Translations under genes and position numbers: made by a program | Shown: piece by piece, positions 1-64,000 of the stretch | Layout of the letters: each line of letters opens with the position of its first letter | Position numbering within the stretch: position 1 is the stretch's first letter | The notes under the pieces: model-generated | Databases searched by the model: none | The model's input: only the letters and a program-made list of their open reading frames with translations | Told to the model about the DNA's origin: nothing | DNA from: an uncultured delta proteobacterium | GTDB taxonomy: Bacteria; Myxococcota_A; Polyangia; Polyangiales; Houyiibacteriaceae | DNA length: 64,000 bases | Direction: 5' to 3' | Assembly (NCBI GenBank): GCA_963699755.1 | Contig: CAVOVB010000003.1 | Location: 224,001 to 288,000 of the forward strand

Positions 1-361
1 GCGCAGAGAGCAGCTGCTTGGTGCCCTCGACGTTGATCGTCTCGAGCGCGTCGGGGTCCGCATTGATGTCGTAGAGCGCGGCGACGTTGAAGCAGTGCGC
101 GGCGTCGGATAGGGCCCGGAGGCCGTCCTTCGTCAGCCCGAGATTCGGCGCGGAGAGGTCGCCGCTGACCCGCCGTACTAGCGCGCCGTGGACGCCTACA
201 GCCACCCGGTCGAGAGCCTCAAGCTCGTTCTTTCGACGCTCCGCTGCGCCGCTGCGGAGCATCAAGGTCACCTTCATGCCTCGCCGAAGCAGTCGTTCGA
301 CCAGAGCGCGCCCAATCAATCCGGTTCCCCCGGTCACGAACACATGGTCGGCAGCGCTCAT
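1..361 (-). CDS. Extended SDR / NAD-dependent epimerase-reductase, N-terminal part (runs off window start)
   Basis: Manual translation from ATG at 361: MSAADHVFVTGGTGLIGRALVERLL... (TGxxGxxG), later HCFNVAALYD...INVEGT. Absent from the ORF track because it is truncated. Confidence 0.85.
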   Translation of the reverse strand, partial: MSAADHVFVTGGTGLIGRALVERLLRRGMKVTLMLRSGAAERRKNELEALDRVAVGVHGALVRRVSGDLSAPNLGLTKDGLRALSDAAHCFNVAALYDINADPDALETINVEGTKQLLSA

Positions 362-448
362 CGGAGCCGAGAATGAACCGAGCCCTCCGAGGGCGCCAGT
401 GCAGAGCCGGACGGAGATGCGCCAAAGGCTCCTGCCGATTTGCAGGCT

Positions 449-949
449 TCAGTCGCGGCCCCCGACGGTCGGGCCTTCGAACATGCCCGTTCGCGGAACC
501 TTGCTGCCGAACAGCGCGCGGAAGAAGATCGGAAGCTCGATTACCACCGTGAGCCCCGCCAGGATGAGGGCACCCCGGAGCGCAATCCGGCCCGCTTGCT
601 GGTCCTGCGGCATCCAGAGAGCAAACCCCGCGACGAAAAGAGCGGTCGCCACGAAGCCTGCAAGCGACATGATCAGAAACTGGCCACGGTCGTTTCGCTC
701 GGCGTCGTAGCTGAAGAGGAAGGGAGAGATCAGCCGCTTGGCGGGGACGTAGACGCTGCCGGTAAGATGTGCGCCGAGCAGATGGCCCCATTCGTGCAGA
801 TTGTACGCGCAGACGGCGGCGCCTAGCCCCGCGGCGATCGAAAGCGCCGAGGCGAGCCTCGGTTCCGCTTTCAAGGCGAGGCTCAGCCACCAGAGCGCGA
901 CGGTGCCCAGGAGGATCGTCAGGTCGCGGATGGCGAAGTGCCGGAACAT
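449..949 (-). CDS. Small integral membrane protein with HExxH motif (M50/site-2 peptidase-like or hypothetical)
   Basis: About 4 hydrophobic segments; NLHEWGH at the end of the second; co-oriented with neighbours. Confidence 0.6.
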   Translation of the reverse strand: MFRHFAIRDLTILLGTVALWWLSLALKAEPRLASALSIAAGLGAAVCAYNLHEWGHLLGAHLTGSVYVPAKRLISPFLFSYDAERNDRGQFLIMSLAGFVATALFVAGFALWMPQDQQAGRIALRGALILAGLTVVIELPIFFRALFGSKVPRTGMFEGPTVGGRD

Positions 950-991
950 CGAAGTTCCCTAATCCTGAGGTTCGCCTCGTCAAGGCGCGGG

Positions 992-2131
992 TCAAGCCCC
1001 CCGGAGGAGCTGCCGGCTGATGATGATGCGTTGGACGTCGGAAGTGCCCTCGTAGATCTGGGCAACCCGCACATCTCGGTAGATTTTCTCCACCGGGAGC
1101 TCTCGGGAGTAGCCATAGCCACCGAAGATTTGAATCGCATCCGAACAGATACGTTCCGCCGCCTCCGAGGCGAAGAGCTTCGCCATGCAGGCTTCCTTGA
1201 GGCAGGGTCGCCCGGCGTCCCGCAGCGCGGCCGCCTCGAGCACCATCGTGGTTGTGGCGTGGAGCTGTGTCGCCATTTCTGCGAGGCGAAACGCGACGGC
1301 CTGGTGATTCGAAATCGCCTTCCCGAAAGCCGTGCGCTCTTTGGCGTATCCGATCGCGTGCTCCAGTGCAGCCCGTGCCATACCCGCACACTGGGCCGCG
1401 ATGCCGATGCGGCCGGCTTCCAAATTGGCAAGGGCGATCCGATACCCCTCTCCTTCGTTGCCGATCAAATGGTCGGCAGGGACGAGCGCACCTTCGAAGC
1501 TCAGTTGGGCGGTGTCGGAGGCCTCTTGCCCCATCTTCTGCTCCAGGGACGCGACCCTCATCCCTGGCGTTCCCGCCGGAACGAGAAATGCGGAGATGCC
1601 GCGCTTGCCCGCCGAAGGGTCAGTCACCGCAAAGACGATCACGGCGCCCGCGATCTGCCCGGAGGTGATGAACTGCTTGGTGCCTGTGATCGAATAGCCA
1701 TCGTCGGTTCGAACCGCGCGCGTTTGAAGGTTGGATGCATCGGATCCCGCCTGCGGCTCCGTCAAGGCAAAGGCGCCGATCATTTCACCCGCTGCCAAGG
1801 GTTTGAGGTACTTCTCTCGGAGCACCTCGCTCCCGTTCGACTGCAAAATTGCGCAGACCGGCGCGTTGTTGACACTCATGATCGTCGACACCGCGCCATC
1901 CCCGGCGGCGATCTCCATCAACGCCAAGGCATACGACACGTAGTCGAGCCCGGCGCCTCCACAGGCCTCGGGCACGGTCATGCCCATGAAACCGAGCGCG
2001 CCCATCTCGCGGAGCGCGTCGAGCTCCACGGCCCCGGCCGCTTCCCATCTTCTGCTGTTCGGCGCCAATCGTTCGGCCGCGAAGCGCGCCGCCGACGCGC
2101 GAATCATTTCTTGCTGCTCGGTGAGGATCAT
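992..2131 (-). CDS. Acyl-CoA dehydrogenase
   Basis: FALTEPQAGSDA, GTKQFITSG, QIFGGYGY and IYEGTSDVQR motifs. Confidence 0.97.
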   Translation of the reverse strand: MILTEQQEMIRASAARFAAERLAPNSRRWEAAGAVELDALREMGALGFMGMTVPEACGGAGLDYVSYALALMEIAAGDGAVSTIMSVNNAPVCAILQSNGSEVLREKYLKPLAAGEMIGAFALTEPQAGSDASNLQTRAVRTDDGYSITGTKQFITSGQIAGAVIVFAVTDPSAGKRGISAFLVPAGTPGMRVASLEQKMGQEASDTAQLSFEGALVPADHLIGNEGEGYRIALANLEAGRIGIAAQCAGMARAALEHAIGYAKERTAFGKAISNHQAVAFRLAEMATQLHATTTMVLEAAALRDAGRPCLKEACMAKLFASEAAERICSDAIQIFGGYGYSRELPVEKIYRDVRVAQIYEGTSDVQRIIISRQLLRGA

Positions 2132-2175
2132 GGTCAGTCTCGGGATAGAACAGCCGTCGTCTCCGCGCTAGCCGT

Positions 2176-3213
2176 TCAGAGGCTCTCGTAGTACTGGCGA
2201 GCTTCGACCGCGGTTCGCCGAAGGCCCTCGGTCGTGTCGACTAGGGGCGCATAGCCCAGGTCCCGCTTGGCCTTGTCGATCGAGAAGTAGTGGTCGATGT
2301 CACAGAGCTTCACGTTCGCCGTCGTGAACAAGGGTTTCGCGACGCCCAAGACTTGATAGACCCGCTCCATCACAGTGCCCATCGCCCGCGCCACCGGGTC
2401 GGGCACGCGCAGTAAGCGGGGTTCGAGCCCCATGTTCTTCACCAGCTCGATGCTGAACTGACCCGCGTTGATGGGAGTCTCATCGCTCAAGAAATACGCC
2501 TCCCCGCAAACGGGCGAGCCCTCGAACAGGCGCTCGGCCGCGCGGAGCTCCGCGTCGACGAGATTGTCGATGTAGACGTAATCGAGCCGCGCCTCGCCGT
2601 TGCCAAACACCACGAGCGGTACGCCCATCTTGAGTGCGCGAACGAGGCGTCCATAGGTCATCCGTTCGCCGGGACCGTAGATCCCGCCCGGACGAAGCGC
2701 GCAGGTCAAGAGCCCGTCCTTGCCGTTCGCCTCGAGCACCGCGCGTTCTCCAGCGATCTTGGTGCTCGTGTAGAGGTCCCGAGACCTGCTGTACGGAGCC
2801 GACTCGTCGCCCCCTGCCGCGTCCATGCAGAACGAAGCGACGATCGAGCTCGTATGAACCAAACGCCGCACGCCGTTCTCTCGGGCCGCGCGAATCACGT
2901 TTTGCGTGCCACCGACGTTGATCGACTCGATGGTCCGGGCGACCGAACGTCTTGCGTGCGTCAGCGCTTCGATCACCGCCGCCGTGTGGAACACGGTGTC
3001 GACGTCTTTGCACGCCGCCAGCACGTCGGCGTGATTCCTGACGTCGCCTTGAAACCAGCGAACACCAACCTGGCGCTCCGGCGGGTCCGCCGTGTCGAGC
3101 ACGTTCACCGGGCAGCCCTTGGCACGAAGCGCGCTCACGAGATTTCGTCCGAGAAACCCGGCTCCCCCCGTGACGAGGCAACGCTTTGTGTCCAGTGGCG
3201 AGAGGTTCAGCAT
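2176..3213 (-). CDS. 3-beta-hydroxysteroid dehydrogenase-like extended SDR
   Basis: TGGAGFLG, VFHTAA, YTSTK (YxxxK), LRPGGIYGPGE, DYVYIDN. Confidence 0.85.
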   Translation of the reverse strand: MLNLSPLDTKRCLVTGGAGFLGRNLVSALRAKGCPVNVLDTADPPERQVGVRWFQGDVRNHADVLAACKDVDTVFHTAAVIEALTHARRSVARTIESINVGGTQNVIRAARENGVRRLVHTSSIVASFCMDAAGGDESAPYSRSRDLYTSTKIAGERAVLEANGKDGLLTCALRPGGIYGPGERMTYGRLVRALKMGVPLVVFGNGEARLDYVYIDNLVDAELRAAERLFEGSPVCGEAYFLSDETPINAGQFSIELVKNMGLEPRLLRVPDPVARAMGTVMERVYQVLGVAKPLFTTANVKLCDIDHYFSIDKAKRDLGYAPLVDTTEGLRRTAVEARQYYESL

Positions 3214-3243
3214 GTCGCGCGACTAGTTAGCCCCGGTCGTAGC

Positions 3244-3259
3244 TGTGAACAAGCTCACA
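3244..3259. promoter_or_regulatory. CRP-type palindromic box
   Basis: TGTGA-ACAAGC-TCACA, perfect consensus, intergenic. Confidence 0.75.
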
Positions 3260-3307
3260 AATACAGGCCGCTTGGAGCAATTTTCCAACAATTCTAAGCG
3301 GCTGCAG

Positions 3308-3338
3308 AATGATCCTATTGACGAGCAGGCCCTTGGTG
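3308..3338 (+). promoter_or_regulatory. Putative sigma70-type promoter
   Basis: TTGACG-N19-TAGACT (long spacer) upstream of the 3420 gene. Confidence 0.45.
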
Positions 3339-3419
3339 AGGTTAGACTCAGTCCTCTGCGTGAGCCGAGAGTCCGGCGGTGTACTCCCCGTCCTGCCGGA
3401 GGTCGTACCAAGGAAACTG

Positions 3420-4535
3420 ATGATGAATCGGAGCTCGTTACAGGCGCTTGCCTGGTCCCTCATTCTTGGCCTCACCGCGTTTGGCTGCGGAAGCAGCGGC
3501 GGCGAGCCATTTGATCCCTGTGCCGCGTTCTTGCGAATCAACCTCGAACTGAGCGACGGCACCGTCATCAACGCCGTGGACTACGAAATCAGTCGCAATG
3601 GCATGCCGACCATGGCCGGCACCATCAATACGAGCGCGCCCGGGTCCACGGCTTCGGTAGAGACCTTCGGCATTCCGGAGGGTGAGGGCTATGTCGTGGA
3701 GATGGTCGCAACCTCGGTCGATGGCAAGCTCACCTGTGGCGGCCGCGCGACCTTTGATATTGCCTCTGGCATCAGGACCGAGGTTGACGTCATCCTCAAC
3801 TGCAAGGCCACCCAAGAGTTCGGTGGCGTTCGCGTCAACGGGAAGCTCAACATCTGCGCGGAGCTCGAGAAGGTCATCGTCGCGCCGCTTCAGACCGCTA
3901 CCGGATATTCTCTCGCGCTCCAGGCACAGGCCAGTGACGAAGAGGGCGACTCCTTTGAGTACAGCTGGTCCGCAACGGGCGGCTCGATCGATGACGCCGG
4001 CGCTGTGGAGACGGTCTTCACCTGCGCTGACGCCGATGAAGAACAGATCACGATCGAAGTCTCCGACGACGGATTCAAGTACTGCATCGACGACTGGATG
4101 ATCACAGTCAACTGCGTGCCTGACGACGGCACGGGCGGCACCGGTGGCAGCGCAGGCAGCGGCGGTTCAGGCGGCGACGGCGGCAGCGGCGGCACAGGCG
4201 GCACTGGCGGAAGCGGCGGCACAGGCGGCACTGGCGGAAGCGGTGGCTCGGGTGGCACTGGCGGCAGCGGCGGCACAGGCGGCACTGGCGGAAGCGGCGG
4301 CACAGGCGGCACCGGCGGAAGCGGTGGCTCGGGTGGCACCGGCGGAAGCGGTGGCTCGGGTGGCACCGGCGGAAGCGGTGGCTCGGGTGGCACTGGCGGA
4401 AGCGGTGGCTCGGGTGGCACCGGCGGAAGCGGTGGCTCGGGTGGCACCGGCGGAAGCGGTGGCGGCGGCGGCGCCGGTGGGTCCGGTGGCAGCGGAATCC
4501 CGGCCGAGTGCCTTGTCTCTCTCTCCGTTCGCTAG
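3420..4535 (+). CDS. Surface lipoprotein: shared N-terminal module + Ig/PKD-like domain + long Gly/Ser/Thr tail
   Basis: AAGGAA then ATGATG at 3420/3423; lipobox AFGC; N-half strongly similar to 20492..22318 (SAPGSTASVExFGxP, GxVRVNGxxNICAEL). Confidence 0.85.
   Translation: MMNRSSLQALAWSLILGLTAFGCGSSGGEPFDPCAAFLRINLELSDGTVINAVDYEISRNGMPTMAGTINTSAPGSTASVETFGIPEGEGYVVEMVATSVDGKLTCGGRATFDIASGIRTEVDVILNCKATQEFGGVRVNGKLNICAELEKVIVAPLQTATGYSLALQAQASDEEGDSFEYSWSATGGSIDDAGAVETVFTCADADEEQITIEVSDDGFKYCIDDWMITVNCVPDDGTGGTGGSAGSGGSGGDGGSGGTGGTGGSGGTGGTGGSGGSGGTGGSGGTGGTGGSGGTGGTGGSGGSGGTGGSGGSGGTGGSGGSGGTGGSGGSGGTGGSGGSGGTGGSGGGGGAGGSGGSGIPAECLVSLSVR
4128..4496 (+). repeat. Coding Gly-rich repeat (GGS/GGT)n including five 27-bp units at 4314-4448
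   Basis: Unit ggcggaagcggtggctcgggtggcacy at 4314, 4341, 4368, 4395 and 4422. Confidence 0.95.
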
Positions 4536-4657
4536 GTCACAGGTAGCCACGGCGGTAGCCGGTCGGACATTTTTGACCGAATCGGGGCGCTGGGCCATTT
4601 CCGCGCAATGGCGCCAAGAGCGTGAATCTTCTGCCTTTTGGCCTCGTCCCCCTACGG

Positions 4658-4673
4658 TGGCATGGGCTCTGCA
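4658..4673 (+). promoter_or_regulatory. Putative sigma54 promoter
   Basis: TGGCATG-GGCT-CTGCA (GG-N10-GC), followed by GGAGG and ATG at 4702. Confidence 0.55.
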
Positions 4674-4701
4674 TCGAGTCGGCCCAGTCGGAGGACACGA
4701 A

Positions 4702-5316
4702 ATGGATTCTTACGGTCACCCTAGGCAAACTTCGCGGATGAGTTGGCTCACTTTGCCTGGCCTATTGCTGGCGGTGTTCGTTTTGGCGACGAACCCTGTT
4801 CACGCAGCGGGCGAGCCCGATGTGCGAACGGCGCAGATCAGTGAAGCGGGGTCCAAGATTTCGTGGGGGCATGCGGTCGGGGTCATCGATCGGCCGATCG
4901 ACCAGGTCCTTCCGGTCGTCGTCGACTACGGCAACTATGCGCACTTCATGCCGAACTTCACGAAGTCCAAGGTGCTCGCCCAACGCGGAAATCGCGCCAT
5001 GGTCTACATGGAAGTCAGCGTGGCGGCTGGGACGTTCACGCTCTGGGGGCAGTTCAAGTTGTCCGAGACCTCTGTCGATGGCGACGCGCGTCTCATCGAG
5101 GCGCGCCTCCTCGAAGGCAACATGGACGCGTTCAGCGCCAGCTGGCGCCTGACCCCGATCGACGATGGCGCGCGCACGGAGGTCGACTTCAAGCTCTACG
5201 TCGATCCGGACATGCCCTTGCCGTCATCGGTGTTCAGCCGCGAGAACGAACGCGCTGCCGGCAACACGATTCGCGCGCTTCGCAGCAGGTTGGCCCGCGC
5301 CGCCGAGCCGTCCTGA
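4702..5316 (+). CDS. Secreted SRPBCC/START (polyketide cyclase-like) protein
   Basis: GGAGG RBS; signal peptide ending VHA; VVDYGNYAHFMP...ASWRLTP...TEVDFKLYVDP pattern. Confidence 0.8.
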   Translation: MDSYGHPRQTSRMSWLTLPGLLLAVFVLATNPVHAAGEPDVRTAQISEAGSKISWGHAVGVIDRPIDQVLPVVVDYGNYAHFMPNFTKSKVLAQRGNRAMVYMEVSVAAGTFTLWGQFKLSETSVDGDARLIEARLLEGNMDAFSASWRLTPIDDGARTEVDFKLYVDPDMPLPSSVFSRENERAAGNTIRALRSRLARAAEPS

Positions 5317-5335
5317 GCGGGACCCCCAAAGGCCT

Positions 5336-5515
5336 CTACGGATGTCCGTAGAACCCGTAGTCGTAGCGGTCGATTGGCGCGCGGTAGAACACGTCGCCGT
5401 AGTAGTCCTGGGTGTAGCCGTAGCCCACGTAGCCGCCCGACACGTAGCAAGTCGACGCCCCGAGGCAGCAGACCAACGCCATCAAGAGCACGAATCGTCC
5501 GATGAACCGTTTCAT
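5336..5515 (-). CDS. Small (59 aa) exported Tyr/Gly-rich hypothetical protein
   Basis: MKRFIGRFVLLMALVCCLGASTC...; ATGA overlap with the stop of the upstream VOC gene. Confidence 0.65.
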   Translation of the reverse strand: MKRFIGRFVLLMALVCCLGASTCYVSGGYVGYGYTQDYYGDVFYRAPIDRYDYGFYGHP

Positions 5516-6384
5516 GGGCTGACCTCCGCTTGGGGCGACCACTTTTGAAGCGCGACCGGGGCGCCTGAAGGGTCCAGGACCAGAGCGAGGGTTCCGTCAC
5601 GAACGTCGGGCCGGGGTGCCAGGACGACACGGCCCCCGAGGCTAGGAACGCGCTCCGCCAGCGCGGCTGGGTCCTCTACGCGCACGTAGGGGATCCAGGC
5701 GGATCGGGTCTTCTCGAAGGGGTTGTGCAAGACCCCGGCGCGCGCGTCGCCCGAGCTCCAAAGGACGCGGTAGTCCGAGCCAGGCTTCTTCGCGAGCTCT
5801 TCGACGCGGTAGCCGAATGCGGTCTGGTAGAACTCGACGGCGCGCTCGGCGTGGTTCGCCAGGAGCTCGTGCCAGAGCCAGGTGTAGACCGCGGGCTCGG
5901 CGTCGGGCGGATCGCCCTTGCTCGATGCCAAGAGATGCAACACGGCACCGTCCGGATCCTCGACGGTGACCACCCGCCCGACCCCAGACACCTCGATCGG
6001 CGCTTCGAGTTGCTTCCCGCCAGCTTTGTCGATGGCTGCAAGGGACGCGTCGAGGTCCGGAACCGACATCGCGCTCAGCCAGTGGGCGCCCCTCGACGTC
6101 TTCCCCGTCTTGCTCGTGTCGAGGATGCCGCCGAGGTTCTGTCCCTGGTAGCGGATAACGCTGTACCCTCCATCGTCCTTGACTTCGAACTCCCAGCCGA
6201 AAAGCTCGCCGTAAAACCGGCGGGCTGCTTCGCCGTCGCCGGTGATGAGATTGTGCCAGACGAATTTCCCCGGAAGCTGGGGCGTGGCGGGTCCCTCCAC
6301 GAGAGGCGGAAGGCTAGTGCTACGGCTGCAGCCGGGGAGCGAGGCTGCGCAGAGTAAGGCTAGGGCGATCGTCAGTCGATGCAT
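5512..6384 (-). CDS. VOC/glyoxalase-family lipoprotein (two VOC domains)
   Basis: Lipobox LPGC; PGKFVWHNL...FYGELFGW and WHELL...FYQTAFGY; DPDGA/DPSGA. Confidence 0.9.
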   Translation of the reverse strand: MHRLTIALALLCAASLPGCSRSTSLPPLVEGPATPQLPGKFVWHNLITGDGEAARRFYGELFGWEFEVKDDGGYSVIRYQGQNLGGILDTSKTGKTSRGAHWLSAMSVPDLDASLAAIDKAGGKQLEAPIEVSGVGRVVTVEDPDGAVLHLLASSKGDPPDAEPAVYTWLWHELLANHAERAVEFYQTAFGYRVEELAKKPGSDYRVLWSSGDARAGVLHNPFEKTRSAWIPYVRVEDPAALAERVPSLGGRVVLAPRPDVRDGTLALVLDPSGAPVALQKWSPQAEVSP

Positions 6385-6498
6385 GAGACTTCAATACTTC
6401 CCTTCGAAGCTGGGCGCAGCATACACCATCGGGAACGTTCATGCGCGTTCCCTCTCGCTCTTCTCGGCGTCACCGGCTCGAGCTGAGCCCAGCTTTGC

Positions 6499-7500
6499 TC
6501 ACTCCGCGGCGTCCACGAGTCGGGCCAGCATCGCATCGCGGCCATGCGGCTGGTTGAAGTCGACCCTCGGGCCCATCGGGACGATTCGAGTTGGGTTGAT
6601 GGTCTCGTGGCTGCCGTAGTAGTGCTGCTTGATGTGGTGCATATTCACGGTGCCTCGGACGCCCGGCACTTGGTAGAGCTCGCGCGTGTAGGCCCAGAGG
6701 TTCGGGTAGTCGACGATCCGGCGAAGGTTCGTCTTGAAGTGACCCACGTAGACTGCATCGAAGCGCACCAGCGTGGTGAAGAGCCGCCAATCGGCTTCGG
6801 TCATCTGCTCACCGACGAGGTAGCGCTGCCTCGCAAGACGCTCCTCGAGCCAGTCCAGCGTATCGAAGAGGGCAACGAGTGCTTTTTCGTAGGCCTCCTG
6901 GGTCGTCGCGAAGCCGCACTTGTACACGCCGTTGTTGAGCGTGTGATAGACGCGCTCGTTCACCGCGTCGATTTCGTCGCGAAGCTCTTCCGGATAGAAG
7001 TCGCCTGGTCTGGCCCCGAGGTGATCGAACGCAGAGTTGAACATCCGGATGATCTCCGAAGACTCATTGCTGACGATGGTCCCTGTCTTCTTGTCCCAAA
7101 GCATCGGCACCGTGACCCGCCCGCTGAAGCGATGGTCGGACGCGGTGTAGAGCTCGTGAAGAAACTCTGCATGCAAAACCGGGTCGGGAATCACTCCGTC
7201 CCCTTCGCGGAAGGTCCAACCCTGCGCGCCCATGAAGTGATTCACCACGGAGACGCCGACCATGTCCTCGAGTCCCTTGAGCCGCCTGAAGATCAGGGTC
7301 CGGTGGGCCCAGGGGCAGGCATAGGACACGTACAGATGATACCGATCAGCCTCTGCTTTGAATGCTCTGCCGCTCGGCGCGGTCTCGCCGTCCATCGTGA
7401 TCCAGTTCCTGAATTTCGCGTCGGCCCGCACGAACTTTCCGCCCGTGCTCTTCGTGTCGTACCAAACGTCTCGCCAAACGCCTTCAACTAGCTTTCCCAT
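6499..7500 (-). CDS. yqjG: Glutathionyl-hydroquinone reductase (GST Xi/ECM4 class)
   Basis: MGKLVEGVW start; YVSYACPWAHR, RVTVPMLWDKK, NNGVYKCGFA, HIKQHYYGSH. Confidence 0.95.
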   Translation of the reverse strand: MGKLVEGVWRDVWYDTKSTGGKFVRADAKFRNWITMDGETAPSGRAFKAEADRYHLYVSYACPWAHRTLIFRRLKGLEDMVGVSVVNHFMGAQGWTFREGDGVIPDPVLHAEFLHELYTASDHRFSGRVTVPMLWDKKTGTIVSNESSEIIRMFNSAFDHLGARPGDFYPEELRDEIDAVNERVYHTLNNGVYKCGFATTQEAYEKALVALFDTLDWLEERLARQRYLVGEQMTEADWRLFTTLVRFDAVYVGHFKTNLRRIVDYPNLWAYTRELYQVPGVRGTVNMHHIKQHYYGSHETINPTRIVPMGPRVDFNQPHGRDAMLARLVDAAE

Positions 7501-7522
7501 CTCGTGTCCTCTTTCCTCGGCG

Positions 7523-8533
7523 CTAACGCAGGCGGCCCATCCTGCCACTTTGATAGTCCGCGAAGGCCTGGCCGATCTCTTCTCGCGTGTTCATGACGAA
7601 GGGCCCATAGGCCACGACCGGCTCGTCGAGCGGCTGTCCCGCGAGCACCAGCACGCGCGCACCCGTGTTCGCGTGGAGCTGCACCGCCCCGTCGTCGTCG
7701 CGATCGAAGACCCCAAAGTGCCGCGACCCGATCAGCTCTCGATCAGGGCCGGCCGTCACGTCTCCTTCGAGCGGGAACACCAGCGTCGTCCAGCCCACAG
7801 GGAGCTCCACCTCCGAAGTGCCGTCCTCGTGGAAGCGAAGATCAAAGGTCGTGATCGGCGTGTGCGTCTGAGCAGGGCCCGTCTTGCCCGCAAGACTACC
7901 GGCAACCAGACGCCCCTCGGCCGCTCCGAGTTGCAAGCGCGGGAACTCCCGATCGAGGAGCGGCTGGTATCGTGGCTCGCTCATCTTCTTGCTCGCGGGG
8001 AGGTTCACCCAGAGCTGCACCATCTCGAAGTCACCACCCCGTTCGGAAAACGACTGAGAATGCTTCTCTTCGTGAACCACCCCCGAGGCGGCGGTCATCC
8101 ACTGAACGTCACCAGGTCCGATCCGCCCACCGCCTCCCGCGGAGTCGCGGTGCTCGACCTCCCCCTCGTAGGCGAAGGTCACCGTCTCGAAGCCTCGGTG
8201 CGGGTGCTCGCCTACGCCCCGCCGATAGGGGGAAGCATCGAAGCGCCTGCGCGCCGCATGATCGAGCAAGAGGAACGGGCTCAGCATCTGCGCGTCGAGC
8301 TGAGGCCAGAACACCGTCTTCACGTAGAAGCCGTCCCCAACCCAGTGCTCAGGCCCAGGCGGAAAGACCCCTTGAACTGCCCTTGCGGACGTCTTTGCGT
8401 TGGCAGCTGCTTTCATGTTCGCCTCCCTCTTGCGACGTCCAAGGAGCCCCGGCGCGAACGCCCAGCCCATCGTCGCGGCTCCTAGGGCAGCGACCGCCGC
8501 CAGCACGCCTCGTCGCGACGTCCCTCGGTCCAT
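7523..8533 (-). CDS. Pirin-family protein (alternative start 8416)
   Basis: HWVGDGF, SPFLLLDH, HPHRGFETVT, QWMTAASGVVHEE, GPFVMN. Confidence 0.95.
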   Translation of the reverse strand: MDRGTSRRGVLAAVAALGAATMGWAFAPGLLGRRKREANMKAAANAKTSARAVQGVFPPGPEHWVGDGFYVKTVFWPQLDAQMLSPFLLLDHAARRRFDASPYRRGVGEHPHRGFETVTFAYEGEVEHRDSAGGGGRIGPGDVQWMTAASGVVHEEKHSQSFSERGGDFEMVQLWVNLPASKKMSEPRYQPLLDREFPRLQLGAAEGRLVAGSLAGKTGPAQTHTPITTFDLRFHEDGTSEVELPVGWTTLVFPLEGDVTAGPDRELIGSRHFGVFDRDDDGAVQLHANTGARVLVLAGQPLDEPVVAYGPFVMNTREEIGQAFADYQSGRMGRLR

Positions 8534-8590
8534 GCCGTGTCTCTAGAAACGACGGAGAGACCCTGGTAGGCCGCGTTCGATTGACATAAT

Positions 8591-8606
8591 GTTGCAAAAA
8601 CGCAAC
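8591..8606. promoter_or_regulatory. LysR-type binding site
   Basis: Inverted repeat GTTGC-AAAAAC-GCAAC containing T-N11-A, between divergent pirin and LysR genes; TTGACA at 8581. Confidence 0.65.
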
Positions 8607-8618
8607 GATATCTGCTCC

Positions 8619-9515
8619 ATGGCGATAGATAAGGACAATATTGCAACTTTTGTGGAGGTAATTCGGCGCAATAGCCTGGCCGGAGCGGCGAGGCACCTTG
8701 GTGTGCCCAAGTCGACGGTGAGCCGCCGTCTGGCCCGCTTGGAGGAGCAGCTCGACACGAAGCTCGTCCATCGAGACGCGCGCCGACTGACCCCAACTCG
8801 GGAAGGGAGCCGCTTCTATGACTCGGTGGTCGACGCCATCGATGCCCTAGATACGGCGGTCGCGAGCATCGAAGAGAGCACGACCCAACCGCGCGGCACC
8901 ATCAGGATCACCGCGCCGAGCGATCTCGGCCGCATGATCTTACTTCGCGAGCTCGGGAGCTTCCTCGAGCGCTATCCCGAGATCTCCCTCGACCTGGTGC
9001 TCACCAATCGCTTCGTCGACCTGGTCCAGGAGCGTGTCGACCTCGCCGTACGCGCAGGGCAGGTGCGCGAGCCGAACCTCATCGCGCGAAAGCTCCTGCC
9101 TTCGGACTTCCAACTCGCCGCGCCTGTGGATCATGACATCGAGTGCACCGACGTGAGTGGCCTGGAGGCGCATCCGTTCGTCTTGTACCGAAGGCGAGGG
9201 CGCACACAGGTCCTTCGCCTCGAGCGCGGGCACGGCGAGGAACACGAGGCGGTGGAGCTCACCGTCACCGGCCGCGTCAACGTCGATGACTATGGTGCGA
9301 TGGTCGAGCTCGTGGCAGCTGGGCAGGGCATTGGGCTTATGCCTGCGCTCCACGTCGCCGAGGGCGAGCAAGCGGGGCGGCTCGTCCGAATCTTCCCGCA
9401 ATGGTCCTTGCCCGCGTCGCCCATCCATCTGCTGTACTCGACCAGGCAGCTCCCCGAACGCGTTCGATTGCTCGCCGATTTCCTCTGCGACCGGCTCCGC
9501 ACGCCCGCGTCCTGA
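8619..9515 (+). CDS. LysR-family transcriptional regulator
   Basis: SLAGAARHLGVPKSTVSRRLARLE HTH; PRGTIRITAP, VDLAVR; divergent from pirin. Confidence 0.95.
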   Translation: MAIDKDNIATFVEVIRRNSLAGAARHLGVPKSTVSRRLARLEEQLDTKLVHRDARRLTPTREGSRFYDSVVDAIDALDTAVASIEESTTQPRGTIRITAPSDLGRMILLRELGSFLERYPEISLDLVLTNRFVDLVQERVDLAVRAGQVREPNLIARKLLPSDFQLAAPVDHDIECTDVSGLEAHPFVLYRRRGRTQVLRLERGHGEEHEAVELTVTGRVNVDDYGAMVELVAAGQGIGLMPALHVAEGEQAGRLVRIFPQWSLPASPIHLLYSTRQLPERVRLLADFLCDRLRTPAS

Positions 9516-9581
9516 TCAGAGTCCCGGGTTGACGTCGCGCGCCGAGTTGAAGAGACGATCCGGACACGGTACCTTCGGCAC

Positions 9582-10118
9582 ATGAACCGGCTAGTCCTCT
9601 CCTCGAGCTTGGCTTTTGCGATGGCGATGGTGAGCCGCGCCGAAGCGCAGGAGGGCGTCCAGCAGGGCTCGCAATCTGAGCCCGCGCAATCCCCGCAGAT
9701 CATCACGACTTTGCCCGGCGAGTCGATGGCCTCCGAAGGTTACCCGCCGTCGGGCTTGGGGTACCGCCAAGATGAGCTCGAGGAAGCCAACCGAGGCATC
9801 CGCAACACGCGCAACGCCCTCATCGCAACCAGCGCGGTCGGCCTGGTGGGCATGATCGTCGGCGCCACGGCGTTCAGGCACTGCGAGTGGATCTACTACA
9901 ACGTCAACCGGCCAGACGAGCTGATTTGCACGCAGCGCGGTGATGCCCTCCTCGCTGCCGGAGGGTCGATCTTCGGGCTCGCCGCGGTCGGCATGATCAC
10001 CTCGGGCATCATGCTCGGTGTACGGAAGGGCAAGCGGCGGCGGCTGAACCGCGAGATCCGAAGCCGACAGGGTGCTCATCTCCAATGGAACGTGGAAACC
10101 GCACGCCTAGAGTTCTGA
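9582..10118 (+). CDS. Hypothetical exported/membrane protein
   Basis: Signal peptide (AEA) and two C-terminal hydrophobic segments flanking a Cys pair. Confidence 0.7.
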   Translation: MNRLVLSSSLAFAMAMVSRAEAQEGVQQGSQSEPAQSPQIITTLPGESMASEGYPPSGLGYRQDELEEANRGIRNTRNALIATSAVGLVGMIVGATAFRHCEWIYYNVNRPDELICTQRGDALLAAGGSIFGLAAVGMITSGIMLGVRKGKRRRLNREIRSRQGAHLQWNVETARLEF

Positions 10119-10170
10119 CCCCCGTCCAGGGCACTGGCGCTGGCTCTTACGCGGCTGTAGACCCAAGCTC

Positions 10171-12066
10171 ATGCCCTGGGACATCTTGATCAAGAACGCG
10201 TTGCTCTTCGACGGACGCGCAGAGCTTCCCAGTCATCAGGACGTCGCCGTCGCAGATGGCAACATCGCTGAAGTCGGCCCGGGCCTCGACCCGCGTCAGG
10301 CGAGAGAAGTCGTCGATGCGACCGGCCGCTGGCTCATGCCGGGGCTCTGGGACATCCACACGCACCTCGACCTCGAGGTCGAGCTCGACCCAGGGCTCAC
10401 CGAGGTCGTGCGTCACGGGACGACCACCGCGGTGGTGGCCAACTGCTCGATCGGAGTTCCCTTTGGCCGTCAGAACCGCGATGGACACGACCCCGTCATC
10501 TCCTGCTTCGCGCGGGTCGAGAACATTCCGAAGAGCGTCCTGCGGCGCGTCGCGGGCCGGATCGACTGGGACGGCCCCAGGGCCTACCTCGAGCACTTCG
10601 AGAAGATCCCGCTCGGTGCCAACGTCGTGCCGATGATTCCGCACTCGATGCTTCGGATCGAAGCCATGGGGCTCGAGCGCGCAATCAGCGAAGGCCCAAG
10701 CGAAGCAGATCTCACGAAGATGGAAGCGATCCTCGCGCAGGCCATGAAAGACGGCTACGCAGGCTTCTCGACGGACATGCTCCCATTTCACTACTTGTCG
10801 GACGACCCACACCGCGAGAAACGAATCCCAGCCAACCATGCGCCCTTCCGCGAGGTCAAACGCCTCACCGAGGTCGTTCGTCGCTACGGCCGGGTCTGGC
10901 AGGCGACGCCAGAGAAAGACAAGCCACAGAACGTTCTCCGATGGTTCATGCTGAGCAGCGGCCGCTTCTTTCGGAAACCGCTCAAGCTGACCGCCGTCGC
11001 CGCGCTCGACGTCGTCACGAACCGATCGCTTGCGCGCATGGGCGTAGCCCTCACGCGCATCATCAACTCCCCTTTGGTGAACGGGCGCTTCCGGCTGCAG
11101 GCCTTGGCGGCGCCGTTTCGCGTCTATGCGGACGGCGCGATCACCCCGCTCAGCGAAGAGATCCCGGCGCTCCGCGAGCTCAACGCAATCGACCTCGAGG
11201 ACGCAGAGGCCCGCATGGCCTTGCTGGATGACCCCTCGTACCGCGAGCGCTTTCGGGCGATGTGGTTTTACGACAAGAAGGGTTTCTCCTTGGCCCGGAT
11301 CAAACGCTGGCTCCGGATCATGGACGACAGCTTCAGCCGTGACTTGAGAGACATGGTGATGACCGCGCGCCCTCTGCCGGTCTGGGAGGGAGAGACCCTT
11401 CAAGACATTTACGAGCGCCTCCTCGACTGGCAGGCGCGACCCGCCGGGCGGGGAAGGCTTCGCAGGACGGGCCTAGGTCCCCGCAACGAAGCAGAGGCCA
11501 AGGTGTTCGCGAGCTTCCCGCATCCGGTCGGCGACGATTGCGACTTCTTCCTTCATTTGCTTCGGCAGTTCGACACCAATCTGCGTTGGTACGTGCTCGC
11601 CGCCAACGAGGACGAAGAGCGCCTCTCCCGCGTTCTGTTCGACCCGCAGATGCTACCCGGCTTCAACGACTCGGGCGCCCATCTCAGCAACATGGCCTAC
11701 TACGACGCCAATCTTCGCGGCCTGCAGATAGCCCAACGCCGCTCGATGCGAGTCCTGGCGTATCATGTCGGCCGCCTGACACGCGTCCCTGCCGAGTTTT
11801 GGGGCATGGACGAAATCGTCGGCACGATCGAAGCCGGCCGTAAGGCGGACCTCATCTTGGTCGACCCCGAGGCGCTCCGACGCTACGACAGTGAGGCGAG
11901 CACGATCTTCGAGTACCGCGAGGCCATTGCAGCGGAGCAAATGCTGAATCGCAGTGACGGGGTCGTGACCGATGTTTGGATCGGTGGCACCGCGGCATGG
12001 CGCAACTCCCACGCGACCGAGCAGCTCGGCCGCGCACGCATGGGTCATGCGCTCACGGTCCGCTGA
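10171..12066 (+). CDS. N-acyl-D-amino-acid deacylase-family amidohydrolase
   Basis: DATGRWLMPGLWDIHTHLD, GTTTAVVANC, DSGAH, GTIEAGRKADL. Confidence 0.9.
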   Translation: MPWDILIKNALLFDGRAELPSHQDVAVADGNIAEVGPGLDPRQAREVVDATGRWLMPGLWDIHTHLDLEVELDPGLTEVVRHGTTTAVVANCSIGVPFGRQNRDGHDPVISCFARVENIPKSVLRRVAGRIDWDGPRAYLEHFEKIPLGANVVPMIPHSMLRIEAMGLERAISEGPSEADLTKMEAILAQAMKDGYAGFSTDMLPFHYLSDDPHREKRIPANHAPFREVKRLTEVVRRYGRVWQATPEKDKPQNVLRWFMLSSGRFFRKPLKLTAVAALDVVTNRSLARMGVALTRIINSPLVNGRFRLQALAAPFRVYADGAITPLSEEIPALRELNAIDLEDAEARMALLDDPSYRERFRAMWFYDKKGFSLARIKRWLRIMDDSFSRDLRDMVMTARPLPVWEGETLQDIYERLLDWQARPAGRGRLRRTGLGPRNEAEAKVFASFPHPVGDDCDFFLHLLRQFDTNLRWYVLAANEDEERLSRVLFDPQMLPGFNDSGAHLSNMAYYDANLRGLQIAQRRSMRVLAYHVGRLTRVPAEFWGMDEIVGTIEAGRKADLILVDPEALRRYDSEASTIFEYREAIAAEQMLNRSDGVVTDVWIGGTAAWRNSHATEQLGRARMGHALTVR

Positions 12067-12102
12067 GTTACGTTTCGACGCACGGGCCTACGGTCTATGG
12101 GG

Positions 12103-13500
12103 CTACGGGACGTCGGCCGGGCAGAAGACGTTGGCACAGAGCGTCTTGGTGCAGGCGCCGTCGGTCGCATCGACGCAGATCTCGTCCTGGCCGGGGCGGT
12201 CGCAGATGTAGATCGCATCTTGGAAGACCACGTTCGGCGATTGCGGGCAGTCCAGGGTGATTTCCGGGCAGCTCATGTTTTCAGTGTCCTCGAAGCTACC
12301 AAAGAGCGCGCTCAAGGTGAGCTCTAGCGGGAAGGGTTTCTGGTCGGTGTCCCAGCCGCGCGTTTGGACGGTCGTCCAGTTCTGCCCCGGCGGGATGGTC
12401 GAGGGATTCAAGTTGATGACGTTCAGATTCGGGCAGAGGTTCCGTGCGACATCGCTTGGGCAGTCGATCTCCATGCAACGCTTCGCGTCCGGGAGCTCGA
12501 GACACCCTAGATCACCGTCGCTCACCTCCACGCAAACCTCGACGCGGCCGGGCTCACCGCAGCGAAAGGTCGTTTCGGCCGCGAGCGGGTCCCCGAAACC
12601 GCCCCCTTCCGAGGTCCACTTGAGAGTCAGGGTCTCTGGGAATTCGTCCGGGTCCACCGCCGCGACGGCAATGGCGCTCGTGTCCTCTCCGCGTGGAATC
12701 GGGTTGGGGTCCGCGCTCATGCTTTCGATGATCGGGCAGGTATTTTCCGCTGACTCCCCCGGGCAGCGAACGGACTCACAGAGAGTGTCGCTGCAGACGC
12801 CATCGGAGGCCTCCACGCAGATCGAGATCACGCCGCCGAAATTCGGGTCGCAAGTGTAGGTCGTCTCGCGCGCATTCGGATCGGCGAATGTTCCGTGACG
12901 TGCCGTGAGCGTGGTGGCGAGCGCATTTGGATTGTCGTCAGGGTCATTGGCGACAATCGTAATCGAAGCGGTCCCTCCCTCGGGAACGGTCATCGGGGGC
13001 ATGGGGTCGATCGAGAGGCTCGACACCTCCGGGCATACGTTCTTCGTATCGGGACAGTCTACGACAGTGCAGCTCCGCTCAGAGCACTCGATCGGCTCGG
13101 GGAGGCGAACGTGCGACCGACGAACGTACTCTAGGACCGAAGCGACGCCTGGAACCTCGCTCGGGGTGCCGCTTTCAGGATCCGCATCGACGTACACCGT
13201 CGTGACGCAGATATCGACAGGACCAGAGACGTCATAGGCGCAGGCGTAGGTCGTTTCGCGTGCAAACGGGTCGGCGAACGTGCCGCTAATCGCCGAAAGC
13301 TCGGTCTTGACGACAAGCCCGTCGACGGCCCAGGGCACGTGCACGTCGACGAAGACGCTCGTCTCGCCGAGCCCCTCGGGGATCATCGCGGGATCGGCCG
13401 TGACCGAGCCCTGCGGACAAATGGAATCGCCGCCCCGACACCCGAGGATCAACAGGGCGGAACAAAGCACCGCGGTACTTATCGTTCGGACAACGGGCAT
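12103..13500 (-). CDS. Cys-rich lipoprotein of about 4 tandem Ig/PKD-like repeats
   Basis: Lipobox ILGC; repeated CP...DP...GxFxDPxAxETT(Y/F)xC...GxVxICV...SDG...C units. Confidence 0.85.
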   Translation of the reverse strand: MPVVRTISTAVLCSALLILGCRGGDSICPQGSVTADPAMIPEGLGETSVFVDVHVPWAVDGLVVKTELSAISGTFADPFARETTYACAYDVSGPVDICVTTVYVDADPESGTPSEVPGVASVLEYVRRSHVRLPEPIECSERSCTVVDCPDTKNVCPEVSSLSIDPMPPMTVPEGGTASITIVANDPDDNPNALATTLTARHGTFADPNARETTYTCDPNFGGVISICVEASDGVCSDTLCESVRCPGESAENTCPIIESMSADPNPIPRGEDTSAIAVAAVDPDEFPETLTLKWTSEGGGFGDPLAAETTFRCGEPGRVEVCVEVSDGDLGCLELPDAKRCMEIDCPSDVARNLCPNLNVINLNPSTIPPGQNWTTVQTRGWDTDQKPFPLELTLSALFGSFEDTENMSCPEITLDCPQSPNVVFQDAIYICDRPGQDEICVDATDGACTKTLCANVFCPADVP

Positions 13501-13586
13501 CGGACGCGATCCGTTTTATCAGATCGACCTCCAGATTGCGCTATCAAATCGTTCGGTCTGCAAACCCCAAAACACCTTCAGAGACC

Positions 13587-13602
13587 TGTGAGGCGCATCA
13601 CC
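13587..13602. promoter_or_regulatory. CRP-type box (1 mismatch)
   Basis: TGTGA-GGCGCA-TCACC between divergent lipoprotein genes. Confidence 0.6.
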
Positions 13603-13890
13603 GATCTTCGACGTTACCAAGCGAGCTCCGCGCCTTTTCGATGGGCTTCCTCGGTTACCCCTGCGTACCTTGTATGTGTCCGTTTTCGACTAGTCGCGGT
13701 CGATGCCATGTCCGTTTCCGGCAAGGTCCGAGAAACGAGATTTCCGGCCACTGCGATCTCCAGGAATTGGCGCGACGTCGCGTTGCACGGCACGCTTCGA
13801 CCTCTTGACCTTGAATTGCGTCGCGAAATAGCGACACTTCGGGATTCTTGCGCGAGGCCTCAGTTCCCCATAATCATGGAGTAGACGAAG

Positions 13891-14529
13891 ATGACCGACC
13901 GACACGCTTATTTGACGAACATCTTATTCATCGCGACCTGCCTGGCTGTCGGCTGCACCAGCGGGGGAAACCTCGGCTGCGGCAGTGACAGCGGCAGCAC
14001 GAGCACGCCCAGCCTCGACACCCAGCTGCTTGGTATCTACGGGCTCGACACGTATCAAAAGAGCGAGGACAGCTGCGACAACCTGGTGGACGTGGAAGGC
14101 GCTCCGAGTCGCCTTGCGCTTTACACCGTCCGCGCGACTGACGACCCCAACAAGGCCGTGATGGTGGGCCAGTTCTGCGGCAGTGCGCTCGATTGCCGGA
14201 GGAGGGTGGAGGATTTCCCCCAGCTCTTCAGCTACACGTTCCTGCAGGGGAGCGACGCAAGCGAATGGCAAGGCTGGGGGATCGCGAGCCAGGGAATGGC
14301 GGGCGATGAGTGTCTGGTCGAGGTACAGACCCACGTTCTGACTTCAGATGCGAACCGCGCGATCCGGATCGACACGAAGCAAGTGGAAACGCGGTACGAC
14401 TCGTCCGAGCCAGCGCCGGGTTCCAATGAGGTGACCTGCACCATCAGGGCTGCGATCGCTGCAATCAGCAGCGACTCGCCGTGCACCGTACAATTCCTTC
14501 TCGAAGCGACGTTCGAAGCGGAGCTTTGA
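13891..14529 (+). CDS. Hypothetical lipoprotein
   Basis: GGAG RBS; lipobox AVGC; several Cys. Confidence 0.8.
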   Translation: MTDRHAYLTNILFIATCLAVGCTSGGNLGCGSDSGSTSTPSLDTQLLGIYGLDTYQKSEDSCDNLVDVEGAPSRLALYTVRATDDPNKAVMVGQFCGSALDCRRRVEDFPQLFSYTFLQGSDASEWQGWGIASQGMAGDECLVEVQTHVLTSDANRAIRIDTKQVETRYDSSEPAPGSNEVTCTIRAAIAAISSDSPCTVQFLLEATFEAEL

Positions 14530-14534
14530 GAGAG

Positions 14535-14553
14535 CGCCCGGCCGACTCGGGCG
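14535..14553. terminator. Short hairpin between convergent genes
   Basis: CGCCCG-GCCGACT-CGGGCG, no U-tract. Confidence 0.3.
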
Positions 14554-14556
14554 GGC

Positions 14557-16377
14557 CTACTCGAAGCGGTTGGTTCGTACCTTGTAACCGTTGTCGCTCG
14601 ACTGCTGCCAAATCGAATGCGCGTGGCGACCTTCGTCCACGGCGATCTGGGGAGCGCGCGCCGAGGACGCGAAGTTCTCGATGCGTTCGGCCGAGCTGGG
14701 TACCCAGCTGTTGTCAGGGTCGATCCGATTGGACCAGATGGTTCGATAGCTGTCCCAAATCTGATTCCAGACGACAAAGACGTTGCCGGCTCGGTTGACC
14801 CCGACGCGGGGCGTGGTGGCATCGCCGTCTTCGTTCGGATCATCGTTCGGAGGCTCGATGAGATCTGGCGTACCCCAGCCCGGCCCTGGAGTGTACTCCG
14901 CGACCCAGATGTTCTTGAAAGCGCCGTCGTCCTGCGACCAAACAGCGTAAGCATTCCCATCCCGGTCGACCGCGATGTCGGGGCCTGTCTTGTCGCCGCC
15001 ATCGTACCCGTCGATTCTGGTTGGCTCGGCATCCCACTCGCCTCCCGAAAAGCGAGTGGCGTAGATATCGACGCGTAGCTCGGGAACGCCAGCGCCGCCC
15101 ACGCCGCCCACGCCGCCTACGCCGCCAGCGCCACCGGTGCCACCAGCGCCGCCAGCGCCACCGGTGCCTCCTCCGTCGCTGCGGTTGTCCTGCATCCAAA
15201 TCACCAACGCGTCGCCGTTCGCCCCCACAGCGAGCTGAAAGCCGTCGGCGCTCGTGTCCTCATCCGATTTGATCGCTTGGGCAGTGCCCCAACCCGAACC
15301 GGGCGTATAGCGGTTGGTCCAGAGGACTCTGCCGCCTTCCCCCGCAGGTCCCGCTCGCCGATCCCAGACCGCGATGGCCCCGCCTTGATCGTCCATCCGA
15401 ACCGCAGTTCTGTCCGCCACAGCAGCCGCTGCTGGCGCGTCGATCGTTTCGGCGTCTCCCCAGCCGGTGTCGGGATCATAGCGAATGGCCCGAACGTCCT
15501 CTCGTCCGGTATCGAGGTTGTTCTGCACCCAGACGGCGGTAGCGTTGCCCGAAGGGTCTGCAGCGACCGACGGCAGTTTGGCGCGCGTCACGTCGCCGTT
15601 CTGCAGAAGCGCCGGCGTTCCCCAGCTTCCGGCTTCGACGTCGTAGCGGTTCGCCCAGATCTTCTGGTCGGAGCTCACAAGGTCGCCGCGCTGCCAGACC
15701 GCGAAGCTGTTTCCGGCGCCGTCCGAAGCGACTCTGGGCCGGGTCGCACGGCCGTTGCCGTCGTCGATCGGCTCCGGTTGCTCGCTCCAGAGACCAGTGC
15801 GCGTGTACCGGTTGGCGAAGATGAAGGTATCTCCAAGCCCATCTTCGAGCACCCAGACCGCGACGGCCCCGAGCTGTCCATCGACCGCAATTTGCTGCGC
15901 AGTGGACTCCCAGTTGCCAAGCGGCTCTTCGAGCCATTCGGGCTTCCCCCAGGCGGCGTCGATGGTCTTGAACGTCCACTGGTAGTCTTCTTTGAGGCTC
16001 GTGCCACCGAAGGACTGGAGCTCCGTGGTGACCGTCACCGTGTAGTTAGTGAGAACCTCGAGCGAGTCCTCGGGAACGAGCTCCGCCGCCGTTCCCATCA
16101 CGCCCGGGTCGGCATTCGGCTCGTCCAAGATGCGGACCGTGCTGGGCACCAGCGTGCCGTCTTCGTCGGCGAGGAAGAACGCACCCTGGAGGGTCGCAGG
16201 ATTGATCGCCGCGTTCATCCGAACCGCGACAGTCGTATCGACGATGACGTCTTCGGCGCCGTTTGCTGGAACGATCTGCTCGACTTCGAGGAAGGCAACG
16301 CCGCTGCCGCCGCCTTTGCAGGCGGCCACGAAACACAAGGAACCAAGCAACACAGAAGCAAGCAAACCAAATTTCAT
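14557..16377 (-). CDS. Lipoprotein with Big_5/SbsA-type Ig domain and beta-propeller-like repeats
   Basis: AGGAGG RBS; lipobox VAAC; VPANGAEDV...YTVTVT...YQWTFKT; repeats of VAxDxxGNAxAVW...IWANRY...GWG. Confidence 0.85.
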   Translation of the reverse strand: MKFGLLASVLLGSLCFVAACKGGGSGVAFLEVEQIVPANGAEDVIVDTTVAVRMNAAINPATLQGAFFLADEDGTLVPSTVRILDEPNADPGVMGTAAELVPEDSLEVLTNYTVTVTTELQSFGGTSLKEDYQWTFKTIDAAWGKPEWLEEPLGNWESTAQQIAVDGQLGAVAVWVLEDGLGDTFIFANRYTRTGLWSEQPEPIDDGNGRATRPRVASDGAGNSFAVWQRGDLVSSDQKIWANRYDVEAGSWGTPALLQNGDVTRAKLPSVAADPSGNATAVWVQNNLDTGREDVRAIRYDPDTGWGDAETIDAPAAAAVADRTAVRMDDQGGAIAVWDRRAGPAGEGGRVLWTNRYTPGSGWGTAQAIKSDEDTSADGFQLAVGANGDALVIWMQDNRSDGGGTGGAGGAGGTGGAGGVGGVGGVGGAGVPELRVDIYATRFSGGEWDAEPTRIDGYDGGDKTGPDIAVDRDGNAYAVWSQDDGAFKNIWVAEYTPGPGWGTPDLIEPPNDDPNEDGDATTPRVGVNRAGNVFVVWNQIWDSYRTIWSNRIDPDNSWVPSSAERIENFASSARAPQIAVDEGRHAHSIWQQSSDNGYKVRTNRFE

Positions 16378-16438
16378 AAGACCTCCTGAACGACCCGCGA
16401 CACCTGTGATATCACAGCTCTCGCGTCGCTGCATGGGT

Positions 16439-19321
16439 TCAGCGGCGACGGCGTGACCGTCGAACGGCGAGCCCGGCGACCAAGATGAACATCAGCGCGG
16501 CCAGATTGCCTTTGCTCGATGCGCCGATGCGACTTGCCGCACAGGTGACCGTGTCGTTGAAATCGAGCAGCGTGTCGTTGTCGCGATCGATGCCCATGCG
16601 CCTGCCCGAGCCCGGTGGCACGCAGGTGAAGGTCACCGCCTGCCCGGGCTGCTGCGCGGCCGTGAGCAACTGTGCCTTCGTCCAGAGGGAATCTCCCACC
16701 AGGTCGCTCTCGAAGTTGTTTCCGCCGACGTAGAGCCAGCCGCGTTGTTCGTCGTTGACGACGCCCTTGGCGATCAAATCGCACTCTTTGACATCGCCGA
16801 GCGTGGGATCGGTATAGTACGTCGCATTCGCGCGCTGAATGAGCAGGTCGACGCGTGCAAGCATCGCCGAGCCGGTGTTGGCGGTCACGGTCGTCTGCTG
16901 GCCGACGATCGGCGCCAGGTCGCTGTCGAACTCCATGATCAAGGCCTCGAGGTTGCGCTTCTGGGTCGTGTTCAGGTTGAACACGTCGGCACTCAGGAAA
17001 TTGAACACGGTCGAGACGCCGCCATCATGTAGGAAGCCGGTGCCGCGAACCTGGTCCCCCATGAAGGAGCCATCGATGTTCGTGAAGAAGTCGGACGGCG
17101 CCTGACCGAACATGCCAACCTTCTGATAGGCGTTGCGGAGGTGCGCCACCTTGAACTCCATCTCCTCGTTCTCGAAGGTCGAAAATCCGGCGGTCCCAAA
17201 GAAACCCTGCGAACGATCGAAGTGGTGACAGCCCCGACAGGCAGCTACCGTGTCGGTGAGCGGCCCGTTCGCCGGGTTCCCCTGCGCATCGAAGCCAAAG
17301 GTGATCTTACCGGAGGCGGCTGCCGGGCTTAGCGAGTTGTCGAGCGCGCGGATTGGGTTCGGCGGGTAGGTGAGCTCAAGCACGAAGTCGGTGAAGTTCT
17401 GCATATCGGCCGGATCGAGCTCCCCTTCATCGCGCCCGATCAAGCCCGGGAAGGCCACGTTGAACTCGTTGAAGGCACGGTTGGCGCATGCCGGGTCCGA
17501 AGGTGTCGTTGCGCACTCGGGTCCCGTGCGGTCGCCTCGCCAGTGCATCGGCCCAGCCTTGGCCATGCCGCGGAAGCTCTGCGTCGTCATCGGGCCCTTG
17601 AGCGGGTCGAAGTCCTGGAGTCCCGGAAGGAAGCCGAGCAGGGGGAATTCGTTCGTCGGCGGTCTGGGATTCGGGTTTGCTGTCGGCGAGGCATCGGGAT
17701 CGCCGAGGTCCCAGGACAGGTCGTCCATGTCGCCGAAGACGTGACAGCCGGCGCAGCTGGCTTCGCCATTGCTGGAGGTGAGCTTGGTGTCGTAGAGGAA
17801 GTCACGCCCGGTCTTGATGAAGAGTGGCTCGGGGTTGTATCGGCCCGCGCCGATCGTGACGAAGCGGTCGCTCAGCCGGACGCTGTACACGGTATTGGTG
17901 CGGCGGCTCGATACCCAGAGAAAGCCGCGCGCTTCGTCCAGGACGAGCCCGGTCGGGCCCTCGATCGGAATCATGTTGGCGGCGCTCGGAACGAAGGTGT
18001 CGTTTTCGAGTTGCGCGGTGTCGTAGATCGCCACGGTGTTCGAGCCGAAGCCTGCCACATAGAGCGTCGTTCCATCGCTGCTGACGGCCATGTTCAATGG
18101 GGTGGCGATGCTCTTTTCTTTGACGCCCGCAGGAACGGGGCTGACGCCGTACGGTATGTGCTTGTTGAGGTGCCGTGGGGTGACGTTGCCCTGCGCGTCG
18201 ATGACGGTGATTCGGGCCTGATGCAAATTCCCGCGTACCGTTGCTGGGTCACCGGAGGGCTTGGGGCCGAGCTGATTGACGTAGTCGCCAAAGCCTTCGA
18301 ATCGAACCCGGTTTTGCGCGTCGGTGTTCGTGACGTAAAGCTTTCCGTTCGCCGGATTGACGATCATGTTGAAGAGGATCGTGCCGACGCCCGAAAACGA
18401 TTGGATCTCGCTCGGAGTCGCTGCGTTCGCATCGATTTTGAACACATCCAGGTCGGGGAGAGAGAAGCGGACGGCGGGGTTCCAGTTGTTCCCCATCTCG
18501 TCTTCCCAGCGACCGTTGGCTTCGTTGTAGCCGACGATGATTCCCGTTTCCCGGCTGGTGATGCCTTGGAAGTTGGTTTCCGGAAGCGGACGGCCGGCCG
18601 GGTAGGTCGTTCCCTCGATGTTGCAGGGGGCGGAGCCGTTGCAGACGAGGCCCTCGTTGATGGTGACGGTCCGATTCCCCGAGCGGTACACCGCGGCGTA
18701 GACCGTCGAGCCGTCGGGGGACGCGGTCAGCGCGCGAGGACGGTCGCCGAAGAGCCGGATGACCGTGAGCGGATTGCCTTGGAGCGAAGAGCCGAGATTG
18801 TTTGCATTGAAGACCCACACATCTGCACGACCTGTGCCCGGCACGTCATAGTCCCCATCGGGCCAGGGTGTGTTCTGTCCGCGGTGTGCAGTCGCGATGA
18901 AAGCACGGTTCCCGCCGGGACCCGCGAAGACGATGCCGCGAGGCTCATCCCCGACCAGCAGCGTACGGACGACGCGCGGTGGGTCGGACGCGACGTCGAC
19001 GACGCTCACGCTGTCCGAGAGATGATTGACCACCCAGACCTCGGAGTCGTTTCGCACGGCGACGGAGACCGGCTCGAGGCCCACGGGCACCAAGGCCAGG
19101 CTGGTGAGCCTCCCGGCCGGCGTCGGTTCGAAGATCTCCAAGGTGCCGTCCGGCGTATTGACCGCGAAGAGGCGAGTGCCGTCGGGCGACATCGCGATCG
19201 GAGTCACCGGGTCCGACTCGAAAAGGGTGTAGGGGGATAGCTGTGCAGCGGCGGGCGCTGGCTGCAAGACGGCGATCGGACACAGGACGAGAATCAGGAC
19301 CAAGAGATCGAGCTTGCGCAC
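16439..19321 (-). CDS. YVTN/YncE beta-propeller fused to di-heme cytochrome c peroxidase-like domain, with C-terminal sorting tail
   Basis: GGAGG + GTG start; signal peptide (AAA-Q); SPDGTRLFAVN and VGLEPVSVA repeats; CAGCH and CRGCH; tail CAAS...hydrophobic helix...RRSRRRR. Confidence 0.85.
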   Translation of the reverse strand: MRKLDLLVLILVLCPIAVLQPAPAAAQLSPYTLFESDPVTPIAMSPDGTRLFAVNTPDGTLEIFEPTPAGRLTSLALVPVGLEPVSVAVRNDSEVWVVNHLSDSVSVVDVASDPPRVVRTLLVGDEPRGIVFAGPGGNRAFIATAHRGQNTPWPDGDYDVPGTGRADVWVFNANNLGSSLQGNPLTVIRLFGDRPRALTASPDGSTVYAAVYRSGNRTVTINEGLVCNGSAPCNIEGTTYPAGRPLPETNFQGITSRETGIIVGYNEANGRWEDEMGNNWNPAVRFSLPDLDVFKIDANAATPSEIQSFSGVGTILFNMIVNPANGKLYVTNTDAQNRVRFEGFGDYVNQLGPKPSGDPATVRGNLHQARITVIDAQGNVTPRHLNKHIPYGVSPVPAGVKEKSIATPLNMAVSSDGTTLYVAGFGSNTVAIYDTAQLENDTFVPSAANMIPIEGPTGLVLDEARGFLWVSSRRTNTVYSVRLSDRFVTIGAGRYNPEPLFIKTGRDFLYDTKLTSSNGEASCAGCHVFGDMDDLSWDLGDPDASPTANPNPRPPTNEFPLLGFLPGLQDFDPLKGPMTTQSFRGMAKAGPMHWRGDRTGPECATTPSDPACANRAFNEFNVAFPGLIGRDEGELDPADMQNFTDFVLELTYPPNPIRALDNSLSPAAASGKITFGFDAQGNPANGPLTDTVAACRGCHHFDRSQGFFGTAGFSTFENEEMEFKVAHLRNAYQKVGMFGQAPSDFFTNIDGSFMGDQVRGTGFLHDGGVSTVFNFLSADVFNLNTTQKRNLEALIMEFDSDLAPIVGQQTTVTANTGSAMLARVDLLIQRANATYYTDPTLGDVKECDLIAKGVVNDEQRGWLYVGGNNFESDLVGDSLWTKAQLLTAAQQPGQAVTFTCVPPGSGRRMGIDRDNDTLLDFNDTVTCAASRIGASSKGNLAALMFILVAGLAVRRSRRRR

Positions 19322-19500
19322 GATGCACCTCCACGACGGGTATGAAATGAAACGGACCAAGTAAGGTGATGACCCTATCACCATCGGCCGGGTCGCGCCA
19401 AGCGCGTCAGCATCGACTCTCCGGGTCGCTGCACCATTTGCCGAAACGCCCCTGAAGCGGGGGCCGTCAGGCCTGACTCGGACGGACCCGTTGGCGCTCT

Positions 19501-19573
19501 TAAACGCAAGAACCCGCGCACCTGAGCACGCGGGTTCTTGCAGTGATGCTGCGCCTAGGCAGCGCTGGTCGGG
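19501..19573 (-). terminator. Conserved two-hairpin 3' element / terminator, copy 1
   Basis: 13-bp stem GCAAGAACCCGCG/CGCGGGTTCTTGC (19506-19541) plus GCTGC/GCAGC hairpin (19548-19563). Confidence 0.75.
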
Positions 19574-20311
19574 TCAGGGGACCGTGATGTCCACGCCCGT
19601 GCCCTCGACGTCGAAGGTGCAGACCGACTCATCGACCGTGATGAGCGGGTTGCCACCGAGCGTGAGGTCGAGCGCGTAGGTGCCGTCCCAGTTCACGTTG
19701 TAGGTCGAACCAGAGGCACCGGTTGGGGTGACAGCCGCGCTTCCCTCGGTGATCTCACCAGGGGTGCCGATCGATAGGACGTCTCCGGTGGTGAAGGCAC
19801 CAATCGTCTGGCCCGTCGCTCCCGCCGTCAGCTCACTCTCGATGGGACCGCCCGTGGCGTCGGTGAGCACCGCCGCGATCGCCAGACCGCCAAGCTCAGC
19901 CGCGTTGCCCAAGGTCGGCAGCAAGAACTGCTGCGCTGCGACCGTCCACCCAGTGGTGACATTGTTCGAAGCATCGGCGGCCACATCCAAAGTGATCGTG
20001 ACACTGAGGTTGATGCTCGTGTTGAGCGCCGTCACGAAGACTTCGCAACCGCCGCCCGTGGCAGTCGGCCCACCGTTGGACCCCGCCGGTGTGGTGTTGG
20101 CTTCCCAGACCGTCGTACCACTGGCTCCACCACCGTCACCGCCGGTACCGCCTTCGCCGCCGCCACCGCCGCTGCCTGTGCTACCGCCGCTGCCGGTGCT
20201 GCCACCGCTGCCGGTGCTACCGCCGCTACCCGGCGGGGTGCTTTCATCATCCCCGCAGCCGAACATCGTCAGCGCGGCTCCGAGACCCAAAATCAATACT
20301 GTCTTTTTCAT
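19574..20311 (-). CDS. Lipoprotein: Gly-rich linker + one copy of the unrecognised ~175-aa domain
   Basis: GAGGA RBS; MKK...MFGC lipobox; FLLPTLGNAAELG and VNWDG...LTLGGNPL motifs. Confidence 0.9.
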   Translation of the reverse strand: MKKTVLILGLGAALTMFGCGDDESTPPGSGGSTGSGGSTGSGGSTGSGGGGGEGGTGGDGGGASGTTVWEANTTPAGSNGGPTATGGGCEVFVTALNTSINLSVTITLDVAADASNNVTTGWTVAAQQFLLPTLGNAAELGGLAIAAVLTDATGGPIESELTAGATGQTIGAFTTGDVLSIGTPGEITEGSAAVTPTGASGSTYNVNWDGTYALDLTLGGNPLITVDESVCTFDVEGTGVDITVP

Positions 20312-20418
20312 GTTCCTCTTTCTCCCGCGTCATATAAGCAAACACGCCGCGGGATTTCCGCACAGGTTGGTGCCCGCGTCAAGTCTCTTTCGACAGATCC
20401 ACTGAACAAACGCTCCTT

Positions 20419-20491
20419 TTAAACGAAGAACCCGCGTGCCTGGGCGCGCGGGCTCTCACAGTGATGCTGCGATGGGCAGCTTTGTCTCGGG
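20419..20491 (-). terminator. Conserved two-hairpin 3' element / terminator, copy 2
   Basis: AGAACCCGCGTGCC...GGCGCGCGGGCTCT-CACAGTGAT-GCTGC-GATGG-GCAGC. Confidence 0.7.
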
Positions 20492-22318
20492 TCAGTTCAC
20501 GGCGAAGTCCACGCCCGCGCCTTGAGCGTCGAAGGTGCAGACCGACTGGTCGACCGAGACGAGCGGGTTACCGCCCAGGGTCAGGTCGAGGGTGAAGTTG
20601 CCGTCCCAGTTGACATTGACGGTCGAGCCCGTGCCACCTGTCGGGCCCGCCGCGCCCGAGCCTGCGGTGATCTCGCCCGGGGTTGCGATCGTCAGGGTGC
20701 TTCCCGTGATGTAGGCACCGATGAGCTGCCCGGTCGCTGCCGCGGTCAGCCCGCTTGCAATCGAGCCAGGGATTGCTCCGCCGACAGAGGCGCCCGTCAC
20801 GTCCGCAGCGATCGCCAGCGCACCGAGCTCAGCGGCGTTGCCCAAGGTCGGCAGCAAGAAGTTCCCGGCTGCGATCGTCCATCCGGTGCTCAGGTTGTTG
20901 GCGCCGTCCGAGACGACATCGAGGGTGATATCCACCTGAAGCTGGATGTTCGTGTTGAGCGCGGTCACGAAGACCGTGCAGCCGCCCGTCGCACCGGGGC
21001 CACCGCCAACCGGCGTGGTGTTCGCCCGCCAGAGGGTGCTGCCCGAACCGGCCTCGATGACCGGGTCCGAGGCGACCACGCACTCGCCGTTCATGCACGT
21101 GCCGGTGTTGTCAAAGCACAACCGGCCATCATCCGCATTGTTGAGGGTGCAGGCGTTGCTTTCACAGGCCGCCACTTGGCACTCGCCGCCGCCCGGACAC
21201 TGGGTCTCGTCTCGGCACTCGACGCACGCGTTGTCGACGCAGACGAGGTCACCGCAGTCGGCGTCTCCGTTGCAGTCCACGCAGGTGCCCGCGCCATCAC
21301 AAACGCCCGCGACGCTGTCGTTCAGGCAATCATCGCCCAGGGTGGCATCTTGCGACACACACACGCCTGCATCGCACGTGTTGATCGTGCAGTCGTTTTG
21401 GTCGTCGCAGTCGATGTTCATTGTGCATTCGGGCTGCCCGCCTGCGCCTCCCGTGCCGCCCGTGCCGACAGCGCCGCCAGTGCCAACTTCGCCTCCCATG
21501 CCGCCCATGCCGCCGGTGCCGACAGCGCCGCCGGTGCCAACTTCGCCTCCCATGCCGCCTGCGCCAGCTTCACCACCCATGCCGCCTGTGCCCGAGCCGC
21601 CCGTGCCACCGGTGCCGCCCTCGCCGGCGACGCAGGTGACGGGAATCGTCCACTGAGCCATGTCACAAACTTCGTCATTGTCGGTGACGCTGATGTTGAC
21701 GAAGTGATCACCCACGTCAACGCAGGTGTAAGTCGTCTCATCGGCGGCCGGGTCGGCGATGGTGCCGCCTGAGCTCGTCCAAGTGTACGTGATCGGATCG
21801 TTGTCGCGGTCGACGCCAATGGCCGAAAGGTCGATGTTGTTCCCGACCGATGTCTCTAGCGGCGAGACGACCGCCTTTGCGAGCTCCGCACAGATGTTGA
21901 ACATGCCGTTCACCCGAACCGCGCCGAGTCGCTGCGGAAGCTTACAGCGCAACATCACCATCACATTGGTCGTCTGGCCTGCCTCGACGTTGAACGGCTC
22001 CGAGCCCCTGCAGGTGGTCGTGCCGTCCACTGAAACCGCTTCTAGCGCGATCGTGTAGTCTTGGGGACCCGGCGGAAGCCCGAACACCTCGACGGATGCC
22101 GTCGAACCAGGCGCGCTCACGTTGATCGCGTCGGACATGTCCATCCCGTTGCCGGTGATGCGCCACTCCACGGTGTCGATCGTGATGTCGTCGGCGAGGA
22201 CGAGCTCGAGCGAGAGCCCGCCCGTCTCACTCGGCGCTGTGTCCGAAGAGCAGCCTGCGAACGCAAACGCAAACACTGTGCTCAGAACGAGGGAAGACAA
22301 CAAACGGTAACCGGACAT
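20492..22318 (-). CDS. Lipoprotein: N-module type A + Ig/PKD-like + Gly linker + Cys-rich repeats + ~175-aa domain
   Basis: GGAGG RBS before MSGY; lipobox FAGC; similar to 3420..4535 (N-half) and 26659..28857 (C-terminal domain). Confidence 0.9.
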   Translation of the reverse strand: MSGYRLLSSLVLSTVFAFAFAGCSSDTAPSETGGLSLELVLADDITIDTVEWRITGNGMDMSDAINVSAPGSTASVEVFGLPPGPQDYTIALEAVSVDGTTTCRGSEPFNVEAGQTTNVMVMLRCKLPQRLGAVRVNGMFNICAELAKAVVSPLETSVGNNIDLSAIGVDRDNDPITYTWTSSGGTIADPAADETTYTCVDVGDHFVNISVTDNDEVCDMAQWTIPVTCVAGEGGTGGTGGSGTGGMGGEAGAGGMGGEVGTGGAVGTGGMGGMGGEVGTGGAVGTGGTGGAGGQPECTMNIDCDDQNDCTINTCDAGVCVSQDATLGDDCLNDSVAGVCDGAGTCVDCNGDADCGDLVCVDNACVECRDETQCPGGGECQVAACESNACTLNNADDGRLCFDNTGTCMNGECVVASDPVIEAGSGSTLWRANTTPVGGGPGATGGCTVFVTALNTNIQLQVDITLDVVSDGANNLSTGWTIAAGNFLLPTLGNAAELGALAIAADVTGASVGGAIPGSIASGLTAAATGQLIGAYITGSTLTIATPGEITAGSGAAGPTGGTGSTVNVNWDGNFTLDLTLGGNPLVSVDQSVCTFDAQGAGVDFAVN

Positions 22319-22352
22319 GGGGGCCTCCATAAAACTCTCTTGGGGGAGGACG

Positions 22353-22382
22353 AAGCTACCACTGTCCGTCGAAGCTTTTCAA
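22353..22382 (-). promoter_or_regulatory. Putative sigma70-type promoter
   Basis: Minus strand TTGAAA-N18-TAGCTT with TGn extension. Confidence 0.55.
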
Positions 22383-22429
22383 GAGTCTTTATTTGGGTCT
22401 TGCTGCAGTGCGGCGAAGCTCCTTCTCCT

Positions 22430-22445
22430 TGTGTGCTGGCTCACA
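22430..22445. promoter_or_regulatory. CRP-type box (1 mismatch)
   Basis: TGTGT-GCTGGC-TCACA. Confidence 0.65.
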
Positions 22446-22504
22446 GTTCGACGGCCAGAAGTACCGCGCGAGACGCAGGTCTAGTTCAATCCCGAGCACG
22501 CCGG

Positions 22505-25500
22505 CTACGGCTGATTCACAGCAAAATCGACGCCGGACCCCTGGACGTCGAAGGTGCAGACCGACTCGTCGACGGTCACCAGCGGGGTCCCTCCGAGGGT
22601 CAGCTCGACGGTGAAGGTGCCGTCCCAGTTCACGTTGATGCTCGAGCCGGTCGGAACGATGCGCGCGCTGCCCTCGCTGATTTCCGTCGGCGTGGTCAGG
22701 ATGAAGACGTCGCCGACGAGGAAGGCGCCGATGAGTTGCCCGAGCGCCGCCGGGTTGGCGCTGCTCGGAATCGCGCTTGGCGTTCCGTTGCTGACCTGCG
22801 CGCGGATATCGATGCCGCCGTACTCCGCCGCGTTGCCGGCAGACGGAAGAAGGAAGTGTTGCACTTCGGCGGTCCAAGCGGTGCTGATGTTGTTGGAGCC
22901 GTCGGAGCTCACGCCGAGCGTCAAGGTGACGTCGAGAGGGAGCACGGTGTTGAGCACTGTGACGAAGACCGCGCAGCCAGCGCCGGTCGCGCTCGGCCCG
23001 CCACTCGATCCAAGCGGGGTCGTGCGCGCTTGCCAGACCGTCTGGCCGCTGCCCGCCGCAACCACCGGGGCTGCGACCTCGATACAGACACCGGCCCCGT
23101 CACACTCCCCGAACGGGCCCGTGCCCGGATTGCAGAACGTGCCGGCGGGCTCGAAGGACGATGCCGGGCAGATGCCGCCTGCGGCCGAATCACAGGGCGG
23201 GTCGGCGGTGCAGTCATTGCCGTCGTCGCAGACGATGCCCAGGCAGTTGTCGATGCAGCTTCCGCTCTGGCAGGCTCCGTTGCCGCCGTTGCATGCGGTT
23301 CCGTCGGGCTGGTTGTCCGGCGGCACAGGCTCGCATTGCTCGGTCGATGGGTTGCAGGTCTGTGGCAGCCTGCACTCGGTCCCGGCACTGCAGCCGTCGA
23401 TGGTGCAACCCGCCGGCACGCAAGCGCCCGCCTGACACTCGCCGAGGCCACTGAGGCTCGCCGCGCTGCTGCACGCGGTTCCATCCGCCGCCGGGGCATT
23501 GACGCAGACGGCAGAGCCGCTCGAATCATCGCAGCTATCGACCGTGCAATCGTTGCCATCGTCGAAGCAGTCGGGCGGCGGGGGAGGGGTTGCCGTCGGG
23601 CTGCACGGCAGGTCGCCGAAGCTGACGCCCGAGCCCTGGACGTTGAACAGGCATGCGTCCTGGTTGAACTCGAGCAAGGGGTTTCCGCCGAGGGTGAGCT
23701 GCAGGTCGAACTTACCGTCCCAGTTGACGCGTAGGCCCGGAGCGCCAGGCGTGACCGCCGCAACGCCTTGGGTGATCTCGCTTGGGGTCCCCAAGGTCAG
23801 CAGGCCTCCGGTGACGAAAGCGCCGATCAGCTGTCCGGTCGCCGCTGCATTCGCTGTGCTTGGAATGCTGCTCGGCACGCCGCCCGTGACGATGGCGTTC
23901 AAGCTCAAGCTGCCGTACTCCGCTGCGTTGGACAGGGTGGGAAGAAGGAACTGCTGCAGCGAGACGGTCCAATCGGTGGCGAAGTTGTTGTTCCCGTCGG
24001 ACGTCACGCCCAATACCACGGTCGTGTCGAAGTAGATGGTCGTTCCGATCACGGTCGGATCAACCGCGCAGCCCCCGCTCGTCGCCGTTGGCCCTCCAGT
24101 CGACCCGAACGGAATCGTATTGGCAACCCAGGTCGTCGTGCCGCTGCCCGCCGGGATGATGGGAACCTCGAGACAGGCCCCGTTCTGGCAAGAGCCGGCG
24201 CCCGTGGCCGTGGGCGCAGTGCTACAGGCCGTTCCGTTTGCAAGCGGCGCATTCACGCAGACCGCCGCGCCGCTCGAGTCGTCGCAGCTATCCACGGTGC
24301 ACTCGTTCCCATCGTCGAAGCAAGCCGCGGGCGGGGGAGGGCTCGCCGTAGGGTTACACGGCGAATCGCCGAAGCCGAAATTGATATCGCCGCCGATCAC
24401 GTCGAACTCGGTGGTGTCCTGGTCGATGGTGAGGAGCGGGTTGCCGCCGAGCGTCAGCTCGATGCTGAAGTTCCCGTCCCAGTTGACGCGCACACTCGGA
24501 CCGGTGGGGGTAATCGTGGCGCTTCCCCGGGTGACCTGGCCGGGCGAGCTGAGGGTCAGAGTGTCTCCGTTGAGGAAGGCGCTGATCGGCTGTCCCGTCG
24601 CGGCCGGCGTGAAGGTGCTCGGGATGAAGCTCGGCGTCCCACCGGTGACGACGGCACCGATCGACAAGGCGCCGAGCTCGGCGGCGTCGCCCACGGTCGG
24701 AAGCAGGAAGTTCTGAAGCTCGACTGTCCAGTCGGTCGTGAAGTTGTTGTTCCCATCGGAAGTCACGGTCAAGGTGATATCGACCTGCAATTCGATGGTC
24801 GAGTTGAGCGCAGTCACGAACACCGTGGCGCCGCCACCGGTCGCGGTTGGGCCGCCGTTGGACCCCGGCGGCGTCGTATTGGCGCTCCACGTCGTGGAGC
24901 TGCTGCCGGCGGGGATGGTGCCTGCCGTGTTGCAGACTCCGGACTGGCAGGCGCCCACGCCCGCAGCACACGGCGTGCCGTCGGGAATAGGGTTGTTCAC
25001 GCACAGCGGAGGGCCCGGAGTGCCGGACGACAAGTCGCAAAAATCTGTCGTGCAATCGTTGCCGTCGTCGCAGTCGTCGCCTAGGCAGCCGTCGTCGCCC
25101 ACAATGGTCAGAGCGACCTCTTTGGTCTTGTCGCAGTCGACGTCGCCGTCGGTGGTCACCGCGGTGCAGGTGATGGAGTCACCCGGGGTCGCGGGGACGT
25201 TCGGAGTGTTGGGATCGCCGTCGTCGTCGACCGTTGCGCACGAGACGAAGAAGCCGCCGACGCCTGGGGCAAGGGCGCCAGGAGGCGGATCGCCGATGTT
25301 GCCGAGGGTGTCACCCGAGAAGGTGCAGCTGGCAGCCGGGTTGAGGCCATCGCAGCTAATCGCACACGCGCCGAGGGTGCTCGCGCAGGTGACCGTGGTC
25401 GAGACGCCGGGGTCCGGACCGGGCGTGCAGCTCAGGCCGGTGGGTGTCGGGTTGCAGGTCTGCGGGTCGCAGCTGGTGCCGCACTGGCTGTCGCCATCGC

Positions 25501-26239
25501 GGAAACGCACTTGACAGGCCGTCGCCAACACGTCGCCAACGGGGGGAATCGTGCGAACGTCGAGCTCGGAGTCGATGCAGTTCAGGACGAAGAGGTCGGG
25601 GCAGAAGTTCGCCACGTTGAACGAGAAGTCCCCGTCGAGGTCGAGCATGCCGACCGGCGCCTGGAAGCTGATCCCGCAGTACATGAGGACGTTGACCTTG
25701 GTGACCGAGTCCGCTGCGATGTCGAAGGTCTCGGTCGCCGAGCAGATGACCTCGCCGTCGCCGTCACGCGCGCGGAGCTGCACGGTGCAGCCGGCGGTCG
25801 GCGGCAGGTCCATGAAGCCCTGCCAGACGTAGACCTCCGAGAGGTCCGGGCCGAAGTCCTGGTTGCTGACGCCGCCAGACGCGGTGTCGAGAACCTCGAG
25901 CACACCGCTGATGGTCACGTCGTCCGCGAAGCTCGCGTTGTTGTCGAGGAACGGCCCGTTGTCGGCGCCGTCGTTACACGCGATGGTGTATTCGACCACC
26001 TGGATGTCGAAGGCCGCCGGCTGGGGGGTGCCGTCGGGGGCTGGGGACTGACCGCCGTTGTTGGGAATCACGACATTGAGCTCGGTGTTGCCCACGGAAG
26101 GTTCTGCGCCGCCGTTGCAGCCGACCAACGCGGCTAAGCACAGCGACCCGAACAATCGACCGACAAGCATCAGCGAAGGGCGCGAGCCAAACGCATCGCA
26201 TGGCGCTCCGAAAGCTTTGGCGCCGACTGCAATAGGCAT
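22505..26239 (-). CDS. Large lipoprotein: N-module type B + three copies of the ~175-aa domain separated by Cys-rich linkers (alternative start 26170)
   Basis: Lipobox LVGC; three FLLP(T/S)xxxAAE(L/Y)G...VNWDG...LTLGG(N/T)PL units; CxDDGNxCTxDxC linkers. Confidence 0.9.
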   Translation of the reverse strand: MPIAVGAKAFGAPCDAFGSRPSLMLVGRLFGSLCLAALVGCNGGAEPSVGNTELNVVIPNNGGQSPAPDGTPQPAAFDIQVVEYTIACNDGADNGPFLDNNASFADDVTISGVLEVLDTASGGVSNQDFGPDLSEVYVWQGFMDLPPTAGCTVQLRARDGDGEVICSATETFDIAADSVTKVNVLMYCGISFQAPVGMLDLDGDFSFNVANFCPDLFVLNCIDSELDVRTIPPVGDVLATACQVRFRDGDSQCGTSCDPQTCNPTPTGLSCTPGPDPGVSTTVTCASTLGACAISCDGLNPAASCTFSGDTLGNIGDPPPGALAPGVGGFFVSCATVDDDGDPNTPNVPATPGDSITCTAVTTDGDVDCDKTKEVALTIVGDDGCLGDDCDDGNDCTTDFCDLSSGTPGPPLCVNNPIPDGTPCAAGVGACQSGVCNTAGTIPAGSSSTTWSANTTPPGSNGGPTATGGGATVFVTALNSTIELQVDITLTVTSDGNNNFTTDWTVELQNFLLPTVGDAAELGALSIGAVVTGGTPSFIPSTFTPAATGQPISAFLNGDTLTLSSPGQVTRGSATITPTGPSVRVNWDGNFSIELTLGGNPLLTIDQDTTEFDVIGGDINFGFGDSPCNPTASPPPPAACFDDGNECTVDSCDDSSGAAVCVNAPLANGTACSTAPTATGAGSCQNGACLEVPIIPAGSGTTTWVANTIPFGSTGGPTATSGGCAVDPTVIGTTIYFDTTVVLGVTSDGNNNFATDWTVSLQQFLLPTLSNAAEYGSLSLNAIVTGGVPSSIPSTANAAATGQLIGAFVTGGLLTLGTPSEITQGVAAVTPGAPGLRVNWDGKFDLQLTLGGNPLLEFNQDACLFNVQGSGVSFGDLPCSPTATPPPPPDCFDDGNDCTVDSCDDSSGSAVCVNAPAADGTACSSAASLSGLGECQAGACVPAGCTIDGCSAGTECRLPQTCNPSTEQCEPVPPDNQPDGTACNGGNGACQSGSCIDNCLGIVCDDGNDCTADPPCDSAAGGICPASSFEPAGTFCNPGTGPFGECDGAGVCIEVAAPVVAAGSGQTVWQARTTPLGSSGGPSATGAGCAVFVTVLNTVLPLDVTLTLGVSSDGSNNISTAWTAEVQHFLLPSAGNAAEYGGIDIRAQVSNGTPSAIPSSANPAALGQLIGAFLVGDVFILTTPTEISEGSARIVPTGSSINVNWDGTFTVELTLGGTPLVTVDESVCTFDVQGSGVDFAVNQP
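25114..26052. repeat. 939-bp direct repeat, copy 1
   Basis: Matches 27792..28730 at offset 2678; translations in several frames are identical in the ORF track. Confidence 0.92.
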
Positions 26240-26320
26240 GAGTCAGCAATACGCCCTTTCGTCCAGCGCCGTCAATGACATCAGCGACAGCAATCCAACG
26301 TCCGAATCCGACCATCGCTC

Positions 26321-26356
26321 CCGCAGCCGCAGCCGCAGCCGCAGCCGCAGCCGCAG
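26321..26356. repeat. Intergenic hexamer microsatellite (CCGCAG)6
   Basis: Six perfect units read directly. Confidence 0.95.
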
Positions 26357-26589
26357 CCACGGCCGCCGCTCGCGCTGGCACTGCCGCTGACACGGACGGT
26401 GATGCAGCCAGGTACCTCGACTTGTACGCAGGGGGGCGGCTCGGGATGGGCAGTACAGCGATTGGGTCGAGCCTAGCCGTAGGTCGTTTTGGAGAGTTGG
26501 GGGGCGAGTGGGTCCCAATCGCGAGCACGCCCGTCGCGAGCCGCCCTCCGATGGCGCAGTTGCGCAACACAGTTGCTATCGCGGCCCTA

Positions 26590-26658
26590 TAACGAGAAAA
26601 CCCGCGAGCCGAAGCCCGCGGGTCTCTCAGTGTGTCGCTGCTTAGCAGCGTGTTGGCG
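26590..26658 (-). terminator. Conserved two-hairpin 3' element / terminator, copy 3
   Basis: Minus strand GAGAGACCCGCGGGC-TTCG-GCTCGCGGGTTTTCTC (cUUCGg loop), preceded by CGCTGC-TAA-GCAGCG. Confidence 0.75.
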
Positions 26659-28857
26659 TTACTGGACTAGGAAGTTGACGCCCGTGCCCTGGTTGTCGAA
26701 CACGCAGACCGACTCGTCGACCGTCACGAGCGGGTTGCCGCCGAGCGTGAGGTCTAGAGCGAACGTGCCGTCCCAGTTGACGTTGACCGTCGAGCCTACG
26801 CCACCGGTCGGCGTCGCCGCAGCCAAGCCGTTGGTGATCTCGCCAGGGCTCGAGATGACGAGGTTGTTACCCGAGATGAAGGCACCGATGAGCTGCCCGG
26901 TCGCTGCCGCGGTCAGGCTACTCGGGATCGATGCCGGGGTCGCGTTCGTCACGTTTGCGGCAATCGCTAGAGCACCGAGCTCCGCTGCATTGCCAAGGGT
27001 CGGCAGCAGGAAGTTCGCTGCGAGGATCCCCCAGCCCGTGCTCAGGTTGTTGGCACCGTCCGACACGACGTCGAGGGTGATGTCCACCTGGAGCTGGATG
27101 TTGGTGTTGAGCGCAGTCACGAAGACCGTGCAGCCGCCCGTTGCACCGGGGCCACCGCCAGGCGGGGCGGTGTTCGCCTGCCAGAGGGTGGTGCCAGAAC
27201 CGGCCGCGATGACCGGGGGTGTGGAGCACACGCCAGCGTCACAGGCGCCGCCAGCCGGTGGCGAGCACGCGGTGCCGTCGGCCGCGTCCTGCGAACCGCA
27301 CACGTACGGCGAGACACCGGTGTTGCAGAGGCCGACCTGACAATCGGTAGCCGTGCCCACATCCGGACAGTCGGCGTCCGCCTGGCAGGCGTCGCTGCTC
27401 GCGCAAACGCCGGCGGCGTTGCAGGTGCCGACACCGGAGCCGACGCCGGAGTCGCAAGCGCCGCCTAGGTTGGTCGGAGCCTGGCTGCATGAGCCGCCAG
27501 CCTCACAGGTGCCGACGGTGCAGGGGTTGCTGTCTTGGCAGAACGCAGTCGGATCCGGCTGCGCGTTGCAGTCCGTTGAAAAGCAGACTCCACCGGTACA
27601 TGTGCCGGGGAAGCCGCCGCCGTCGGTACAGGCAGTGTTATCCGGCAAGCTCGGGTTGGTGCAGCAGTTGGCCTGTGTGCCGTCGCAAGTCGCGTCGACG
27701 CAGACGTCGGCGGTGCAGGTATTGCCGTCGGCGCAGCTACCGCCGCCTGCCGCGAAGTTCTGGCAGGGCGAGAGACCGGCGATGGTCAGGTCGACCTCTT
27801 TGGTCTTGTCGCAGTCGACGTCGCCGTCGGTGGTCACCGCGGTGCAGGTGATGGAGTCACCCGGGGTCGCGGGGACGTTCGGAGTGTTGGGATCGCCGTC
27901 GTCGTCGACCGTTGCGCACGAGACGAAGAAGCCGCCGACGCCTGGGGCAAGGGCGCCAGGAGGCGGATCGCCGATGTTGCCGAGGGTGTCACCCGAGAAG
28001 GTGCAGCTGGCAGCCGGGTTGAGGCCATCGCAGCTAATCGCACACGCGCCGAGGGTGCTCGCGCAGGTGACCGTGGTCGAGACGCCGGGGTCCGGACCGG
28101 GCGTGCAGCTCAGGCCGGTGGGTGTCGGGTTGCAGGTCTGCGGGTCGCAGCTGGTGCCGCACTGGCTGTCGCCATCGCGGAAACGCACTTGACAGGCCGT
28201 CGCCAACACGTCGCCAACGGGGGGAATCGTGCGAACGTCGAGCTCGGAGTCGATGCAGTTCAGGACGAAGAGGTCGGGGCAGAAGTTCGCCACGTTGAAC
28301 GAGAAGTCCCCGTCGAGGTCGAGCATGCCGACCGGCGCCTGGAAGCTGATCCCGCAGTACATGAGGACGTTGACCTTGGTGACCGAGTCCGCTGCGATGT
28401 CGAAGGTCTCGGTCGCCGAGCAGATGACCTCGCCGTCGCCGTCACGCGCGCGGAGCTGCACGGTGCAGCCGGCGGTCGGCGGCAGGTCCATGAAGCCCTG
28501 CCAGACGTAGACCTCCGAGAGGTCCGGGCCGAAGTCCTGGTTGCTGACGCCGCCAGACGCGGTGTCGAGAACCTCGAGCACACCGCTGATGGTCACGTCG
28601 TCCGCGAAGCTCGCGTTGTTGTCGAGGAACGGCCCGTTGTCGGCGCCGTCGTTACACGCGATGGTGTATTCGACCACCTGGATGTCGAAGGCCGCCGGCT
28701 GGGGGGTGCCGTCGGGGGCTGGGGACTGACTGCCGTTGTTGGGAATCACAACGTTCAGCTCCGTGTTGCCTGCAGTACCGCCCTCGCCGCTTGTGCAGCC
28801 GGCTAGGGCCCCGATACATGCAAGCACGATCCATGGGGTAAATCGTGTCTTAGTCAT
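26659..28857 (-). CDS. Lipoprotein: N-module type B + Cys-rich repeats + one ~175-aa domain
   Basis: AAGGAG RBS before MTKTRF; lipobox LAGC. Confidence 0.9.
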   Translation of the reverse strand: MTKTRFTPWIVLACIGALAGCTSGEGGTAGNTELNVVIPNNGSQSPAPDGTPQPAAFDIQVVEYTIACNDGADNGPFLDNNASFADDVTISGVLEVLDTASGGVSNQDFGPDLSEVYVWQGFMDLPPTAGCTVQLRARDGDGEVICSATETFDIAADSVTKVNVLMYCGISFQAPVGMLDLDGDFSFNVANFCPDLFVLNCIDSELDVRTIPPVGDVLATACQVRFRDGDSQCGTSCDPQTCNPTPTGLSCTPGPDPGVSTTVTCASTLGACAISCDGLNPAASCTFSGDTLGNIGDPPPGALAPGVGGFFVSCATVDDDGDPNTPNVPATPGDSITCTAVTTDGDVDCDKTKEVDLTIAGLSPCQNFAAGGGSCADGNTCTADVCVDATCDGTQANCCTNPSLPDNTACTDGGGFPGTCTGGVCFSTDCNAQPDPTAFCQDSNPCTVGTCEAGGSCSQAPTNLGGACDSGVGSGVGTCNAAGVCASSDACQADADCPDVGTATDCQVGLCNTGVSPYVCGSQDAADGTACSPPAGGACDAGVCSTPPVIAAGSGTTLWQANTAPPGGGPGATGGCTVFVTALNTNIQLQVDITLDVVSDGANNLSTGWGILAANFLLPTLGNAAELGALAIAANVTNATPASIPSSLTAAATGQLIGAFISGNNLVISSPGEITNGLAAATPTGGVGSTVNVNWDGTFALDLTLGGNPLVTVDESVCVFDNQGTGVNFLVQ
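27792..28730. repeat. 939-bp direct repeat, copy 2
   Basis: See 25114..26052. Confidence 0.92.
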
Positions 28858-28905
28858 TCTTTCGCTCCTTGAATTGGATAAATCACTACGACTAGCGCAG
28901 CGGTT

Positions 28906-28921
28906 CGTGAACGGGTTCACG
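28906..28921. promoter_or_regulatory. CRP-type box in predicted 5' leader
   Basis: CGTGA-ACGGGT-TCACG. Confidence 0.5.
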
Positions 28922-28927
28922 GAGGAG

Positions 28928-28957
28928 GTGCTATCTCAGCACGTTTCGCGATGTCAA
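28928..28957 (-). promoter_or_regulatory. Putative sigma70-type promoter
   Basis: Minus strand TTGACA-N18-TAGCAC. Confidence 0.5.
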
Positions 28958-29005
28958 CAGTTTCTGTTTCCACTTTGATCGCGCGTACGGCCTCAGGCCG
29001 ATCTG

Positions 29006-29058
29006 TGTGAGGAGAGATACAATTGCGCAGAAAAACCTACGCGGTGAGCCGGCTTACA
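29006..29058. promoter_or_regulatory. Two degenerate CRP-type boxes
   Basis: TGTGA-GGAGAG-ATACA (29006-29021) and GGTGA-GCCGGC-TTACA (29043-29058). Confidence 0.5.
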
Positions 29059-29310
29059 GTTGGTGCGCCTTCACCGGTGCTCGGTGGCGGAAATGCAGAG
29101 CAATTCAGATTGAAGGCCTGGCGTCGCGACGGCGGTCCGGGGATCTTGATGCACCACGAGTCGTTGACGGGATTCGGACTGCTCGCCCGTCCAGAGTCCG
29201 CGCGCTCAAGCTCCGCGCTGTTCGAAGATCGCTCCGAGCGAAGCCCGACGTCCGAAAAGATCCAATGATGCGCTGGAACCGGACGCGCGACCTGAGGGGA
29301 CGGGAAAAAC

Positions 29311-29970
29311 CTACTGAATGAGGATCGTGCCCGAGCCGACGCGTGGGGTTGTCCCGAGATCGACACAGGTGCCGTCGATCTGAATGACTTCGCCGTTTTC
29401 GATCAGTGTTCGGTCGTACGGCTCATTGACGCCGCAGGGACGAGCGTCAGGCTCGTCGGAGCATTGGGCGAGGTCGAAGACCACCGAGCGCGCGTCGCAA
29501 TCAAGGCCACACAAGGTCAGCCTCATGAAAAAGCGGCCTCGCGTGCCTGGGTCGGTTTCGAGCAGGAGCGAGATCACTTCGTTCCCGGGGGTCTCGACCT
29601 CGTCGACGAAGACCACGTCGCTAGGCGTTGAGGTGTTGACCAGCTCGACCTTGACGCGGCGCGTGGCGCGATTGACGGTGACCTCGGCCTCGATCGGTGC
29701 TCCCGGGCTCGCCTGGGCCTGCCCCACCGTGGATTGCACCGCGATGCCCGTGAGCAGGAAGATGGGCGGGCTCTGCGCGGGCAGGTCCGGCTGGTCGGCG
29801 GGGAAGCTCGGCTGAATGCAGCCGCCGCCCACCCCGCCGTCGAAGCCGATGTTGATCACGTTCGTGGGCTGACGTGCGCCGCCGCCGGCATCCTTACAAC
29901 TGATCAGAAACGAGCAGACGACGGGAATGAAGAAGAGAGCTAGCGCGGAACGCAGTGGATTAAGTTTCAT
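29311..29970 (-). CDS. Hypothetical lipoprotein
   Basis: AAGGA RBS; MKLNPL...LISC lipobox. Confidence 0.8.
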   Translation of the reverse strand: MKLNPLRSALALFFIPVVCSFLISCKDAGGGARQPTNVINIGFDGGVGGGCIQPSFPADQPDLPAQSPPIFLLTGIAVQSTVGQAQASPGAPIEAEVTVNRATRRVKVELVNTSTPSDVVFVDEVETPGNEVISLLLETDPGTRGRFFMRLTLCGLDCDARSVVFDLAQCSDEPDARPCGVNEPYDRTLIENGEVIQIDGTCVDLGTTPRVGSGTILIQ

Positions 29971-29995
29971 AACGGTCCTTTGGGGAGAATTGACA

Positions 29996-30024
29996 AGACT
30001 AGACGGACATGCCTTTGAGCTCAA
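29996..30024 (-). promoter_or_regulatory. Putative sigma70-type promoter
   Basis: Minus strand TTGAGC-N17-TAGTCT. Confidence 0.5.
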
Positions 30025-30033
30025 GGGGACTCG

Positions 30034-30663
30034 CTAGTCGGACGGCCTGACAGGAAAGCGGGTCGTGAATCCGCGCAGCTCAGCACTGATGCAATCGGTC
30101 GGCACCTCGACATCGCCGAGGACAAGAGAGATCTGCTCGAGTGCGAGGGCGAGCTCGACTTCGCTGGCGCCCTCCATCGCTGAGGTCGCGGTCGTTGCGG
30201 GGTCTAGCTCGATGCGATGCGGGCCCGCGACTCCGTTCTGGTCGGTGTCGAGCGTGAGGTCGAGGTCGTTGACCCCGTTCGTCAAGGAAGCTTCGAGCAT
30301 CGAAGGGGTCGCGCCATCGAGCGAGGTCGTGATCTCAATCGAATTGACGTCGATGACGTCGAATCCATCGTCGATCAAGGCGAGTGACGCGACTTCGTCG
30401 AAGATCACCGAAGCGGAAAAGGTCAGGTCGACTGAGGTGGCTACGGTGTACGGAGCGCTCAGCAGGTAGGCAAGCTCGATGGTAATGTCGAGAAGCAAGG
30501 GATCGCGGTCGACGGTATCGATCGTACAGCGCAGGGTATAAGAGCCTTCTTGCATCAAAGCGCTTCCGCCGCTTCCGCCAGCCCCGTGTGCTTCGCCATT
30601 GTCGTCGGCGCAGCTCCAGAGCACCGCAAGCAGGAGCAACGAACCATGACCGAGAAGCCTCAT
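30034..30663 (-). CDS. Hypothetical acidic beta-rich lipoprotein
   Basis: MRLLGH...LWSC lipobox, short Gly linker, one Cys pair near the domain ends. Confidence 0.8.
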   Translation of the reverse strand: MRLLGHGSLLLLAVLWSCADDNGEAHGAGGSGGSALMQEGSYTLRCTIDTVDRDPLLLDITIELAYLLSAPYTVATSVDLTFSASVIFDEVASLALIDDGFDVIDVNSIEITTSLDGATPSMLEASLTNGVNDLDLTLDTDQNGVAGPHRIELDPATTATSAMEGASEVELALALEQISLVLGDVEVPTDCISAELRGFTTRFPVRPSD

Positions 30664-30778
30664 CGCGCCGAGCTTGGCGCGCCGCGGGCCGGTCAGCAAT
30701 GTCACCGGCGAGGAACCTCATGACCGTTTCTGGCGATCCCAGGCGTCGGCACCGGTCGTCGCACCCTGTCGGAGGGTG

Positions 30779-30794
30779 TGTGAGCCTGCTCACA
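30779..30794. promoter_or_regulatory. CRP-type palindromic box
   Basis: TGTGA-GCCTGC-TCACA, perfect consensus, intergenic. Confidence 0.75.
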
Positions 30795-30842
30795 GAAGCC
30801 GCACAAACCGAGAACGCGCCCCGAGAAGGCATCGAGTTTGAA

Positions 30843-30872
30843 TTGATCTGAGGTGCCGATGCGAGGTAGGTT
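30843..30872 (+). promoter_or_regulatory. Putative sigma70-type promoter
   Basis: TTGATC-N18-TAGGTT. Confidence 0.5.
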
Positions 30873-30923
30873 CCTCGCCTCCCGTCTCTTGAAACTTGGG
30901 CACTGCCCTGCCCACTGAAATTG

Positions 30924-32729
30924 ATGTCGCAAAACTCCTTCATTCGAATGGTAGTGCTGTCCTCTGCCGCATTGTGCGCGGCATGTGACGGTGGCGGCCC
31001 CGCAACGTCAGCCACGGACGCCTCCGACGAGACCGAGATCAATCTCGTCATTTCTGATCCAGCGACGGCAGCGGAAGATCTCGCGATGCTGATCGATTTC
31101 GTGAGCTACCGGATCAGCTGTCCAGCAAGCGGCGAGACCCCTTACGACGACTCGGTCGACATCAGCGGGGTCTTTGAAAGCCATCTGGATCAAAACCCGG
31201 CGGTTTGGACATTGGTTTCAGACCTTCCGCTTTCGCAGTGCACGATCGCGCTCTGGGTCTTCTACGAGGACGAGGTCGTCTGCTCGGGGAGTCAAGCGCT
31301 GCTCATCGCGGAGAACGAACCCTCGGCGCCCAACAAAATCAACATCGACCTCGAGTGCAGTCTCAGCGTGATCCCGCCGTCGGGCGACCTGGACATCGAC
31401 AGCTCGTTCAACCTGGTACACGGCAACTACTGCCCACAGCTCTTTTGGCTGGGCGCGTATCCATCACCCGACCCGACGGTGATGAACGTCCAGACTTCGT
31501 ACATCGACCTCGACGGCACCTGTGGTCAGAACTGCGATCCGACGATCTGCGATTTCACCGCGAACCCTCCGGTCTGTAACCCGGCTCCGGACCCCGGCCT
31601 GTCCAGCACACTCACCGCGCCGGCTGGCAATGGCAGCTTCGGTGACGTCACCGCGACCGACACGACCTATGCCTGCGACCCGCTCTTGCCAGGTCCAACC
31701 GAGATCTGCGTCTTGGTGAGCGACGGGGACAACGACTGTGACCGGATGCGCTGCATCACCATCGAATGCCCAGACCTGTGTGAAGGCGTGGACTGCAGCG
31801 ATGGAAACGAATGCACGCGGGACCTCTGTAACCCGCTCGACGGCTCGTGCAGCAACGTCGACGCGCCCGACGGGATTGCGTGCAATGCTTGCAACGACAC
31901 CTGTCAGTCGGGTGCGTGCGACCCGGGCGTGCCGTTCACTGCGGTTCAGACGGGCGATGACATGATCCTCAGTTCCACCCAGCAGCAGTACAGCGCCACC
32001 CTGGTCAACCCATACAGCGGCGCATCGGTTCCGGTGAGCGGCAACTTCCAAGTGAACAACTCTTCGTACATGGGCATTGGCGCAGCCGACGTCCTCTCGG
32101 GGAGCTCCACAGGAGGCAACCGGAGCGAGATTCTGCTGATCCGAGACACCGTGTATCCCCAAACCGTTTGTGGTGTTGAAACCGTTCGTGGGCTGAATGG
32201 TTTCGACGTGATGTTCCTTGCCGACGATTTCATCGTGCTCATCGACATGCTGATCGAAGGCGGGAACACCAACGACATTCTATGGGCCAATGCGGGTGAT
32301 GATACGCTGCGAGGAGAGAACGGGACCGATCTCCTCGACGGCGGGCCAGGCAACGACATCATCGAGGGTGGGAACGGCGACGACACGATCACGCTCTGGC
32401 CCGGCAGCGGCTTCGACAGCATCTCGGGTGGCGACAACACGGACCGGGTGGAAATTGACGCCATCCAAAGTCAGATCACCATCGGCCCGGCGGCGAACCC
32501 GAGCTATGCGTTCGACCTCAGTTACCTCGGTACGCCGATGGCCCAGATCAGGGAGGTCGAGCTGCTCGTCATGAATGACGCGTTCATCGACCTGGCCACG
32601 TGTACGGGCGGCGCCGGCGACGTCTGCAAGCTCTGTGGCAACGATGCCCTCAACGGGGGCGAAGGTTGCGACGATGGCAATAACCTCGACGGAGATGGCT
32701 GCGCGGCGGACTGCACGGCCGAGTACTAA
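30924..32729 (+). CDS. Lipoprotein: N-module type B + RTX-like Ca-binding repeats + myxobacterial Cys-rich repeat
   Basis: Lipobox CAAC; GGNTNDIL, AGDDTLRGENGTDLLDGGPGNDIIEGGNGDDTI; C-terminal CGNDALNGGEGCDDGNNLDGDGCAADC. Confidence 0.88.
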   Translation: MSQNSFIRMVVLSSAALCAACDGGGPATSATDASDETEINLVISDPATAAEDLAMLIDFVSYRISCPASGETPYDDSVDISGVFESHLDQNPAVWTLVSDLPLSQCTIALWVFYEDEVVCSGSQALLIAENEPSAPNKINIDLECSLSVIPPSGDLDIDSSFNLVHGNYCPQLFWLGAYPSPDPTVMNVQTSYIDLDGTCGQNCDPTICDFTANPPVCNPAPDPGLSSTLTAPAGNGSFGDVTATDTTYACDPLLPGPTEICVLVSDGDNDCDRMRCITIECPDLCEGVDCSDGNECTRDLCNPLDGSCSNVDAPDGIACNACNDTCQSGACDPGVPFTAVQTGDDMILSSTQQQYSATLVNPYSGASVPVSGNFQVNNSSYMGIGAADVLSGSSTGGNRSEILLIRDTVYPQTVCGVETVRGLNGFDVMFLADDFIVLIDMLIEGGNTNDILWANAGDDTLRGENGTDLLDGGPGNDIIEGGNGDDTITLWPGSGFDSISGGDNTDRVEIDAIQSQITIGPAANPSYAFDLSYLGTPMAQIREVELLVMNDAFIDLATCTGGAGDVCKLCGNDALNGGEGCDDGNNLDGDGCAADCTAEY

Positions 32730-32731
32730 AC

Positions 32732-32747
32732 TATGATCTTCCTCACA
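32732..32747. promoter_or_regulatory. CRP-type box (1 mismatch)
   Basis: TATGA-TCTTCC-TCACA upstream of the 1504-aa gene. Confidence 0.55.
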
Positions 32748-32878
32748 GTGAATGGTGTACGTGACGCGACCACCCCCCTCGTTGGGGCTTGTCAGGTTCT
32801 ACCCATTGCTGCGATAACGAACCTCCCCGTTTGCGCGAGTGCCCCCTGCGCTCACGCCCCAGCATCCCGGATTGATCC

Positions 32879-35800
32879 ATGAGTCTACGCTTCATAGCTT
32901 TGGTTGCGCTGCTGTTTGTATTCGTCGCCGCATGCGACCAGTCGAATATCAGCATCGACGGAAAATCACCCACAGCCGCCGTGACCGTGACGGTTGCGCT
33001 GACGGCCTCCGAGGTTGGCGCCGCCACCCTGACGTACTGGGTCGACCATCCGACCGAGCTGGACACGCCGCTCACGGGAACAATCGGCGTAACCGATCCG
33101 ACTACCAGCTTTCGGCTGACGCAGCTTCCGGTCGCCAACGGCTACACGCTCGTCATGATCGCGTACAAGCCAAGCGGCGAAGCGTTCTGTGATGGGACTA
33201 CGAGCTTCGACATCCAAGAAGGCGTGACGACGATCGTGGACACGGAGCTCACCTGTCCGACGAGCGACACCTTGCCGGACGGCGAGGTGGGCGTCGACGT
33301 CACCTTCCAGCTCAACTTCTGTCCGGTGGTCGAAGTGATCGCGGCGACTCCGGAAATCACCGTCCTGATGAACCCGATCGCGTTGTCGGTGACGTCGAAC
33401 GACCCGGACAACACCGCAGCGCTCACCTACGCCTGGAGCGCGACGAACGGGACCATCACGAACCCAACCGCACCCAGCGCGAACTATATTTGCCAGACCA
33501 TCGGGGATCACACGGTGACTCTCGCTGTCAGCGACAGCGATCCGGCCTGTGACCAGGAACGCCAGCTTCTGGTCAGCTGCACGGCGGACCCGAGCTGCGG
33601 CAACGGAACCCGAGAGATCACCGAGTTCTGCGACGACGGCGTCAACGATGGCGGCGAAGGCGAATGCCTGAACTGCACCACGATTCAGATCTGTGGCGAT
33701 GGCATCCGGAACGGCGACGAAGAATGCGACGATAGCGGACAGACCGCCGGGTGCGACGTCGACTGTACCTTTGCGGCATGCCAGGACGGCACCTTGAACA
33801 TCAGCGCTGGCGAGATCTGCGACGATGGTGCGCAGTCCGCGACCTGCGACACGGACTGCACGGCGGCCCTCTGTGGTGATGGGGTCGTCAATACCGACGC
33901 TGGAGAGACCTGCGACACGGGCGGGCCCAGCCCGACCTGCACCGCGGAGTGTCTGGGCACCTCCTGCGGGGACGGCGTCATCAACCTTGCCGCTGGTGAG
34001 CAATGTGACGACGCGGGGGAGAGCGCCACCTGCAATCTCGACTGCAGCGTTGCCGTCTGCGGGGACGGCAAGGTCAACGCCACGGCCGGAGAAGCCTGTG
34101 ACGATGCCGGCGAAAGTCCGTCGTGTAACGTCGACTGCAGCGTTGCCGTCTGCCCCGACGGCATTTTGAACACCACCGCGGGCGAAGTCTGCGACGACGG
34201 TGTCGCGAACGGCACAGGCCCGGGGCTTTGCGAGCCAGGCTGCGCCGCGCCGAGGTCTTGTGGAAACGGCAGCGTCGAGACCGGCGAGGAATGCGACACG
34301 GGAACGGCCACGGCGGGCTGCGATGCCAACTGCACCCTGGCGATTTGCGGGGACGGTACGTTCAATGCCGCCGCGGGCGAGCAGTGCGATGGTGGGGGGG
34401 AGACTGGCTCTTGTGACACCGATTGCACGAACGCGATCTGCCAGGATGGGACCTACAACCCCTCGGCCGGCGAGGCCTGCGACGACGGCGGGGAAAGCGT
34501 GGGGTGCGACATTGATTGCACCCCTGCCGAGTGCGGCGACGGTGTCCGAAACGCCACCGCCGGCGAGGCCTGCGACGCCGGGGGCGAGAGCGCGTTGTGC
34601 GACGATGACTGTACGCTGGCTATCTGCGGAGACGGCAAGCTCAACACGACCGCTGGCGAGCTCTGCGACGACGGCGGCGAGAGCGCGACCTGCGACGATG
34701 ATTGCACGCCCGCGATTTGTCCCGACGGCAAGCTCAATACCACCGCGGGCGAAGCCTGCGATGACGGCGTGGCCGACGGCACGGGGCCTGGCTCCTGCGA
34801 GCCACTTTGCGCTGCGCCCGCGAACTGTGGGAACGGCCTGATCGAGACCGGAGAGATCTGCGATACCGCGGGCGAGAGCGCGACCTGCAACGCCGACTGC
34901 ACGCCTTGGCAGTGTGGTGACGGAAAGCTCAATGTGAGCGCAGGGGAGCAGTGCGACAAGGGAGGCGAGACCGCCACCTGCAATAGCGATTGCACCACCG
35001 CCCAGTGTGGCGATGGAAAGCTCAACGTCGCCGCGGGTGAGATTTGTGACGAGGGCGCGAACACGGCGACGTGCGATGCCGACTGTACGCTGCCCATTTG
35101 CCCGGACAACTTCTTGAACACGGCCGCTGGCGAAGAGTGCGATACGGGTGGCGAGAGCGCGGCCTGCGATGCCGACTGCACCTTCCCGGTATGCCCGGAC
35201 AACTACTTGAACGAGGCCGCAGGCGAGGTCTGTGATGACGGCGTTGCGAACGGCAGCGGCCCAGGCCTGTGCGAGCCTCTTTGTGCGGCCCCAGGCTCTT
35301 GCGGCAACCTAATCGTGGAAACCGGAGAGGACTGCGACCCCGGTACCCAGACCGCAAACTGTGACAACGACTGCAGCTTTGCCGCATGTGGCGACGGCGC
35401 GCTCAACATCGCGGCTGGCGAGCAATGCGATACCGGCGGAGAGAGCGGCACCTGTGATGCGAACTGCACCATTGCGGTCTGCGGCGACGGTACGATCAAT
35501 GCCGCGGCCGGCGAGACCTGCGACGACAGCGGCCAAAGCGCCAACTGCGACGTCGATTGCACCGCCGCTTCCTGCGGTGATGGCGTCACCAACACAGCCG
35601 CTGGCGAGCAATGCGACGATAGCGGCTTCAGCACGACTTGTGACAACGACTGCACCACGGCGAGCTGCGGAGACTCCACGGTCAACAGCCTCCGTGGGGA
35701 GACCTGTGACGAAGGAGGTCAGACCGCGACCTGTGACGACGACTGCACCGTTCCGCAGTGCGGCGATGGCAACACGAACTTCGCGGCGGGCGAGCAGTGT

Positions 35801-37393
35801 GACGATGCCGGAGCGAGCACCTTCTGCAACGCCGATTGCACGCTCGCGGCCTGCGGCGACCTCGATGTGAACCCCCTGGCCGGTGAGGAGTGCGACGAAG
35901 GTGGCGTCCAGACCGCGACCTGCGAGGCCACTTGCACCTCGCCCGCCTGTGGCGACGGCATTCCGAACGCACTGGCCGGCGAGACCTGCGATACCGGCGG
36001 CAACAGCGTCAGCTGCGATAGCGACTGCACGGTGCCGCTCTGTGGGGACGGTCTGACCAACGACTTGGCGAACGAAGACTGCGACGACTCGGGCGAGTCC
36101 GCTACATGCGACGCCGACTGCAGCTTTGCGGTCTGCGGCGATGCGGTGCTCAACACCCTGGCCGGGGAGACCTGCGACACGGGCGGCAACAGCGTCAGCT
36201 GTGATAGCGACTGCACGGCCCCGCAATGCGGCGACGGCTTGACCAACGCCGCGGCAAGTGAGGCCTGCGACGACGGTGGAGAGAGCGTCGGCTGCGACGC
36301 CGATTGCACAGCGGTGGTCTGTGGTGATTCGACCGTGAACACGACCGCGGGCGAGCAGTGCGACACCGGCGGCGTCCAGACGGCAAGCTGCGAGACCAGC
36401 TGCACCACGCCAGTCTGCGGTGACGGGACTCTGAACACCTTGGCTGGCGAGGCCTGCGACGATGGGAACACCGCCCCAGGCGACGGCTGTAACGCCTCGT
36501 GCGTGGTGGAGTTCTGTGGCGACAACATCGTCAACAACGTCACCGAGGCCTGCGACAGCGGCGGCGTCCAAACGGCAAGCTGCGAGGCCGACTGCACCGC
36601 GCCTGCGTGTGGCGACGGGACGCTCAACGCGCTGGCTGGAGAGGCCTGCGACGACGGGAACACCGCGCCGGGCGACGGCTGCAGCGCGACCTGCGTGGTG
36701 GAGTTCTGCGGCGACGGCAGCATCAACAACGGCGGCACCGAGGCCTGCGACGACGGGAACACCACCTCGGGCGACGGCTGCAGCGCGACTTGCGTGGTGG
36801 AGTTCTGCGGCGACGGCAGCATCAACAACGGCGGCACCGAGGCCTGCGACGACGGGAACACCACCTCGGGCGACGGCTGCAGCGCGACTTGCGTGGTGGA
36901 GTTCTGCGGCGACGGCAGCATCAACAACGGCGGCACCGAGGCCTGCGACGACGGGAACACCACCTCGGGCGACGGCTGCAGCGCGACTTGCGTGGTGGAG
37001 TTCTGCGGCGACGGCAGCATCAACAACGGCGGCACCGAGGCCTGCGACGACGGGAACACCACCTCGGGCGACGGCTGCAGCGCGACTTGCGTGGTGGAGT
37101 TCTGCGGTGACGGCAGCATCAACAACGGCGGCACCGAGGCCTGCGACGACGGGAACACCACCTCGGGCGATGGCTGCAGCGCCAGCTGCGTGGTGGAGTT
37201 CTGCGGCGACGGCATCGTGAACAATGGCGGCACCGAGGATTGCGACAGCGGCGTCGAGACGAGCATCTGCGACCTCGACTGTACCTTCGCCATCTGTGGT
37301 GACGGGACGGTGAACGCCACCAAAGGCGAGACCTGCGATGATGGCAACAGCGTTCCGGGCGATGGCTGTGATCAGTTCTGCATGACGGAGTGA
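32879..37393 (+). CDS. Giant Cys-rich lipoprotein: N-module + Ig/PKD-like + about 40 myxobacterial disulfide (DUF4215-like) repeats
   Basis: Lipobox VAAC; repeats C(G/P/Q)DGxxNxxAGExCDxGG...CxxxC from 33596 to the end. Confidence 0.92.
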   Translation: MSLRFIALVALLFVFVAACDQSNISIDGKSPTAAVTVTVALTASEVGAATLTYWVDHPTELDTPLTGTIGVTDPTTSFRLTQLPVANGYTLVMIAYKPSGEAFCDGTTSFDIQEGVTTIVDTELTCPTSDTLPDGEVGVDVTFQLNFCPVVEVIAATPEITVLMNPIALSVTSNDPDNTAALTYAWSATNGTITNPTAPSANYICQTIGDHTVTLAVSDSDPACDQERQLLVSCTADPSCGNGTREITEFCDDGVNDGGEGECLNCTTIQICGDGIRNGDEECDDSGQTAGCDVDCTFAACQDGTLNISAGEICDDGAQSATCDTDCTAALCGDGVVNTDAGETCDTGGPSPTCTAECLGTSCGDGVINLAAGEQCDDAGESATCNLDCSVAVCGDGKVNATAGEACDDAGESPSCNVDCSVAVCPDGILNTTAGEVCDDGVANGTGPGLCEPGCAAPRSCGNGSVETGEECDTGTATAGCDANCTLAICGDGTFNAAAGEQCDGGGETGSCDTDCTNAICQDGTYNPSAGEACDDGGESVGCDIDCTPAECGDGVRNATAGEACDAGGESALCDDDCTLAICGDGKLNTTAGELCDDGGESATCDDDCTPAICPDGKLNTTAGEACDDGVADGTGPGSCEPLCAAPANCGNGLIETGEICDTAGESATCNADCTPWQCGDGKLNVSAGEQCDKGGETATCNSDCTTAQCGDGKLNVAAGEICDEGANTATCDADCTLPICPDNFLNTAAGEECDTGGESAACDADCTFPVCPDNYLNEAAGEVCDDGVANGSGPGLCEPLCAAPGSCGNLIVETGEDCDPGTQTANCDNDCSFAACGDGALNIAAGEQCDTGGESGTCDANCTIAVCGDGTINAAAGETCDDSGQSANCDVDCTAASCGDGVTNTAAGEQCDDSGFSTTCDNDCTTASCGDSTVNSLRGETCDEGGQTATCDDDCTVPQCGDGNTNFAAGEQCDDAGASTFCNADCTLAACGDLDVNPLAGEECDEGGVQTATCEATCTSPACGDGIPNALAGETCDTGGNSVSCDSDCTVPLCGDGLTNDLANEDCDDSGESATCDADCSFAVCGDAVLNTLAGETCDTGGNSVSCDSDCTAPQCGDGLTNAAASEACDDGGESVGCDADCTAVVCGDSTVNTTAGEQCDTGGVQTASCETSCTTPVCGDGTLNTLAGEACDDGNTAPGDGCNASCVVEFCGDNIVNNVTEACDSGGVQTASCEADCTAPACGDGTLNALAGEACDDGNTAPGDGCSATCVVEFCGDGSINNGGTEACDDGNTTSGDGCSATCVVEFCGDGSINNGGTEACDDGNTTSGDGCSATCVVEFCGDGSINNGGTEACDDGNTTSGDGCSATCVVEFCGDGSINNGGTEACDDGNTTSGDGCSATCVVEFCGDGSINNGGTEACDDGNTTSGDGCSASCVVEFCGDGIVNNGGTEDCDSGVETSICDLDCTFAICGDGTVNATKGETCDDGNSVPGDGCDQFCMTE
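36692..37186 (+). repeat. Five near-perfect 99-bp coding tandem repeats
   Basis: Units at 36692, 36791, 36890, 36989 and 37088 encoding CVVEFCGDGSINNGGTEACDDGNTTSGDGCSA(T/S). Confidence 0.95.
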
Positions 37394-37466
37394 GCTTCGA
37401 GAGACGGCGTCGTGAACGTAGGCGCCGAGGTTGCGACGAGCGTATCAAGGACGGAACGGCTGCAAC

Positions 37467-37482
37467 TGTGAGCTGGCTTACA
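37467..37482. promoter_or_regulatory. CRP-type box (1 mismatch)
   Basis: TGTGA-GCTGGC-TTACA upstream of the Ada/AlkA-like gene. Confidence 0.6.
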
Positions 37483-37585
37483 CAAGCCGACCTGCGAGTA
37501 GATGTAGGTGAGCGATTTCATGCCCTTGGCGTCCGAAAAGCGCTAGGGGTATCGCCGAAAACGGTTTACTCTCTTAGTCCCCGTT

Positions 37586-39091
37586 ATGCCCGTTCCCAAG
37601 CCTGAATACATCAGGGCTTTTCTCAGCAGCGATGCCCAATTTGATGGTCGATTCGTAGCCGGAGTCACGACGACCGGAACGTTTTGTAAGCCGAGCTGCT
37701 CTCAGAAAAAGCCTGCTGCCGAGAACATCGTGTTCTTCGATGCGCCCGCTGAGGCAGAAGCTGCGGGCTTCGTCGCCTGTGGCACCTGTCTGCGCGAAGG
37801 CGCGGAGGGCAGGCCCGCCTCGAGCAGAGCTTCGACTACCGTGTCCCGTGCGCTTCGTTTGATCGAGGATGGCGTGCTCGACCACGCGAATATCGACGCC
37901 TTGTGCGAACGTCTCGGAATTGGAGCGCGCCAACTTCGGCGACTCTTCCACAAGCACCTAGGGACCTCTCCGGTTCAGGTGGCACGCATTCGGCGTGCTC
38001 GTTTTGCGAAGCGGCTGATCGAATCGACGAGCTTGTCGATGGCGCACATCGCGCAGGCGGCCGGGTTTGGAAGCGTTCGTCGATTCAATGCCGTGATCAA
38101 CGAGGTCTACGGCTGCCCGCCGACGGCACTCCGCAGGAGTCCCAATCGCGTGGCGGGCAGGCTCGAGCTCCAAGTTCCGATCGAAGGGCCGTTCCCCTGG
38201 GCGCGCATGCTTCAGTTCCTCGAGCCCTGGACCGCTTCAGGCGTCGAGCAGGTCGTGGGCGACCGCTACTACCGAACCGCGTCGTTCGGCAAGGCGGCCG
38301 GCGAGCTCTGCGTGCAGTACGAGCCGGAGCAGGGCGAGCTGCACGTCCGTGTGAGCAGCTCTCTTGGCGCCCATCTGCTCGATGTGGTTTCCGGCGTGAG
38401 GCGGCTTTTCGATGTCGATGCGCGGACAGAGGCGATTGCCGAGCATCTACGTGCCGATCCCGTGCTTCGCGAATGCATTCGAGCGACCCCCGGGCTCCGT
38501 GTGCCAGGGGCGTTCGACCACTTCGAGACGGCCGTGATGATGCTGCTCAATCAGCACAGCGCGCCCGAGGAAGCCTCGGAGCTCGTCGATCGCATCGTCG
38601 AGAAGTATGGAAAGCCAATTCAAACGTCGCAGCCGTCTCTCACTCACGTCTTCCCGACACCCTACGCCTTGAGCACGGCGAAGCTCGAGTCGGTCGGAGT
38701 GCCGAAGCGCCGCTGCCGTTCGGTTCAGGCCCTTGCCAAGGCGGTCCACGAAGGCGTGCTTCGCTTGGATGGCTCGCCGTCGCTCGACGCGGCAGTCGAT
38801 GGTCTACGCGCGATCACCGACCTGAGCGCGACGACGGCGCAGTACATCGCAATGCGGGTCTATCGTGAGCCCGACGCGTTTCCGGTGAACAACGCCTGGT
38901 TGCGCAAGGGCATCTCGACCAACGGCGAGAGCGTTTCCATTCCCGAGCTCGAAAGCCGCGCCGACGGCTGGCGGCCCTGGCGAGCCTACGCTGCGATGTG
39001 CATTTGGGATTCCTTTCTCTCTGAGCCGCGCGACGCAGGGCGGCTTTTCGATCGGGAATCGATGCCTCCGCAGGCGAATCAAGTCGCCTAG
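37586..39091 (+). CDS. Ada metal-binding + AraC HTH + AlkA-like fusion (divergent)
   Basis: FDGRFVAGVTTTGTFCKPSC...CGTC; GARQLRRLF...AGFGSVRRFN; PGLRVPGAFDHFE; WRPWRAYAA. Confidence 0.9.
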   Translation: MPVPKPEYIRAFLSSDAQFDGRFVAGVTTTGTFCKPSCSQKKPAAENIVFFDAPAEAEAAGFVACGTCLREGAEGRPASSRASTTVSRALRLIEDGVLDHANIDALCERLGIGARQLRRLFHKHLGTSPVQVARIRRARFAKRLIESTSLSMAHIAQAAGFGSVRRFNAVINEVYGCPPTALRRSPNRVAGRLELQVPIEGPFPWARMLQFLEPWTASGVEQVVGDRYYRTASFGKAAGELCVQYEPEQGELHVRVSSSLGAHLLDVVSGVRRLFDVDARTEAIAEHLRADPVLRECIRATPGLRVPGAFDHFETAVMMLLNQHSAPEEASELVDRIVEKYGKPIQTSQPSLTHVFPTPYALSTAKLESVGVPKRRCRSVQALAKAVHEGVLRLDGSPSLDAAVDGLRAITDLSATTAQYIAMRVYREPDAFPVNNAWLRKGISTNGESVSIPELESRADGWRPWRAYAAMCIWDSFLSEPRDAGRLFDRESMPPQANQVA

Positions 39092-39135
39092 CAAGCGGTG
39101 GCTTCCAAGGGGCCATCGTGACAGCATCGCCCCTG

Positions 39136-39561
39136 ATGATCACGTACGAGACCGAAACGATGATCGAAGCGTCGCCGCGCGAGGTGTGGAAGCACCTCGC
39201 GGACTTCGAGCGTCACGACGACTGGAGCCGGCATTTCAAGCTGAGAGGGCGACCCGAAGCCGGCACAGCCGGTCGCGTCGAGCTCGTCTTGTTTGGACGT
39301 TCGGCGGTGGCGCCGGTGCGAATCGAAAAGGTCGAGGAAGCGCGCGAGCTTCGCTGGCGGGGTGGGCCGAAGGGGCTCGTCACCGGGAATCACTACTTCA
39401 TCATGGAAGGCCGTGATGGCGGTCACAAGACGCATGTCCGTCATGGCGAGACATTTTCGGGACTGATTGCGCCGCTGGTCTGGGCGCTGCTCAAGGGGCA
39501 GCTCCGGCCCGCATATGCAGGGTTCAACCAGGACCTCAAACAGCGCGTCGAAGGCGGGTGA
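39136..39561 (+). CDS. SRPBCC-family protein
   Basis: IEASPREVWKHLADFERHDDW...ELRWRG...HGETFSG...FNQDLKQRVE. Confidence 0.85.
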   Translation: MITYETETMIEASPREVWKHLADFERHDDWSRHFKLRGRPEAGTAGRVELVLFGRSAVAPVRIEKVEEARELRWRGGPKGLVTGNHYFIMEGRDGGHKTHVRHGETFSGLIAPLVWALLKGQLRPAYAGFNQDLKQRVEGG

Positions 39562-39571
39562 TGCGCGCGCC

Positions 39572-40786
39572 ATGACGCCGATTCGGTTTCCATCGAGCCT
39601 CGATCGGCTCACGCCCGAGCTGGTCACGGCTGTGCTTGCCGAGCAACGTCCCGAAGTGCTCGTTCGCGCCGTCGACGTAGTTGAAAGCGCGAATCGGGGC
39701 GATGGGCTGGCTTCCACCGCAGACCGGGTCGCCCTCGAGCTCGAGTACGAAGTGGACGCAGGGCTGCCTAGGCAAATGATGCTCAAGACGGTGCTTTTGC
39801 ACAGAGGATTGCGCTTCGGGCCGTCCGCAATTCGATGGGCCGGTCGGATCTTCGACCTCTGTGGCGCACTGCCCTTGGGCTCGCGTCTGCGACCCTTGCT
39901 GTTCTCGGCGATCGGGGCTTATCAGCGGCGCTACCCGCATGCGCCCGATGCGATGTACGCCAATGAGGTTCGTTTCTATCGTGAGATCCGGCCGGTGCTT
40001 GCGATCGAGGCGCCGGAATGCTTCGGCAGCGTGTTCGACGAAAAGCATCGAAGCTTCGGCGTGCTGATGGAGAACCTCGCCCTTCGCGGTGCGCGATTTC
40101 CAAATGTACTGACGCACGTGGAGATCGATGAGATTGGCGGACTGCTGGCCACCCTGGCGGGCCTGCATGCCCGATTCTGGGAGAGCCCTGCGTTCGGGTC
40201 GGAGCTCGATTGGCTGGCAACCCCGGTGTCGGGCGGCATGTACCCGGTGTTTCGAGCGCTCGGGCTCGGCTTGATTCGGAACCAGGTGGAGACGAACGCG
40301 TACAAAGCGGCCCTGATCGAGCCGCTTGGCAAGAACGTCGACGCGCTTTGGGGTGCGCTTTGGACGGCGCAAGAGATCTTGGCCAGCGGGCCGCAGACCT
40401 TGCTCCACGGGGACCCGCACATCGCCAACAGCTACCTCTTGCCCGGATGCCGCGGCGGCTTTCTCGACTGGCAGCTCATGGTCAGGGGGTGCTGGGCGCA
40501 CGACGTCACCTATCTCCTCACGACGGGGCTCTCTACCGAGGACAGACGCAAGCATCAGAACGGCTTGCTCGGTTTTTATCTGGAGGAGCTCGCGCGGCAC
40601 GGAGTCCGGAGCCCACCAGGCTGGAACGAGGCCTGGCTCCGCTATCGGCGAGCAGCGATCTGGGGGCTCGTGATTGGCTGGCTCATCACGCCGACCGAGA
40701 ACTATGGCGAGGCGATCACGGCCGAGAACATTTCGCGCATGGTGGCTGCGGTCGAGGACCTCGAGACCTTGGAGGCCCTTGCTTGA
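39572..40786 (+). CDS. APH/choline/ecdysteroid-kinase-like phosphotransferase
   Basis: NEVRFYREI, LLHGDPHIAN, FLDWQ motifs. Confidence 0.85.
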   Translation: MTPIRFPSSLDRLTPELVTAVLAEQRPEVLVRAVDVVESANRGDGLASTADRVALELEYEVDAGLPRQMMLKTVLLHRGLRFGPSAIRWAGRIFDLCGALPLGSRLRPLLFSAIGAYQRRYPHAPDAMYANEVRFYREIRPVLAIEAPECFGSVFDEKHRSFGVLMENLALRGARFPNVLTHVEIDEIGGLLATLAGLHARFWESPAFGSELDWLATPVSGGMYPVFRALGLGLIRNQVETNAYKAALIEPLGKNVDALWGALWTAQEILASGPQTLLHGDPHIANSYLLPGCRGGFLDWQLMVRGCWAHDVTYLLTTGLSTEDRRKHQNGLLGFYLEELARHGVRSPPGWNEAWLRYRRAAIWGLVIGWLITPTENYGEAITAENISRMVAAVEDLETLEALA

Positions 40787-40829
40787 GAGCCTGTGCATCC
40801 ATGGCGCTTCGGCAGCATGGAGGTCATAG

Positions 40830-41624
40830 ATGGGGTCTATGAATCGGCACGTTCCTCTGAGTGGCCAGCCCAACTTTCGTGACCTCGGAGGTTACGCGAC
40901 CGCTGACGGGCGGACCGTCAAATGGCGGTTGGTGTACCGTTCCGGCGAGCTCAGTCAGCTCAGTGACGACGACGTGCGCAAGCTCCGGGGCCTTGGGATC
41001 AAGGCCGTCGTCGACCTCAGATCCCGAGGGGAGGTGTCAGCGCGTGGGAAGGGACGCCTGCCTCCTGACGCGAAGGCCCATCCGATGCCCATCTCGTCGA
41101 GTGAGATGTTCGCGAAGTTGATTCCGATGTTCCTGAAGGGCGACTTCTCGCAGGTGCCGCCCGACATGCTCGATAGGATGAACCGAGTGCTCGTGCGCGA
41201 CTTCACGGATCAGTACGCGGGTTTGCTTCGAGTCTTGAGCCACCCCGGGAATCGACCGCTGGTGTTTCATTGCACCCAGGGCAAGGACCGTGCGGGGTTT
41301 GGCGCTGCAATCGTCCTGTCCGCGCTCGGGGTCCCTTGGAAAACGGTGGTGGAAGACTACCTGCTTTCCAACCAGTTCCGCAAAGAAGAGAACGACAAAA
41401 TGCTCGGTATGCTTCGCAACTTGGTGCGCAATCAGGCCGACCCCGAGGGTGAAGAAATCCCGTTTTCGCGCGTCGAAGCTTTGCTGTACGTGAGAGAACG
41501 GAGCATTCAGGCCGCGTACGCCGAGATCATGGAACGACACGGGAGCATCGAGGCGTTCCTCATCGAGGGGCTCGGGTGCACAGAAGAAGGCCTTCGGGAG
41601 TTGCGCGACGATTTGTTGGAGTAG
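40830..41624 (+). CDS. Cys-based tyrosine/lipid phosphatase (IphP/MptpB-like)
   Basis: PNFRDLGGY, VYRSG, VVDLRS, FHCTQGKDRAG, EDYLLSN. Confidence 0.92.
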   Translation: MGSMNRHVPLSGQPNFRDLGGYATADGRTVKWRLVYRSGELSQLSDDDVRKLRGLGIKAVVDLRSRGEVSARGKGRLPPDAKAHPMPISSSEMFAKLIPMFLKGDFSQVPPDMLDRMNRVLVRDFTDQYAGLLRVLSHPGNRPLVFHCTQGKDRAGFGAAIVLSALGVPWKTVVEDYLLSNQFRKEENDKMLGMLRNLVRNQADPEGEEIPFSRVEALLYVRERSIQAAYAEIMERHGSIEAFLIEGLGCTEEGLRELRDDLLE

Positions 41625-41627
41625 AAT

Positions 41628-42650
41628 GTGAGCGAAGCAGCAAAGAAGTCTTGGATCGTTTTCGTCTTGGCCGGAGCTTGCTTGCTCATGGGTGGCTCCC
41701 GCACGCCGCACGCCGAGGCGGACGGCAAGACAGTCATTCGATACGCCACGATCGCCCCAGGTGGCTCCGCCTTCGGCAAGGTCCTCAAGGCCTGGGGCCG
41801 AAGTCTCAGCAAGGGGACGGAAGGGCGTGTGGAGCTCCGCTACTACGCTGGTGGGAGCCAAGGTGACGAGCGGGATTTCATTCGGAAGATGCGCGCGGGC
41901 CAGATGGATGCTGCCGGCGTTACGACGATCGGGCTCGGCATCATCGTTCGCCCGGCATTGGTGCTCTCGGCGCCCGGCGTGATCGAGAACTATGAGGACC
42001 TCGCGCGTGTCCGAGCGAAGATGAACGAGCGCTTCGAGAAGATGTTCGAGGATGCGGGCTTCGTGCTGCTGAACTGGTCCGACGCTGGCAAGGGGCGCAT
42101 CATGTCGACGGTGCCCATCCTCAGGCCGGCAGACTTGAAGATGGCCCGTCCCTGGGCTTGGAAGGACGACCCGATCTTCTCGGAGTTCCTCAAGGTAGTC
42201 GGTGCCAACCCGGTGCGACTCGGCGTGCCGGAGGTCTATGCCGGCTTGCAAACCAAGATGATCGACGTGGTTCCGAGCTCGGCGCTGGCAGCGCTCGCGC
42301 TGCAGTGGTTCACCAAGCTCAAGTACATGTCCAAAGACAGCTTCGGGATCATCCTGGGCGCCTCGATCGTGAAGAAGGAGAAGTTCGACCAACTTTCCCA
42401 AGGCGATCAGCAGATTCTAAGAGAAACCGCAAAGCGCGCGGCGGAGGCGCTCGACAAAGTGGTCCGGCGCGACGATGCGAAGGCATTCGACGTTCTCCTC
42501 GAGCGCGGCATCGAGCTGCTCGATACCGGCCCATATCGCGCAGAGTGGGAGCAAGCCGCGAAGGAAACGCGCGACCGGCTCACCGGGCGCATCTTTAGCA
42601 AGAGCTTGCTGGCCGAGGTCGAGGCCGCGGCCGAGGGCACGAGCCCCTGA
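41628..42650 (+). CDS. dctP: TRAP transporter substrate-binding protein (DctP/TatP-like)
   Basis: Signal peptide; ATIAPGGS, YYAGGSQGDE, GANPVRLGVPEVYAGLQTKMID. Confidence 0.85.
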   Translation: MSEAAKKSWIVFVLAGACLLMGGSRTPHAEADGKTVIRYATIAPGGSAFGKVLKAWGRSLSKGTEGRVELRYYAGGSQGDERDFIRKMRAGQMDAAGVTTIGLGIIVRPALVLSAPGVIENYEDLARVRAKMNERFEKMFEDAGFVLLNWSDAGKGRIMSTVPILRPADLKMARPWAWKDDPIFSEFLKVVGANPVRLGVPEVYAGLQTKMIDVVPSSALAALALQWFTKLKYMSKDSFGIILGASIVKKEKFDQLSQGDQQILRETAKRAAEALDKVVRRDDAKAFDVLLERGIELLDTGPYRAEWEQAAKETRDRLTGRIFSKSLLAEVEAAAEGTSP

Positions 42651-42651
42651 G

Positions 42652-43548
42652 CTATTGCGCCGGCGGGAGGGCCTGAAGCCCATATGAGGGCGACGCGTTC
42701 AAGAAGACCCCCGGCCGGCACTTCATCAGAACCGACTCGAACTCCACGTCCTCGGTCTGACAGCGAAGGCTTTCTCCCAGGTAGTCCTCGGGGGGATACT
42801 CCGCGATCAAGTCGGTGCGATCTTCGACGCAGGAGGCGCTCAGCGTGTAGTCGCCTGGGTCGACGTTGAGAAAGAGGACGCCGCCGTCGAGCGAGGAATA
42901 GGAGCGGCTTCGGTCGGGCAGGACATCGTCGTTGAAGTAGATCGGCCCTTCCTCCGCGTTGTCCATCGGTGCGACGGACACGATGGCGCCCGGCTCTCCA
43001 TGGGCCCCGGGACTCCCGATCGTCTTCCCGACCCTCGTGAGGGTGGTAACCATCTGGCATTTCGCCGGGTCGGCATCGATCATGAGGCCCGCCTCGATCA
43101 GGAAGAAGAGGCCGTTGGTTGGGATCTGGAAGGTCAGGTCATCGAGGTCGCGGTCTGGAACCGTATGGGTCTTCGTATAGGTGAGCGGGTGATTCGGGTG
43201 TTCGAGCACGAGGGTTGCCTGGGCGCCGACCGGCACGCCCTCGATCGTGAATGCACCGTCCTCGTCGCTGGTGGTTTCGAGCTCCGACATCTCCAGAACG
43301 GAAATCGTTGCTCCCTCAATACGACCATACGGTGTGCCGGGAAGCTCAAATGCCCACGCGATGCCGCTGAGCGTCACCGTGGTTCCACCGATACCGCCTT
43401 GACCACCCGCGCCGCCCTGAGCGCCTGCGCCGCCTTGGCCACCGCTTCCAACGCTCGCACTCGAGCTCTCCCCGCAGCCGACGAGCAGCAGCCCGCCTGT
43501 GAGCAGGGCCAAGGAGATCCACTTCGAGCCCAATGTCTTCATAGCCAT
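42652..43548 (-). CDS. Lipoprotein with carboxypeptidase-regulatory-like domain
   Basis: Lipobox LVGC; Gly linker; IEGATISV...TTSDEDGAFTIEGVP. Confidence 0.8.
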   Translation of the reverse strand: MAMKTLGSKWISLALLTGGLLLVGCGESSSASVGSGGQGGAGAQGGAGGQGGIGGTTVTLSGIAWAFELPGTPYGRIEGATISVLEMSELETTSDEDGAFTIEGVPVGAQATLVLEHPNHPLTYTKTHTVPDRDLDDLTFQIPTNGLFFLIEAGLMIDADPAKCQMVTTLTRVGKTIGSPGAHGEPGAIVSVAPMDNAEEGPIYFNDDVLPDRSRSYSSLDGGVLFLNVDPGDYTLSASCVEDRTDLIAEYPPEDYLGESLRCQTEDVEFESVLMKCRPGVFLNASPSYGLQALPPAQ

Positions 43549-43701
43549 ATTCCGAGGCCTGCGGAGTACCAAACTTGGCGCCCGAGGGCTAGCGTGAAAC
43601 GAGCCGCGGCTCGTCGAGCGGATCAATTGCAGACGCGCCGGGTGCACGATGCACTTCGGCGCGTCGGCAGGTCACTAGCCCCTGAGAGAGAGGCGCGTCG
43701 C

Positions 43702-44436
43702 TTACTCGAAGCTCGAGAGGTCGGGGAGCTCGTCGAGGTTTGGCTGAAGCGCGATCTCGATGCGGCGGTTGAGGGCACGGCCCTCGGGGGTCTCGTTGTC
43801 CGCGACAGGCTGAGTGTCCGCGTAGGCAGCGGCCGACACGCGGGTCCCCGGAACGCCGTATTCGATGAGGAGCTTGGTCACGTCGATCGCGCGCGCGCCT
43901 GAGAGCTCCCAGTTCGAGGGGAAGCGCTTGGTACGGATCGGCTTGTCGTCGGTGTGACCACCCACCTGGAACTGACGGCCTTTGATGCTGGCGAGGACCG
44001 GCCCGAGCTCGGCGAGAACGCGAATGCCCTCCGGCTTGAGCTTGGCGCTACCGCTTGCGAACAGAACCGCCTCGGGCAGCTCGATGACCATCTTGTTACG
44101 GACGATGCGAACCTTGAGCTTGCCGGAGTCGATCATCGACTTGAGCTGCTTGAGCATGGAGTTGTACTCAGCGAGGCGCGTGGCGGCTTGTTGCTCGCGG
44201 GCGGCGGCCTCGGCCAGAGCAGCTTCCATCGCGTTGATCTCGCCGGTGTAGCCCTTGACGAGCTTGTCGAGATTGGCCTTGTCCTTCTTGCACTGTTCGA
44301 ATGAAGCGCCCGTCTCCTGGCTCGACGCCTCGAGCTCCGCGATGCGAGCGTCCTTCGCCCTAAGCTCGTCCTTCTTACAACCTGCGGTCAGCATCACGCT
44401 GACGGCCAACAAAAGTACCCAGCTAACTTTCTGCAT
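43702..44436 (-). CDS. OmpA/MotB-family peptidoglycan-binding lipoprotein with coiled coil
   Basis: GGAGG RBS; LTAGC; VLFASGSA, GHTDDKP, SNWELSGARA, NRRIEI. Confidence 0.92.
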   Translation of the reverse strand: MQKVSWVLLLAVSVMLTAGCKKDELRAKDARIAELEASSQETGASFEQCKKDKANLDKLVKGYTGEINAMEAALAEAAAREQQAATRLAEYNSMLKQLKSMIDSGKLKVRIVRNKMVIELPEAVLFASGSAKLKPEGIRVLAELGPVLASIKGRQFQVGGHTDDKPIRTKRFPSNWELSGARAIDVTKLLIEYGVPGTRVSAAAYADTQPVADNETPEGRALNRRIEIALQPNLDELPDLSSFE

Positions 44437-44620
44437 TTGCCCCTCCAAAAGGATTGTTCCCTAAACGGGTCCGGCACCTTATCAAGCAGTTCGGACATGG
44501 CAAGCGCTTGATTTCTTGCACTTTGCCGGACGAATTGCCCCTGATTTTTCCGGGCGGGAACGGGATCCGACCCCGCGCGGGAGGCCCTCGGCTCGCGGCT
44601 CCTCGTCGAGGCTTTGCCGG

Positions 44621-45181
44621 TCAGCCCTTCGAGAGCTCACCCCGGCGCAGCTGCCGGTACATGACGAGCCCCTCTCGGAGGATTCGGAGCGCCTCGTCGC
44701 GCTCCTGCATGCCCTCGACGACAACTTCTTTGTTCTCGAGCGCTTTGTAGTCTTCGAAGAAGCGCCGGATCTCCCGCAGCTTGTGATCGGGGAGATCTGC
44801 GAGCGTTCTTCGTTCTTGGTAGACGGGGTCGTTCGCGCTGATGGCGATGATCTTGTCGTCGATGCCCTTGTCATCGCGCATGCGCATCACACCGATGGCG
44901 CGGGCGTCCATGATGGTGAGAGGCACCACGGGTTCTTGACCAAGGACCAGCGCGTCCAGTGGGTCGCCGTCATCGCAAAAGCTTCGCGGGACGAAACCGT
45001 AGTTGGCTGGATAGTGCACGGCACTGAATAGGACGCGGTCGAGCCTCAGCAGGCCGCTCTCCTTGTCCAGCTCGTACTTGTTCTTGCTCCCCATCGGCAC
45101 TTCGATGACGACTGGGAAGGTCTCTGCGAGTTGATCTTCGTCGATGTAGACGTCGTGCCAGGGATGCATAGGAGTCGCCAT
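44621..45181 (-). CDS. ppa: Family I inorganic pyrophosphatase
   Basis: [32 protein letters not shown]. Confidence 0.97.
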
Positions 45182-45307
45182 TTCTATCACCCGTCGAGCC
45201 CTTGGGGCCAGGCCGGGTTTCTCGATTGTTTCGGGGAGGTAAGAAGTGAACGCGGGGGCCGGCTTTCACTGGATCGGCGAACGGTACGCTTCCATGTTAG
45301 CGGAATC

Positions 45308-46798
45308 ATGCCAGCGGAGCTTGAGCAGGCCGTTGGCCTGGCTGGGGACACCACGCTGCTCGACGGCTACGCGCCCCTGCCCAGGACCTACGATGAGCTC
45401 TTTCGAGGGGACGGAAGTCCGCGGGAAGGGGTCTCGGACCTGGTCGCGGAGCTCGACCAGCTCGGAAGGCTCGAGTTCATGACGCGGCAGCGACTGGCCG
45501 AGGGTGCGCTGTTCCGCGGCGGCGTCACGTTCTCGGTGTATTCCGATTCTCAGGGGCAAGAAAAGATCTTCCCCTTTGATCTGATTCCTCGCGTGATCAC
45601 AGCCTCGGCTTGGGAGAAAATCGAGCGCGGGCTGATCCAGCGGGTCACAGCTCTCAACATGTTCCTATCGGACCTCTACGACGGCCAGCGGATCATCAAG
45701 GAAGGGCGCATTCCCGAGTCTATGGTCTTTGGCACGGCCGGCTATCTCAAAGAGCTCCACAGCATCCGGCCGCGCGAAGGTGTCTTCGTCAACATTGCAG
45801 GAATCGACCTGATTCGCGGGTCCGATGGCGAGTTTCTCGTCTTGGAGGACAATCTCCGAACGCCCTCGGGCGTGAGCTACGTGCTCGAGAACCGCGGCGT
45901 GATGAAGCGCGTGTTCCCAGGGGTGTTTCGGCGCAGCCGTGTTCGCACGGTCGAGAGCTATCCGGCTCGACTGGGCGACGCGCTGATGAGCGTCTCTCCG
46001 CGGGACCCAGGCGAGAGTCGCGTCGTCGTGCTCACGCCGGGCTCGTACAACTCGGCGTACTTCGAGCACAGCTTCTTGGCGCGACAGATGGGGTGCGACC
46101 TGGTCCAGGGCAGCGATCTCTTCGTCCACAACGAGCGCGTCTACGTGAAGACCACGACGGGCCCGCAACAGGTCGACGTGATTTACCGGCGGATCGACGA
46201 CGATTTCCTCGACCCCAAAGTCTTTCGTGAAGACAGCGCGCTCGGAGTGCCCGGATTGATCAGGGCGTACGCTGCCGGAAACGTCACCCTCGCCAACGCG
46301 CCTGGCAACGGCGTCGCCGACAACAAGGCGGTGTATCCTTTCGTTCCGGACATGATCCGCTTCTACCTCGACGAGGAGCCGATTCTGGGTCAGGTGCAGA
46401 CCTACATCTGCATGCGTCCAGACGACTGCCAGTACGTCCTCGAAAATCTCGGCGCTCTGGTCGTGAAAGCGGTCGACGGCTGCGGAGGATATGGGATGCT
46501 CTTTGGGCCCCGCGCGAGCCGAAGCGAAATCGACGAATTCGCTCGGAAGATCGAGGCATCGCCGGAGGGCTACATCGCGCAGCCAGTGGTCGAGCTGTCC
46601 ACTTGTCCGACCTGGGTCGCTGGGGAAGCGGTGCCGAGACGAGTCGACCTCAGGCCCTTCGTGCTCACGGGCAAAAGCAGCTGGGTCTTGCCCGGTGGCC
46701 TGACGCGGGTTGCGCTCACTGCCGGTTCCTACGTGGTCAATTCCAGTCAGGGCGGTGGGTCGAAAGACACCTGGGTGCTAGAGGCTCCCGGATCATGA
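45308..46798 (+). CDS. Circularly permuted type 2 ATP-grasp ligase
   Basis: [63 protein letters not shown]. Confidence 0.95.
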
Positions 46799-47793
46799 TT
46801 TCTCGCGTTGCAGGCAACTGTTTTTGGCTCAATCGCTACGTCGAGCGAGCGGGTGGCATGGCGCGCTTGCTGCGCGTGAATCGTGCGTTCGTGCCCGGTG
46901 TCGATCTCCCGCAACTTCACCGTTGGCATCCTCTGGTGGTCGTCGCCGGTGAGGAAGAGCGTTACCGCCGCCACTTTGGCGAAGATGAGAACGGAGAGAC
47001 CGTCCAGGAGTATCTGACCTGGGATCGTCGGAACACGACCTCGGTCGTGGAATCGGTTCGGTGGGCCCGAGAAAACGCGCGCACCGCGCGAGAGATCGTC
47101 AGCTCCGAGATGTGGGAGACCATCAACTCCCTCTGGCACTGGCTCGAGGGCGGGCCGGGTCGGCGGCTCTATCGTTCAGACCGCGACCATTTCTATCAAC
47201 ACATCCGCGAAATGGGTGAGTTGTTCCACGGCCAGGCGGACGAGACGATGCTCAACGGTGAGCCGCTGGCCTTCATGCGCCTAGGACGGTACCTTGAGCG
47301 CGCCAATCAGACGGCGCGCCTCATGGACGTCCACTATCACACCTTTCCCGATGAAGGCACGATCGACGATCCGATTCGCCTGGCGCAATGGTCCGCGCTG
47401 CTGGCCTGCTGTTCTGCCACTGAGCCTTTCCAGAAGCGGTCCTTCGGAACGCCTACGGCGCGCGAAGTCGTGAATTTCTTGCTGTTCGAGCCGGACCTTC
47501 CTCGTTCGGTCTCCCATTGCTTGAGGGCAGCCCGCCATTCCCTCGTGCAGGTTCGGGGGTACGGGTCGAACAGCATCGGGATGGTGTCTACCGCCCTGCT
47601 CGAGGCCTTGCTCAGCCACGTGGACTTGCGCGAGGGGCATCCCATCGTTGGCAACGAGCTCCATGACGAGTTGACTTACCTGGTCGACTCGGTCACCGAC
47701 CTGTGCACCTCGATCGAACAGGAGTTCTTCCACTCGACCGAGCTGCAGACCCAACTTCTTGCGGAGCAAAGCATTGCAGCAGCTCAACAGTGA
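46795..47793 (+). CDS. Alpha-E domain protein
   Basis: [41 protein letters not shown] overlap with the ATP-grasp gene. Confidence 0.93.
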
Positions 47794-49612
47794 CCTTCTC
47801 GCGATCTGCTACGACAGCCCGGCATCGCCCAAGATCAATTTCAAGAAAGGCAACAGGCCGGACGGGTGGGGCTTTGCCTGGTATCCGCGCGATGGCGTAG
47901 GCGCATCGGTCCTCAAGGACCCGCACGTCGAGTACGACATGGCGGTGGCTACCGCGGTGCAGCGCTGGGACCGCTTTCGTTCCAGCGTTTTCATGTGTCA
48001 CAGCGGCACCCATCGCGGCCGCTCGTTCACCGACACCCATCCATTCGTCCGCAGCCACGCCGGGCGCGACTGGATCTTCGCGCACAACGGGGACCTGGGC
48101 CGCAACCTGAACGTGACCCTTCCCCTCGACGAGGGCCTCGGGTTCGAGCCGGTCGGTCACACCGATTCCGAGCACGCGCTCTGCTGGCTCATGGGCCAGG
48201 TGCGAGCGGTCGGCGCGCGGAGCCTCTCGGATGTGGGCTGGCCGACGATTCGGGGCTGGCTTCGGAAACTGAACGAGCTCGGCACCCTCAATGTGATTTG
48301 GAGCGACGGCCTGCACGTGCTCGCCTATCACGATCAGAAGGGCTTCAACGCGCTCCACTATCTTCGACGACTTCCGCCTCCTTCGTCGATCAAGCTGGAG
48401 TCTGACCTCCTCGAGCTCGATTTGTCGAACTCGGTCGACGAGAATCGCACGTTGACCATCGTCTCGACCCACCCACTCTCCGATGAGCCCTGGACGCAGC
48501 TCGCGCCAGGGGAGATGCGGGTCATCAGCCGCGGGCAGCTGATCGAGACCGGAGAGACGATCGTGCCGCAGTCCGCACAGGCCGGCGGGCCCGGCTGGGC
48601 TCAGGCAAAGACGGATGCGCCTCGACAGAAAGTGAGACCATCCGACCATTTTTCCGATTCGATGCCCGCACCCCCGCTTCCGACGCTCGGCGCGAAAAAG
48701 GGTAGTTGGCACACCTACGACATCACCCACGAGACGGTCTACCGCTACGAAACGCCGGTCGAGACCTCCTCTCACACCGTTCGCCTTCAGCCCGTGCGCG
48801 ACCTGACGCAAGACGTCCTGGAGTACAAGCTCGAGATCTCTCCGCCCGGCCAGTCGTTCTCGTACGAGGACGTGTTTGGCAACCACGTGCTGAGCTTTCA
48901 GATCAGCCAGCCCTATACCGAGCTCTGGGTGCGGGCCTATTCGAAGGTCCGAGTTTACCACGTCAACACTCACTCATCTCTGAGGAGCACGAGCATTCCC
49001 CTGATTTGGATGCCCTGGCAGCGTCAGATGATGAACCCTTTCTTGTTGCCGCCGGAGCTTCCGGAAACAGAGCTTCGCGAGCTTTCCGGCTTCGGGATGA
49101 GCTTTGCGGCGCGCCGCTCCTATGATCTACTCGAGTCACTCATCGATCTCAATGAAGCGCTGCACAGGGACTTCAAGTACATCCCCGGTACGACGACGCT
49201 CGAGACCTCCCCGTTCGATGTGTTCCAGGAGCGGCGAGGGGTCTGTCAGGATTTCGCGAACTTGTTCATCTGCCTCGCTCGCTTGCTCGGCGTGCCGGCT
49301 CGCTACCGCGTCGGCTACATCCACACTGGCGCGGCCTACCACAATCAAATTCAATCGGAAGCGTCGCACGCCTGGGCAGAGGTCTACTTGCCCTCGGTGG
49401 GCTGGCGCGGCTTCGACCCGACCAATGGATGCCTGGTCGACCTCGATCACATCCGCGTCGCCACGGGGCGCAACTACCGCGACGCCACTCCGACGGCCGG
49501 GACTCTCTTTGCAGGGGGCCACGGAGAACGGCTCGACGTGTCAGTGCGGGTCACACGGATAGATGAGGCGCAACCGGCCGAAGCGCAGGCGCAGCGACAG
49601 GCGCAGCAATAG
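47774..49612 (+). CDS. Class-II glutamine amidotransferase-like (YafJ/EgtC-type Ntn) domain fused to transglutaminase-like domain
   Basis: GGAG + TTG start (alternative 47759); DGWG, THPF, FAHNG, GHTDSE; then ITHETVYRY, EDVFGN, GVCQDFA, HAWAEVY, FDPTN. Confidence 0.88.
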   Translation: MQQLNSDLLAICYDSPASPKINFKKGNRPDGWGFAWYPRDGVGASVLKDPHVEYDMAVATAVQRWDRFRSSVFMCHSGTHRGRSFTDTHPFVRSHAGRDWIFAHNGDLGRNLNVTLPLDEGLGFEPVGHTDSEHALCWLMGQVRAVGARSLSDVGWPTIRGWLRKLNELGTLNVIWSDGLHVLAYHDQKGFNALHYLRRLPPPSSIKLESDLLELDLSNSVDENRTLTIVSTHPLSDEPWTQLAPGEMRVISRGQLIETGETIVPQSAQAGGPGWAQAKTDAPRQKVRPSDHFSDSMPAPPLPTLGAKKGSWHTYDITHETVYRYETPVETSSHTVRLQPVRDLTQDVLEYKLEISPPGQSFSYEDVFGNHVLSFQISQPYTELWVRAYSKVRVYHVNTHSSLRSTSIPLIWMPWQRQMMNPFLLPPELPETELRELSGFGMSFAARRSYDLLESLIDLNEALHRDFKYIPGTTTLETSPFDVFQERRGVCQDFANLFICLARLLGVPARYRVGYIHTGAAYHNQIQSEASHAWAEVYLPSVGWRGFDPTNGCLVDLDHIRVATGRNYRDATPTAGTLFAGGHGERLDVSVRVTRIDEAQPAEAQAQRQAQQ

Positions 49613-50555
49613 ATCCTCTGCGAAGTAGGGCCCGCCACTCTTCGGCGCTGTGGGAGCACGGGCTCGTGCTGGCGTAGAAATCCCGGAATACCCGCAGGAA
49701 GCGCGCGGGGTCGTTCTGGTGCGGGAAGTGCCCGCTGTTGGTGAAGATCTCAATCCTACTGTCGGGCATGGCAGCGTGAATCTGGTATGCGTGTGCGACC
49801 GGAATCACCCCATCTCGGTCTCCCCAAACCAGAAGCGTCGGCATGTTTCGTGCCAGGTAGCAGCGGTCGAGCATCGTGATCGCCTGCCCGCGCCAGTCGA
49901 CGGCTGCGCGGAGCGTGCGCACGAAGGCTCTGCGCGACGCCGCGTTCGGCAGCGCATCGAAGACTCGGGTGAGTTGCTCGGCGTCGTGGCCGACTTTCGT
50001 CTTCAGGGCTTTGAGGAGCGCAAACGCGACTTGGCCGATCGCCCGTGCGCCCGGCGCGCCGAGAAGAGGCAAGACGAGGTCTGCATTGGGGGCTGAGGCG
50101 AATCGGAGCGCTGGATGCACCTCATGGCTGACTCCCCCGGTGCTGACCAGAACCAAGCGCTCGCAGCGTTCGGGGAATTGATAGGCAAACTGCATGGCGA
50201 CGCCGCCGCCGAGAGAGTGTCCGACGACCGTGACGCGGTCGATGTCGAGCACGCTCAACAGGTCGCGCATGGCATTGGCATAGGCGCCGATCGAGTAGTC
50301 TGCCCGCGGCTTGTCGGACTTGCCGTGCCCGAGGAGGTCGGGCGCAATGACGGTATGGTCTCGGGCGAGGTCCGGAATGAGGTCGCGCCAGCTCTCGGAG
50401 CTGTCGCCGATCCCGTGAATCAGCAGAACCGCGGGGCCCTGTCCGGTGAGGATGAACGCGCGGTGATAGCCGTGAATCGTTCGGTACTGAATCCCCGCGT
50501 GAGCTGAAGCTCGGGTCGCGCGCAGCTGAACAGGAAACCGAATGACGTTTCTCAC
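49551..50555 (-). CDS. Alpha/beta-fold hydrolase (start uncertain)
   Basis: LLIHGIG, PDLLGHGKSDKP, GHSLGG, WGDRDGVIP, SGHFPH. Confidence 0.92.
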   Translation of the reverse strand: MRNVIRFPVQLRATRASAHAGIQYRTIHGYHRAFILTGQGPAVLLIHGIGDSSESWRDLIPDLARDHTVIAPDLLGHGKSDKPRADYSIGAYANAMRDLLSVLDIDRVTVVGHSLGGGVAMQFAYQFPERCERLVLVSTGGVSHEVHPALRFASAPNADLVLPLLGAPGARAIGQVAFALLKALKTKVGHDAEQLTRVFDALPNAASRRAFVRTLRAAVDWRGQAITMLDRCYLARNMPTLLVWGDRDGVIPVAHAYQIHAAMPDSRIEIFTNSGHFPHQNDPARFLRVFRDFYASTSPCSHSAEEWRALLRRGSIAAPVAAPALRPVAPHLSV

Positions 50556-50689
50556 GAAGGCGAGAATATCGTCGCAGGCAGCGTTTCGCACCTCCCAAGG
50601 ACGCGATTCGGACGATGTTGCGGCGCAGACATGCGCATGAAACCAAATAGAAATCACGATCGCTCGAGAAACCTGCTACTCCGGATTCG

Positions 50690-51571
50690 ATGAAGATCGA
50701 GGTCGACCATTTGACCGAATATCGCTACGAGCGACCGGTTGGCTTCGGCGAGCATTCGCTGTACCTCCGACCGCGCGAGAGTCAGACGGTTCACGTCGCC
50801 TCGTTCGCGCTCGAATGCTCCCCAGTCGCCAAGATTCGTTGGGTCCGTGACTGTTTCAACAACGTCGTTGCCGTTGCGAGCTTTGGCGCGGCCCAGGCGT
50901 CCTTGCTCTCGTTCCACTGTCGGATGGCGTTCGACGTGGTCGAGGAGAATCCGTTCGATTTCATCCTGGAAGCGCGCGCCCATGACTTTCCCTTCAGCTA
51001 CGACGATCGAGAGAAGAGCGCGCTCCGACCGTACCTCGAGCCCGACGAGTCGGCGCGCTGGAGGGTGCTCGATTGGGTCCGCGCAACGACCGGCCTCTCC
51101 GCAGAGAGCAGAAATACGATTTCGTTCCTGACTGACCTCAACCTCGCCATCTATCGGAACATCGCCTACGAGCGTCGCGACGAGGAAGGCACGCAGAGCG
51201 CAAACCAAACACTCGAGCGTGGCACGGGGTCTTGCCGCGACATGGCTGAGCTCCTCGTCGCCATCAGTCGGCAGCTCGGTCTCGCCGCCCGCTTCGTCAG
51301 TGGATATCTTTACGAGCCTCAGCCTCCGGACGGGACCCTTGGGTTCAACCGCGCTGCTGGCTCGATGCACGCCTGGGCCGAGGTATATCTCCCGGGCGCG
51401 GGGTGGCGTGGGTTCGACCCGACGAACGGGATTCTGACCGACCACCGCTTCCTGACCTCCGCGGTGGCGAACCAGCCCGACTGGGTGAATCCGATCCAGG
51501 GGCAGTATTTCCATGCCGGAGGGGTTCGCTCGCAGATGAGCGTGAGACTGCAGGTCACGGGGGGGCTTTGA
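50690..51571 (+). CDS. Transglutaminase-like protein
   Basis: HLTEYRY, RDCFNN, GSCRDMA, ARFVSGY, HAWAEVYLPGAGWRGFDPTN. Confidence 0.93.
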   Translation: MKIEVDHLTEYRYERPVGFGEHSLYLRPRESQTVHVASFALECSPVAKIRWVRDCFNNVVAVASFGAAQASLLSFHCRMAFDVVEENPFDFILEARAHDFPFSYDDREKSALRPYLEPDESARWRVLDWVRATTGLSAESRNTISFLTDLNLAIYRNIAYERRDEEGTQSANQTLERGTGSCRDMAELLVAISRQLGLAARFVSGYLYEPQPPDGTLGFNRAAGSMHAWAEVYLPGAGWRGFDPTNGILTDHRFLTSAVANQPDWVNPIQGQYFHAGGVRSQMSVRLQVTGGL

Positions 51572-53682
51572 ACGAAAAGGTCGTGGAGCTCGCACACGCC
51601 GTCGAATCCCTCCTCGAAAAGCAGGGGTTTTCGCTCACGATGGGCGGAGAGCCCACCTTCATCCCTGGAGACCCCGACGCGCCGGAATGGAATCAAGAAG
51701 CGCTTGGGCCCGAGAAGCTCGGCTACGCCAGGCGACTCGCCTCCCGCTTGCTCGAAGAGCTCTATCGGGGGGGGCTGGTCATGCAGGTGTACGGGAAGCA
51801 GTACCCTGGCGAGCCGCTTCCGCGATGGGTCGTGCTGACCTTGCATCGCGATGACGGCGTTCCCTTCTGGAGTCATCCAGGAATTCTCCTCCTCGACGAT
51901 GCTTCCGCTTCCAACACCGCCGACGATGCGCGGCGCCTGATGGAAGCGATCGCCGAACGCTTAGGGCTAGGTCCGTGCGTGATGCCCTGCGTCGAGAAAG
52001 ACGCCCTCGCGTTTCCGCATGGTTGGGCGCTTCCGCTCGACCGCAGTGAGGCGGGCTGGGTCTCTGATGACTGGCCCTTCTCGGAAACCGAGCCGATCGT
52101 TGCGGTTCCCGGGAAAAGCCCGCTTGGCTTACGCTTGCCGCTGGGCGAGCTAGACGAGCATCATCTTCGTCGAGTGCTCACGCTGGAGGTCAACGATGGA
52201 GAGCTTCATCTCTTCATCCCGCCACTCCAATTCGAGGCGTTTGCCGCGCTGGTGCAGATCATCGAGCGCGTTGCGGTGACGGAGGGAACGAGCGGTCTCG
52301 TGATTTGCGGGTACGGGCCTACTCAGGCGCCAGCGGTCACGGCGCTCGGGCTTGCGGCGGATCCGGGCGTGCTCGAGGTGAACCTGCCGCCAACCCGTTC
52401 CTGGCAGGAATACGATCGAATCCTCCGGCGGATCACGAGGGCCGCTCGGCAGGAGGGGCTCTATCCCCACCGCTATCATCTGAACGGCCAGGTTCAGGGC
52501 ACCGGCGGTGGGGCACACCTGCTCTTCGGCGGCCCAAGTCTCGACGAGAATCCCTTCTTCCAGCGCCCGGACCTGCTCAGCAGCATCATCCGTTATTGGC
52601 AGAGGCACCCCGCGCTTTCGTATTTCTTCTCGGGCCAATACGTGGGCCCGGGCTCGCAGGCGCCTCGGGCCGACGAGACCGTGATGGGAAAGCTTTACGA
52701 GCTCGAGACCGCCTGCTTGGGCGTCGACTCATTGAAGGAGCCTCCCGATCGCGATTTCTTCGATCGCTTGTTTCGCAACTTGATGACCGACAGTGGTGGC
52801 AACACGCATCGCGCCGAGATCTGCCTCGACAAGCTTTGGAACGTCGACTCCCCCACCGGCCTCCAGGGCTTGATCGAGCTGCGCGCGTTCGAAACGATGC
52901 CGGATGTCGGCCAGCAGTCGCTCGCGGCGCTCTTCGTGCGTGCTATCCTGGCCATGCTTGCGGAGAACCCGTGCCAAGAGCCGCTCGTACGCAGAGGCGC
53001 GAGGCTTCATGACGCGTACATGCTCCCGAACCTGCTCCTGCAAGACCTGAGAGCGATCTGCGTGGACCTTGGTGTTGCCGGGCTCTGCTTTGATCCCGCT
53101 TGGTGGGAGCCGCTTCTCGACGAGCGTTTTCCCGTTCTCGGACGCATGCGGCTCGAAGGGGGCGAGGTGCTCGTCCGGCAAGCGCTCGAGCCTTGGCCGC
53201 TGATGGCTGAGATCGCCGATGGGGGCACCACTTCTCGAGTCGTGGACAACTCGACCGACCGCATCGAGATCTCCGTTGCGAACCCGGCTGCTCTTACGGA
53301 GCGCCGCATCCTCGTCAATGGGGTAGCATTGGCAATGCGCGAGGTGGACGGAATGCTCGTCGCGGGCGTGCGGTACAAATCAGCGATCGGTTGGCCTGCG
53401 TTCCATCCACACATCCCAGCGCAATCACCTCTGCAGATCGAAGTCGTCGATGGCGTGAAGCAGGTGCTTTGCTCGAGCCAATACTATTTCTGGAATCCAG
53501 ATGGTCCGCTCTACGACGGCCGGCCAGGCGATCTTGCTGAGGCGCGGGAACGTCAGAAGGCGAGATGGCGCCCGTCGAACGAGCATCTCGGGAAGACGCG
53601 CGTCCCCCGCGAGCCGATCTACGCTGCGGAGAACCATTACACGCTCGACCTTCGCCGACAGCTGGCCGAGCCTAGCGGCTAG
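51568..53682 (+). CDS. DUF2126-type putative amidoligase
   Basis: TTGA overlap; LTMGGEPTF, GKQYPGEPLPRW, DPGVLEVN, GTGGGAH, HPALSYFFSG, SQAPRADE, GNTHRAEIC, IELRAFE. Confidence 0.88.
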   Translation: MNEKVVELAHAVESLLEKQGFSLTMGGEPTFIPGDPDAPEWNQEALGPEKLGYARRLASRLLEELYRGGLVMQVYGKQYPGEPLPRWVVLTLHRDDGVPFWSHPGILLLDDASASNTADDARRLMEAIAERLGLGPCVMPCVEKDALAFPHGWALPLDRSEAGWVSDDWPFSETEPIVAVPGKSPLGLRLPLGELDEHHLRRVLTLEVNDGELHLFIPPLQFEAFAALVQIIERVAVTEGTSGLVICGYGPTQAPAVTALGLAADPGVLEVNLPPTRSWQEYDRILRRITRAARQEGLYPHRYHLNGQVQGTGGGAHLLFGGPSLDENPFFQRPDLLSSIIRYWQRHPALSYFFSGQYVGPGSQAPRADETVMGKLYELETACLGVDSLKEPPDRDFFDRLFRNLMTDSGGNTHRAEICLDKLWNVDSPTGLQGLIELRAFETMPDVGQQSLAALFVRAILAMLAENPCQEPLVRRGARLHDAYMLPNLLLQDLRAICVDLGVAGLCFDPAWWEPLLDERFPVLGRMRLEGGEVLVRQALEPWPLMAEIADGGTTSRVVDNSTDRIEISVANPAALTERRILVNGVALAMREVDGMLVAGVRYKSAIGWPAFHPHIPAQSPLQIEVVDGVKQVLCSSQYYFWNPDGPLYDGRPGDLAEARERQKARWRPSNEHLGKTRVPREPIYAAENHYTLDLRRQLAEPSG

Positions 53683-54434
53683 GCGTCGACCAATCGAACG
53701 GAGGGGGAGGGCAGAGGCAACTTTGGCAGCTGGATGAAAGCTGCCTTGAGGCTGTCCTGCCAGGCACGTCGGAGCTCGCGCAGGTAGTCGTCGTCCTCGC
53801 CAAAGGTCACCTGGCTCCCTGACCGCTGGGTACCGGCCGAATAGAGCAAGAGGTCGATCGGCGGTCCGACGCTCGCGTTGCTTCGCATGGTGGAGTCCAT
53901 CGAAACGAGGGCGCAACGGCCGGCGAGCTCGAGGCTGAGCTTGTGCTCGATAATGCGGTCGAGGATCGGCTTACCGTACTTGTCTTCGCCGATCTGGAGA
54001 AAAGGGGAGTGGCGGGAAACTGGGATGTAATTGCCTTCGGGGTAAATCAAGAGGATCGAATGCAATCCGCCTTGGATCTGCCCGCCCAAAATGAAGCTTG
54101 CCCCAGCGCGGAACTGTTCGTCTTTCACGCGCTTGCTGTGCTTCTGCTGTTCTTCGCGGCTGAGCTGGCCGATGTAGTCGGCCGCGTCGGTCAGGTGCTT
54201 CACCGTATTCAAGCTGAGCTTGGCCCCATCCTGGATGTCGTGCCGGAGGCGGGTCACCACTGCACGGCTCGTCGCAAGATTGCCGGCGCTGAGCAGAGTG
54301 AAGAACCGCGTCCCGTCGCCCCCAAAGGTGTGCATCTTTGCGTAGGTGCTGATGTGGTCGACGCCTGCGTTCGTGCGGGAGTCGGAGACGAAAACGAGCC
54401 CTTCATCGACTTTGACTGCGACACAATAGGTCAT
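53679..54434 (-). CDS. anbu: Proteasome-type Ntn protease (Anbu)
   Basis: MTYCVA...SDSRTNAGVD, SAGNLAT, IYPEGN, QIGEDKYGKPILDR, SMDSTMRSNASVGPPID. Confidence 0.95.
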   Translation of the reverse strand: MTYCVAVKVDEGLVFVSDSRTNAGVDHISTYAKMHTFGGDGTRFFTLLSAGNLATSRAVVTRLRHDIQDGAKLSLNTVKHLTDAADYIGQLSREEQQKHSKRVKDEQFRAGASFILGGQIQGGLHSILLIYPEGNYIPVSRHSPFLQIGEDKYGKPILDRIIEHKLSLELAGRCALVSMDSTMRSNASVGPPIDLLLYSAGTQRSGSQVTFGEDDDYLRELRRAWQDSLKAAFIQLPKLPLPSPSVRLVDA

Positions 54435-54441
54435 CTACGGG

Positions 54442-54470
54442 AAGCTACGGGAGCAGCGCCGCTGGGTCAA
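54442..54470 (-). promoter_or_regulatory. Putative sigma70 promoter giving a leaderless anbu mRNA
   Basis: Minus strand TTGACC-N17-TAGCTT-N7-ATG. Confidence 0.6.
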
Positions 54471-54524
54471 CCGTTGCAGAATGCCTCCGAATGCCCGAAA
54501 GTAGCCGCCGGAGAACAAACGCAC

Positions 54525-55334
54525 ATGATTTTGGATCGCTTCAAAGTAGACGGCCGCGTAGCCGTAGTGACAGGCGCCGGTCGCGGTATCGGCCGTGGGG
54601 TTTCGATCGCTCTAGCCGAGGCGGGTGCCAATGTCGTGCTGGCGGCGCGGCGCGAGCATACCCTCCAAGAAGTCGCTGGGATCATCGAGCAGAACGGCGG
54701 ACGCGCTCTGGTGGTGCCGACCGACGTCCTGGTTCCCGAGCAGCTCGACCGGCTCGTCGAGCGCGCGCTCGCGGAGTTCGGCGGCGTGGATTTCTTGGTG
54801 AACAACGCTGGGGGCACGCTCCCTGGACCGGCATTGCAGTGCACCGATGCGGAGCTCGACAAGGCATTCCACTTCAACGTGACGACCGCGTTCCACATGT
54901 CCCGCGCCTTGGCGCCTTCGATGGCGGAGCGCGGCCACGGCGCCATCGTGAACATCACTTCTGGGCTTTCCCACTTGGTCGACCATGGTTTCGTGGCATA
55001 TGGCACCGCCAAAGCCGCGATGTCGCACATGACTCGTCTCCTCGCGCACGAGTGGGCGCCGCACGTTCGCGTCAACGCGATCGCGGTCGGTGCGACCCAA
55101 ACCGATGCGTTGGCAATGGTGACCGCCGACAAATCGCTTGCCGGGCAGATGATCGAGCTCACGCCCATGCGTCGACTCGGGACCGTCGAGGACATTGGCG
55201 CGGCTGCGCTGTACCTTCTTTCGGACGCCGGTAGCTGGGTGACCGGGAAGGTTCTCGAAGTCGATGGAGGGACGGTCGATTCCAACTGGCCGTTCGCCAT
55301 GCCCAGCGGGCTCCGCGGTCCCAAAGGCGCCTGA
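54525..55334 (+). CDS. Classical SDR oxidoreductase
   Basis: GGAGA RBS; TGAGRGIG, NNAG, YGTAK, VRVNAI. Confidence 0.95.
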   Translation: MILDRFKVDGRVAVVTGAGRGIGRGVSIALAEAGANVVLAARREHTLQEVAGIIEQNGGRALVVPTDVLVPEQLDRLVERALAEFGGVDFLVNNAGGTLPGPALQCTDAELDKAFHFNVTTAFHMSRALAPSMAERGHGAIVNITSGLSHLVDHGFVAYGTAKAAMSHMTRLLAHEWAPHVRVNAIAVGATQTDALAMVTADKSLAGQMIELTPMRRLGTVEDIGAAALYLLSDAGSWVTGKVLEVDGGTVDSNWPFAMPSGLRGPKGA

Positions 55335-55337
55335 GCC

Positions 55338-56396
55338 ATGAAGTCTGCCCGCATCGACGCGTTTTCCGACGACCCGAGCGCCGTCGAGGTTCGCGACGTT
55401 CCCGTGCCGAGACCGGGGCCAGGCCAGGTGCTCGTCCGCATGCGAATGGCGCCCATCAACCCCTCGGATTTCAACTACATGGATGGGATCTACGAACGCT
55501 CTTTTGCGCGCTTGATCTGGAACCGCGGGGTGGAGCGGCCGACCGATAGCCCAGGCTCTTCGGAGCCATTTCCGCGGCCGCCCTATGCGCTAGGCGTAGA
55601 AGGGGTCGGTCTCGTCGAAGAGTCCGGTGGTGGTTTGTTGGGCAGGCGCCTGGTCGGCAGACGCGTTGCGGTGGTCAGCGGGCCGCCCAACGGGACATGG
55701 CAAGAGCAGACGCTCATCGATACGCGCCGTGCGTTTCCAGTGCCGCGGTCGCTCAGCGATGCACAGGCCTGCTCTTTCTTCGTCAATCCACTGACCGCGC
55801 TCGTTCTGGTGCGACACGTGCTCAAGGTTCCGCGCGGCTCCGTGCTTCTGCAGACCGCGGCTGGGTCTGCGCTCTCGCAGATGATCCGGAACTTGGCGCG
55901 AGCCGACGGCTTTCGCGTGATCGACGTGGTGCGGAGCCGGGCCGGTGCGGAGCGCTTGAAGCAAGGGAACAGCAAGTATGTCATCGCCCTCGAAGACGAG
56001 GAGTTGCTCGAAGCCGTTCACCGCATCGCTCCTGCAGGCGTCGACTACGTTCTCGATTGCGTCGGCGGAGCGACCGGCTCTGAAGCGCTGCGAGCGCTGG
56101 CACCGCGCGGACGAATGGTTTGCTACGGGACGCTGAGCCGCGAACCGATCTCCCTGCCGCCGCGCGACATCATGATGCCGATGACTAGCGTCGAAGGGTT
56201 CTACTTGTCTGCGTATCTCGGCAGACGAACGCTCCTCCAGCGCCTGCGGCTGGTACGCAGCACCGCCAAGCTGATCGAAAGCGATGTGCTCGCCACCCCG
56301 GTCGAACAGACGTACCGGCTCGATGAGCTCCGGGCTGCGCTCGAGCACGCGCGGAGGCCCGGGCGAGCCGGTAAGATTCTCCTCGACCTCAGCTGA
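55338..56396 (+). CDS. MDR-family (quinone/enoyl reductase-like) oxidoreductase
   Basis: APINPSD, GVEGVG, FVNPLTA, QTAAGS, DCVGG, GKILL. Confidence 0.9.
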   Translation: MKSARIDAFSDDPSAVEVRDVPVPRPGPGQVLVRMRMAPINPSDFNYMDGIYERSFARLIWNRGVERPTDSPGSSEPFPRPPYALGVEGVGLVEESGGGLLGRRLVGRRVAVVSGPPNGTWQEQTLIDTRRAFPVPRSLSDAQACSFFVNPLTALVLVRHVLKVPRGSVLLQTAAGSALSQMIRNLARADGFRVIDVVRSRAGAERLKQGNSKYVIALEDEELLEAVHRIAPAGVDYVLDCVGGATGSEALRALAPRGRMVCYGTLSREPISLPPRDIMMPMTSVEGFYLSAYLGRRTLLQRLRLVRSTAKLIESDVLATPVEQTYRLDELRAALEHARRPGRAGKILLDLS

Positions 56397-56508
56397 GCCC
56401 CGAGTCCACTGGTTTCAGGCACTTAAGTGGAGTGAGACAAGGGTCAGCCAAGGGGGCGAGGAGGGACTTGCACGAGCGCGGCGAGGCGTGCAGTTTGCGA
56501 CCCGAGAA

Positions 56509-56964
56509 ATGAAGCCACTCATCGTCGTTTGTACGGACTTCTCTCCGAGCTCCGACCTCGCGCTCGAGCGGGCCGCGGGCATCGCGGGACGCGATGGCGC
56601 TCGCGTCTTCATCATCCACATTTACGATCCCAAGAGCGTGAGGGGACCGGGCGCTCGTCCAGTCTTGGAAGGCGATCGCCAGGCATGGGACGAGGGTTCG
56701 ATGCAGCAACTCAAGGAAGCTCGCCATCACTTCTTCGGGGACCTCGCCGATACCGATGTGCAATACGATGCCATCCCGAGTGCCCATCCGTCGATTGAGA
56801 TTTGCAGAGTCGCAAAAGAGACGGGGGCGAGCCTCATCGTGCTGGGTTCGCATGGGCGAAAGGGAGTCCTGCGCCGCCTGCTCGGTAGCGTGGCCGAGGC
56901 TACGGTACGCCATGCACCTTGCAGCGTGTTCGTCGTTCGCGAGCCGGCGGAAGCTGCTGTGTAG
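56509..56964 (+). CDS. Universal stress protein
   Basis: IVVCTDFS, LIVLGSHGRKG...LGSVAE...HAPCSVFVV. Confidence 0.95.
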   Translation: MKPLIVVCTDFSPSSDLALERAAGIAGRDGARVFIIHIYDPKSVRGPGARPVLEGDRQAWDEGSMQQLKEARHHFFGDLADTDVQYDAIPSAHPSIEICRVAKETGASLIVLGSHGRKGVLRRLLGSVAEATVRHAPCSVFVVREPAEAAV

Positions 56965-56999
56965 CAGGCCGGCGACGCGCGAGATACCCTTTGTCGCTC

Positions 57000-57263
57000 C
57001 TAGCCGAGCTTCGCCTTGATGTTGGCTAGGCGCTTCTTGATGTCGGTTCCGAGCGCCTTGAGCTCCTCGCCCACTTCCTCTGCTTTCTCGTCGAAACGCC
57101 GCTCGAAATCTGCGATGCGGGGCTGAAGATCGTCCCAGGCGTCTTTCGCGTCCATTCCGGCGAGATGGAGCTTCAGCTTGATCTCGTCGGCGGTCCGCCT
57201 GAGGTCGTCACGGGTCTCTTGCAAGTCTTGCTTCAGTGTCTTGTTCGCTTCATCCGCGGTCAT
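57000..57263 (-). CDS. Small helical hypothetical protein (87 aa)
   Basis: AAGGAG RBS; charged amphipathic helices, [18 protein letters not shown]. Confidence 0.8.
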
Positions 57264-57302
57264 GGTGCTCTCCTTTTACGGGATTCGGGGTGATACCAGG
57301 AG

Positions 57303-57319
57303 TGCAGCGAACGTGCCAA
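57303..57319 (-). promoter_or_regulatory. Sigma54 promoter
   Basis: Minus strand TTGGCACG-TTCG-CTGCA. Confidence 0.7.
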
Positions 57320-57467
57320 AGGCCATCACTGGGATTTCTGCGGCGGATCGGTCCCCGGAGGCGCACATTCTTCGCCGCGGGCAGGGCGAAGCGCACGATT
57401 GGCGCGGCGCCTACACATTTTCGCTCGGTTTCCGTCCTGAACTGCAGGGCTCTGGCTTTGCGGCAAC

Positions 57468-57484
57468 TTGGCGCGCCCGATGCA
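57468..57484 (+). promoter_or_regulatory. Putative sigma54 promoter
   Basis: TTGGCGCG-CCCG-ATGCA just upstream of ppsA. Confidence 0.45.
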
Positions 57485-57498
57485 TGTACCTTCGCGAC

Positions 57499-59796
57499 AT
57501 GGTAGCAGAGACGTCAGAGTTCGTTCGGGGGTTCGAGACCCTCCGCCGCACCGACACCCCGGTTGCCGGGGGCAAGGGAGCTAATCTCGGCGAGCTGACG
57601 GCCGCGGGTTTGCCGGTGCCCCGGGGCTTCGTGATCACGGGCCAGGCGTACTTGCACGCCCTGGACGTGGCGGGATGCCGGAAGCGCTTGCTCGAGGTCG
57701 TCGGGAAGATCGACCTCGATGACTCGAGCGCACTCAAGCTCGCCTCCGACGAGCTGCAGGCCACGGTGCGGCGCGCGGGTGTTCCGGACGACGTTCGGGC
57801 TGACGTCCTCGAAGCGTTCGAGCGCCTTGGGAAAGGGGCGCGGGTCGCGGTCCGTTCATCGGCAACCGCGGAGGACACCGCGGAAGCATCCTTCGCGGGA
57901 ATGAACGAGACGTTCACCAACGTCGTCGGAGAAACCCTGATCCAACGAATCCTCGATTGCTGGGCTTCGCTCTGGAGCTCGCGTGTCATGGCGTACAGGC
58001 ACAGCCTGGGACTGATCGAAGAGCCGACCATCGCCGTCGTCGTCCAACAGATGGTGGATTCGGAAGCTTCGGGAGTCATGTTCACGGTCGACCCAATCTC
58101 ACAGGACCGTGAACGGATGCTCGTCGAAGGTGCATACGGGCTCGGGCAGGTCGTGGTCGGGGGACAGGTCGAACCCGACACCTATTTTGTGGGCCGGCCG
58201 CGCGACCCCGCGAAGGGCGGCGCCCAAGTCCTCAACGCGCGAGTCGGCTCGAAGGCGCACAAGGTCGTCCGACGAGCGGACGGCTCGGAGGCGAAGCTCG
58301 AAGTTCCCAAAGAGCAGCGCGCGATGCGGGTTCTCGACGATGCACAGGTGCTCGAAATCGCCAACCTCGGGCTTCGAATCGAGCAGCACTACGGGAGCCC
58401 GCAGGACGTCGAATGGGCGCTCCAGGACGGCAAGATTTATATCGTTCAGTCCCGACCGATCACGACCCTCATAGCGCCGCCGGGGACCCCGCTCCTGACA
58501 GGGCTTGGCGCCTCTCCGGGCCGTGTTGCCGGCAAAGTGCGCGTGATGCGCGAGCTCCAGGCGGACGCGAAGATCAGCAAGGACGAGATTCTCGTCGCAG
58601 AAATGACCAGCCCCGACTGGGTGCCGGTCATGCGTCATGCCGGCGCGCTCGTCACCGATGAGGGAGGAATGACCTGCCATGCGGCGATTGTGAGCCGGGA
58701 GCTTCGCATCCCCTGTATCGTCGGTACCGGCAACGCGACGCGCCTTCTCAAGAGCTCGCAACTGGTGACCGTGGACGGGACGCGGGGCGAGATCGTCTCG
58801 GGCGACGCGACCAACGGGCCGTCGGTGGCAGCGTCATCCCTTGCACGACCCGCCGCGGTGGCCTCACCCGAAACGACAATGGAGCCCCTCGCGACCCGCC
58901 TGTACGTCAATCTCGCGATCGCTGACGCCGCCGAAGAAGCTGCTGCATTGCCGGTCGATGGCGTGGGCCTGCTTCGCGCGGAGTTCATGATCACCGATGC
59001 GCTCGGCGGCGTGCACCCCAAAGCCCTGATCGCCGAGGGCGGCTCGGACGACTTCGTCAACAAGATGACTGAATCGCTCCTGCGAATTGCACGACCCTTC
59101 TTCCCACGGCCCGTGATCTATCGGACCTACGATTTTCGTACCAACGAGTTCAGCGGTTTGCGGGGGGCCGCGGACTACGAGCCGCACGAGGAGAACCCGA
59201 TGATCGGGTACCGGGGATGCTTCCGCTACGTGAAGGACCCGGAGCTCTTCGATCTGGAGCTCGAAGTGCTAGCGCGCGTTCGCGAGGCGTCGGAAAACGT
59301 GAACATCATGATCCCCTTCGTGCGAACCAAGTGGGAGCTCGAGGCCTGTCTGGAGCGGATCGACAAGCACCGACTTGGGAGCGATCCGAAACTGCTCCGC
59401 TGGGTGATGGCCGAGGTGCCGTCAATCGTATATCGCATTCCAGATTACGCGAAGTTGGGCATCGACGGCGTTTCGATCGGCTCGAACGACTTGACGCAGC
59501 TCATGCTCGGGGTCGACCGGGACTCGGCGATTTGCTCCGAGCTCTTCGACGAGGCCGACGATGCGGTACTCTGGGCCATCGAGCGTATCGTGCACACAGC
59601 CGAAGACTGCGGACTCACGTCCTCGCTTTGCGGGCAGGCGCCGTCGAACCGGCCCGAGTTCGCCGAGAAGCTCGTTCGTTTTGGCATCACGTCCATTTCG
59701 GTGAACCCCGACGCGGTGCCACGGACCCGACAGGTGATCGCATCAGCGGAGCGGCGAATACTGATCGATGCCGTGCGCCAGGGAGGAATGTCATGA
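57499..59796 (+). CDS. ppsA: Phosphoenolpyruvate synthase
   Basis: [61 protein letters not shown]. Confidence 0.96.
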
Positions 59797-60038
59797 CGGA
59801 TTCAAATGATCTGGAAGCACTATACGCCAGGTTTGCCCGGATCTATGCAGATGGGAAACCCATTCGCGGGGCCTTCGAGCTAGTCGCGGCCATCCATGCG
59901 GCAGGTCTCAAAGTGGAGACCGTCACCGAAGACTGGCTCAAAGCTCTGAACGAGGACTGGGTCTATGGTGAGTCGCTTCTGCCGTTTCAGGACGCCGCCG
60001 CCAATCGTCTCTATCAGCGATTCCTGATCGGAGGCTGA
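59793..60038 (+). CDS. Small hypothetical protein (81 aa)
   Basis: GGAGG RBS, ATGA overlap with ppsA; fills the gap to acsA. Confidence 0.7.
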
Positions 60039-60043
60039 GCAAA

Positions 60044-61801
60044 GTGCGACTAGAGAAGCAACTTGGGTACATGAGCCCGCCTCCGAATCTGACCGACTAC
60101 GATGCGGAGCGAGCGTCGTTCTCGTGGGAAGCGGCGCGTCGTGAGCTCGACGGTTTGCCGGGAAACCGGGGGCTCAACATCGCATACGAGGCGGTCGGCC
60201 GGCACGTCGCGAACCGACACGGCGATCAGATGGCGATGATCTGGCTCGGCAAGAAGGGAGAACGTCAAGCGCTGAGCTACCGGGATCTCGATTCGCGCAG
60301 CAATCAGTTTGCCAACGTCCTGACCGCGCTTGGCGTCGAAGCCGGCGACCGGGTGTACTCGCTCGCCGGGCGCATCCCTGAGCTCTATCTCTGCGCGCTC
60401 GGGACCTTGAAGCACCAGGCGGTATTCTGTCCCCTATTCTCCGCGTTCGGTCCGGAGCCTATCGCCCAGCGCCTCGAGTTGGGTGAGGCGCGCGTGCTCT
60501 TCACGACCGAGCGGCTCTACAAGCGCCGAATCGAGCCGATTCGAGGCCGGATTCCGTCACTCGAGCACGTGATCGTCGTCGCGGATCCGGAGAAGCCCAA
60601 CAATCCCGAGGGCACGGTGGATTGGTTCGAAGCGATGGCCATCGCCTCGGTCGAGTACGAGATCGCGGACACCGACCCGGAAACCCCGGCGCTGCTTCAT
60701 TTCACCAGCGGGACGACCGGAACACCCAAGGGCGCATACCACGTTCACGAGGCGGTGCTCACGCACTACGTCACCGGCAAGCTCGCGCTCGATCTGCACC
60801 CGGGCGACATCTACTGGTGCACGGCCGACCCCGGCTGGGTGACCGGGACCTCGTACGGCATCAGCGCGCCTCTCAGCAATCGCGTTACGATGATCATCGA
60901 TGAAGCCGAATTCGACCCCCAGCGTTGGTACCAGATTCTCGAGGAAGAGAAGGTGCAGGTCTGGTACACTGCGCCCACCGCCATTCGAATGCTGATGAAG
61001 AGCGGGCCGGAGCTGCCTCGGAGCAAGGACCTTTCAGCGCTTCGTTTCATGGCAAGCGTCGGCGAGCCTCTGAATCCGCAGGCGGTGGTCTGGGGTCGGG
61101 AAGTCTTCGGCAAGCCGTTTCACGACAATTGGTGGCAGACCGAAACCGGTGGAATCATGATTTCGAACTACGCGTCGATGGACGTGAAGCCGGGGTCGAT
61201 GGGCCGACCGATACCTGGCGTCACAGCGGGGATTGTCCGAGAAGGGAAGGACGGGCATCTGCACGAGGTGAACGACCCGGACAAAGACGGCGAGCTCGCC
61301 TTGCGTCCGGATTGGCCTTCGGTTTTTCGCGGATACTGGAACAACAAGGAGCGCTACGACGCTTGTTTCCGCGATGGCTGGTATCTTTCCGGTGACCTCG
61401 CGCGTCGTGATGAAGAGGGATACTACTGGTTCGTCGGGCGCGCAGACGACGTCATCAAGTCGGCCGGGCACCTCATCGGCCCGTTCGAGGTGGAGAGCGT
61501 GATCATGAAGCATCCAGCCGTTGCCGAAGTCGGTGTCATCGGCAAGCCCGATCCAGTCGCTGGGACGATCATCAAGGCCTTCGTGAGCTTGCAGCCGGGT
61601 CACGGATGGACGGAAGAGCTCCAGCGTGAGCTGATCGGGTTCGGGCGCAAGAACCTCGGGACGGCGGCGCCAAGAGAGATCGACTTCATCGAATCGCTTC
61701 CGAAGACGCGAAGCGGAAAGATCATGCGACGCCTGCTCAAGGCCCGGGAGCTCGGCTTGCCCGAAGGGGATACGTCGACCCTGGAAGGAGGAGAGAGTTG
61801 A
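60044..61801 (+). CDS. acsA: Acetate-CoA ligase
   Basis: [50 protein letters not shown]. Confidence 0.95.
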
Positions 61802-62775
61802 CCCTGGACATCTCACGCGACGACGCGCTCAAGTTGCTACGCGACATGATTCGCATTCGCCGGCTCGAGGAGAAGAGCGCGGAGCTCTATGCCAAGCAGA
61901 AGATCCGCGGGTTCTTGCACCTCTACATTGGCGAAGAGGCTGTTGGGGTCGGGGCTTTGCACGCGCTGCGGACGGACGACAACATCGTGGCGACCTACCG
62001 GGAGCACGGTCATGCTCTGATTCGCGGCATTCCCGCCGGAGAGATCATGGCGGAGATGTACGGAAAGGCCAACGGCTGCTCGGGTGGCCGTGGCGGCTCG
62101 ATGCACCTGTTTTCCGCGGAGCGGCGCTTCTACGGCGGGCATGCCATCGTCGGCGGCGGCTTGCCGATCGCGGTTGGACTCGCGCTAGCAACCAAGATGA
62201 AGGGCGAGTCGCGTGTGACCGCTTGCTTCTTCGGCGACGGCGCCACCGACGAGGGTGAGTTCCACGAGTCGCTGAATTTGGCTGCGCTCTGGAAGCTGCC
62301 GGTCTTGTTTTTGTGCGAAAACAACAAGTACGCGATGGGGACGGCCTTGGATCGCCACGTCTCGGACAGCAACATCGCGAACAATCCGCCGGCGTACGGG
62401 GTTCCAGCGGATTCGGTCAATGGCATGGACGTCGTTGCGGTCCAGCGCGCGGTGCACAACGAGGCCGAGCTCGTCCGTGAAACGAGCGAGCCGCGGTTCC
62501 TCGAGCTGAGGACCTACCGGTTTCGCGCACACTCGATGTACGACGCCGAGCTCTACCGCACCAAGGAAGAAGTCGAAAAACACAGGAAGCACGATCCCAT
62601 CGACGGCTTCCAGGAACGCGGCCTGAGCGACGGGCTGATCACCCAGGCCGACATCGATGCGATCGAAGCCGACGCAGCCAAAGAAGTCGCCGAGGCCGTA
62701 GAGTTCGCGGAGCAGGGCGACTGGGAACCTGTGGAGAACATCCGCCGTCACACCTATGCGAGGGATTTGTCGTGA
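61798..62775 (+). CDS. pdhA: Pyruvate dehydrogenase E1 alpha
   Basis: [25 protein letters not shown]...[11 protein letters not shown]. Confidence 0.93.
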
Positions 62776-63746
62776 CTACGTATCGAGAGGCGATTCGAAC
62801 AGCGCTGCAGACCTTGCTTCGAGAAGATCCCCGTGTGTTCCTCATGGGCGAGGACGTAGGGCGCTATGGCGGCGCCTACGCCGTCAGCAAGGGCCTCTTG
62901 GAGGAGTTTGGTGAAGACCGGGTTCGCGACACGCCTCTGTGCGAGTCGACCTTCGTCGGCGCTGGGATAGGCGCTGCGATCGGCGGGATGCGCCCGATCG
63001 TCGAGGTCATGACAGTGAACTTCAGCTTGCTGGCCCTCGACCAGGTCGTGAACAACGCCGCGGTCATGCGGCACATGTCCGGCGGGCAGTTCGAGGTGCC
63101 GATCGCGGTGCGAATGGCAACCGGCGGCGGCAAACAGATCGCCGCCCAGCATTCGCACAGCCTGGAAAACTGGTACGCGCACGTGCCCGGCATCAAGGTG
63201 CTCGCGCCGGCTACAGTGCAGGACGCGCACGACATGTTGCTCGCCGCGGTCGAAGACCCGGACCCGGTATTCATCTTTGAGCATCAGATGCTCTACGGCG
63301 TCGAAGGACCGTTCGATTCCGTGTCCGAACCTCCATCGCCCTGGAAGGCGGCCATTCGGCGGACCGGCGCCGACCTCAGCCTCATCGCGTACGGGGGTTC
63401 CGTTCACAAGGCCTTGGCGGCGGCCGAGGAGCTTGCAAAGCAAGGAATGAGCGCCGAGGTCGTCGACCTGCGGAGCCTGCGACCGATCGACCACGACACC
63501 ATCATCGGGAGCGTCTCGCGCACACACCGCGCCGTCGTGATCGATGAAGCGTGGAAAACCGGGAGCCTTGCTTCCGAAATCAGCGCGATCTTGGTCGAGG
63601 AGGCTTTCTACGAGCTCGATGCCCCGGTCGCGCGCGTCTGCACGATCGAGGTACCGATGCCATACGCCAAACATCTCGAAGAGGCTGCCATCCCGCAGGT
63701 CGATCGAATCGTCGAGGTGGCGACGAGGAGCGTCGTCGGTGGCTGA
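62772..63746 (+). CDS. pdhB: Pyruvate dehydrogenase E1 beta
   Basis: [29 protein letters not shown]. Confidence 0.93.
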
Positions 63747-64000
63747 GTTCGTCATGCCCTCGCTCGGTGCAGATATGACCGCCGGGGTGCTTGCCAGGTG
63801 GCGCGTCGCGGCAGGGGACCGCGTCTCGAAAGGGGACATCATTGCCGAGGTGGAGACCGACAAGGGCTTGATCGAGGTGGAGGTGTTCGAGGCAGGAGTG
63901 GTTGAGAGCTTGCTGGTGAAGGAAGGGGAGAAGGTACCGGTGGGGACCGTCTTGGCGGAGATTGAGGCGGGGAGAGCGTCAGTGGCAGCGTCAGAGGCAG
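63739..64000 (+). CDS. pdhC: Dihydrolipoamide acyltransferase E2, lipoyl domain (runs off window end)
   Basis: Manual translation from [19 protein letters not shown]...[12 protein letters not shown]. Confidence 0.9.

Follow-up and report, generated by a model that had tools for sequence, protein, structure and literature searches.

The question raised by this locus is whether a run of exported proteins with exchangeable domains represents an undescribed polymeric surface system or a new version of a known way of holding protein domains on a lipid anchor. Within the window, the 64,000-nucleotide stretch of DNA that was analysed, positions 12103–37393 encode 12 consecutive exported proteins (g1–g12), of which 11 carry lipobox-like signals, that is, a hydrophobic stretch with x-x-[GAS]-C at its end. 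These counts, obtained from ORF calls and inspection of the N-terminal signals, confirm those of the initial annotation; the sole non-lipoprotein, g4, has a signal-like N-terminus that lacks a lipobox. The source genome, which is Myxococcota-like and comes from sediment, is a metagenome-assembled genome (MAG) with an estimated contamination of 9%. The features of the locus are collected in Table 1.

Table 1. Genes and other features of the locus, in window coordinates.
Feature	Coordinates	Strand	Description
g0	3420..4535	+	lipoprotein, type-A base and Gly-rich tail; outside the 12103–37393 span
g1	12103..13500	-	lipoprotein, ~4 PKD/Big_9-like repeats
g2	13891..14529	+	small lipoprotein, no family match (Pfam, NCBIfam)
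g3	14557..16434	-	lipoprotein, Big_5 and PDIAV-lipoprotein-like repeats
g4	16439..19384	-	exported beta-propeller protein, two CxxCH motifs
Hairpin 3' of g5	19511..19534	-	terminator-like; copied along with the head cassette
g5	19574..20311	-	lipobox, Gly-rich linker, one head domain (19577–20131)
Hairpin 3' of g6	20429..20452	-	terminator-like
g6	20492..22330	-	type-A base (21611–22252), Gly linker, Cys-rich spacer, one head (20498–21046)
g7	22505..26239	-	type-B base, Cys-rich spacers, three heads (24377–24904, 23618–24145, 22517–23050)
Putative conversion tract	25104..26092	-	989 bp in g7 base, 99.3% identical to 27782–28770 in g8
Hairpin 3' of g8	26597..26622	-	terminator-like
g8	26659..28920	-	type-B base (27583–28794), Cys-rich spacer, one head (26665–27198)
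g9	29311..30024	-	small lipoprotein, no family match (Pfam, NCBIfam)
g10	30034..30705	-	small lipoprotein, no family match (Pfam, NCBIfam)
g11	30921..32729	+	divergent type-B base, RTX repeats, one C-terminal myxo_disulf repeat
g12	32879..37393	+	divergent type-A base with PKD domain, then ~40 DUF4215/TIGR02232 Cys-rich repeats

Six proteins, g0 and five of the island, had been proposed to share an N-terminal module, hereafter the base, in two types. BLASTP and a motif check agree with this proposal, with g0, g6, and g12 carrying type A and g7, g8, and g11 carrying type B. The motif G-x-[VL]-x-[VLI]...N-[IFY]-C-[PA] is present in all six proteins; the other motif put forward for the module, C-x5-F-[DN]-[IV]-x7-V-x5-C, is exact in five of them but deviates in g11. 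Within type A, g6 matches g0 with 44% identity over 268 aa (E 2e-40) and g12 with 32% identity over 176 aa (E 7e-17). Within type B, g8 matches g7 with 84% identity and g11 with 28% identity (E 7e-26), each over 434 aa. BLASTP between the two types reached only E ~1e-5, and comparison of their profiles with hhalign gave a probability of 99.8% and an E-value of 1.4e-28 for an alignment that also takes in signal peptides and Cys-rich spacers. Judging from these profiles, type A and type B are homologous.

An AlphaFold2 model of the g6 base (pLDDT 75.3) contains two beta-sandwich domains, which Foldseek matches to paired Ig, cadherin, PKD, or FN3 domains in tandem, among them those of a Bacteroides lipoprotein; 76 matches have E ≤ 1e-3. 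The S-layer protein SbsB is one of the generic Ig matches. The PKD families (PF00801 / PF18911) match the second base domain of g12 with 24.0 bits, above the cut-off of 23.5, and that of g6 with 21.5 bits, slightly under it; PF00801 is also precomputed on many metagenome homologs of the type-A base. As modelled, the base is a tandem pair of an Ig-like and a PKD-like domain with a generic fold. The two domains are joined by the highly conserved GxVxV...N-x-C stretch, which has low confidence in the monomer model. Model confidence is lowest where the base is most conserved, in the stretch GGVRVNGKFNIC (pLDDT <50 for residues 107–120). Since this conserved stretch is poorly modelled and the identity among the type-A matches listed (54–85%, own protein excluded) is higher than a passive spacer would need, the base may also dock to something.

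The base is genus-typical: all 14 congeners sampled contain type A, with 2–10 matches each, as do 18 of 301 genomes of the phylum. Searching metagenomes with the type-A base yielded 231 proteins, the best 120 of which are 54–100% identical to the query (the top match being the window's own protein) and carry a lipobox-like signal in 111 cases; the type-B base yielded 118 proteins, 88 of them with such a signal. In the metagenome proteins the base is N-terminal to many unlike payloads, enzymes among them, with Pfam accessions including those that we take to denote CBM_4_9, phytase-like esterase, PhoX-like, EEP, Big_5, DUF4215, and RTX. Related bases encoded in the same genome precede a GH16 domain and a weak GH17-like domain. 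Enzyme payloads found on the base include GH16, GH17-like, EEP nuclease/phosphatase, phytase-like, and PhoX-like domains. The earlier view, in which the base is conserved while the C-terminal payloads are interchangeable and the spacers differ in length, is upheld by both the island genes and the Myxococcota metagenome proteins. Fusion to enzymes is more in keeping with a pedestal for display than with a pilin.

As a correction to the initial annotation, Pfam and NCBIfam scores place three of the components in known families, namely the stalk of Cys-rich repeats, the RTX repeats, and the part of the base that resembles PKD. The stalk of g12 scores 178.9 bits for DUF4215 (cut-off 27) and 202.3 bits for TIGR02232 (cut-off 20.8); a regular expression counted 38 units spaced 31–34 aa apart with two double gaps, giving ~40 units. 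The RTX repeats of g11 match PF00353 in two stretches (42.2 bits, cut-off 23), and the C-terminus of the same protein is a DUF4215/TIGR02232 member (28.7 bits). The PKD and DUF4215/TIGR02232 ('Myxococcus cysteine-rich repeat') families cover single pieces of these proteins, and neither the base as a unit nor the head.

The head, the C-terminal domain of g5–g8, had been described as unknown, and this description stands: no curated family in Pfam or NCBIfam matches it, whether in the island proteins at E ≤ 0.01 or in 36 aligned heads. Its presence in g5 had not been singled out before. The copies in g5–g8 are 55–70% identical to each other, and a 43-residue string quoted in the initial annotation is indeed identical between g6 and g8. 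Among 1,835,955,588 representative proteins, 52 (52 clusters) match the head at E ≤ 1e-3, and it occurs patchily in the genus (5 of 25 genomes, this one counted). The model of the ~180-residue domain is a beta-sandwich (pLDDT 96.2, pTM 0.91). In a deep alignment the domain is nearly always C-terminal, C29 and C171 are nearly invariant, and there is no strongly conserved platform of aromatic residues such as carbohydrate-binding modules typically have. The head is a rare family that is missing from the libraries searched; its fold is confidently predicted to be an Ig-like beta-sandwich, and it has a pair of conserved Cys residues. The nearest structure is residues 44–210 of 3LSO (Z 8.8 and 9.2, rmsd 3.6 and 3.4 Å, 146 of 185 residues aligned), ~2 Z units over the next neighbour. 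This entry is a 'putative membrane anchored protein' of Corynebacterium diphtheriae with an N-terminal Ig-like domain, and the one mention of it that we found in print is as an Ig-like domain. It differs from the head in phylum and architecture, its sequence identity to the head is 10–11%, and a head sequence profile did not recover it from the PDB at E ≤ 10. A language-model lead to DUF6801 (PF20611), scored 0.91 with the g5 head, was rejected: it was not reproduced with a G014 head, none of the 36 aligned heads match the family at E ≤ 1, and the DUF6801 model run on this genome found no head at E ≤ 1.

Clustering of the genes in relatives had been named as a check, and head genes are clustered in two congeners, G014 and G003, in synteny with those described here. 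In the four-gene cluster of the island, two head-bearing proteins have type-B bases, one has a type-A base, and one has a bare Gly linker. The gene for the small lipoprotein g2 is kept next to head genes in both congeners, the g1 ortholog adjoins them in G003, and the g3 and g9 orthologs are located within and at the edge of the G014 cluster, respectively. The N-half of g8 had been noted to be shared with g7, and the nucleotide sequences bear this out in the 989-bp tract (Table 1), which we read as a recent gene conversion. The head and 3' flank of g6 (20419–21063) are 94.7% identical over 647 bp to C1:301060–301705, and the g8 head, earlier described as closest to that of g6, is nearest to the g6 and C1 heads jointly. 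Comparison of the paralogs shows that gene conversion has copied bases and heads among them. Heads are 55–84% identical within this genome, 56–80% within G014, and 28–37% across species; B bases are 82–84% identical within a genome versus ~55% across species. In a tree, all seven non-C7 copies of this genome form one clade and the copies of G014, G003, and G017 form another, each with 100/99 support. Values of dN/dS among copies are 0.22–0.50, which places all of them under purifying selection. Clear signs of cassette exchange and within-genome homogenisation make the head cluster a tractable case for studying the evolution of surface repertoires in uncultured predators and degraders. Short contigs 99–100% identical to g5–g8 are present in RNA libraries from four runs of three studies, where they may reflect DNA carry-over.

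With slightly better than even confidence, we interpret the island as encoding lipid-anchored modular proteins in which interchangeable C-terminal payloads are borne by a conserved two-domain base and Gly- or Cys-rich spacers, an envelope-anchored set of pedestals, spacers, and heads. The proteins are predicted to reside on the cell envelope, likely on its outer surface, with the payload held off the membrane. The base would serve as a spacer or pedestal, much as BACON, DUF1735, and the N-terminal domains of SusE/F do in Bacteroidota. The head, kept at a distance from the envelope, is likely a binding module; it would be non-catalytic, would bind a particle, polymer, or cell surface, and would be presented at several heights and valencies. 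A common target may be what keeps its copies similar within one genome. An adhesin role of the island proteins is plausible.

Bacteroidota type V pilins of the FimA/Mfa1 class polymerise by donor-strand exchange once an N-terminal strand has been removed proteolytically. A comparable process, in which the shared base would polymerise by strand complementation into a lipoprotein fibre or lattice showing the heads, had been suggested together with a likeness to S-layers, and it would suit both the conserved stretch between the base domains that is poorly modelled as a monomer and the presence of SbsB among the generic Ig matches. We found no sign of a polymer and consider the idea very unlikely, as no FimA/Mfa-type family was detected in 13 proteins (Pfam, NCBIfam, E ≤ 0.01) and the conserved stretch looks by eye like a short single-chain hairpin (V-R-V / N-G / K-F-N-I) followed by a family-invariant Cys. 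No protease site or donor strand was identifiable from sequence. As modelled, the base is an ordinary tandem Ig/PKD pair, and it is fused to enzymes in many proteins. Of the head genes, g5, g6, and g8 are each followed by a separate terminator hairpin, whereas the 3' flank of g7 has none. On present evidence, the island is no novel type of pilus or S-layer. More improbable still is a membrane-active or pore-forming head, akin to the cap/rim sandwich of MspA or of the haemolysin/leukocidin toxins, that would serve contact-dependent attack on prey. Second-tier structural neighbours do include NetF (Z 6.9), a TcdA4 domain (Z 6.6), the MspA rim (Z 6.2), leukocidins (Z 5.3), and Vibrio cholerae cytolysin (Z 5.1), but these values are in the range (Z 5–7) that the comparison tool calls common for unmatched models. 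Z values for NetF, leukocidins, and alpha-haemolysin span 4.9–6.9. Furthermore, no Leukocidin or other toxin family matched in Pfam or NCBIfam, the head has only 180 residues and is modelled without a separate stem region, and no immunity-like gene is located 3' of the head genes among the window ORFs.

Two other readings carry more weight. The proteins may instead be ordinary outer-membrane lipoproteins that are turned towards the periplasm or packaged in vesicles, with the Ig/PKD base only a linker inside the envelope. Having a lipobox does not in itself place a protein on the surface; moreover, in M. xanthus, Lys at +2 marks inner-membrane lipoproteins and Ala at +7 marks matrix lipoproteins, and the head-bearing proteins have neither, hence no positive surface signal by those rules. 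This reading seems unlikely to us, given that payloads on the same base include domains for degrading or binding polymers (GH16, CBM_4_9, EEP, phytase-like, RTX) that normally work outside the cell and that long Gly- or Cys-rich stalks (~40 repeats in g12) are hard to fit into a periplasm. Somewhat less probable is that the heads mediate species-specific cell-cell recognition or homotypic self-adhesion, as a lipobox-anchored, inverted counterpart of Myxococcus TraA. Several observations are consistent with this idea. Within one genome the heads on A, B, and linker-only bases are kept similar, yet at the syntenic locus of sister species they belong to a different subfamily; recent conversion tracts are present; and base and head are separated by Cys-rich spacers, which in g7 give a weak match to Dicty_CTDC. 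According to PMC3325183, TraA carries PA14 as its head on a 'rigid stalk' of Cys-rich repeats and is anchored through MYXO-CTERM. Like the island proteins, it occurs in Myxococcota and has a lipid-type outer-membrane anchor, a stalk of Cys-rich repeats, and a distal head that varies. The polarity is inverted, however, with a C-terminal MYXO-CTERM in TraA and an N-terminal lipobox here; the head is not PA14 and the repeats are not TIGR04201, and PA14, TIGR04201, and MYXO-CTERM are all absent from g5–g8 at E ≤ 0.01. The dN/dS values give no sign of overall diversifying selection, the head is patchy in the genus, and a shared external ligand could equally explain the similarity within a genome. 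A bolder extension, to which we give slightly less credence again, is that the four-gene head cluster serves recognition in a manner peculiar to this one genus of uncultured Myxococcota from sediment. Gene conversion would keep the head alike on pedestals of unequal height, with another subfamily in the sister species, for self-recognition or for adhesion to other cells or prey, while the conserved base would double as a docking element bringing 2–10 lipoproteins per genome to the surface.

The pedestal-and-payload interpretation places the island beside the N-terminal lipoprotein spacers of Bacteroidota, namely DUF1735, BACON, and the N-terminal domains of SusE/F. In these (PMC11216935), as here, a lineage-restricted Ig-like beta-sandwich directly follows the lipoprotein signal of multimodular proteins that have diverse C-terminal binding or enzyme domains and many copies per genome. 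No sequence match to BACON, DUF1735, or kindred spacer families was found in the island proteins (Pfam, E ≤ 0.01), and the base resembles BACON and DUF1735 in architecture and fold class only. It differs from the Bacteroidota spacers in consisting of two domains, Ig-like and PKD-like, with a strongly conserved linker between them, and in being confined to a single genus of Myxococcota plus a few neighbours, rather than occurring in PULs; its payloads include Cys-rich stalks and the uncatalogued head. The island is a new version of a known design of lipid anchor, spacer, and payload, not a demonstrated new pilus. This design is best known from Bacteroidota, and the comparison suggests that Myxococcota reached it independently. 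The genus-typical lipoprotein base and the rare, confidently modelled head are both families that the searched libraries lack; defining them gives an annotation to hundreds of proteins listed as 'hypothetical' in Myxococcota MAGs of marine and sediment origin. The beta-propeller protein g4 ends in a hydrophobic, Arg-rich C-terminal tail.

The island (g1–g12) is best explained as a family of envelope-anchored modular lipoproteins. In a window of about 64% G+C, it comprises 12 long ORFs in a row with GC3 of the coding type, and a hydrophobic N-terminus closed by x-x-[GAS]-C was found in 11 of the 12 encoded proteins, which bears out the initial annotation of consecutive exported proteins, 11 of them with a lipobox. 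In the remaining protein, g4, the N-terminus resembles a signal but lacks a lipobox, and the C-terminal tail is hydrophobic and Arg-rich. The assembly of the source genome (G000) is rated at 100% completeness and 9% contamination; that the island has relatives in congeners speaks for its belonging to this lineage.

Six proteins, including g0 outside the island, share an N-terminal Ig-like plus PKD-like module, termed the base, that precedes variable payloads. Two motifs proposed for this base were searched as regular expressions in the six named proteins; the second was found in all six and the first exactly in five, with g11 deviating. All-against-all BLASTP reproduced the proposed division into type A (g0 and g6, with g12 more distant) and type B (g7 and g8, with g11 more distant). 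The two types matched each other by BLASTP only at about E 1e-5 at best. When a type-A alignment of 40 rows and a type-B alignment of 30 rows were compared as profiles, the probability was 99.8% (E 1.4e-28), in a match that also passes through the signal peptides and Cys-rich spacers and is convincing in the later half of domain 1, over the linker motif and along the final strands of domain 2. The payloads described earlier (Gly tail, one or three copies of an unknown domain, RTX repeats and Cys stalk) were confirmed by family scans and motif counts. The unknown domain, a C-terminal module of about 180 residues referred to as the head, is also borne by g5, where it spans approximately residues 64–245 and just a lipobox and a Gly-rich linker stand ahead of it.

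Searching with the type-A base resulted in 231 proteins, the best 120 of which, headed by the query's own protein from the window, are 54–100% identical across the entire module, and the type-B search resulted in 118. Where the source names the organism, the type-A and type-B matches listed come almost entirely from Myxococcales, Polyangiales, Myxococcota or "Deltaproteobacteria" MAGs. Lipobox-like signals were recognised for 111 of the best 120 of 231 type-A matches and for 88 of the 118 type-B matches, many of which are partial. Precomputed Pfam families on the base-bearing proteins among the matches listed are of wide variety, and many proteins have none; the accessions include those that we take to be CBM_4_9, phytase-like esterase, PhoX-like, EEP nuclease/phosphatase, Big_5, DUF4397, DUF7107, Dicty_CTDC, DUF4215 and RTX. 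At E ≤ 1e-10, the type-A base was detected in 18 of 301 genomes of the phylum, which include all 14 congeners sampled (2–10 matches each), one of four further genera in the family, and a single genome from each of two other families. In G000, a locus at 62.9–73.4 kb of contig C3 encodes three lipoproteins with base-related domains ahead of a GH16 domain, a weak GH17-like domain preceded by Cys-rich spacers, and a C-terminal domain without assignment, possibly a surface set degrading beta-glucan (laminarin).

In the AlphaFold2 model of g6 residues 27–240 (40 homologs; mean pLDDT 75.3, pTM 0.44), the base forms two beta-sandwich domains at approximately residues 20–105 and 121–210. Foldseek searches of this model against the PDB resulted in 76 matches at E ≤ 1e-3, all of them tandem Ig-type pairs of a generic kind, scoring only about 0.3 in TM-score, such as the SorCS2 PKD region, E-/P-cadherin EC1-2, CbhA FN3 modules, intimin D0-D1, the S-layer protein SbsB and a Bacteroides B12-binding lipoprotein. 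Because these pairs are generic and domain 2 scores as PKD in Pfam, at the cut-off or just below, the base is predicted to be an ordinary fold. Conservation in the family peaks at residues 107–120, where G110, R113, G116, N119 and C121 are invariant, yet this part of the model has pLDDT below 50. The strong conservation of this poorly modelled type-A linker, GGVRVNGKFNIC, leaves room for docking of the base, for example to a sorting or anchoring partner.

The six head copies of the window are 55–70% identical, and G000 encodes two further copies: that on contig C1 follows a lipobox and Gly linker, and that on contig C7 is divergent. The head forms a rare family: a profile search of 1,835,955,588 representative proteins identified 52 at E ≤ 1e-3, including 35 at E ≤ 1e-10. 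No Pfam or NCBIfam family matched the head, even when 36 aligned members were scanned at E ≤ 1, and sequence-profile searches of the PDB gave only chance-level rows (E ≥ 0.12). AlphaFold2, supplied with a 36-row alignment, predicted an all-beta sandwich with long strands (mean pLDDT 96.2, pTM 0.91), in which C29 and C171, two almost invariant cysteines, probably form a pair. Foldseek found no match to this model at E ≤ 1e-3, the best being 3LSO (E 4.6e-3). Exhaustive structural alignment also placed 3LSO first (residues 44–210; Z 8.8, rmsd 3.6, 146 aligned; Z 9.2 on a repeat look), followed about 2 Z units below by the NetF pore (6.9), a TcdA4 domain (6.6), the MspA rim (6.2) and leukocidins (5.3). 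As best Z values of 7–8 are common with this aligner for models without a true match, 3LSO is treated as the nearest fold to the modelled head rather than as a demonstrated relative. It is an uncharacterised "putative membrane anchored protein" from Corynebacterium diphtheriae, and its sole mention found, in the portions of the literature available, is a figure legend describing an Ig-like domain. A protein-atlas lead to DUF6801 (score 0.91) was not borne out: none of the 36 members had a Pfam match, the family model gave no support when run on G000, and a second atlas query with a head from the congener G014 did not repeat the lead. Literature searches returned nothing on DUF6801, only diatom work on DUF4215, and nothing specific on Myxococcota lipoproteins in a broad query.

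Heads were found in five of 25 genomes of the genus, G000 counted; in 16 further families of the order, sampled by one genome apiece, none was found. In G014, an uninterrupted stretch encodes, in order, a g9-like protein, two proteins with B base and head, a g3-like protein, one with A base and head, one with lipobox, Gly/Met linker and head, and a g2-like protein. In a second congener, G003, a gene for A base and head and a second head gene adjoin g2-like and g1-like genes. These gene orders reveal a core arrangement common with G000, and the order B base with head, B base with head, A base with head, linker with head is common to G014 and G000. Paralogs are closer to one another than positional counterparts from different species are: B bases are 84% identical within G000 and 82% within G014 against about 55% across species, and heads are 55–84% and 56–80% identical, respectively, against 28–37%. 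Among 59 head domains placed in a maximum-likelihood tree, the seven G000 copies not on C7 form one clade with metagenome sequences (support 100/99), two copies from another genome (G012) fall just outside it within a wider group of weaker support, and all copies from G014, G003 and G017 form another clade (100/99). Metagenome orthologs of single g7 repeats are interspersed among these copies, which are therefore not all recent.

Two DNA tracts are direct traces of exchange. One joins g7 and g8 (99.3% over 989 bp), the remainder of both genes being far more diverged; the other joins the g6 head and 73 bp of its 3' flank to the C1 copy (94.7% over 647 bp). One and the same GC-rich, terminator-like hairpin lies 3' of the g5, g6, g8 and C1 heads, and the head thus seems to have been duplicated jointly with its 3' flank. 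The 989-bp tract and the common hairpin uphold the proposal that g8 is a mosaic of a g7-like base and a g6-like head. Pairwise dN/dS of 0.22–0.50 for heads and 0.41–0.50 for bases indicates purifying selection on all copies, with no gene-wide diversifying signal; for heads, positive selection across the whole domain was rejected, as no pairwise value exceeds 1.

Coordinates of features in the window and elsewhere in G000
Feature	Location	Strand	Description
g0	3420..4535		type-A base; outside the island
Island, g1–g12	12103-37393		12 long ORFs
g3	14557-16434	-	lipoprotein; repeats Big_5 and PDIAV-lipoprotein-like; at least five paralogous loci in G000, on C1, C2, C7 and C10
g4	16439-19384	-	981 aa, exported; YVTN-type beta-propeller repeats, two CxxCH motifs; Cys/hydrophobic/Arg-rich tail resembles MYXO-CTERM-type sorting tag by eye, no TIGR03901 match reported
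g4 paralog	C1:253769-256100		69% DNA identity
Hairpin after g5 head	19511-19534	-	terminator-like
Hairpin after g6 head	20429-20452	-	terminator-like
Hairpin after g8 head	26597-26622	-	terminator-like
g7 part of 989-bp tract	25104-26092		
g8 part of 989-bp tract	27782-28770		
Junction in g7, run X9	22588 to 24281		1692 bases skipped
Operon	45131-49612	+	circularly permuted ATP-grasp, Alpha-E domain protein, GATase/transglutaminase-like protein; no relation to island
Locus L014	C3:62866-73360		base-related lipoproteins
Locus L017	C7:425722-426660		eighth, divergent head, longest branch of head tree; preceded by Cys-rich region and signal peptide without canonical lipobox

Each protein would be built from a lipid anchor, a short tether, the two-domain Ig/PKD pedestal, a Gly-rich or disulfide-rich spacer of varying length, and a distal payload, with the head most simply regarded as a putative non-catalytic binding module. 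From the nature of the payloads and the long stalks, we infer surface exposure. In M. xanthus lipoprotein sorting, Lys at +2 specifies the inner membrane and Ala at +7 the matrix; these rules, which come from a distant relative, show only that the head-bearing proteins carry no inner-membrane signal. The closest functional parallel is the N-terminal lipoprotein spacers of Bacteroidota (DUF1735, BACON and the SusE/F N-domains), described in print as lineage-restricted Ig-like modules that follow lipoprotein signals and precede diverse C-terminal modules (PMC11216935). Pfam did not place the proteins in these spacer families, so the likeness lies in design only.

Similar heads on different pedestals within one genome, and the switch of head subfamily from species to species at a syntenic locus, would fit either head-to-head recognition or a common species-specific target. 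Head-to-head recognition recalls TraA, in which a PA14 head and a Cys-rich "rigid stalk" are combined with a MYXO-CTERM anchor (PMC3325183), but no TraA model in Pfam or NCBIfam matches these proteins. A polymorphic toxin, with a conserved lipoprotein N-part, a variable C-terminal toxin and an immunity gene, was rejected: the head is modelled as an all-beta domain of Ig-like type, the head genes are not followed by any small immunity-like ORF, and many base payloads are nutrient-acquisition enzymes. The observations of the initial annotation and its modular reading of base and payload hold, and its suggestion of a type-V-pilus-like polymer or S-layer found no support: there is no pilin-family match, the base fold is generic Ig/PKD, bases are fused to enzymes, and separate terminator hairpins follow g5, g6 and g8. 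What is new are two families missing from the searched libraries, the base as a unit and the head, together with their cassette-like evolution, rather than a new type of machine.

Short contigs with 99–100% identity to parts of g5, g6, g7 and g8 were found in four metatranscriptome-labelled runs from three studies, and a few also match g1, g3, g4 and g11. These contigs are silent on strand and transcript level and DNA carry-over may contribute, so that they show only the presence of the sequences in RNA libraries of sediment and estuary samples. The junction within g7 on a contig of run X9 would stem either from a g7 variant containing fewer head repeats or from repeats collapsed during assembly.
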